Below, in pieces: positions 1 to 64,000 of a stretch of DNA of 64,000 nucleotides. The notes beneath the pieces were generated by a model. The model saw only the letters and a program-made list of their open reading frames with translations, searched no databases and had not been told where the DNA came from. This stretch comes from Piromyces finnis finn (taxonomy: Eukaryota; Fungi; Neocallimastigomycota). The first letter of the stretch is position 1. Each line of letters opens with the position of its first letter. The translations under genes were made by a program, and so were the position numbers. Where the stretch lies: assembly GCA_002104945.1 (NCBI GenBank), contig MCFH01000085.1:1-64000 (forward strand). Direction: 5' to 3'.

Positions 1-3000
1 AAACCTCTAATAGAAACCTAAATAAGTTAGAAAAAATAAAAGTAAACAAAGCTCTGTTAGAGAATTTAACCGTTCTTTTAACGACCTTTTGAAAGAAATT
101 AAAGAAAGGGACAGCCTTCTGAAGAAAGTTGTTTTTCTTTATACAAAAGCTTTTAATAGGAGAACTTCTATATTAAATTCTCTTATTAACAAACAACCAA
201 AACTTTAAAGGATGCTATGGTCATTGCTATTAAAGCAGATGAGCTTCTATCTGCTTATGAAAGTGATGATGAATATGTACCCAATAAAAGAACTCAAAAC
301 AAAAATAATTATTATAAGAGAAAATAGAAGTTGAAGATAAAACCTCTTATAATAATAACAGAAATATAGTAGTACTGATAATGAAAAGACTATAAGAAGA
401 AGCTAAAGAATCAGATCTGGATGCTTTGACCAAAAGCTTTGCCCAGATGAAAATTATATCTGCCACCGTTGTAACCAGAAAGGACATGATGCCCGCTTCT
501 GCCCAACGAAATGACCGATGTGAACAAAATCATAGCTACCTCCTCAAAACCCAAAACCATTTAAATTAAATGGGGGAAGTTTCAATCTTCCCCTTCTAAC
601 TCCAAAATTGATAATAACCAAACCACAACATCAACAACATTAATGAGCAAATCTATGTTGATGATACACGTGATTCCATAAAACAAAAAAATTTCCAAAT
701 TCTAAAGAAAAATTCTCTGACCCTTTGGTGGATGATCCAATCAATGAAAATGATAAGATTATGTTAAACGTGATCACGTGACAAATACAGTCGATGATAA
801 GGACATCGAAAACCTTATTTATGCATTCAAGAGAAAAAAGTTCTGAAGAAAGTGAAGAAAGTGATGATGAGGATCACGTGACTCAGTCGAAGAAAAAGAA
901 ACTTCGAGAAAATCCATTACCAATACACACAAAGGCCACTCAGATGAAAGAACAGCAAGAAATTCGTAATGAGAAAAATTCAAATTTTCATACCACTACT
1001 TCCCGCCTAGACATCTTAGACCCCTCGGTAATTGCAGGCAAGAATATTCCTCTGCTAAGATGAAAAATAAAAGAAACCAGAAATAAAAGAAGAATTGGTC
1101 CAGATATACCAAGTAAACAGGACGAATTAGAAGAAGTTATAGATAGCAAAAAGTCTCCCAAAAACAACTATTATGACTTCCTACGTTCTATTGTCATGTT
1201 GGGCAAAAATAAAGAATATAATATTTTTGATGCCCTTAATAATACAAATGCTGGTATCTCTTTTGCACAATTACTTTGCAGTCAGTCCTATCATCAGAAG
1301 ACTTTGTGCCAAAGGTTTAAAGCTTGATCCAAATGACGTTCGGAAAATAAACGCCATTCAAATTTGGATCTTAATGATGATGATATTAATTCATTTATTA
1401 ATATCATTAATGAAAATTATAATAATAAAAATAATGAAAACAATGATGATGCTGATAATGACAATGATGATGATATTATCAATATAGCAGATAACGAAAT
1501 TAATGTCATTAATAAATCAACATTGCTTCTGTCATTGGCTCAATTGATAATAACATTGTCCGAGTTTTAGTAGATACTGGTTCTGATGTTAATGTTATTA
1601 CTAAATCCTTCTTTAATTTAATATCAGCAAATCATAATATTACACATTTTAAGAGAACTTTTCTTTAAATTAGCTAGCAAACAAGTTATTTCAACAAATC
1701 AAGCTGTTAATTTAACTCTTAAATTTGGTGATTTAAAAATCTATGCATTATTCTGGATTCTAGAAGATGAAGATTCATGTTATGATATTATATTAGGTCG
1801 TCAATCTCAAAAGGATCACCGATTATACATTGATCCTGATGATGACTCTCTCTACATGAAAACTAATTCATCTCCTATTATGGTTGCTCGTCCCTCAAAT
1901 TTTAAACAAAATAAAAATAATCTTTCAAATATTTCAATGATTCATTGTTTCAATCCATCAAATATTAATGAATCTCAATTTAATTCATTTAATAATAATA
2001 TCAAAATTCAAAATTTTAATTCGACTTTTAACAATAAAAACAAACTTTTATATTCAATTAAATTTCGACATTTATTCAAATTTAAAAATAAATATTTTTA
2101 TCCAAAATATCACATTTTTCATTCAAATTTCAGCAAATTTCCAAAAAAGAATTAAAAACGATTCACTTATTAAATTTTCAATTAATAAGTCAAATCTTGT
2201 CGGCCGTGATGAAGCAGAAAAAACGCCAATTATTCACGAAAAATGCCACAAAATCAAGATATATAAAAATAAAAGTAAAATTCTAAAATATAATCATTTG
2301 AATATTAATATTAACAGGAAATTAAAATCAAGAAAAAAGCGAAATAAACAAAATGATATAATCAAAAATTCATCAAATAATTCGTTTAAGAATATATATT
2401 TCAGTATAATAAAAAGTGTAAAAGAAAGTATTTCAAATTCAATTATTTTCAATCTAAAAGATTATATCAAATCAGTAACTTCAATTTTAAAACGACATTA
2501 TTTCGACATATTAAAATCAAAATTTCATCTATTTTTCAAAGTTTAAAGAAAGATAAAACCACATTAAACATTTATATACAAATAATACGACAATTACATT
2601 ACAAAAATATATAAAAACACAAAAATATTTACACTACGACATTTAACAAAATTTCACTTCATTTTTTTTATTTCTCTTTGAAAAAAAAAAAATTTTATTA
2701 ATAAAAATTTTCAAATTTTTCATCATTTTTTTATAAACCTTATTTTATATTATTTTTATCATATATATATATATATATAGAAAAAAAAAATTTAAATTTT
2801 TAAATATTTAGTATAAAAATATCAAAAACTTATATATTTATTATTATTTATGAATATTTTTATCAGCTACCACTAAGTCGTATCTTAGGGGAGGAAATCT
2901 TGATAAATAATAATTATAAATATATTATAAATTTGATATTAGTAGAAAATTTTATTATAAAATAATTATTAAATAATTTTATATAGTTTATTATAAAAAT

Positions 3001-3521
3001 ATAATTTACATAAAATCAAATATTTTATAAATTTATATATTTGATTGGGTTAAATTATAAAAATAATTTTTAATATAAAGAATAATAATAATTTTTAGTA
3101 GAAAATAAGAAGACTTAGATTATTAATAATAAGTTAAATTTTAATAATAGTTAATATAATTAATTAGTGAATACATAATAATATTTAAAAGACAAAAATA
3201 AGTTTTTATATAATAAAAATTATTGTTAAAAAGAGCGTAAGAACAATAAATAAAAGAAAATATAAAAACGAAATTAAACTTGTCTAATTTGTAATTATTG
3301 TGTTAATAATAAATAATATTTTATAGAATAAATCTGGTGTTATTATTCTATATAAATATTATTAAATAATAAAACTATTAAAACTATAAAATAACTTAAA
3401 ATAAATTAATAAAACTAGTAGATATTGTTAAAGCTCGTACAATAGCTGTCGAGATAAAACAATATAAAGATAACAGAAGAAGTAGTTAAAAAGTTATAAT
3501 ATAACTACCAATCCGTTATCA
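1..3521 (+). mobile_element. Gag-protease-only LTR retroelement (family A), 5' part cut by the window edge, frames broken by single-base indels
   Basis: Near-identical inverted copy of the element at 16108-20638. Gag remnant 1-570, protease region 794-2546 (VLVDTGSDVNV encoded near 1562-1594), polypurine tract AGGGGAGGAAATCT just before the LTR, 3' LTR 2901-3521 (TGATAA...TTATCA). Confidence 0.9.
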
Positions 3522-3525
3522 ACAA

Positions 3526-4583
3526 TGATGCGTTGACCGATACATTTTTGAATAATATGATATTTTTAATAAATAATAAATTCTAATATTTATGATGAAA
3601 CAATAAATTTAAAATAAAATAAAATATGTTTTATAATTAACAAATAAATCACTCAAAAACTCGAAAATAAACTCTTTTTATTATGTTTAAATTATCTCTT
3701 TATTATATTTATAATTTATTTATTGTCTATTTATTGTCCGCCTTTTTTATAAAGAAGAATTTTATCTTCTTTTTATACATTTTTCATTTATTACATGTAT
3801 TATTATTTTTAACTATTAAATATTATTACTATTGTGATTATTTATTAAAATTAAAAGAATAAATTAAAATTATGTCTTAATATTATAAAAATGTTATAGA
3901 ATATTACTTATTGATTTTCTTATTACTTCAAAATGTTTAAAATTAGAAAAACTATTATAAATTATCATTAACTATCATTAAATGTATAATACCTTGAATA
4001 AAATAATTAAAATTTAAAATTAAAATAATATTAAAATAAAATTAAAATAAAAATTAAATAAAAATTAAAATAAAATTAATAAAATCAAATATTAAAAGTA
4101 TCAATTAATATAAACACATTTTATACAGAAACATAAAAGAGTTCTGTATTTTATCTTTAAAATTGTTATTATTGTTCTATTTCCAGGCTTTAAATTAATC
4201 ACTTTTAGTAATAATTACTCAGTTATTTATTTGTTAATTTATATATATAAGTTTGAAAGAATTTCTAAAGAACACTTGGATAAAACACTAGAATTAATAA
4301 TTTAATGTATATCATTTTATTTTTTTAGTTTATTTATTCATTTTTATTTACTTATTATTATTTTATTATTTTAATACATTTTGGATTGAGTAGTTTTATT
4401 TTATTTAATAATTTATTTTATTATTATCTCTATTAAGTCGTTTTTATTCATAATTTATTATTTAATAAAGAGAATATTATTTATTTAAAAGAAAGGGTTA
4501 TATTTCCATAAAATTATTATTTATTCATTTTTAAGGGTTATTATCTTTTATTTTTATTATAAGTCGCTATGGGTTAAGTCGTG
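3526..4583 (-). mobile_element. Solo LTR, family B, truncated at its right end by a family F LTR
   Basis: Starts TGATGCGTTGACCGA and follows the 1100-bp LTRs at 20643-21742 and 29369-30468 up to GTCGTG. The last ~46 bp are absent. Confidence 0.9.
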
Positions 4584-5714
4584 TGTTAAGTTTTTGGGTT
4601 TGGTTATGCGGCCAGGTCAGAATGTTATTAATTATATAGTAAAAATGTTTTTTAAGAAATTAAATTTAATTATAAAATAACACCTTAAACTCCCAAATGA
4701 AAAATGAAAAATTTATATTTACTTTAAAATAACTTTTTATAAATTTTTTATTTATTTAATATAATAATATAAATGATATTATAAGTAACTATATAATTAA
4801 GATTATAACTATAATCTCTACAAAGAATTAAAATCGAATTCAATTCATTCTCTTTTATATTCTTTGTTCAGATTATTAAATTGATATTAATAAGAATAAA
4901 GTATTACATGTAATATATTAGTAATATAATTAAATAAGTAATAAGATTGTTTGTTTGTTTGTTTGTTTGTCATGACATAAAATAAAATAAACATATGATT
5001 AATCATTTAAACAGTTGATCCTAATTAGTAATTATAAAAACTATTCAATTAATAATTCATCATTATTAATTGATATTACCATAACATATTTGTTATAATT
5101 AAATAATTATTATTTTCAAAATTATTTCTAATAAAACTTGCCGTTAACCTATTTTATAATGATTAAGATTATTTAATTTATAGGTGTTAACTGTTACACC
5201 TAAATGGGTCTAGTTCTATTTTTAGTAACAATCGTTATCATTAATTAAATTAATATAACTAAAATTCCTATTGATATATTTTTAATTTCATCAAGTCATA
5301 AGAAATATTTATGATCCATACTTGATATCATATTGATTTTAATTTACCTAATAAAATCTTTAAATGATCATAACTTCCTTAAATGATCAGTTAGAAGGAC
5401 CGCGATTGTACCAAATTGTAGCTTTCTTCCTAAGCTTTCCAATAAACCTAGTTTCATCACCGTAGCACTTACAGCCGTAGCGATCGTTTTTGGCGAGTTA
5501 CACCTTATTTCGTACTTGCTTATTTTTGGTTAAGGGTTATAGTGTATTGATATTAAATTTTTGAAATCATAACCCTTTCACTGAATCAAAATTTAAAAGG
5601 TGACTTTTAAAAGTGTTTTAAAATAATTATTGAAATTATTTAATTATAATTATTATGTTTAATTAATTATAGATATTATCTGAATTTGTTTTAAATCCAG
5701 TTAATATCTTCACA
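4584..5714. mobile_element. Probable solo LTR, family F (TG...CA)
   Basis: Starts TGTTAAG right after TCGTG of LTR B and ends CTTCACA. A homologous copy lies at about 44208-45291. No ORF. Confidence 0.7.
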
Positions 5715-5765
5715 ATTACTTGTTATATTTAACCTATTAACTAATATATATAAAAACCTTTTACA
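5715..5765 (+). mobile_element. Terminal 51-bp fragment of a family D-like LTR, inverted
   Basis: Its reverse complement TGTAAAAGGTTTTTATATATATTAGTTAATAGGTTAAATATAACAAGTAAT matches the LTR terminus at 30477 and 36789. Confidence 0.8.
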
Positions 5766-5768
5766 AAA

Positions 5769-6332
5769 TGATATAATTTGATAATAATCTTAATTTTGAA
5801 TTTTACTTCAAAAGTGATTATTATATTATATCTTTTGTTATAACTATATAAGTTATATTGATTAAGATTTAAAATCGTTTTTATAAAAATTAATAAAATT
5901 GTTTTGTTAAAACACTAAATTGTTTTATTAGACTTGTTTTTCTAATATTTAAATATTTAAATTTTATTTATTTAAGTATAAAAGTGATTATTAAAATTAT
6001 AAAATATTAATCTAACTATATAATATTTCTTTATTAATAATAATAATAATGATTAAAATAAGAATTTACATGTATTTATATTTTCTTTTGAATTTAAACT
6101 AATTACTAACGAAGTTATTAACATTAATTTAACAATTAATTTAACAAATTATATTTTTGATCTCGATTAATTAATTTATTATTTTTTTCAATAATCAAAC
6201 ATATGCAGTGTTTAGGATTATTTTATTTAAGATTTTGGTAAGTACTTAATTAACTATAATTGTTTTAAGTTATTTTAGGGTTAACTTAAAATCAGTATAA
6301 TATAATTTTATTTATTATTTCATTATTTATCA
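5769..6332. mobile_element. Solo LTR, family E, internally deleted
   Basis: TGATATAA...TTTATCA termini. Homologous to 15307-16104 and about 45436-46118. Confidence 0.8.
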
Positions 6333-7089
6333 AAATGATGCAATATATTTCAAAACACCATAAATAAAATATAATTATGAACGTTAGCAATAGGGAATGA
6401 TATATGAATAATATATTAGTTAATTGTATTTATTTCTATTTATAATAATAAAATAAATAATAAAATAATAAATTTTATAATAATATAATTAAATAGATTT
6501 TGGTTTAAAGATTCTTTATTTAATTATTATTATTATTATGATTATAACATTAATAACATTCAATACTAATAGGATCGAAAGTTATTATTGAATAAATATA
6601 AATAGTTAAATATAATGTGTAAATATAAAAATATGTTGATGAAAGTATTATTAATGATAAAATATAACTTTTCTGAAATAGTAAAAATAAACAATAAATA
6701 TTCTTTTCTTTTATAACTAATATTTAAACTGAAGGAAATATAATAAATACTAAATACGTAATTATTAACCTAAAACTAACTTAAACTAAAACTATTAATA
6801 TAAAAATAAAATAAAATAAAACTAATACTTAAAACTAAAATATCAAATATTATTTATAAATGAAAAGTTCTCTCTCTTGATATCTTCTGCTTTAACACTC
6901 TCTTTTATATCTTTTCCTTTCTTGTGTAACTAATTATTCTAATGTATGTGTAACATTTGCGTCATAATAATTTATACTAATATAGTTTAATTATTATTAT
7001 CATTAGTAATTGATATACAATTTATAAAAGGATTAGATATTATTCATAAAATATTTAAAATATTATATTTTTCTATGCATCTTGCATCA

Positions 7090-12825
<5,736 letters not shown>

Positions 12826-12828
<3 letters not shown>

Positions 12829-14283
12829 GTTTAAATTATTTGATTCAGATGGATTGTTTAAATTTATTTTGGTTGCTTTATTGTAATTATTTTCTGGTAA
12901 GGTCTTATTATAATAATTATTATAATATTGATTATTTAATTGATTAGGGTAATTATTATTAATATTGTTCCTGTTATCACTATCATTAATGTTGTTCCTC
13001 ATATTATTCTTATTAACATTACTGACGTTATTAAATGTATTATTATTCATTGTGTTGTTTTTATTATAACTATTAAAACCATTATTATTATATCCATTAT
13101 ATCCAATAGTATTATTATAATTATTGTAGCTATTAATATTATTACTTTCATTATAATTGTAATTTCCATTTGGATTAAAATTACCTTTCTTATAATCATT
13201 ATTGGTGTACATATAATAATTGTTATTCATATTATTATAGTTATTTTTATGATGATAATCCATATAATTATTTTCATTAATGTTTCTATTATCCTTTTGG
13301 TTGTTGTTATTAGTATTAGTATTAAATCCATTTAAATAACTATTATTGTTGTAATTATTGTTATCATTATTATTATATAAATTTCCATATCTGTTATAAG
13401 AATTTCTTTGATTATTAAATTGATTAAAATTATTGAAATTATTGAAATTATTTCTTTCTCTTTTATTTGGGCATTCACTAGCTTTATGTCCCATTTGCTT
13501 GCAATAGTAACATCTGATACTCCGGAAGTTACTATTATTAAAATACACATTTTCATAATTTCTTGGGATACCTGGATAGGATCTTCCGATAGGCTTTTCT
13601 TGTACATAATTTGAATAAGAGTTATTAAAATTGCTATGGTTAATATTAACATTATCATCATCTACTAATCCTCTATATAACGGATGGTCTAACAAAACAT
13701 TTCGAGTATTTTTTGTATTTTGGTATACCATAGAAATATTGTTAGTTTCAGTACTTTCTATGGTTCTTCTTTCGGCTTTCTCAGCCTTTTCAGCAACTTT
13801 AAAAGCTTCAGATAATGTTTCACATTCGGCTAATATAACTTGGGAGTGTGGATAAACTCTTTTCTTAATAGAGTTTAAATAGTCATCCACAGAAATAATT
13901 TTCATAAAATCTCTTTCCAAGCGGTGGTAAAGAGTTAAGTATTTATAGTTGAAGCTTTTTATAGTTTCGTTTTGTTTAATTTTTAATGTTTTTAATACTG
14001 AACATTTATCCCCTGGCTTTATTTCCAGATAATCTTCAATAGCAGATTGTACCTCTTTATAAGTAGGATACCTTTTAACATTATTATGAGAGGTACATAA
14101 AGATTTCAAAACATTCTTGATATCTGCTTCAACGGCAACTTTTAACCACACAAATATTCTTGAGGGCTCTTGTATATCATGGATCTCCATGACACTTATA
14201 AAATCCTCCATCCAGGAATCAATATCCTTTCCATAATCGCAGAGGTATGGAAGGTCTCTTTTTACTTTAGTGGCGTCAACCAT
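12826..14283 (-). CDS. Gag of element 1 with CCHC zinc knuckle
   Basis: 485-aa ORF with CYYCKQMGHKASEC and an Asn-rich C-terminus. Ends at TTTAAAC-TAG. Confidence 0.9.
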
Positions 14284-14516
14284 TTTAATTATTTATTTAT
14301 TTTAAAATAAATTTATATAATAACTTCTTATATATTATTGTTATAATAATTATATATATATATATATAATATTTGTGTATATTTAATAGTTTTATAGTAG
14401 AAAGTTTTATTTATATAAAAGAACTTATTTTAATTAAAAATAATAAAAAAAAAAAAAATAAATATAATTAGAATAGAAATAATACTATTAATGTTTCATA
14501 TTATTCAATATTGCTA

Positions 14517-14534
14517 CGCCCGGATTCTCCACCA
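14517..14534 (-). promoter_or_regulatory. Primer binding site, probably for tRNA-Ala
   Basis: TGGTGGAGAATCCGGGCG on the minus strand, identical at 29343-29360. The complement ends ATTCTCC-A-CCA, which places U at position 70 as in the alanine G3-U70 identity pair. Confidence 0.75.
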
Positions 14535-15306
14535 AATTTTATGATGCAATATATTTCAAAAACACCATAAATAAAATATAATTATGAACGTTAGCAATAG
14601 GGAATGATATATGAATAATATATTAGTTAATATTGTATTTATTTCTATTTTATAATAATAAAAATAAATAATAAAAATAATAAATTTTATAATAATATAA
14701 TTAAATAGATTTTGGTTTAAAGATTCTTTATTTAATTATTATTATTATTATGATTATAACATTAATAACATTCAATACTAATAGGATCGAAAGTTATTAT
14801 TGAATAAATATAAATAGTTAAATATAATGTGTAAATATAAAAATATGTTGATGAAAGTATTATTAATGATAAAATATAACTTTTCTGAAATAGTAAAAAT
14901 AAACAATAAATATTCTTTTCTTTTATAACTAATATTTAAACTGAAGGAAATATAATAAATACTAAATACGTAATTATTAACCTAAAACTAACTTAAACTA
15001 AAACTATTAATATAAAAATAAAATAAAATAAAACTAATACTTAAAACTAAAATATCAAATATTATTTATAAATGAAAAGTTCTCTCCCTTGATATCTTCT
15101 GCTTTAACACTGTCTTTTATATCTTTTCCTTTCTTGTGTAACTAATTATTCTAATGTATGTGTAACATTTGCGTCATAATAATTTATACTAATATAGTTT
15201 AATTATTATTATCATTAGTAATTGATATACAATTTATAAAAGGATTAGATATTATTCATAAAATATTTAAAATATTATATTTTTCTATGCATCTTGCATC
15301 AAAAAA

Positions 15307-16104
15307 TGATATAATTTGAAAATAATCTTAATTTTGAATTTTACTTCAAAAAGTGATTATTATATTATATCTTTTGTTATAACTATATAAGTTATATTGA
15401 TTAAGATTTAAAATCGTTTTTATAAAAATTAATAAAATTGTTTTGTTAAAACACTAAATTGTTTTATTAGACTTGTTTTTCTAATATTTAAATATTTAAA
15501 ATTTTATTTATTTAAGTATAAAAGTGATTATTAAAATTATAAAATATTAATCTAACTATATAATATTTCTTTATTAATAATAATAATAATGATTAAAATA
15601 AGAATATTTACATGTATTTATATTTTCTTTTGAATTTAAACTATTTACATTAAAACAATAAAATTAATAACTATTTACAATAAAAGTAATTAGAAATAAC
15701 AATAAAAGAAATAATTAAAAGTTAAAGAATATAAAAAGTTGTTTATTTTACAATTAATTAAAGTAATAATTATTTTTAGTATTTTAATAAAAGTGTTTAA
15801 TTATATTATTTTATAACATGAATTATTATATTTGTTTACTTTTAAAGTGTAATTTACTAACGAAGTTATTAAACATTTAATTTAACAATTAATTTAACAA
15901 AAGTTATATATTTTGATCTCGATTAATTAAAGTTTATTATTTTCTTTCAATAATCAAAACATATGCAGTGTTTAGGATTAATTTTATTTAAGAATTTTGG
16001 TAAAGTACTTAATTAAACTATAACTTGTTTTAAGTTACTTTTAGGGTTAACTTAAAAATCAGGTATAATAATAATTTTATATTTATTAATTTCATTATTT
16101 ATTA
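15307..16104. mobile_element. Solo LTR, family E
   Basis: TGATATAA start, TTTATTA end (CA mutated to TA). Three homologous copies in the window. Confidence 0.8.
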
Positions 16105-17073
16105 AAATGATAACGGATTGGTAGTTATATTACAACTTTTTAACTACTTCTTCTGTTATCTTATATTGTTTTATCTCGACAGCTATTGTACGAGCTTTAA
16201 CAATATCTACTAGTTTTATTAATTTATTTTAAGCTATTTTATAGTTTTAATAGTTTTATTATTTAATAATATTTATATAGAATAATAACACCAGATTTAT
16301 TCTATAAAATATTATTTATTATTAACACAATAATTACAAATTAGACAAGTTTAATTTCGTTTTTATATTTTCTTTTATTTATTGTTCTTACGCTCTTTTT
16401 AACAATAATTTTTATTATATAAAAACTTATTTTTGTCTTTTTAAATATTATTATGTATTCACTAATTAATTATATTAACTATTATTAAAATTTAACTTAT
16501 TATTAGTAATCTAAGTCTTCTCATTTTCTACTAAAAATTATTATTATTCTTTATAATAAAAATTATTTTTATAATTTAACCCAATCAAATATATAAATTT
16601 ATAAAATATTTGATTTTATGTAAATTATATTTTTATAATAAACTATATAAAATTATTTAATAATTATTTTATAATAAAAATTTCTACTAATATCAAATGT
16701 ATAATATATTTATAATTATTATTTATCAAGATTTCCTCCCCTAAGATACGACTTAGTGGTAGCTGATAAAAATATTCATAAATAATAATAAATATATAAG
16801 TTTTTGATATTTTTATACTAAAGATTTAAAAATTTAAATTTTTTTTTTTTTTTCTATATATATATATATATGATAAAAATAATATAAAATAAGGTTTATA
16901 AAAAAAATGATGAAAAATTTGAAAATTTTTATTAATAAAATTTTTTTTTCAAAGAGAAATAAAAAAAATGAAGTGAAATTTTGTTAAATGTCGTAGTGTA
17001 AATATTTTTGTGTTTTTATATATTTTTGTAATGTAATTGTCGTATTATTTGTATATAAATGTTTAATGTGGTT

Positions 17074-19071
17074 TTATCTTTCTTTAAACTTTGAAAATAG
17101 ATGAAATTTTGATTTTAATATGTCGAAATAATGTCGTTTTAAAATTGAAGTTACTGATTTGATATAATCTTTTAGATTGAAAATAATTGAATTTGAAATA
17201 CTTTCTTTTACACTTTTTATTATACTGAAATATATATTCTTAAACGAATTATTTGATGAATTTTTGATTATATCATTTTGTTTATTTCGCTTTTTTCTTG
17301 ATTTTAATTTCCTGTTAATATTAATATTCAAATGATTATATTTTAGAATTTTACTTTTATTTTTATATATCTTGATTTTGTGGCATTTTTCGTGAATAAT
17401 TGGCGTTTTTTCTGCTTCATCACGGCCGACAAGATTTGACTTATTAATTGAAAATTTAATAAGTGAATCGTTTTTAATTCTTTTTGGAAATTTGCTGAAA
17501 TTTGAATGAAAAATGTGATATTTTGGATAAAAATATTTATTTTTAAATTTGAATAAATGTCGAAATTTAATTGAATATAAAAGTTTGTTTTTATTGTTAA
17601 AAGTCGAATTAAAATTTTGAATTTTGATATTATTATTAAATGAATTAAATTGAGATTCATTAATATTTGATGGATTGAAACAATGAATCATTGAAATATT
17701 TGAAAGATTATTTTTATTTTGTTTAAAATTTGAGGGACGAGCAACCATAATAGGAGATGAATTAGTTTTCATGTAGAGAGAGTCATCATCAGGATCAATG
17801 TATAATCGGTGATTCTTTTGAGATTGACGACCTAATATAATATCATAACATGAATCTTCATCTTCTAGAATCCAGAATAATGCATAGATTTTTAAATCAC
17901 CAAATTTAAGAGTTAAATTAACAGCTTGATTTGTTGAAATAACTTGTTTGCTAGCTAATTTAAAGAAAGTTCTCTTAAAATGTGTAATATTATGATTTGC
18001 TGATATTAAATTAAAGAAGGATTTAGTAATAACATTAACATCAGAACCAGTATCTACTAAAACTCGGACAATGTTATTATCAATTGAGCCAATGACAGAA
18101 GCAATGTTGATTTTATTAATGACATTAATTTCGTTATCTGCTATATTGATAATATCATCATCATTGTCATTATCAGCATCATCATTGTTTTCATTATTTT
18201 TATTATTATAATTTTCATTAATGATATTAATAAATGAATTAATATCATCATCATTAAGATCCATATTTTGAATGGCGTTTATTTTCCGAACGTCATTTGG
18301 ATCAAGCTTTAAACCTTTGGCACAAAGTCTTCTGATGATAGGACTGACTGCAAGCAATTGTGCAAAAGAGATACCAGCATTTGTATTATTAAGGGCATCA
18401 AAAATATTATATTCTTTATTTTTGCCCAACATGACAATAGAACGTAGGAAGTCATAATAGTTGCTTTTGGGAGACTTTTTGCTATCTATAACTTCTTCTA
18501 ATTCGTCCTGTTTACTTGGTATATCTGGACCAATTCTTCTTTTATTTCTGGTTTCTTTATTTTTCATCTTAGCAGAGGAAATATTCTTGCCTGCAATTAC
18601 CGAGGGGTCTAAGATGTCTAGGCGGGAAGTAGTGGTATGAAAATTTGAATTTTTCTCATTACGAATTTCTTGCTGTTCTTTCATCTGAGTGGCCTTTGTA
18701 TGTATTGGTAATGGATTTTCTCGAAGTTTCTTTTTCTTCGACTGAGTCACGTGATCCTCATCATCACTTTCATCACTTTCTTCAGAACTTTTTCTCTTGA
18801 ATGCATAAATAAGGTTTTCGATGTCCTTATCATCGACTGTATTTGTCACGTGATCACGTGTAACGTAATCCTTATCATCTTCATTGATTGGATCATCCAC
18901 CAAAGGGTTAGAGAATTTTTCTTTAGAATTTGGAAATTTTTTTGTTTTATGGAAATCACGTGTATCATCAACATAGATTTGCTCATTAATGTTGTTGATG
19001 TTGTGGGTTTGGTTATTATCAATTTTGGAGTTAGAAGGGGAAGATTGAGAACTTCCCCCATTTAATTTAAA
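17074..19071 (-). CDS. Frameshift-fused ORF2 of element 3: retropepsin-type aspartic protease plus low-complexity tail
   Basis: LVDTGSDVNVI and DIILGR motifs in ORF 17074-18903. The frame stays open upstream to the slippery site at 19065-19071. Confidence 0.85.
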   Translation of the reverse strand, partial: FKLNGGSSQSSPSNSKIDNNQTHNINNINEQIYVDDTRDFHKTKKFPNSKEKFSNPLVDDPINEDDKDYVTRDHVTNTVDDKDIENLIYAFKRKSSEESDESDDEDHVTQSKKKKLRENPLPIHTKATQMKEQQEIRNEKNSNFHTTTSRLDILDPSVIAGKNISSAKMKNKETRNKRRIGPDIPSKQDELEEVIDSKKSPKSNYYDFLRSIVMLGKNKEYNIFDALNNTNAGISFAQLLAVSPIIRRLCAKGLKLDPNDVRKINAIQNMDLNDDDINSFINIINENYNNKNNENNDDADNDNDDDIINIADNEINVINKINIASVIGSIDNNIVRVLVDTGSDVNVITKSFFNLISANHNITHFKRTFFKLASKQVISTNQAVNLTLKFGDLKIYALFWILEDEDSCYDIILGRQSQKNHRLYIDPDDDSLYMKTNSSPIMVARPSNFKQNKNNLSNISMIHCFNPSNINESQFNSFNNNIKIQNFNSTFNNKNKLLYSIKFRHLFKFKNKYFYPKYHIFHSNFSKFPKRIKNDSLIKFSINKSNLVGRDEAEKTPIIHEKCHKIKIYKNKSKILKYNHLNININRKLKSRKKRNKQNDIIKNSSNNSFKNIYFSIIKSVKESISNSIIFNLKDYIKSVTSILKRHYFDILKSKFHLFSKFKER

Positions 19072-19916
19072 TGGTTTTGGGTTTTGAGGAGGGTAGCTAT
19101 GATTTTGTTCACATCGGTCATTTCGTTTGGGCAGAAGCGGGCATCATGTCCTTTCTGGTTACAACGGTGGCAGATATGAATTTTCATCTGGGCAAAGCTT
19201 TTGGTCAAAGCATCCAGATCTGATTCTTTAGCTTCTTCTTTAGTAGTCTTTTCATTATCAGTACTACTATTATTTTCGTTATTATTATAAGAGGTTTTAT
19301 CTTCAACTTCTGTTTTTCTCTTATAATAATTATTTTTGTTTTGAGTTCTTTTATTGGGTACATATTCATCATCACTTTCATAAGCAGATAGAAGCTCATC
19401 TGCTTTAATAGCAATGACCATAGCATCCTTTAAAGTTTTTGGTTGTTTGTTAATAAGAGAATTTAATATAGAAGTTCTCCTATTAAAAGCTTTTGTATAA
19501 AGAAAAACAAGTCTTTCTTCAGAAGGCTTGTCCCTTTCTTTAATTTCTTTCAAAAGGTCGTTAAAAGAACGGTTAAATTCTCTAACAGAGCTTTTGTTTA
19601 CTTTTATTTTTTCTAACTTATTTAGGTTTCTATTAGAGGTTTTATCATCCTCAAATAAGTTAGATATTTTATTGATAAATTCATTATAAGATAGGGATCT
19701 ATCTTCATAATAAATATCACTACAAAGATCCTTTGAGTTACCGGTAGTAGCAAGCAAAGCAATTCTCTTCTTTTCTTTTTCAGAAAGAGCTAAGTCTTCT
19801 AAGATATCTTCAAGTTCCATTTTCCATCTGAAGAACTTAGTATCTTTCTTGCCAAGAGGGCTTATTTCTTTAGCCATACTAGCGGCTCTTTCAAAATTGT
19901 TTTTATTTTCAGTCAT
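19062..19916 (-). CDS. Gag of element 3 with CCHC zinc knuckle
   Basis: 284-aa intact ORF with CHRCNQKGHDARFC. Confidence 0.9.
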   Translation of the reverse strand: MTENKNNFERAASMAKEISPLGKKDTKFFRWKMELEDILEDLALSEKEKKRIALLATTGNSKDLCSDIYYEDRSLSYNEFINKISNLFEDDKTSNRNLNKLEKIKVNKSSVREFNRSFNDLLKEIKERDKPSEERLVFLYTKAFNRRTSILNSLINKQPKTLKDAMVIAIKADELLSAYESDDEYVPNKRTQNKNNYYKRKTEVEDKTSYNNNENNSSTDNEKTTKEEAKESDLDALTKSFAQMKIHICHRCNQKGHDARFCPNEMTDVNKIIATLLKTQNHLN

Positions 19917-21754
19917 ATTTAGTAAATAAATAAGATAATTATACTAAATATACTAATTAATAGGAATTATTTAAATTTTCGGCTTTCCCACGGGACGACT
20001 GAGGTTCTCCACCACTTGATAACGGATTGGTAGTTATATTACAACTTTTTAACTACTTCTTCTGTTATCTTATATTGTTTTATCTCGACAGCTATTGTAC
20101 GAGCTTTAACAATATCTACTAGTTTTATTAATTTATTTTAAGTTATTTTATAATTTTAATAGTTTTATTATTTTAATAATATTTATATAGAATAATAACA
20201 CCAGATTTATTCTATAAAATATTATTTATTATTAACACAATAATTACAAATTAGACAAGTTTAATTTCGTTTTTATATTTTCTTTTATTTATTGTTCTTA
20301 CGCTCTTTTTAACAATAATTTTTATTATATAAAAACTTATTTTTTGTCTTTTAAATATTATTATGTATTATTTAACTAACTATATTAACTATTATTAAAA
20401 TTTAACTTATTATTAATAATCTAAGTCTTCTTATTTTCTACTAAAAAATATTATTATTCTTTATATTAAAAATTATTTTTATAATTTAACCCAATCAAAT
20501 ATATAAATTTATAAAATATTTGATTTTATGTAAATTATATTTTTATAATAAACTATATAAAATTATTTAATAATTATTTTATAATAAAATTTTCTACTAA
20601 TATCAAATTTATAATATATTTATAATTATTATTTATCAAAAATGATGCGTTGACCGATATATTTTTGAATAATATAATATTTTTAATAAATAATAAATTC
20701 TAATATTTATGATGAAACAATAAATTTAAAATAAAATAAAATATGTTTTATAATTAACAAATAAATCACTCAAAAACTCGAAAATAAACTCTTTTTATTA
20801 TATTTAAATTATCTCTTTATTATATTTATAATTTATTTATTGTCTATTTATTGTCCGCCCCTTATAAAGAAGAATTTTATCTTCCTTTTATACATTTTCA
20901 TTTATTACATGTATTATTATTTTTAACTATTAAATGTTATTATTACTATTGTTATTATTTATTAAAATTAAAAGAATAAATTAAAATTATGTCTTAGTAT
21001 TATAAAATATTATAGAATATTACTTATTTGATTTTCTTATTACTTCAAAATGTTTAAAATTAGAAAAACTATTATAAATTATCATTAACTATCATTAAAT
21101 GTATAATACCTTGAATAAAATAATTAAAATTTAAAATTAAAATAATATTAAATTAAAATAAAAATTAAAATAAAAATTGAAATAAAATTAATAAAATCAA
21201 ATATTAAAAGTATCAATTAATATAAACACATTTTATACAGAAACATAAAAGAGTTCTGTATTTTATCTTTAAAATTGTTATTATTGTTCTATTTCCAGGC
21301 TTTAAATTAATCACTTTTAGTAATAATTACTCAGTTATTTATTTGTTAATTTATATATATAAGTTTGAAAGAATTTCTAAAGAACACTTGGATAAAACAC
21401 TAGAATTAATAATTTAATGTATATCATTTTATTTTTTTAGTTTATTTATTCATTTTTATTTACTTATTATTATTTTATTATTTTAATACATTTTTGGATT
21501 GAGTCGTTTTATTTTATTTAATAATTTATTTTATTATTATCTCTATTAAGTCGTTTTTATTCATAATTTATTATTTAATAAAGAGAATATTATTTATTTA
21601 AAAGAAAGGGTTATATTTCCATAAAATTATTATTTATTCATTTTTAAGGGTTATTATCTTTTATTTTTATTATAAGTCGCTATGGGTTAATTCGTGTTTA
21701 TTCGGCTAGTTTTTATTACGTTTTTATGTGAGTAGCGTATCAAGATCCCCCCAC

Positions 21755-24700
21755 TTAAGTTTGGACTTCGTCCCTGGAAGTCTCATTGTGCCAAGTATGA
21801 TAATGAACTAAATTCTTTTGATGAACATTTCTTTCAGCTATTGCACCACTAATAGGGTCACATAATGTAGCAGTATTAAATTCCATTTTAATAATACGGA
21901 AAGGTCCCATGAAAAATGGATCTAACTTTCTTCTTGAAAAATTTCTAACAAGTACTAAATCACCAGCTGAGAATGCAGTATTCATTGAAGCTTTTTGTTT
22001 TCTTCTATTTTCCCATAATTTATTAGCATTCTGAATATTTTTGGTAACTTCAATAATCCATTCCCAATGTGTAGTAAATTTATTTATTAAATATTCTTCT
22101 GGAGTTTCGTATTCATTTTTATTATTATATTCTATCATAAGTTCAAATGGTTGAAGGTCAGTACGACCATATAATAATTCAAAACTAGAAAATTTTGTTA
22201 CTTCATTTTTACAAGTACGTAGAGCCCATAGAGCAGATGGTAGAACTTCGTCCCATTCTTTATTTGAGTTTCCTAGTAGTCGAATATTTTTAACAATTTC
22301 TCTATTACGATTTTCTACTTGCCCATTTGTTTCTGGATGATAAGTACTAGAATATTGAACATATATACCATATAAATCAAGGAAGCCTTTAGTAGCATCA
22401 GAAGTAAATTGTGGACCATTATCAGTAATTAATATTTCCGGAGTACCATGTCTAGAAAATACATTTGTAAGAAATTTTATAACATCCGTAGATTCAATTG
22501 ACTTTAGTGGTTCAGCTTCAACCCATTTGGTAAAATAGTCTACAAGTACTATTATATATTTATTATTATTTTTAGTTATTGGTAGTGGTCCAATAATATC
22601 TAAACCAACTCTAGTGAATGGTAGACCTGGTTTTGTAGCAAATGATTCAGTACCACTATTAATAGGTTGAGGTCTCTTTAATTGACAATCATGGCAAGTT
22701 TTTACAAGTAGTTCTACATCTTTAGACATATTTTTCCAATAATAATTTTTCTTTAATCGGTTATAAGTTTTATAAAATCCTTCATGACCTATTGAATGTG
22801 CAGCTAATAGTAATTCTATTTTCTCTTCTTTATCTTCGACAACTTTTCTGATATTGTCACCATCTTTATAGTACTTTATTCCATTTATTAAGATAATTTT
22901 CTTTTTAAGAAAGTCTTTAATTTTATTACTTCCTGGATATTCATTAGAATTATTTTCACTGGTGGTACCAATAGATGTATCAGTTACTTCAGTTACAAGT
23001 ACAGCTTCTAAGTCAGTATCATTATCTAATACTTCTTCTTTTTCATTTTCAAATGAAACGGAGGATATTTTTATTTTATTTTCTATATTAAAATAATTAT
23101 TTTTATCAATATTAAAAATATTAGATGGTTCAAATGAATGAATTTTATTAAGATTATTATTATTGTGGATGTTAGAATTATAATAGTTAGTTGTAGTATT
23201 TTCATTTAATTTAGGAAAATCATTTTTATTTATATCTATTTTATTATTTAAGTAGCAAGTGTTATTTAAGTCATTGATATCACTATTCATTACTTCATTA
23301 TAAACAATATCATTATCATATTCAGATAATTCATTTATTTCATTATTTTTAAAATAATTATTATTCTTGCTTTTATCAATATCATTTTTAAAATTTATAT
23401 TTATATTTTTACTCCCATGTGAATTATTATTAGTAGAGATATAATTATTTAAATCAACATTATTAAGTTTAGAATATTTAATTGAATTTACACTTTCATT
23501 AACACAAGAATTTTTATTAAAGTCAATATTTTTATCAATATAAGGATTAATATTGTTATTTTTATTTATTTCATTATCATTAATACATGAATTATTAAAA
23601 TTACAAGAATAAACTATATTTTCATTATTTTTAGAGTAAAAATCTTTATTTGAATTTAAAATATTATTTTTAGTAGTTTCACCATCATTATTATTAAAGG
23701 TAGCTAGTGAAATTTTTATATCATTTTTATTGTCTGGTATTAGTCTAGATAATGCATCAGCGACTACATTTTTCTTTCCTTGTTCATATTTGACTTTTAC
23801 CTTGAGCATACTAAGTGTAGTAACCCAGCGTGTTTGACGAGCATTATTTGGTTCTTTATTATTAAATAAGCCAACTAAAGGTTTATGGTCAGTATATAAT
23901 ATCGTTTCTTCTTTATTCCCACTTATATAAGATTTAAATTTCTTACAACAATAAAAAGCTGCGGTTCCTTCTAAGTCAGTTATACTATAATTAATTTCAC
24001 TATCATTTAAAGACCTACTAACATAATGAATTGGATGTTCAACATTATTTTCATCTTTTTGAAGTAATACACCACCAATACCATTAAGTGATGCATCAGT
24101 TCTTATAATAAAATTTTATCATAGTCAGGATATTTTAAAATAGGAGACTTAATCAGTCTTTCTTTTAGTATTTGGAAACTTTGTTCAGTTTCAGATGTCC
24201 ATTCAAATTTCATACCCTTTTTTAATAATTTAAATAATGGATGAGCAATTTGGGCAAAATCTTTTATAAACTTCCTGTAATATCCTATAGCTCCTAAAAA
24301 TGATCTTAGCTGTGTAAGGTTTGTTGGTGACTTCCAATTTTTAATAGTTTCAATTTTCTTTTCAACTGGTTTGACACCTTCTACTGATAGAATATGACCA
24401 AGGACCTCTACTTCTTGTTTTAAGAAATGACATTTAGAAAGATTTGCTTTTATACCATTTTCTTTTATTATATTAAAAACCTTTTGAAGATCTAATATAT
24501 GTTGTTCAAGACTTGGAGAAAATACTAAAAGGTCATCCATATAAACAAATAAACATTTTCCAATAAGTGGTAGAAATATACGGTTCATTTCTCTTTGAAA
24601 GGTTGCTGGAGCATTACATAAACCAAAAGGCATTACTTTGTAATTATAATTTCCAAATATTGTTGTAAAACATGTTTTATCAATATCTTCTTTTTCATTG

Positions 24701-26474
24701 GTATTTGATGAAAACCAGAGAATAAATCTAATGTAGATAAATATTTTACATTATTACCAATAGAAAATAATATTTCTTCGATGTATGGAAGTGGATATGA
24801 ATCTTTTATTGTTATAGAATTTAATTTTCTATAATCTACACACATCCTCCATTTTCCATTCTTTTTTGGTACTAATAAAACTGGAGAAGACCAAGATGAT
24901 TGTGATGGTTCTATTAAATCATTCTTTAAAAGCTTTCCTATTTCTTCTTTTAGAATTTCCATATGTTCTTTATTAGAAATACGATACATTTTCTGTTTAA
25001 TAGGATCATCTTGATTTAATTTAATTTCATGAGCTAATAATTTTGATTTACCCAAATCATCAGTATCATTAGCTAGAACATCTATATTAGTTATTAAAAG
25101 ATTCTTCAGTTGGTCTTTTGCTTCTTTTTGTGTTTCATCAACTATTTTATTAATAAGTTGTAATTTAGAATCACTAGTAGTTTTAATTTCTAAATCTTGA
25201 TATTTATCATTCTGACTAGTTAAGTAATATATTAATGCATCTTGATTAATTTCTTCATCAAATTCTTCTATTAAGTTAGTTTGATTCATTTCATTAATAC
25301 TTTCAAAAGATCCAATTTTGTGAATATCATCAGTTTTCTGATATAAAGTATGATCAGAAAAGTCCATAATTAATTTCATATTAGCTAAAGTTTCTACACC
25401 AATTAAGACCTGGAATATATCTTCTTTTTCAATAAGTCTAAATATTTCTTTAGATGTTATATTACCAATAGTAATTTCAATTTCATATAGATGCGACTCA
25501 ATAGTAGTATTGGAATAAGCTTGATATAAAGTTTCTCTAATTTTTGAAACTGGTTTTAATGGAATATTATTTTCTAATAAGAATTTTCTAGTAATCATAT
25601 TTATAGATGAACAGGAATCCAAATATACAGTAGTTTCTATTCCTTCTATTTTGCATTTTGATTTCACAACTTTATCTTTTCTTATGGTGGAAAGAATTGT
25701 AGATTCATCCTCAATAATTTTAGTAAATTTTAATGCTTTTGAAAGTTCTGTTTTTAATTTAGGACTAATTTCAAGTAGTTGACCTATTGTTATATTTGCA
25801 AATTTTTCTCCTATATCTTTAGTTATATTATATTTTTCTTGATCTGCTGATATAACTAATCTTTTTGTACCTTTTTCATTTGGTACATCTTTTTCTTTTT
25901 GACTTGGAAGTTCAATCTCTTTTGCTAATTCTATTATTTCCTTTTCTCGTTCTTTTTTATTATTTCGTTTAGCTTTATCTATAGTGGGTTGATTAATGAA
26001 TGAAGGATCTAATTGTTTTAATGCTTCTGTTGAATTAGTGTTATTATTAATATTATTATCATTAATGTTATTATCTATTTTATTACTTTCATTATTATTT
26101 ATATTAGTGTCATTATTCATACTCATATTATTATTAATATTATTATTATAATTATTATTAAGATTATTATTATTATTATTATTTTCATTTTCAATTACAG
26201 TCTCCATTTCTACTTCATTATTTGGAACTTCAATTATATCTTCATAAGTATTATTTAATGGTTCTCTAGTCTCATTACTTGGAACTCTAATTGGTTGTGG
26301 ATTGTCACTTAATTTTTCTTTGGTAGTTCTTTTATATGGTTTAATATCAGTATTCTTTTTAGCTTTTCTTATTACTGGAATAGTAATTTCTTCATTTACT
26401 GGTACTGATATTGTAGCAAAAGTAGTATTGGTTTGATTTATGGGAGTATTCCTTCTCCCACTCATAAGTTTAAA
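21755..26474 (-). CDS. Pol polyprotein of element 2 (protease, RT, RNase H, integrase), with frame breaks
   Basis: ORF 24633-26465 has YLDSCSS; ORF 24103-24633 has YMDDLL; RNase H (TDAS) lies near 24090-24102; ORF 21755-23809 has HSIGH...CHDC, LDIIG, TDNG and GPF. Confidence 0.9.
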
Positions 26475-27687
26475 TGATTTTGATTAGAGTTTATAAGGCC
26501 TTGTTTTTCCATTTCTGCAAGTTCTTGGAATGTATATTTGCAATCTTGCATTTTGTGGCCTACTTGTTGACATCTAAAACATTTATTTCTTTGAGACTGG
26601 TTAAACATATTCACTTGACTTTGAGGTGTGGTTTGATTAACTTTATTAGTAGTAGTATTCATTTTATTAGCATTATTAGAATAATTATTAGAATTTTGAT
26701 ATGATTTATTTTCTCCCATATTGGAATAATTATTGTTACTAAATGTATTAGAATTATTAGGGTATTTATTATAACCATTATTATATGCATTTTGATCACC
26801 TTGATAGTTATTATAATTATTATTATAGTTATTATAATTATTAGTATTGAAATTATTTGGGTAATTATTTCTGTAATTATTCCTTTTGTTAAAACGTTGA
26901 TTTCTCATATTATAGTTTCCATTGAATCGCATATTATAATTATTATAATTATTATTTTATCATAATTATTATTATCATAATTATTATTATAGTTATTATT
27001 ATTATAGTTATTATTATAATATCCATTATAAGTATATGGACTATCATTATTATTATAATAATTATAGTTAGTTCCACCACTATGTTGAGTAAATAGATTA
27101 TAATTTTGGTTTTGATATGGATCAAAGTAAGGTTGGCTGTCCGTAAACATATTAACATTATGATACTGAGGAACTTCAGTTGCTGATTCAGCTAATTCGG
27201 CAACCTTAAAAGCAGCTTCTATATCTTTAGGTTGGGCAGTGATTACTTGAGTTCTAATGAAAGGACGAGAAATGATGGAATTAGTATAATCTTTAACAGT
27301 AATGAATAGTTGGGATCCAACATTAAGATTTTTATATAAGTTTCCATATCTCCAGTTGAAATCCTTAATACTTTCTCCTCTTCTAATTTTTAGAGACTTA
27401 ACATTGAAGCATTTTTCTTGAGGCGTGATTTCTAAGTATTCTTCAATAGCCTCTTTAATATCTTCGATACTAGGATAATTTGTTCCAGTATCACTTTCTG
27501 TTTTTAAGTCATCAATGATTCCTTTTAATCTACCTTGGACACATTCCTTTGCCCAAGCGAATATCTTTTTGGGATCATTGATGTCAGATAGGTCCATAAC
27601 TCTGCTGAATTCTTCAGCCCAGCTTTCGATATCCCTATCTTGACTACCAATTCTAGGTAGCATTTTAGTGATTTCACTGATCTTCAT
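26462..27687 (-). CDS. Gag of element 2, split by an indel in an AAT-rich tract
   Basis: Capsid-like ORF 26905-27687 is similar to element 1 gag. ORF 26462-26932 carries CFRCQQVGHKMQDC. Confidence 0.88.
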
Positions 27688-28278
27688 TTTTGTATATATA
27701 AATTTCTTATAAGGTAAAATAATTAAAATAAAAGAATAATTTAATTTGAAATAAATGATAATAAAGAAAATAATTGGAATTTATATATTATATATATATA
27801 TATGTGTTTTGAACTTTAATAATATAATAATATTAATAATATTTATAAAATTAAAAATGAAAAGAATTGAATATATAAATAATTGATAAATTGATAAAGT
27901 ATAAAATAATATAAAATTTATAAATTTTTTTTTTTTTTTTTTTTTTTTTTTGAAAAAAAATTAAAGAAAATTATTTAGAAATTGAGAAGTATATTAAAGA
28001 AAAATAAAAGAATAAAAAATAAGTAATACAACAGAAATCTATATATATATTGTATAAATTATATATATTATATGGATTATATAAATTATAAAAATTATAT
28101 AAATAAATGAAATTTAATATTGAATGAGATCAGATCAGAGAAGTATTTTATAGAAAGTATATTATATTATTATTATTAGTCAGGAATAATAGAAGCTTTA
28201 CGGAATAATATCTAATTATAAATTTAAATGCAATTTATTAACTCTCAATTTTAAATGATCAAGGAAGAATGAAAGAAT

Positions 28279-28320
<42 letters not shown>

Positions 28321-29187
28321 AATTAGGAATTTATAAGAATATGTATATTTTTTTTTATTTAATTTAATTATAATAGTTTATATATATTGTTACAATTATT
28401 TATTTATTTTTAGGCACCCGAGGCACAGTGACTATAAAGACTTTCGGATCCCTACTAAACCCCCACCTTTAAATGATAAATTTTCACTTCCAAAGTTCTG
28501 CTCCTTACTCAGGATTTTCAGCCGAACTTGCTACTCTCTTACTTGAGAATCAAATAAAGGCTGTCTAGTATACCTACTCCCTCTTGCTGAGTGTGTACCC
28601 GCCTTACTCTCTAAATAATAATTGCTTTAATTATTGCTATATTTCGAACTCAGTCTATTATATAACAACAACCAATATATACTTACTATTTTTTTTTTTT
28701 TTTTTTGTTATAATTTAAATTAAAAAAATTTTTAGTCAATAATTAAGAATATTGAAATAAATTATTCGCTTAATATGTAGGTAGCCTTAAGCTAAGAAGT
28801 TTTTCATTCAACAGCCGCCTCTACAAATAAGCACTGGTGAATTAATTTATTCTCTTAATTAAGAAATAAAAATTGTATATTTAATTCAAATTATGATCTT
28901 ATTATTAACTGCTGAGAAGGATTAACTTTTTTTTCCTAGTTTTTACTATCACACTGATCCCCTGGATAGATCAGAAATATAACAAACTAACTGAATGGAT
29001 TAAGTTATCCTTATTAATAATAAGAACGGAAACGATTATAGGAATTATAGAAATTTTCTTCCTTGTGTAACGTATATGACTAACTATTAATCACTTAGTC
29101 TTTAATTTCTTAAATACCCTTTTTAGAAATATTAAAATTTTTATAATTTTAAAATTATATATATTTCCTTTTATATATATAATTAAA

Positions 29188-29226
<39 letters not shown>

Positions 29227-30476
29227 GAAGAATATATAATAAAATTAAATTAAGTGTAAACTGTTTTTTTTTTATAAACGCTTAATATCTTAGAATTTAT
29301 TAGTATTATTATTAATATTATTCTTTTTCATATCTTTGGTCACGCCCGGATTCTCCACCAAAATTTTATGATGCGTTGACCGATATATTTTTGAATAATA
29401 TAATATTTTTAATAAATAATAAATTCTAATATTTATGATGAAACAATAAATTTAAAATAAAATAAAATATGTTTTATAATTAACAAATAAATCACTCAAA
29501 AACTCGAAAATAAACTCTTTTTATTATATTTAAATTATCTCTTTATTATATTTATAATTTATTTATTGTCTATTTATTGTCCGCCCCTTATAAAGAAGAA
29601 TTTTATCTTCCTTTTATACATTTTCATTTATTACATGTATTATTATTTTTAACTATTAAATGTTATTATTACTATTGTTATTATTTATTAAAATTAAAAG
29701 AATAAATTAAAATTATGTCTTAGTATTATAAAATATTATAGAATATTACTTATTTGATTTTCTTATTACTTCAAAATGTTTAAAATTAGAAAAACTATTA
29801 TAAATTATCATTAACTATCATTAAATGTATAATACCTTGAATAAAATAATTAAAATTTAAAATTAAAATAATATTAAATTAAAATAAAAATTAAAATAAA
29901 AATTGAAATAAAATTAATAAAATCAAATATTAAAAGTATCAATTAATATAAACACATTTTATACAGAAACATAAAAGAGTTCTGTATTTTATCTTTAAAA
30001 TTGTTATTATTGTTCTATTTCCAGGCTTTAAATTAATCACTTTTAGTAATAATTACTCAGTTATTTATTTGTTAATTTATATATATAAGTTTGAAAGAAT
30101 TTCTAAAGAACACTTGGATAAAACACTAGAATTAATAATTTAATGTATATCATTTTATTTTTTTAGTTTATTTATTCATTTTTATTTACTTATTATTATT
30201 TTATTATTTTAATACATTTTTGGATTGAGTCGTTTTATTTTATTTAATAATTTATTTTATTATTATCTCTATTAAGTCGTTTTTATTCATAATTTATTAT
30301 TTAATAAAGAGAATATTATTTATTTAAAAGAAAGGGTTATATTTCCATAAAATTATTATTTATTCATTTTTAAGGGTTATTATCTTTTATTTTTATTATA
30401 AGTCGCTATGGGTTAATTCGTGTTTATTCGGCTAGTTTTTATTACGTTTTTATGTGAGTAGCGTATCAAAAAATTA

Positions 30477-33400
30477 TGTAAAAGGTTTTTATATATGTTA
30501 GTTAATAAGTTAAATATAACAAGTTAATTAAGTTAGTTATTACCTCTCTATACGAGTTAATAACTAAATAAAGTTTTATAAAAAATAATAAAAGAAGTAA
30601 AATAAATATTATAACACAAAAATAAATATAATACGATAAATATTAATATGAAATATTATTTACTTAAATAATTATTATAATTATTATCTTTTATTTATTA
30701 GTTATAATTATATACATTAATTATTATTATAGCTATTAATTTACTTTAATACTAACGCTAAAGTATTTAACGTTAGTTTTGACTATACTATTTAACTATA
30801 TGAGTTTATTTTCTTTACCACTTGATTGGGTAAAGCAAATAGACTTCCTATTTAATTAATAACCATTAATATATGGTTATGCATATATTTGGCCAATAAA
30901 TGGTGACCAGAATATATGGTTTCAATTGAAATATTTGTGGGCAAACTTATGGCCACAAATATTTCTTACAATGCCCCCCTGAGGAGAAAACCTAGGCAGG
31001 GTTTTGGACACTAACCATGAATTCCTGGTAGCATTTATCTTGAAATTCCTTGAGTAGCTTATCATAGTGGGAGTTCTTGTCAATGATATCAGCATCAACC
31101 CACTCTTGTCTAAAGTCACTAAAGGTAGCTAAGTATTGGTAGTTATCCTTCTTTCTTCTGGCATTCATGATTTTGATAATTTTCTGGTAGCCCACTGGTG
31201 CAGGTGTTAGTTCTTCAGGTTTGTTATGGTAGGGTTCAAGTTCACTGATATGAAACACAGGGTAGACATTGGGGAAAGGTGACTTGCTGATATCCAACCG
31301 GTAGTTAAGCTTGCTTTCATCAATTCCAATAACCTTGAAGGGACCGTACTTTCTTGCTTGTAGCTTGTAGAAGGGAAGAGGGTTGTAATTTTCTGGTTTT
31401 CTTAACCACACCAAATCCATGAGCCTAATTTTAGGGTAGTTAAGTTCTCTTCTATGGTCCAAGTGGTCTAAGAACCGTGTTCTTGATATGTCCAGCATGT
31501 GCTTTAAGTTACCTAAGTTGTGAGCGAAGCTATCTAATATAGGAGCTTCACCAAGTGAGTGGACAAGTTCTGAGTCTTGAGGGTTCATATGTACCTGGTA
31601 GTTATACAAGGCTAGGAATGGGGACTGCTTAGTAGAACTGTGTACTGCATTATTATAGCAGAACTCAGCTAAGTACAAGTACTTCAACCATTCGTCGTCA
31701 TCAAAGGTCTTCACAAAGCATCTAAGGTACATACTTACGTAGGAGTTATTGCGTTCTACCTGACCAACTGTTTCATGATGGCCAGTAGTAGCAAGGTTTA
31801 CTTCTACGCCAAAGAACCCCATAATGTCCTTCCACAACTTACTAGTGAACTGGACACCACGATCCGTAGTAACCGATTTGGGACAACCATGTAACTTGAA
31901 TACATGTTGTAAGTATGCTAAGGCTGTTTCTTTAGCAGTAGGCATACTTCTAAATCCCACTAAGTGTATCATCTTGGTTAACTTATCGCTACAAACCATG
32001 ATACAACCTCTTCTAGTGACTTCTGGGGGTTCTGAGGGACTACTACCTGGTTTTCTACGTTCCTTAATAGGTAGGTCCGTCAGGAAGTCGATTTCTACTT
32101 CTTGCCAAGGTAAGTCTGCAACTTTTACCCTAGCAGCGCTACCGTACGGCTTGTGTCTGTTGTCCTTTTGGGTACAACATATGGTACAAGCTTTAATATA
32201 TCCCGCAATGTCATCCTTCATTTTTGGCCAGTAGTAGTTTCTGGCTATCAGGTCATAAGTTTTATCTTTTCCCAAATGACCTGCTGTTTCACTATCGTGG
32301 TTAAGTTTTATGATTGTTTCCCTTAACACCTTTGGTACATATGTACGTTCTGGTGCATCCTTTCTAACAATCAACCCATTAACCATCAACCACTTCTTTT
32401 TGATGAGCTTGTGGCCTCTTTTTGCGTCAAGACCATCTCTAATTTCCCTAGCAAGCTCATCCGTGTTGTAGGCTTGTTTCAGTTCTCCCACAAAGCTTAC
32501 TTCTAACACCGCATAGCACTCTTCTTCCACGGGTGGAAATTCTTTTACCTGTTCAGGTCGAAGGAGGCTAGCTTTTTCCATCTCCAGTTGTACCTGTTCT
32601 GGAGATACCATTCTTGATAGGATATCGGCTCTACCATTCATTTTTCCTGGCCGATATATTATTTCGAAGTCGTATGCAGCAAACAGCTCTTGCCATCTTG
32701 CCTGTCTTGCTGTCAACAACTGTGGTTTTGTGGCGAACAGGAGATTCCTATGGTCACTATATACTAGGACCTTATGTTTCGCACCCATTAACAGGTGTCG
32801 CCACTCGATGAAAGCATTCCTAATAGCCAACAACTCCTTTTCCGTGATGGAGTAGTTGATTTCTGCTTTCGTAAGTTTCTTGGAATAGTAATACACAGGG
32901 TGTAGTTCATTGTCATCGCCTAGTTGTGATAATACACCACCCACTGCGTAGTTACTAGCGTCGCACTCCACTATAAACTGACGGTCATGGTCAGGATATG
33001 CTAATACTGGTGGAGACAACAGCATTTCTTTTAACTTCTCGAACGCCTGGATGCGTTCTTCATTCCACAGGAATTGTACCTTTTTGGACGTCATCGCATA
33101 TAACGGCCTTGCTATCTTAGAGAAGTCCTTTATAAACTTCCTATAATAGTTGCAGAATCCGAGGAATGACTGTAGTTCTTTAATGTTGGTTGGTTGTGGC
33201 CAACTTGCTACAGCTTTTAACTTTTCTGGGTCGGTTTTAATACCATATTTTCCAACTACATGACCCAGGAATGCAAGTTCTTCCTTGTGGAACTCACACT
33301 TCGCTAACTTAGCTACTAGACGATTATCTATTAGCTTTTGTAGGACTCTTTTTACATGCCCTACATGCTCTTCAAGTGACTTGGAGTAGATGATGATATC

Positions 33401-36400
33401 ATCCAAGTACACTTGACAGCAGTCGTTGATTTCTTCTGCCAGCACCGTATTAATGAACCCTTGGAACGTGGCAGGAGCATTAGTCAACCCAAATGGCATC
33501 ACTAGATATTCATAATGCCCAAACTTGGTTGAGAATGCCGTCTTGTATTCGTCACCTTCACGAATACGCACGAGGTTGTAGGCAGACTTCAAATCCAACT
33601 TGGAGAAGATAGTCGCGCCTTTCATAGCCTCAAACACTTGACTGATGAGTGGTAAGGGAAAGGAGTTACGCACTGTTACCTTATTAAGACGCCTATAATC
33701 AGTACATAATCGTCTTTCACCACTCTTTTTGGGCACGAATAACACAGGATAACCTGCAGGACTTTCTGACTTCCTGATGAAGCCTTTTGCCAGGTTTTCC
33801 TCTATATATTCCTTCAGTGCTTTTTCCTCTTCTGGATTGAAGGGATATATAGGCCCTTTATGAAGACTAGCATCCGGCTCCAGGTCGATCTTACAGTCGT
33901 AAGGACGGTGTTCTGGTAGCTGGTTAGCTATTTCTTCGTTAAATGCTTCTTTGAAATTGTGGTAGTACTTCTCCACGATTTCTTCAGGTGTAGGTTGATT
34001 TTCGTTTAAGTTTTCTTCCTGTACCAACCCTACGTAAATGTGATTTTTCTCTAAGTCAACACTCTGTACCAACCCTACTGAAACGGGGTTTTTCTCTAAG
34101 TCAGGACTTCGTGTCAACCCTCCGGAAACACATTTTTTCTCTAAGTTAGCACTCTGTACCAACCCTACTGAAACGCAAGTTTTCTCTAAGTTGGAACTCG
34201 ATGCCAACCCTCCGGAACTTCCGTTCCTGGTTCCTTTTGTAGCCTTGTGGCTACCATTACCCACGATTTCGGCTTCGATGTTTTCTGCGGTTACAGTTAC
34301 CAGAGGCCTTCTTGCTTTTGCATTAGTAACTGTAGTTATGGGACTTAATTGAGTACAGTAGTAGATATTGCCGTCATTTACACCATAACTGTTGGTGTGT
34401 CCTTTATCCTTATCATTATCTACTACGAAGTACCTCACTTGTGCATCTTTATCATAACCTCTGTAGATAAAGTGCTCATCCATGAAGCCCAGTCCCACAA
34501 TGATCATCTCCGGCATATTGTCGGATAGGTGACAACTTGTGTTGAAGCAGTATGGCTTAGCTTCTTGTTCGCCAGATGGAGTTAACCATAACTTCAACTG
34601 CAAGTCATCTGAGAACTGCTTTAACTCGATATCACCATTCACAGTTCTGAATATGGCTGGTTTGTCCACTACCTTTAACCCGAGCTTCTTTGCTAAATTT
34701 GGGTGAATGAGGTTTGTGGTGGAACCAGTATCATACAAGACTTCTACCCTTTTTATATCTCGAGGGTTGCTTCTTGCATTTATTTCAGCTACTAGTTGGT
34801 TCTGACTGTAGTAGCTGTTATTGACCGTCGTTTGACTTGCCATAGCCTTAGGTAATGGGTTATTTCCCATACTAGAAGGTCCTTGCTTTGGTTGGAAGCT
34901 AGAACTTCTTCTAAAGCTTGACTTATTTAAGGATTCACGACGTTCTTTGGCACCGTTATTGTTTTTTACGTAAGCCTGAGTGTTGGTCTGCTCAACTTTA
35001 GGCTTATTATTTGGCTTGTTGTTCTTCTGCTTTAACTCAGCCCATCTAGATGGTCTACATGGGTCTGTGATATCCAACAAGGCCATAATAGTGGTCTGGC
35101 GGTCTCTTTTGTCGTACTTTTCTATGGTTTCATTACGGAAGACTGCTTGGTGGTCATCGCACTTTAGCAAGACTTCACTTAATGTTTCCAGCGTACGTTC
35201 CGGTTCAGGGATATCATAGAACGCTTCCCTGACAGAAGGCCTGACCTGTTGTATTAACACCTGTCTCCTAACATTTTCAGGAAGCCCAAGTGTTTCCGTC
35301 AATTCATTGAACTCTTCCAAATAGTCGTATGCTTTTCCCCACTCATGTGTGAGCTTAAGCAACTTTGACTTGCAGAGTTCATGGGGAGACTCTGGTGGAA
35401 ACTTATCTTGAAGGTGGAGGAATAGTCTTTCAGCATCGGGATTCCTACGCTGCAACATCCTCTCTCTAAGTCTATACCATCTCAATACTTTCCCACCTAG
35501 ATGATCTTCAATGAAGCTAACCTTTGCCTTTTCGTCGTTACCATAGTCATATGGGTAACGTTTGAAATGACGTAAGCACTTCTCTTGAAAACCCTCTAAG
35601 TCTATTCCATTATTATCAAACATAGGCACTTTTTCTTCATACCTATGTACTCGCCAATCGAACATCTTCACGTCCCCATCCTCGGAATATTCCGTAGGGT
35701 TGGTGCTGCTACTAGTTCCAGCACCATGAGGATTACCCATACCACCGGTTTGATAGGATGTTCTTTCATGAGCTCTGGCTTCAGCTCTTCTGTTCATGGC
35801 TTCGACTTTAGCCTCGAACAATTTTTCTCTTTCTTCTAGAGCGTTTCGTTGCTCCCTCAATCTGGCCATCTCTTCTTCAAGCTCTTTTTTATAAGAGACA
35901 AAGGCACTAGATTGACGGTACAACGTTTCTTGGTTGTTTAGCACTTGCTGGTGGTCTTGTAACCTTTCCTCATGTTCTGCGGTAAAGGCATTTTCCACAG
36001 CATGCAACTCTTCCAAGCTAACTTGGCTAGCTGACTCATTTGCTTCCAACCTTTGATCCACTTCAACAAATTTTTGCTGAAGAGCATCGTTTATCTCGCT
36101 CTTGTAAACCTCAATACCCCGAAGTTGTTCTTCCATAGCACCCAGACGGTTTCCCATACTAGCAAACTGGCTAGATATTTCCGAAACCCATCTATTAAGA
36201 AGAACTTCAATGTGTTGCATTGGGTTTACCTCACTATTATTAGTAAAAAAGAAAGAAGGATCAACAGGGGTGGGCATAGAATCCCCCTGTTGAACCTGTA
36301 AATTCTGATTAGATTCGACCTCAGTGCTTTCGAGAAGCACCGGGGTTCGAACCCGTGACATTCCCTCTACACCATCCATGCCATCCGCGCTCGCCGCGTC

Positions 36401-37282
36401 AGGACGGGTCCCGTCCCTTACGAATGATGTTTTTGTGTCCAATTTATGGACACCCCGAGGGTTAGGCGACTTACCTGCGTTTTTCATTTCTAGTTCGAAA
36501 ATAAATTCTTTTAATAAATTAAAGAATTTATTATATAAAATATGGTTATAATGAATTTTAAAATTTAAAAATAATGAATTTTTATTGCTAAACTATTAAA
36601 AAATAATTATTTTTAATAATAAATTTACTTCTTTTAAATATAATATTTGAATATTATATAAAATATTGTAAATAATTATTATTAAACAATAATTTAAATA
36701 AAATAAAATATGTTTTTTAAGAATTTTTAATAACACTAACCTAATTAAAACTAAGCTAACGTAAGAACTAACTATAAAGCGTTAGTATTGTAAAAGGTTT
36801 TTATATATGTTAGTTAATAAGTTAAATATAACAAGTTAATTAAGTTAGTTATTACCTCTCTATACGAGTTAATAACTAAATAAAGTTTTATAAAAAATAA
36901 TAAAAGAAGTAAAATAAATATTATAACACAAAAATAAATATAATACGATAAATATTAATATGAAATATTATTTACTTAAATAATTATTATAATTATTATC
37001 TTTTATTTATTAGTTATAATTATATACATTAATTATTATTATAGCTATTAATTTACTTTAATACTAACGCTAAAGTATTTAACGTTAGTTTTGACTATAC
37101 TATTTAACTATATGAGTTTATTTTCTTTACCACTTGATTGGGTAAAGCAAATAGACTTCCTATTTAATTAATAACCATTAATATATGGTTATGCATATAT
37201 TTGGCCAATAAATGGTGACCAGAATATATGGTTTCAATTGAAATATTTGTGGGCAAACTTATGGCCACAAATATTTCTTACA
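30477..37282 (-). mobile_element. Intact Tf1/sushi-like chromovirus LTR retrotransposon, family D (element 4)
   Basis: 494-bp LTRs 30477-30970 and 36789-37282 that look identical, 5-bp target duplication AATTA (30472-30476, 37283-37287), polypurine tract AGGGGGGCAT, single gag-pol ORF. Confidence 0.95.
30992..36487 (-). CDS. Single-ORF Gag-Pol polyprotein with C-terminal chromodomain-like segment
   Basis: 1831 aa. LYDTGS (protease), YLDDII (RT), VECDAS (RNase H), H-x5-H...CTIC, IDFLTD, TDRG, GQVER (integrase), GPF motif, then YQYLATF...EWVD. Confidence 0.95.
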   Translation of the reverse strand: MKNAGKSPNPRGVHKLDTKTSFVRDGTRPDAASADGMDGVEGMSRVRTPVLLESTEVESNQNLQVQQGDSMPTPVDPSFFFTNNSEVNPMQHIEVLLNRWVSEISSQFASMGNRLGAMEEQLRGIEVYKSEINDALQQKFVEVDQRLEANESASQVSLEELHAVENAFTAEHEERLQDHQQVLNNQETLYRQSSAFVSYKKELEEEMARLREQRNALEEREKLFEAKVEAMNRRAEARAHERTSYQTGGMGNPHGAGTSSSTNPTEYSEDGDVKMFDWRVHRYEEKVPMFDNNGIDLEGFQEKCLRHFKRYPYDYGNDEKAKVSFIEDHLGGKVLRWYRLRERMLQRRNPDAERLFLHLQDKFPPESPHELCKSKLLKLTHEWGKAYDYLEEFNELTETLGLPENVRRQVLIQQVRPSVREAFYDIPEPERTLETLSEVLLKCDDHQAVFRNETIEKYDKRDRQTTIMALLDITDPCRPSRWAELKQKNNKPNNKPKVEQTNTQAYVKNNNGAKERRESLNKSSFRRSSSFQPKQGPSSMGNNPLPKAMASQTTVNNSYYSQNQLVAEINARSNPRDIKRVEVLYDTGSTTNLIHPNLAKKLGLKVVDKPAIFRTVNGDIELKQFSDDLQLKLWLTPSGEQEAKPYCFNTSCHLSDNMPEMIIVGLGFMDEHFIYRGYDKDAQVRYFVVDNDKDKGHTNSYGVNDGNIYYCTQLSPITTVTNAKARRPLVTVTAENIEAEIVGNGSHKATKGTRNGSSGGLASSSNLEKTCVSVGLVQSANLEKKCVSGGLTRSPDLEKNPVSVGLVQSVDLEKNHIYVGLVQEENLNENQPTPEEIVEKYYHNFKEAFNEEIANQLPEHRPYDCKIDLEPDASLHKGPIYPFNPEEEKALKEYIEENLAKGFIRKSESPAGYPVLFVPKKSGERRLCTDYRRLNKVTVRNSFPLPLISQVFEAMKGATIFSKLDLKSAYNLVRIREGDEYKTAFSTKFGHYEYLVMPFGLTNAPATFQGFINTVLAEEINDCCQVYLDDIIIYSKSLEEHVGHVKRVLQKLIDNRLVAKLAKCEFHKEELAFLGHVVGKYGIKTDPEKLKAVASWPQPTNIKELQSFLGFCNYYRKFIKDFSKIARPLYAMTSKKVQFLWNEERIQAFEKLKEMLLSPPVLAYPDHDRQFIVECDASNYAVGGVLSQLGDDNELHPVYYYSKKLTKAEINYSITEKELLAIRNAFIEWRHLLMGAKHKVLVYSDHRNLLFATKPQLLTARQARWQELFAAYDFEIIYRPGKMNGRADILSRMVSPEQVQLEMEKASLLRPEQVKEFPPVEEECYAVLEVSFVGELKQAYNTDELAREIRDGLDAKRGHKLIKKKWLMVNGLIVRKDAPERTYVPKVLRETIIKLNHDSETAGHLGKDKTYDLIARNYYWPKMKDDIAGYIKACTICCTQKDNRHKPYGSAARVKVADLPWQEVEIDFLTDLPIKERRKPGSSPSEPPEVTRRGCIMVCSDKLTKMIHLVGFRSMPTAKETALAYLQHVFKLHGCPKSVTTDRGVQFTSKLWKDIMGFFGVEVNLATTGHHETVGQVERNNSYVSMYLRCFVKTFDDDEWLKYLYLAEFCYNNAVHSSTKQSPFLALYNYQVHMNPQDSELVHSLGEAPILDSFAHNLGNLKHMLDISRTRFLDHLDHRRELNYPKIRLMDLVWLRKPENYNPLPFYKLQARKYGPFKVIGIDESKLNYRLDISKSPFPNVYPVFHISELEPYHNKPEELTPAPVGYQKIIKIMNARRKKDNYQYLATFSDFRQEWVDADIIDKNSHYDKLLKEFQDKCYQEFMVSVQNPA

Positions 37283-37293
37283 AATTAGTAATT

Positions 37294-37365
37294 GGGGTGT
37301 TAGCTCAGCGGTAGAGCAATTGACTGCAGATCAATAGGTCTTCGGTTCAAATCCGGAACGCCCCT
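37294..37365 (+). tRNA. tRNA-Cys (GCA)
   Basis: 72-nt cloverleaf: GGGGTGT/ACGCCCC acceptor stem, GCTC/GAGC D stem, ATTGA-CTGCAGA-TCAAT anticodon arm, TTCAAAT T loop, oligo-T terminator. Confidence 0.97.
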
Positions 37366-37803
37366 TTTTTTTACTAAATAAAAATCTTTTTAAATATAAA
37401 AGTTTAAAAAAAGTAAAAAATTAAAAATAATATTTACATTTAAATTTTTAAAGTAAGATTATGTAAAGTAGTTATTATTTAAATCACTTATAATAATATA
37501 AAGCCATATAAAAATAAAATTAATAATTTTATTTATTTTTTATACTTTTTTTTTTTTTTTTTTACAATTAATAGATATATGTTTTTTTTTAAAAAAATGA
37601 ATAAAAGTGTAATTCTAATATTAATTATTTACATATTTTATAATAATAAAAAACTAAATTTTTATTATTTTGGTAATTTGATTAGTATATACATTAATTA
37701 TATTAATATTTAAATATTAATATTTAATTGTAATTATTTAATTGTAATTATATAAACCTTTTTGTTTAAGTTCTATTATACTCAAAAAAAAAAGAGTTAT
37801 ATT

Positions 37804-38985
37804 TTACATATTTTCGAGAGCATCTTTCATAGTGAAATCAACCCAAATAATACCTATATTATTATTGTACTTAGATGCATTATCTGCAATAGTCTTTGAA
37901 ATTTCAATTGGCTTTTTATTCCATATTACTTTATCAGCATTATATCCAATTTGGAATACGACTGGGTTATTAGGAAAAGTTCTAGCCCATTCTTGGAATT
38001 CTTCTGTCATACGATTTAAATTTCCACCAAATCCTTGGCTATCATTAACAAAGACCATTCCATCTCTATATGTTGGTGGCATATAAGATGTTTCCCAATG
38101 CTTAGCAAAGACGGTATATTTAGAATTTCTTTTACGTACAGCTTCAACAATTCTTTTAGCCTCTTCATCAGAAAGTGGTTTACCATGATGTTCTGAACTA
38201 TAGTATCTATACCACCACTCACAATCAATTCCAAATCCTTTTACAGAAGGATGATGTCCATAATGATCAAAAACAATGTTAGCTAATTCAACAAGGTCAT
38301 TATCACCAGGTTCAACCTGAAGCCAAACTTCGTAACCTTTTTCATCACAGTTTTTAAGGAAATCCTCATATTCATCTATATCTGAAAATTTTACATTTAA
38401 TGAAGATGATACATTTTTAGGTTTTGGAAATCCAAATGTACAATATTTATTATTTGATTCTACCCCAACAATAAGAAAAACTGCTCCTTTTGTATCATCA
38501 TAAAATTGATTTTTTATTTTACTAATGTAGTTAACTAAACTGTTTGAATTTGGGATATATTTAAAACTGCTTTCTATACCATATGAAGAATAACGAAATC
38601 CAGCCCATTGTATATTACTTAGTGGATTAGTATTAAGAGAATTCATTGCTTTATAATTAATATTTGTTTTAACAATGCTAAAATCTTTTGAAATAATAGT
38701 AGGAGTAGATTGAATTTTACTAGCGGATGCAGTGGTATATTTAGTAGTGGCATATTTTGTACTTGTAGTAGTACTACTTGTACATATACCAAATTCTGAT
38801 TGACATCCTCTAGAAATTGAACAATATGCAGAAGCTTTTCCACACCATCCATATTTACTACAACATTTACCTGCTTCACAATTACCATATTTTGCACCAC
38901 ATCTATCTTTGATATATATAATTGGCGCAGAATTAGTTGAACATATTAATAAAAGTAATCCTGTAATATATTTATTTAATTTCAT
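37804..38985 (-). CDS. Secreted protein: signal peptide, CBM18 chitin-binding module, S/T linker, unassigned glycoside-hydrolase-like domain
   Basis: Hevein-type CGAKYGNCEAGKCCSKYGWCG...YC pattern, intronless 393-aa ORF, GFGIDCEW motif. Confidence 0.85.
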   Translation of the reverse strand: MKLNKYITGLLLLICSTNSAPIIYIKDRCGAKYGNCEAGKCCSKYGWCGKASAYCSISRGCQSEFGICTSSTTTSTKYATTKYTTASASKIQSTPTIISKDFSIVKTNINYKAMNSLNTNPLSNIQWAGFRYSSYGIESSFKYIPNSNSLVNYISKIKNQFYDDTKGAVFLIVGVESNNKYCTFGFPKPKNVSSSLNVKFSDIDEYEDFLKNCDEKGYEVWLQVEPGDNDLVELANIVFDHYGHHPSVKGFGIDCEWWYRYYSSEHHGKPLSDEEAKRIVEAVRKRNSKYTVFAKHWETSYMPPTYRDGMVFVNDSQGFGGNLNRMTEEFQEWARTFPNNPVVFQIGYNADKVIWNKKPIEISKTIADNASKYNNNIGIIWVDFTMKDALENM

Positions 38986-40491
38986 TTTTATTCTTTTTAA
39001 ATAGTATCTAAATATTATTTACTATTAAATTAATATATATTTAAAAGTTTTTTATATCAAATATTTTTATTTTTAAATGTACTTTTGGGAAAAAATATTA
39101 TATTTATATATATTCAAAAAAAAAAAATAATAATAATAATTTAATAATTCTACTAATACTAGTATTATTAAATTAAATATCCAGCATTTAATTGATTGTA
39201 TCAAAAATAAACATATTTTTATTTCCTTTATGAATTTTTATTATATATTAATTTTTAAAGTTTGAATTTATGAAATTTCTTAGTTTCTTTTTCTATATAT
39301 TTTTATTTTTTTAATAATGAATAAATTAATTTAATTATACTTTATAAATAGTAACTTTTTATATTAATAATATACAATAAGGATTATGAACTCCTTAATA
39401 ATAAAAATTTAAAATTTATTAATTATCTGTTGTTAAAAATACTATATAAATTATTTTATAATAGTAAAAGTATTAAGTATAATTAACATTTATATAAATA
39501 GTAAATATTATTATTGTAATTGTATAATAATAATAATAATAATAATAATAGATTGTGATTCCTAAAAAAAAGTATTATTTTATAATACATAAAATACTAT
39601 AAACATATACTAGATATTAAAACTCTATTAGAAATATTACCATAGTTAATAAAGTCCATCTATCATATTTATTTATATGCTTTATATATAAACAATAAGA
39701 ATAATAAGAATAGTCTGGATATATATTAAAATAATATTATAATAGAATTTCATCAAAAATTAATTACAGTATTAATAATTCATTAATATTTTATTAACTA
39801 CAAAGTATATATTAAGTTTATAAAGGAATATTTATCACAAATATCACAAATCATACACAAATTTTATAATTATTTAAAATAATGTTTAATTTATTATTAA
39901 TAATAAAAATAGTATTCATTTCAAAAAAAAAAAAATTGAAAGTTCTTTTATTACAAATATTAATAATAATTTAAATAAAATTAATAAATTTAAATATTAA
40001 AATTGTTTTTTAATTCTGCTAAATCATCAATAACTTTTAAAGGACCAAGTTTTGTACTACACTTTTCTAATAATTTGTACCACTGAATCTAAAAAAAGAA
40101 GTAATAATTATTTAATATATTTAATATATTAAATATTGTTAAATTTTAAAATCTAATATAGATCCAAACTTTAATTATTATTTATTTTAGAAATCTTAAA
40201 AAATATTACTAATTGAATAGAGATTTGAATTCTCTCTCTAACAAATGTAATCAAATAATAATAATAATAATGATGATGATGATGATGATAATAAACATAA
40301 TAATAAACATAATAATAAATTTATATAATTACTATATAAGTAATTATAATTAAATATTTTTTTTATTAATTGCAAATATCATTAAATTATCTAATATTAT
40401 TTTAATATAAATAAAAATTATAATAGTCTTCATTTAATTGAATAATGAATAATAAATATACATTATTATAATAATATAATTGTAAAATATA

Positions 40492-40534
<43 letters not shown>

Positions 40535-40881
40535 TAAAATTATTAATTACCATACTATTACATACTATTGATACTAATATTAAATTAATATTAATGGCTA
40601 ATTAATGTCTCTAAATTCATTAAACAAAAGTTTATTACACAAGTGCTTTTTTTTTATTTATTCTTTATGTTTAATCTTTTTTAGTATTTTATATAAATAT
40701 TTATATACAATTAGATTTTTTTCTTTAAATATTTATATTATAATTATATATATAATTATATAATATAATATTAAATGTTAAATATATATAGCTATATGTC
40801 ATTAAATAATAATTCATAAAAATATAACAATTAATATGAAAATTAAATTTCTTTTTTTAAAAAAGAAGATTAAATTAAAAA

Positions 40882-42183
40882 TTAAATTTTATTCAGAAAT
40901 GATTTTATTGTAAAATCAACCCATATTATTCCAATTTCTTTGTTATATTCGGATGCAACATCAGCAATAGCTTTAGCAACTTGAATAGGATTATCTTCCC
41001 AAATTTCTTTATCATCATCATATCCAATTTGAAACATAACTGGATTATTAGAAAACTTTTGAGCCCATTCTTTAAATTCATTTTTCATTTGATCGAGACT
41101 GCCATTAAATCCTTGACTATCATTAACAAACAGCATTCCATCTCTGTAAGTTGGTGGCATATATGATATTTCCCAATGTTTTGCAAATACAGTGTATTTA
41201 GGATTCTTTTCACGTACTGCGTCAACAATTCTTTTTGCTTCACTATCAGAAAGAGGTCTACCATTTCCTTTTAAAGTGTAATTTCTATACCACCATTCAC
41301 AATCAATACCAAATCCTTTTACAGATGAATGATGTCCGTAATGATCTAATACAATGTCTGCAAGTTTTACAAGATCATTGTCTCCTGCTTCAACTTGAAG
41401 CCATACATCATATCCATGCTTATCACATTGTTTAAGAAAATCTTCATATTGATCATTTGTTGAAAATTCTACATTAAGAGAATCAGATACATTTTTTGGT
41501 TTTGGAAACTCAAGCATGCAATAATTTGTTTTTGATTCAACACCAACAATAAGAATAATTGCTACCTTTGTATCATGATAAAAATTACTTTTCATTTCTT
41601 CAATATAATTCACCCAACTACTAGAATTAGGTATGTATCCAAAACTATCCTCAATCCCATAAGAAGAATAACGAAATCCTGCCCATTTTACATTTCCAGA
41701 AGAAGTAATTGATGAATATGTTTTATTTATTGGTAAATTTAACGAGGTCACATCTGGTGTATAATTTGTAGTAATTGGTAAAGTTGGTGTACTAATTGAT
41801 TTATTTTTTTTACTAGATGATGTAATTAACGAATTAACTGATTTATTTTTTTTACTGGTTGATGAATTAATTGATTTACTTTTACTTTTTTTATTAGTTG
41901 ATGGACTTGGTGTAATGATTTGTTTAGTAAATTCACTAGCTGATAAAGTAACTGGGTTATATTCAAATTTTCCATTTTTACATATTCCATATTGAGTTTG
42001 GCATCCTTCAGAAATAGAACAATAAGTAGAAGATGTTCCACACCAACCATATTTACTACAGCATTTTCCAGAGTTACATTTACCATATTTTTGGCCACAT
42101 CTATCACTAATATAATAAGTTGGCGCAGTTCTTGAAATTGAAATCAAAGTAATAATTTTAATAATAAAATTAATGAATTTCAT
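40882..42183 (-). CDS. Tandem paralog of the CBM18 plus glycoside-hydrolase-like protein
   Basis: 433 aa with the same architecture. Shared WAGFRYSSYG, WLQVE, GIDCEWWYR, FVNDSQGF, FQIGY and GIIWVDF blocks. Confidence 0.85.
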   Translation of the reverse strand: MKFINFIIKIITLISISRTAPTYYISDRCGQKYGKCNSGKCCSKYGWCGTSSTYCSISEGCQTQYGICKNGKFEYNPVTLSASEFTKQIITPSPSTNKKSKSKSINSSTSKKNKSVNSLITSSSKKNKSISTPTLPITTNYTPDVTSLNLPINKTYSSITSSGNVKWAGFRYSSYGIEDSFGYIPNSSSWVNYIEEMKSNFYHDTKVAIILIVGVESKTNYCMLEFPKPKNVSDSLNVEFSTNDQYEDFLKQCDKHGYDVWLQVEAGDNDLVKLADIVLDHYGHHSSVKGFGIDCEWWYRNYTLKGNGRPLSDSEAKRIVDAVREKNPKYTVFAKHWEISYMPPTYRDGMLFVNDSQGFNGSLDQMKNEFKEWAQKFSNNPVMFQIGYDDDKEIWEDNPIQVAKAIADVASEYNKEIGIIWVDFTIKSFLNKI

Positions 42184-42549
42184 GATGTTTCTTATTTATA
42201 TTAATATTAACAGTAATTATATTTATATAATATTTTAATTGTTTTTTTTATAGTATTTTTTTCCTCTATTTATATAAAAATTTTCAATAATAAATTTAAC
42301 TATAATTATTTTTTTAGTAATATATTTTATATTATTAAAATAATTTTATTTTAATAATATAAAATACATTATTAAAAAATAAAGAAATTAATAATGAAAT
42401 AATCTACATTGTTTTATTTTATTATTTTGTATTAATTTCCATGTTTTTATTATGAGAAAAAAATTTTATAATGAGAAAATTTCGTTGTAAAATTTAATAT
42501 AATTAAAAATAAATTAAAATAAAACCTTTATATGTTTTAAAGCCACAAT

Positions 42550-42588
<39 letters not shown>

Positions 42589-42879
42589 CTAATATTTTTC
42601 TTTTATAAATCTATTAATGTTTTTTTAATATAAAATGGTTGTTAAAATAAAACAATCATATAAAATAAAATAACTTGATAGATAATTTAATAACTTCATT
42701 TAATAGATGGTGGTGATGTATTTAATTTATAATTATTAATTGAGTCACTTATATAAAAATTAGATATGATTGTATAAATACATATTTTATGAATTATATA
42801 TATTATTTTTAATAGCTTGTAATAAAGTAGTAACAACAATTAAAATAATAAATTATAATAATTTAAATAATAATATATT

Positions 42880-42968
42880 ATTTTATTTTATTTTATTTTA
42901 TTTTATTTTATTTTATTTTATTTTATTTTATTTTATTTTATTTTATTTTATTTTATTTTATTTTATTT
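42880..42968. repeat. (TTTTA)n microsatellite
   Basis: Perfect pentanucleotide run. Confidence 0.9.
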
Positions 42969-44207
42969 AAAAATATTAAAAAGTTAACTAAAAATGAAAT
43001 ATATATAATTACTAATTTTTTTTTTTTTTTTTTTTCACATTAATATATTTATTAATTTTTGATATTAACACAGCAAATTATTATATTCAAAAAAAATTAA
43101 TAAAGTTAATATAGACTTTAACAATATTTATTAATATTATATGCTTATTTTAATTTATTTATATAATCTAAATTAGTTTATTTTTACATTCTGTTTAGCA
43201 ATAATTTTTGCTTTATAAAAACATTTATTTTTTTTAATTATTATAAATTATTAATAAATTTATTATAATTTTAATAATTATTGAGTGATTTATATAACAA
43301 CTTTTTTATGTTTCTGTATAAATGCATATTTCATGTGGTATGAGTTTACTAAACCAGTTTTTTAATGAATATAATCTTATCCAAAAGTAATTTCATTTAA
43401 AATCATAATCAGTGATAGAAATACATTTATTATCAATTATTTTAATTTTTTAATACATAATTATTTATATTACATATTATTTTAATAACAATTAAATATT
43501 GAATATTCAAATTTTTATAACATCCGTAAATAACTAGGTAGAAAGTCCATGGTTGAATTAAAACATGGTTTTTTTCATAACTTCTAAAATTTGTAAACAT
43601 TTTAAAAGTTATGAAAATATATATAGTATGATAATATTTATATTTATATAAGATTAATTGTCACAAATTATTTATTTTAAATTATTAAAATTCTTTGTAT
43701 AATAAAATTTAATAATAAATTTATTGATTTTTATTATATGGATAATATCAGTTACACATGAATTTATAAGTTGAGATTTACTTTTAATAACTTTATCATA
43801 ATAATTAAAAATTATAAAAATTATAATAATTGATAAGAATTTATAATATATAAAAGTATAATCAATCATTTAATATGAGTAACGTAGATAAAAAAAAATT
43901 AAAAATTTATTTAGATTACACTAAAATGATTTTTTTTTTCTGATTTTCCTTCAAGGCTGGCTTAGGGATACAACATATTTTTATAAGTCATGATTTTATA
44001 TTTATTAATATTTGATTAAAAGTTACAATTTTTTGAAATTAGACGTTTTTTATTTTAACCCTTTCAAGAATTAAATGTTAAAATCAACTTTTAACTTCAT
44101 AAAAATGATTATTTAAATTTATAGTCTATAAATCCTATCCTTTTCTAAGGTATTATGACATCTTAAATTTACATTTAAATACAATTAATAGTATTAAAAA
44201 TTTACTA

Positions 44208-44360
44208 TGTTTTAGGGTTTGGTTATGCGACCAAGTCAGATGTTATTAATTATATAGTAAAAATGTTTTTTAAGAAATTAAATTTAATTATAACACATAA
44301 AACTTCCAAGTATGAAAAATTATTATTTGTTTTTAAAATAACTTTACTATAAATTTATAT

Positions 44361-44403
<43 letters not shown>

Positions 44404-45155
44404 TTATTAATAATAATATAAATAATAATATATTTAATAACTGTATAATTAAGATTATAATTATAATCTTTACAAAGAATTAAAATCAAATTCAATTCAT
44501 TTTTATTTTATATTTTTTGTTCAGATTATTCAATTGATAAAAATAAAGTATTTACATACAATATATTAATAATATAATTATAAAAAAAATTTTTTGTTAT
44601 ATCATAAAAATAAAATAGAAATTATTACATATGATAAATCATTTATGCATTTGAGTATAATTAGTAAAAACTATTTTATAACAATTAAATTATTTAATTT
44701 ATGTATGATAACTGTTACACCTAAATGATTTAGTTCTATTTTTAGTAATAATCATTCTTATCAATTAATTTATTATAACAAAAATTCCTATTAGTATATT
44801 TTTAATTTTAGTAAAATCATAAGAAATGTTTATGATCCATATTTGATATCATATTATATCATATTGATCATATCTTCCTTAAACAACAAGTTAGAAGGAC
44901 TGCAGTTATACTAATATGTAGCCTTTTTCTTAAACTTTCTAACAAACTTGGACCCAGGACTATATTCGAAAAAAATAGCACTTGTTTTTGGCGAGATACG
45001 CCTTGTTTTGTGTTTGTTAATATTTCGTTAAGGGTTATAGTGTATTAACATAAAATTTTTGAAGTCATAACCCTTTCACTAAATCAAATATCAAAAGGTG
45101 ACTTTTAAAGGTGTTTTAGGGTTAGGGCTAGTTTTTGGGAGAAATGCACTCGGAA

Positions 45156-45204
<49 letters not shown>

Positions 45205-45291
45205 AAAGGTGTTTTAAAATAATTATTAAAATTATTTAATTATGTTTAATTGATATAGAAATTTATTTTAAATCCAGTCAATATCTTTACA
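44208..45291. mobile_element. Probable solo LTR, family F, second copy
   Basis: Colinear with 4584-5714 (GGGTTTGGTTATGCG...AATATCTTTACA). Carries an extra poly(A) insert. Confidence 0.7.
45119..45201 (+). mobile_element. Short poly(A)-tailed retroposed insertion
   Basis: 40 nt plus a 43-nt A tract flanked by TTTAAAGGTGTTTTA (45104-45118 and 45202-45216). The homologous site in the other F copy (about 5605-5625) is empty. Confidence 0.8.
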
Positions 45292-45410
45292 AAATTTTTA
45301 CTAATATCAATTTCTTAATATAGTTATAATTTTTATTCACAAAGAATGATAAATAATAAATATAAATATATTATAAAATTGATATTAGTAGAAAGTTTTA
45401 TTATATAGTT
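45292..45410. mobile_element. Two degenerate family A LTR termini in opposite orientation
   Basis: 45292-45339 resembles the last ~50 bp of LTR A. From 45347 the sequence matches the inverted LTR A start seen at 2901. Confidence 0.6.
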
Positions 45411-45435
45411 TATTATAATTTACATTAAAAAAATA

Positions 45436-46118
45436 ATGTTTTACAAAAATTATCAAAAATTGTTTTATTAAAACACAAAGTAATTTTATTAGAAATACTC
45501 GTTTTCTAATATTTAAAGATTTAAATTTTTATTTATTAAATTATTAAAATGATTATTAAAATTATAAAAATATTAACTAAACTATATAATATTTTCTTTA
45601 TTAATAATAATAGTAATGCTTAAAATAAGAATATTACATGTATTTATATTTTCTTTTAAATTTAAACTATTTACATTAAAATAATAAAATTAATAACTAT
45701 TTACAATAAAAGTAATAAAAGTAATTAACAATAACAATAAAAGAAATAATTAAAAGTTAAAGAATATAAAAAGTTGTTTATTTTACAATTAAAGTAATAA
45801 TTATTTTTAGTATTTTAATTATATTATTTTATAACATGAATTATTATATTTGTTTACTTTTAAAGTGTAATTCACTAGTTATTAAATATTTAATTTAACA
45901 ATTAATTTAACAAAAGTTATATATTTTGATTTCGATTAATTAAAGCTTATTATTTTCTTTCAATAATCAAAATATATGCAGTGTTTAGGATTAATTTTAT
46001 TTTAGAATTTTGGTAAAATAATTAATTAAACTATAACTTGTTTTAAGTTACTTTTTAGGGTTAACTTAAAAATCAGGTTTAATAATAATTTTATATTTAT
46101 TAATTTCATTATTTATCA
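45436..46118. mobile_element. Solo LTR, family E, left end missing
   Basis: Colinear with 15307-16104 and ends TTTATCA. Confidence 0.8.
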
Positions 46119-46121
46119 AAA

Positions 46122-47199
46122 TGATGCATTGACCGACATATTTTTGAATAATATAATATTTTTAATAAATAATAAATTCTAAGATTTAGATGAAACAATA
46201 AATTTAAAATAACATAAGTTTTATAATTAACAAACAAATCTCTTAAACTCAAGAATAAACTCTTTTATTATATTTAAATTATTTCTTTATTATATTTTAT
46301 AATTTATTTATTGCCCCTTTATTCTCTATTTATTGTCTGATTTTTATGAAGAATTTTATCTTCCTTTTATACATTTCATTTATTACATGTATTATTATTT
46401 TTAACTATTAAATATTATTATTACTATTGTTATTATTTATTAAAATTAAAAGAATAAATTAAAATTATGTCTTAGTATTATAAAATATTATAGAATATTA
46501 TTTATTTGATTTTCTTATTACTTCAAAATGTTAATTTAGAAAAATTATTATAAATTTTCATTGACTATCATTAAATGTATAATACCTTGAATAAAATAAT
46601 TAAAATTTAAAATTAAAAGAATATTAAAATAATTAAAATAAAATTATGACAAAATTAAAATATTAAAAGTATCAATTATTATAAACATTCATTTTATACA
46701 GAAACATAAAAGAGTTTCTGTATTTTATCTTTAAAATTATTACTATTGCTCTATTTCCAGGTTTTAAGTTTATCACTTTTAGTAATAATTACTCAATTAT
46801 TTATTTATTAATTTATATATATAATTTTAAAAGAATTTCTAAAGAACACTTGGATAAAACACTAGAATTAATAATTTGATGTATACCATTTTATTTTTAG
46901 TTTATTTATTCATTTTTATTTATTATTATTATTACTATTATTTTAATACATTTTTGGATTAAATCGTTTTATTTTATTTAATAATTTATTTTATTATTAT
47001 CTCTATTAAGTCGTTTTTATTCAGAATTTATTATATAATAAAGAGAATATTATTTATTTAAGAAAGTGTTATATTTCATAAAATTATTATTCGTTCATTT
47101 TTAAGGGTTATTATCGTTTATTTTTATTATAAGTTACTATGGGTTAAGTCGTGTTTATTCAGTTAGTTTTTATTATGTTTTTATGTGAGTAGCGTATCA
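46122..47199 (-). mobile_element. Solo LTR, family B
   Basis: TGATGCATTGACCGA...GTAGCGTATCA, a diverged copy of the element 2 LTR. Confidence 0.9.
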
Positions 47200-47203
47200 A
47201 AAA

Positions 47204-49349
47204 TGATGCGTTGACCGATATATTTGTGAATAATATAATGTTTTTAATAAATAATAAATTCTATATTATAATGATGAAACAATAAATTTAAAATAAAATA
47301 AAATATATTTTATAATTAACAAATAAATCACTCAAAACTCGAAAATAAACTCTTATTATGTTTTAAATTAAATCTTTATTATATTTTATAATTTATTTAT
47401 TATCTATTTATTGTCCGCCTTTTTATAAAGAAGAATTTTATCTTCCTTTTATACATTTTCATTTATTACAGGTATTATTATTTTTAACTATTAAATATTA
47501 TTATTACTATTGTTATTATTTATTAAAATTAAAAGAATAAATTAAAACTATGTCTTAGTATTATAAAACATTATAGAATATTACTTATTTGATTTTCTTA
47601 TTACTTCAAAATGTTTAAATTTAGAAAAATTATTATAAATTATCATTGACTATCATTAAATGTATAATACCTTGAATAAAATAATTAAAATTTAAAATTA
47701 AAATAATATTAAAATAAAATTAAAATAAAATTAAAATAAAAATTTAACAAAATTAAAATATTAAAAGTATCAATTATTATAAACACTCATTTTATACAGA
47801 AACATAAAAGAGTTCTGTATTTTATCTTTGGAATTGTTATTATTGTTCTATTTCCAGGTTTTAAGTTTATCATTTTAGTAATAATTACTCAATTAGTTAT
47901 TTTTTTAATTTATAAGTTTAAGAGAATTTCTAAAGAACACTTGGATAAACACTAGAATTAATAATTTGGTGTATATTATTTTATTTTTAGTTTATTTATT
48001 CATTTTTATTTATTTATTATTATTTTATTATTTTAGTACATTATTGGATTAAGTCGTTTTATTTTATTTAATAATTTATTTTATTTAATAATTTATTTTA
48101 TTATTATCACTATTAGGTCGTTTTTACTCAGAATTTATTATATAATAAAGATAATATTATTTATTTAAAGAAAGGGTTATATTTTCATAAAATTATTATT
48201 CATTATTCATCTTTAAGGGTTATTATTGTTTGTTTTTATTATAAGTTACTATGGGTTAAGTCGTGTGTAAAAGTTTTACTAAACTTATAATTTAATATTA
48301 AAATATTAAATTAAATAAAAGGTTAAAAGATAACTAGGTTAGAAAAAAAATGTTTTATTAAAATAATCTTAATTGATTTATAAATGAATAATTAAATTAT
48401 GTATTATAGTTAAAATAATTCCTTTTTATTTTATTTAAAGAATATATATAATAATAAGATTATTTAATAGTAATACTTATTAAGTATTAATAAGTTAATA
48501 ATCTTTACAAAGATTTAATTCATAAAACTATTCTAAACTATTTATACTATTTGTAATTTTACATTTAATAATAAAATAACTTTTCAATACATGATTATAT
48601 TCATAATATATTTTATAATACTTAAACTAAACTTAAGACTTATTCCTAATTATTAAAAAATAACTATTGTTTATAATATTCATAATATTAATTATTTCTT
48701 AATTATAATATAATTCATTGAATATAATATTAATAATTATAATCCTCTAGTTCAAAGATTATAAATTATGTTATTGAAATAATTATTATAAAATAAAGTT
48801 AATTAGTTCCGGAAAATAATTTTAATTTAATTAAACAATAATTTTTTATACTTTGAGTGAATGATTTATGTTTGATATATCAGGGGTGATCATTCTCTGA
48901 ATAAACAATTAATCATTGCTAACAAAATATCTTTAAATTGGAATATCTCGTGAACCAGCAGAGATATTGACATGATTTTAAGATATGTTGTTTGTCTCGA
49001 GCGTGGCTTTCTAACGAACTTAATTATAACCAAAATATTTTTATTCAAAAATCGTCATTCGTTGAGGAGATACGCGTGTTTTTTCTTATTCCATTTTAAC
49101 GATAAGGGTTAAAGTTATTTATTATAAAAATTATTAAGGGTTAAGGTCATATTTTAACCTTTTCTAAATTTTTAAATATTTCTTAATAAAATTTTATAAT
49201 TTATTTGAAAATAAAATATTTGTTGATTTTGAATTTTCATAAGTGATTTCACAATTCCAAGTGATCTTGAAATTGTAATTTCACTAGTATTCGTGACATC
49301 GTGTTTATTCAGCTAGTTTTTATCATGTTTTTATGTGAGTAGCGTATCA
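47204..49349 (-). mobile_element. Solo LTR, family B, interrupted by a family G LTR
   Basis: LTR B sequence runs to TCGTG at 48265, resumes at 49299 and ends GCGTATCA 14 bp before tRNA-Ile. Confidence 0.9.
48266..49298. mobile_element. Solo LTR, family G
   Basis: TGTAAAAG...CGTGACA termini with a perfect 5-bp duplication TCGTG (48261-48265, 49299-49303). Confidence 0.85.
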
Positions 49350-49363
49350 AAAAAACAACAAAA

Positions 49364-49456
49364 GCTCCTGTAGCAAAGTCGGTTAATGCGTCGTGCTTAT
49401 AGGGGAGTTCCTCCTATGCTACGCGAAGGTCGTGAGTTCGAACCTCACCAGGAGCA
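49364..49456 (+). tRNA. tRNA-Ile (TAT) with a 19-nt intron at 49402-49420
   Basis: GCTCCTG/CAGGAGC acceptor stem, TCGTG-CTTATA[intron]A-CGCGA anticodon arm, TTCGAAC T loop, oligo-T terminator. Same layout as the intron-containing yeast tRNA-Ile(UAU). Confidence 0.95.
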
Positions 49457-49925
49457 TTTTTATTTTACAATAAAATAATTAAACATAAATTTTAAAAAAT
49501 GTTTATTTATAATAATATTAAAAATTAAAGTTTAAAAAATAAACAAAATTTTAATTTTTTAACACACCTAAAATCTTTTTTTTTTTTATTCTTATTTATA
49601 ATATTTTAAAAAATAAATATTTTTATATTTTATTTATTTACTTTTATGTATTAAATAAAAAATAGAAATCAACTGAATCAATAATATTTAAAATCATAAT
49701 AAAAACAAATAATTGTAAATATGTTCAAAATACAAAATAAAAGGCAAATATAAATTTGTAAAAAAAAAAAAAAAATATAAATAAAATTTTATTATTTCTT
49801 ATTTTATAATTCATACCAGCAATACAATAAAACGTATTTATACCATTCAAATAAAATAAATAATTAAAATAATAAAAATAATAAGATCATATAAAATAAA
49901 AATATAAAAAAAAATAATAATAAAA

Positions 49926-52733
<2,808 letters not shown>

Positions 52734-53054
52734 AATCTATGCTACTATAGAATAAACAAAGTTTATTAAAATAATCATTGATTGATTTTATGTAGTAATA
52801 TATATCAAAAGTTAATAAATTATAACAATTATTTAATAATATTTTAGCATTAATATTTATCATTAATTTTATTTTAAATATTAATATTTTCTATTTATTT
52901 TTGTTATGATTAATGAAAAAAACTTTTTTTAATACCTTTTTTTTTTTATTATTTTTGCCATTTAATATAATTTAGTTTATTTTTTTTTTTTATTTTTTTT
53001 TTTTTTGCTAAATATTTTAAACATTTATAAAATGATACTAATTTAATTATCATA

Positions 53055-53085
<31 letters not shown>

Positions 53086-53154
53086 TATATAAAATTTTAT
53101 TTCTTATTATTTATAATATTAATAATTTTATCATAAATTTTTTCAATTATTTCA

Positions 53155-54753
53155 TCATCATTTTTAACTATTTTATTAAAGTTGGATAAATCCTTTTTCC
53201 CTAAAATAGCATCGTTATATTCATATATTTAATAATTTAATAATTAATTAATTAATTTTGTTAGTATTATTATACATGAAATAATTAAAGTAAAATTAAA
53301 TAAAAAAAATGAATCTATTTTTATATTACTATTTTGATAACATGATACTCGTTCTGCCAATGTTAAGGAACCATAAAAGGAAAAATTTTCAAAGTCATTT
53401 GGAAGAGAAGAAAAAGCTAGCAGAGATGAGGCTTTTTCTAATACAGCCATTGATTCTTCATAAATTATTATTGCAATCAAAGCATCATCGATGATTGCTA
53501 CATTTCTAAAGCAAAGCTATAGTAGATATAATAAAAAAAAATTTAGTAATGTGAAAAATCATTATATTTAGTTACATTTTATGTAAAAATGAAAGTTCTA
53601 ATTTTAGCTTACTCTTGAATGGCATTTTGTAATATTTATTAATTTCTTAGTTATAAATATAATAATATTAAAATATTAAAATTGATTATAATTTATAAAG
53701 GATTAAACGTTATTCTGTTATTATAATAATACCTGAAACATATGAATTACGGAAGAAAGTTCCACAGTTAATTTAGTTTTTGTTCTATAAACATGACAAT
53801 AGTTCTTGATTAATGTATTACACTCGTCTGAAATCCTTAATTTAATCATATAAAAATTAAAAGTTTTTATCAAAAAAGAGAATAAAACATAAATGAATAT
53901 ATATATATATATTAAAAATAATATTTTATCTTACTTGACATCAATGTTTGATACAGTATTAATATACTATATAAATAATAAAAAAAGAGTAATAGAACAA
54001 TATATTATTAATATATATATTTTACATTATTTAATATTAATATATAATACTTCTTACAAAAATAAAATCTTCTCTAGTAATATCTGGAATTGGTAAATCT
54101 GTTTCTAGGATTTTAATAAAAAATTTAAATATATTATTTTATAATACGTTTAAAACATACTATTATTAAATAGGATTGATATTATTTTTTAAACCTTCTT
54201 CTTCTTCTTCTTCTTCTTTGGTTTTCTCCATTACGCACATTGTTTCCACAAGGTCATTTCCAATTAATGTATCAAAACTCTTGTTAGGTTCCATTCTCAA
54301 GAAGGAATATAAATTAAAATTACTAAAATTACTTTGTTTATAAAGAAAATAAAAGCAATATTAATATATTAAAATCAAGAAACTTTTGTATTTTCCTTTA
54401 TATTTTTATAGACTTACATTGAAAATACGTCATTTTTATTTAAAAGAGTATCCTATTAAAAAGATTAAATGAAAATGATATATAAAAAATATTTATAAAA
54501 AATAAATTATGAAAATTTTTTAGATTATATCATTTCTAATTTTTTAATGAATTATTATGATCTACATATAATAATTTACATAATAAATGTTATTACTTTA
54601 ATATATTTTATCGGAAACCCTTTCCCTTTTTTATTTTGAATATTTAAATATTGAATATCATAAAGACCCCAAATGACAGTAGTATTTACAAATGGCACGA
54701 AACACTCAATTTGACTTCCTTGTATTGGCACATTTACTTGATTCCCCATAACT

Positions 54754-54784
<31 letters not shown>

Positions 54785-55928
54785 AGTTTATTATTCAAAA
54801 GACATTTATGTGTATGTGTATATTATTATTATTAATAAATATAATAAATATTTTATTATACCTGATATAATATGGTTAATTTCTTTAGAGGACAAATTTG
54901 AGAATGGTACTTTAAGAATACCATCTTTGGCATAGCAGATATTTCCACCATCGATATAGGAAGGACATTTTATATTTTTGTCAGACGTGGTGTATATTTT
55001 AACTAGAGGTTTATATTTATTTTTTTCTTCTAATATTAAATTATGATTTCTAGTATTATTTTGTTCATATGCATATGTTTAAATTTAATAGTAAAACAAT
55101 AAAATATTTTTAAATAAAGTATAAATTAATCTATAAAAGATTATTCGTAAGAAATAATATTACCTTCTCATTTTTTGAGAACTTTCAATTAATCGGAGAA
55201 AGAGTGGATGAAAATCATCCACTACAAACATTAAATGCAATTTTTCATTAATTGATTGAAAAGAATTTTTTTCCCATTCAATTAAATAATGAAAACTTAA
55301 CTTTGGATCTGATGGAGTTGAAACTAAACTAATATTAAGAAAGAAAATATTATTTTATTAATTAAACAATTATAATAAATGTGAAAATATTACCATATAT
55401 TACAATTTGTGATGGACTTCTTAATTAAATATATATATATTCAATTTTCCTTTATTTTATATTATGCTACCTTAATAAAATTATTAATTTTGTTTTTCTC
55501 CACATTGCGGCTGGAACAATTTCTTCACAAAAATAATCCACAAGTCGTTGAGTAAATGCAAATGGTGATAAATTTACTGAATAAAAATGATAATACATAA
55601 TACAATGGGTATAAATATGAATAATGAATATAATGTTTACTAGAATTTATATATATCATATTTCACTTCATAATTTATAATATATTATTAACTATACATT
55701 GTAAAAAAAAAGAGATGGATTTTGGAATATAACTTTGATTAATATGTTTTTCTAATAATTCCTTATTTGTTTTTAAAGTACTAATCTAAATAATAGTAAT
55801 AAAGTAATAATAAATACCAAATATTAACTATTATTATTGTTTTTATTTTCTAAAAATTCGTATTAATTTAATTAAAAAGGGTTACATACATATGAGCAAC
55901 TCCACATATTATTGACCTACATAATATA

Positions 55929-55971
<43 letters not shown>

Positions 55972-64000: not shown

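Follow-up and report, generated by a model that had tools for sequence, protein, structure and literature searches.

Ty3/gypsy retrotransposons stacked upstream of tRNA genes in the anaerobic fungus Piromyces finnis: probable serial integration directed by the Pol III complex

The 37 kb of DNA that precede a tRNA-Cys gene in Piromyces finnis were, in all probability, built by serial integration of several Ty3/gypsy families directed by the Pol III complex. The stack opens the stretch analyzed here (the window, positions 1 to 64,000 of contig MCFH01000085.1), where LTR-retrotransposon DNA makes up 37,252 of the 37,282 bases of 1-37282 (99.9%, by library tiling). It consists of at least 10 pieces, all Ty3/gypsy, with 3-8 nt between neighbors, and ends 11 nt before tRNA-Cys(GCA) [Table 1]. 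A first-pass annotation of this DNA had proposed repeated fixed-distance insertion by several families at a Pol III gene. Family-specific distance peaks, a second stack and chains of target duplications bear this out. A literature search found no description of such tRNA-directed insertion for Neocallimastigomycota and, as the annotation had supposed, no prior account of such stacks in anaerobic fungi.

Anatomy of the tRNA-Cys and tRNA-Ile stacks

Self-BLAST and library tiling reproduced the order of pieces given in the first-pass annotation, and its spacers (ACAA, AAA, AAA, AAAAA, AAA, AAAA and AAAAATTA) are right to the base; the number of families, given there as at least five, is corrected to six. 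The annotation had missed that every ORF of the elements sharing one orientation lies on the minus strand, which makes the tRNA-facing LTR the 5′ LTR. Base 1 of the contig, with which the window begins, already lies within the stack; because the contig end truncates the stack, its full length may exceed 37 kb.

Table 1. Features of the two stacks and their tRNA genes in the 64-kb window.
Feature	Positions	Strand	Remarks
Family A, inverted, truncated at contig start	1-3521	+	LTR 2900-3521; 98.4% identity to the reverse complement of 16108-19642 (self-BLAST, tiling)
Family B solo LTR	3526-4583	-	Final 51 nt absent; 97-98% identity to the LTRs of the full B
Family F solo LTR	4584-5714	-	TGTTAAG..CTTCACA; boundaries from the full F element in locus L020
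Inverted D-like LTR stump, terminal, 51 nt	5715-5765	+	94% identity to D LTR positions 1-53, reverse strand
Family E solo LTR	5769-6332	-	Internal deletion of ~234 bp
Family C, full-length Ty3/gypsy	6336-15301	-	LTRs 6336-7089 and 14542-15301; Pfam
Family E solo LTR, complete	15307-16104	-	Self-BLAST, tiling
Family A element, 4.5 kb	16108-20638	-	LTRs 16108-16729 and 20017-20638; Pfam
Family B, full-length	20643-30468	-	1100-bp LTRs 20643-21742 and 29369-30468; ORFs, Pfam
Family D, full-length	30477-37282	-	494-bp LTRs; AATTA duplication at 30472-30476 and 37283-37287
tRNA-Cys(GCA)	37294-37365	+	ARAGORN; Rfam 67.9 bits; T-run directly after; anchor of the stack
Second independent stack	44206-49349	-	F-like, A-like bits, E, B, B, split by G
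Second stack, family E	45439-46116	-	
Second stack, family B	46122-47199	-	
Second stack, family B	47204-48266	-	Severed by G from its own 51-nt stump, 49299-49349
Second stack, G solo LTR	~48267-49298	-	Duplication TCGTG
tRNA-Ile(TAT), 19-nt intron	49364-49456	+	Rfam 58.1 bits; ARAGORN with introns

The assignment to Ty3/gypsy is based on direct TG..CA LTRs, duplications of 4-5 bp and, for D, C, B and F, the order PR-RT-RNaseH-IN in Pfam searches. PPT and TGG-type PBS were found for A, B and C, while D has no TGG PBS. Element D carries a single intact gag-pol ORF of 1831 aa (36487..30992, minus strand), LTR copies at 100% identity to its own are present elsewhere in the genome, and it is an intact and apparently recent element. 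In B, the pol frame is split into several ORFs despite identical LTRs. Pfam identifies in C, the ORFs of which are fragmented, a gag with zinc knuckle followed by PR-RT-RH-IN; its PBS (TGGTGGAGAA..) and a G-rich PPT adjoin the LTRs. Family A is taken to be non-autonomous because Pfam detects a Ty3-type capsid and protease in it and neither RT nor IN.

The AATTA on either side of D is a perfect 5-bp target duplication. Removal of D together with one AATTA copy leaves the end of B 14 nt from the tRNA gene, as the first-pass annotation had stated; that distance holds at tRNA-Cys and not as a fixed value for B (see below). At the distal end, the solo LTR of B is cut at ..GTCGTG, the site that G used in the second stack. 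The neighboring F solo LTR has no target duplication, its flanks being TCGTG on the left and ATTAC on the right. Since F thus has B sequence on one side and D-like sequence on the other, the DNA between two F insertions would have been deleted, and this LTR is probably a recombinant of the two. The D-like stump next to it would have been left when F cut that LTR ~63-65 nt upstream of the tRNA gene.

The second stack stands before tRNA-Ile, where the end of a B LTR is 14 nt and the end of G 65 nt upstream of the gene. Both distance rules, that of the first window and that of a second at about -66, are therefore repeated within the same 64 kb. Stacks were likewise found at loci L006 and L001, and at locus L019, where the order is E-D-B-inverted A-tRNA-Ser and a chain of ACAA duplications gives the order of insertion.

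Two windows of insertion upstream of tRNA genes

The genome was searched with patterns composed of an LTR end, a gap and an A-box, with the reversed patterns as control. Five such searches gave 55, 27, 43, 14 and 9 matches, and the reversed controls gave 0. The raw junction counts are inflated by segmental duplication, since the same junction, spacer included, often reappears on several contigs. For D, ~33 tRNA junctions were found (~20 with distinct spacers), and all lie 11-14 nt upstream of the gene, though gaps of 8-38 nt were allowed; the tRNA species include Arg, Gly, Glu, iMet, Met, Trp, Cys and Ser. The corresponding distances from LTR end to mature tRNA 5′ end are 12-18 nt for B (~20 junctions), 13-18 nt for A (14 junctions), 12-15 nt (about 14) for E, and 15-16 nt for C. 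The narrow per-family peaks that the first-pass annotation had proposed as a check are thus seen for D (11-13 nt), E (about 14), A (13-16), B (13-17) and C (15-16). The spacer sequences at the D, B and A junctions vary widely among tRNA species. When the sample was chosen by tRNA gene instead of by LTR, an LTR end was present 11-22 nt upstream in at least 16 of ~21 independent tRNA units.

Not every copy conforms. Only ~50 of ~168 external D ends lie directly beside a recognizable A-box, which counts against the targeting model; the remaining ends may be buried in stacks (flanking sequence was read at 20 loci out of 40 D LTR copies). At locus L001, one E LTR was found within a D element and 876 bp away from the tRNA gene, a position that counts against a pure fixed-distance model. 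At ~50 junctions young D copies have the same orientation, and the opposite one was seen 0 times; inverted copies of A, of E and of an older D-like LTR do occur.

The ends of D, B and E also adjoin, at matching offsets, a repeated non-tRNA unit that has a B-box-like motif and a T-run. This unit was not called as a snoRNA or a tRNA: Rfam returned only SNORD56, below threshold, and its fold is no better than that of shuffled sequences. No 5S or U6 gene was found in the DNA examined (the window and the sampled loci). ARAGORN predictions of tRNA-Glu with "introns" of ~890 nt were rejected; they stem from a pseudogene of tRNA-Glu that has lost 10 nt and has a D LTR 11 nt upstream. The genome as a whole is extremely AT-rich.

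Families F and G, the entry of which the first-pass annotation had missed, use the second window. They enter at ~-66, behind the proximal LTR, and cut that LTR there, so that the order of a stack does not follow from distance alone. Across the genome, the upstream distance of F ends from tRNA genes stays within 63-69 nt, no matter whether D, B, A, C, E or H supplies the LTR in the first window. The constancy of this distance across six LTR families implies that the ruler starts at the tRNA gene and not at the LTR.

Beyond this genome, an unrelated metagenome contig (L026) carries a relative of F (74% aa identity) whose LTR end lies ~65 nt upstream of a tRNA-Val gene, in the same orientation and in a native, non-LTR flank. 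Eleven other metagenome or draft-genome contigs with relatives of the D and F polyproteins end in or at LTRs or carry no tRNA gene, and no tRNA gene was found within 8 kb of a 40%-identical relative in a metagenome contig.

Integrase C-termini and a proposed mechanism

In Saccharomyces cerevisiae, Ty3 integrates a few bp from the Pol III start, ~15 nt before the mature tRNA 5′ end, with a 5-bp duplication, and the end of its integrase consists of an SH3-type CTD and a vestigial chromodomain, which binds TBP/Brf1 and serves as a ruler (PMC5006619, PMC8632968). Contact with TBP and Brf1 is made through this SH3-chromodomain module, which also sets the distance (PMC8632968). In D, the integrase is a homolog of that of Ty3 (E 6.7e-28) and about equally distant from Ty3 and other chromoviruses. 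Pfam assigns it an SH3_Tf2-1 domain, and its last ~65 residues align with canonical chromodomains, with a degenerate aromatic cage. No Pfam Chromo match was obtained in D at E<=0.1; relatives below ~36% identity carry this domain. The predicted structure of the D C-terminus (pLDDT 86) comprises an SH3 barrel and a unit of three strands and a helix. With Foldseek E-values that are weak throughout (0.015-0.3), its best fold match is Ty3 integrase as present in 7q5b, a TFIIIB-tDNA complex; the chromodomains of Rhino, CBX and HP1 come next (rmsd 1.3-2.2 A). Alignment and predicted fold together support a D integrase that ends in an SH3-type CTD and a putative degenerate chromodomain. By alignment F, which is 45% identical to D, also has a chromodomain-like integrase end. 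The B integrase has no chromodomain, with ~28 residues after the SH3 region, and C likewise has none.

These features suggest a model in which integrase complexes would be tethered to the transcription machinery of tRNA genes, most likely to TFIIIB placed by TFIIIC on the A and B boxes. The tether of integrase to TFIIIB is a putative one. Strand transfer would then take place at a fixed distance: 11-13 nt in D and 13-17 nt in A, B, C and E, a first window that corresponds roughly to the Pol III transcription start in yeast, and ~63-69 nt in F and G. Integration would leave the gene and a short leader intact, such that the site would remain a target, and each newcomer would land between the gene and the previous element, with the pile shifting outward by the length of the newcomer and of one target duplication. 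The addition of one duplication per newcomer would account for the A-run spacers of 3-5 nt between neighbors, and the 8-nt spacer between B and D would be explained if D, arriving after B, landed 3 nt closer with a 5-bp duplication. Families of the second window would cut the proximal LTR ~51-54 nt from its end, leaving a stump. Later recombination between LTRs would give rise to solo LTRs and to the loss of stretches between copies of the same family. Some elements may be active at present.

How far the stacks can be read as a chronology is a separate matter. The first-pass annotation described the tRNA-Cys stack as a time-ordered record. In favor, the LTRs are identical within each of the two proximal elements, and the pieces at the distal end are broken; against a strict order, F is edited and LTR-pair divergence does not rise with rank, as had been proposed as a check. 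Outward from the tRNA gene, it is 0, 0, 2.7% and 0.27% for D, B, A and C (0/494, 0/1100, 17/621, and 2/754 substitutions, the last with 5 indels), and A at rank 3 is thus ten times as diverged as C at rank 5. Moreover, the distal inverted A LTR is nearer to either LTR of the full A element than those two are to each other. A strict time order is only partly supported. The non-monotonic divergence of A and C, together with the missing target duplication of F, leads us to infer an order that is broadly youngest-nearest in a record edited by recombination.

A stronger form of this argument deserves serious weight, although on balance we lean away from it: the stack would have been seeded by tRNA-directed insertion, and its order would have come mostly from unequal crossing-over, ectopic exchange between stacks, gene conversion and segmental duplication, leaving no usable chronology. 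Several observations point this way besides the A and C divergences and F, whose flanks derive from two insertion contexts. At locus L007, two divergent tRNA genes share a single G LTR, which is exactly 67 nt from both and has unlike stumps on either side; tandem solo LTRs of the same family are 7-8% diverged; identical junctions recur on several contigs; and arrays of A and inverted B with a 5.57-kb period are present on C47, C74 and C79. However, the identical LTRs of the proximal two elements come with clean duplications and decay grows outward. Stepwise insertion in the order seen also agrees with the ACAA chain at L019 and with the AAA+AATTA that separates B from D, and exchange between direct repeats deletes elements but never reorders the survivors.

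A preference of the elements for a DNA feature (A-tracts, bent AT-rich DNA or LTR termini) in place of the Pol III machinery would accommodate the A-run spacers of the window, the base composition of the genome, and the fact that most insertions adjoin another LTR. It is nevertheless very hard to reconcile with the data. The distance to the tRNA 5′ end is constant where the upstream neighbor is variable, F cuts six LTR families ~66 nt out, spacers differ widely among tRNA species, A-runs are abundant and yet the reversed controls gave 0, and the metagenome relative of F keeps its ~65 nt from tRNA-Val in a non-LTR flank.

We give scarcely any credence to an array that is wholly or partly an assembly artefact, with repeats collapsed or chained at a contig end: although the window starts at contig base 1 within the stack, LTRs are 10-25x deeper than internal regions in public runs, and no junction is bridged among the contigs listed, the duplications around D and G are perfect, the empty sites reconstruct exactly, the same geometry is seen at dozens of loci on many contigs, the full elements keep their LTR-PBS...PPT-LTR structure, and the assembly is one we take to be based on long reads. 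Short Logan contigs from the same sample speak neither for nor against the assembly junctions; one Logan joint that skips A (16105 to 20641) is accounted for by the junction of E and B in the second stack.

Known tRNA-targeting elements and the meaning of the stacks

Serial integration directed by the Pol III complex places these families beside several known systems. D resembles Ty3 in its distance class, its 5-bp duplication and its predicted CTD-chromodomain tandem. Whereas Ty3 is a single low-copy family with insertions in either orientation, the site here is shared by at least seven families, the stacks are deep, and young D copies have one orientation only. In dictyostelids, the chromodomain-less Ty3/gypsy element DGLT-A is found, chiefly as solo LTRs, between 13 and 33 nt (mean 15) upstream of tRNA genes, and DGLT-A.1 and A.2 of D. 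lacteum lie 55-65 nt upstream (PMC5006619). The B and C type (no chromodomain, 13-17 nt) and F and G (~66 nt) are likened to DGLT-A by behavior only, and the ~66-nt families here carry a chromodomain-like end, unlike DGLT-A. DGLT-A further differs in belonging to another eukaryotic supergroup, in having tens of copies per genome and in being mostly inactive, and the text consulted reports no deep ordered stacks (PMC5006619).

Among fungi, Tj1 (S. japonicus), Tca8/beta (C. albicans) and Ylt1/Tyl3/Tyl6 (Y. lipolytica) are Ty3/gypsy elements located 1-30 nt upstream of tRNA genes; their hosts are all Ascomycota, and the review that treats them includes no early-diverging fungi and presents none of them as a multi-family two-window system (PMC5911963). 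Several families, Ty1, Ty2 and Ty4, also pile up upstream of the same yeast tRNA genes, decay to solo LTRs and recombine ectopically (PMC5911963). These are Ty1/copia elements with an insertion window of ~1 kb and therefore form no base-exact, duplication-spaced stacks. The distal window of F and G recalls a further case. TRE5-A of Dictyostelium, a non-LTR element of fixed orientation, enters upstream of tRNA genes at ~44-54 nt and differs in its target-primed reverse transcription and unrelated proteins.

We also put forward, tentatively, a broader reading, which we regard as rather doubtful as a whole. TFIIIB tethering through an SH3-chromodomain tandem might be an old trait of fungal chromoviruses, kept and diversified in anaerobic fungi; D and F would be sister lineages that read one complex with two rulers (-12 and -66), and A, B, C and E, an unrelated lineage without a chromodomain, would have come to use the first window by convergence. 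The stacks would then be a genome-wide, largely ordered archive of invasion, readable because nearly every tRNA gene is occupied and the insertions are base-exact, once recombination is allowed for.

Targeting of Pol III genes is the textbook case of a safe-harbor choice, described, in the literature consulted, for a few ascomycete yeasts and social amoebae. A case in Neocallimastigomycota, with two exact distance classes among at least seven families residing together and near-saturated tRNA genes in the sample, gives a broader basis for asking whether this strategy is ancient or was invented repeatedly. Two related integrases with different rulers, and a third lineage with no chromodomain, offer a natural comparison. 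The stacks also explain why assemblies of such genomes break at tRNA loci, and they make dating by LTR divergence unreliable within them. Finally, these integrases might become tools for site-specific integration in anaerobic fungi, which are hard to engineer.

The stack at tRNA-Cys and its elements

The window is extremely AT-rich (13-30% G+C; 43% within element D). The order of pieces upstream of the tRNA-Cys(GCA) gene (see table) was derived from self-BLAST, from reading the junctions and from tiling with an LTR library. The stack reaches the contig end (the window is bases 1-64000 of contig C217), and just 30 of its 37,282 bases are non-element sequence. The short spacers listed between elements in the first-pass annotation were all correct to the single base when the junctions were read. 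Its proposal that B formerly lay 14 nt from tRNA-Cys was likewise borne out: the AATTA duplication is present at both flanks of D, and removing D with one AATTA copy leaves the B end at 14 nt.

Features of the main stack (ranked outward from tRNA-Cys) and of the second stack
Feature	Position	Remark
tRNA-Cys(GCA)	37294-37365	plus strand
Rank 1, D full	30477-37282	
Rank 2, B full	20643-30468	
Rank 3, A full	16108-20638	
Rank 4, E solo	15307-16104	
Rank 5, C full	6336-15301	
Rank 6, E solo	5769-6332	with deletion
Rank 7, D-like LTR	5715-5765	inverted; 51-nt stump
Rank 8, F solo	4584-5714	
Rank 9, B solo	3526-4583	
Rank 10, A	1-3521	inverted
Second stack, G solo LTR	~48267-49298	splits a B LTR; duplication TCGTG
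Second stack, tRNA-Ile(TAT)	49364-49456	

All elements of the main stack are Ty3/gypsy. D carries a single intact ORF of 1831 aa whose domains are protease, RT, RNase H, integrase and an SH3 domain of the Tf2 type. This order recurs in C and B, where the frames are broken. A codes for a Ty3-type capsid and protease and nothing else and is therefore non-autonomous. The ORFs lie on the minus strand, with the PPT adjoining the left LTR and the PBS the right LTR; therefore, the 5′ LTR is the one next to the tRNA and the elements are directed away from the gene, an orientation that the first-pass annotation does not mention. There is no TGG-type primer binding site beside the 5′ LTR of D (36749-36788), and A, B and C have one (TGGTGGAGAA..).

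Termini and protein identity define two lineages, A/B/C/E and D/F/G. The first has TGAT..ATCA termini and 4-bp duplications (e.g., ACAA in L019, the surroundings of a tRNA-Ser gene), and the second has TGTWA..YACA termini and 5-bp duplications (AATTA, AAAAT, TATGA, TATCA and TCGTG). Over 1019 residues, the polyproteins of D and F share 45% identity; over RT-RNase H, C is 36-39% identical to D or F. The sole host genes between the main and second stacks are two paralogous, intronless minus-strand ORFs (37804-38985 and 40882-42183; 393 and 433 aa; ~77% nt identity), both with an N-terminal chitin-binding (CBM18) domain.

Two insertion windows upstream of tRNA genes

Twenty tRNA genes were chosen by tRNA score alone, with 10 kb around each. 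These loci and the window together contain ~21 independent tRNA transcription units, and in at least 16 of them an LTR end is recognisable 11-22 nt upstream. We also searched the 56,455,805-bp, 232-contig assembly for an LTR end followed by a free 8-38 nt gap and a loose A-box (TRGNNNAR), with the reversed pattern as control. A, B, C, D and E ends cluster within 11-18 nt of the mature tRNA 5′ end, apart from one C end at 22 nt, and the controls are empty.

LTR ends ahead of an A-box in the genome-wide pattern search
Family	Matches	Control	tRNA junctions	Spacer to mature 5′ end (nt)
D	55	0	~33	11-14
B	27	0	~20	12-18, mostly 15-16
A	43	0	14	13-18
E	14	0	~8	12-15
C	9	0	~5	15-16, one at 22

The D junctions have ~20 distinct spacers and occur at Arg, Gly, Glu, iMet, Met, Trp, Cys, Ser and other tRNA genes; a stricter D pattern gave 18 matches and none for its control. 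D ends number 224 genome-wide (16 for the control), 56 of which are internal LTR/PPT junctions, and at least 50 of the ~168 non-internal ends directly adjoin a Pol III-like unit. The remainder could be buried within stacks, as is the B end in the window. Inverted young D gave no tRNA junction in the pattern search, its matches being 17 internal PBS junctions only; inverted copies occur for A, E and an older D-like LTR.

The F family uses a second window. A pattern of F LTR end, 50-80 nt and A-box gave 69 matches and none for the control run alongside. In more than 20 distinct junctions, a count that leaves out F-G and F-F abutments and internal junctions, the F end precedes the tRNA by 63-69 nt (mode 66). 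This stretch consists of a 44-54-nt stump of a first-window LTR (D, B, A, C, E, H and others) and that LTR's spacer. Because the stump derives from whichever LTR held the first window, the F cut point follows the tRNA and not the LTR sequence. The G solo LTR of the second stack is followed by a 51-nt B stump, 14 nt and tRNA-Ile(TAT). In the main stack, F has the inverted D-like stump on one side, the preceding B LTR is cut precisely at the TCGTG site, and there is no target duplication at the F flanks. The simplest reading is that two F insertions at different times were followed by F-F recombination, removing the intervening DNA.

Several further arrangements were observed around tRNA genes. 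At L007:1484-2790, a lone G solo LTR, 100% identical to the one in the window, is flanked by two divergent tRNA genes (Glu and Gly), each at a distance of exactly 67 nt, with an A-like stump at one side and a D stump at the other; two G insertions have probably recombined to form it. At L009:8418-8490 (also L008 and L010), a tRNA-Glu pseudogene with a 10-nt deletion in the D-arm region has a full D 11 nt upstream; the ARAGORN call of a tRNA with an ~890-nt intron at this site is a miscall. Tight tRNA gene pairs 8-10 nt apart (tRNA-Glu/tRNA-Arg and tRNA-Ser/tRNA-Met; L003:8419-8574, L005, L007 and L019:6670-6834) are probably dicistronic, and LTR ends precede the first member in pairs with a readable upstream region. 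An inverted E solo LTR (L001:6842-7625) sits within the internal region of a D with identical LTRs, 876 bp from the tRNA; either it inserted there without targeting, or it was already inside that D copy and moved with it.

Integrase and Pol III

The first window matches the position used by the Ty3 and DGLT-A class, which is near the Pol III start and ~15 nt ahead of the mature tRNA (PMC5006619; PMC5911963). The Ty3 integrase uses its CTD together with a vestigial chromodomain to bind TBP and Brf1, and these domains serve as a ruler (PMC8632968). The D integrase is a homologue of the Ty3 integrase (7q5b, E 6.7e-28). Over its last ~65 residues it can be aligned with the canonical chromodomains of related elements, although the aromatic cage is degenerate, and Pfam calls no Chromo domain in D. 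The model of the D integrase C-terminus (pLDDT 86) shows an SH3 barrel, then three strands and a helix. The best Foldseek match is Ty3 integrase of 7q5b (148 columns, probability 0.98), followed by the Rhino, CBX and HP1 chromodomains (TM 0.7-0.79, rmsd 1.3-2.2 Å); the E-values of these matches are weak (0.015-0.3). B has just ~28 residues beyond its SH3-like region and, hence, the A/B/C/E lineage must use something else.

We infer that TFIIIB tethers the integrase. A repeated ~90-nt non-tRNA unit (L014:6335-6425 and many contigs) carries a B-box-like AGTTCGAGACC and a terminal T-run, and neither ARAGORN nor Rfam calls a tRNA in it. D, B and E LTR ends lie directly upstream of this unit at matching offsets, B 3 nt farther out than D, as at tRNAs; these offsets count in favour of the TFIIIB tether. 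At L014, the unit is directly upstream of a degenerate F-like element.

Insertion order and recurrence of the stacks

The first-pass annotation read the stack as time-ordered. The proximal elements are young and the distal pieces broken, but LTR divergence does not rise monotonically: outward from tRNA-Cys, LTR-pair differences are 0/494 for D, 0/1100 for B, 17/621 for A and 2/754 for C. First-rank elements at other loci differ at 0, 0 and 6/491 positions. The inverted A LTR at the distal end differs from each full-A LTR by 7-8 changes, and those two are 17 apart, which would be compatible with the full A having arisen by recombination between two adjacent A insertions. Same-family tandem LTRs were found (A-A at L006, B-B in the window), 7-8% apart. 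LTR-pair dating is therefore unreliable inside stacks. The time order follows from targeting logic and duplication chains. Deletions have altered the insertion record, and insertions into the second window arrive on the far side of the proximal LTR.

Public runs with window DNA consist of short contigs of the same sample, and among the pieces listed none bridges a junction. Target duplications, empty sites that can be reconstructed and the repeated occurrence of the arrangement on many contigs speak against an assembly artefact. Solo LTRs of E, D, B and inverted A precede tRNA-Ser at L019, where the ACAA duplication chain gives the order D, then B, then A; at least five LTRs lie ahead of tRNA-Arg at L006; and at L001, A is followed by 8 nt, D and tRNA-Arg. 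Contigs C47, C74 and C79 have an A-family LTR end, 4 nt and an inverted B-type LTR start in a ~5.57-kb repeat, 3-4 times per contig, which looks like a tandem array of A element and B-type LTR.

Most metagenome contigs with relatives break at LTRs. The exception, L026 (JGI metagenome 3300021285, 28% G+C), has a tandem pair of F relatives whose pol is 74% identical to that of F; the pair starts with its LTR end in non-LTR flank, ~65 nt ahead of tRNA-Val(TAC), and its orientation is again divergent. The two F-like copies (L026:6348-17536) share a middle LTR (LTR-internal-LTR-internal; 5676-bp period, 100% identical) and are a tandem element array beside tRNA-Val.

No report of this phenomenon came up in literature searches on retrotransposons, LTRs, tRNA or Pol III in Neocallimastigomycota, Piromyces or anaerobic fungi, and a 2018 review lists solely ascomycete and Dictyostelium elements (PMC5911963). 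tRNA-directed Ty3/gypsy insertion is already known as a kind. What is unusual here is the number of families at one site, together with two exact windows used by sister lineages, the one-sided orientation of D and the depth of the stacks, which reaches tens of kb.
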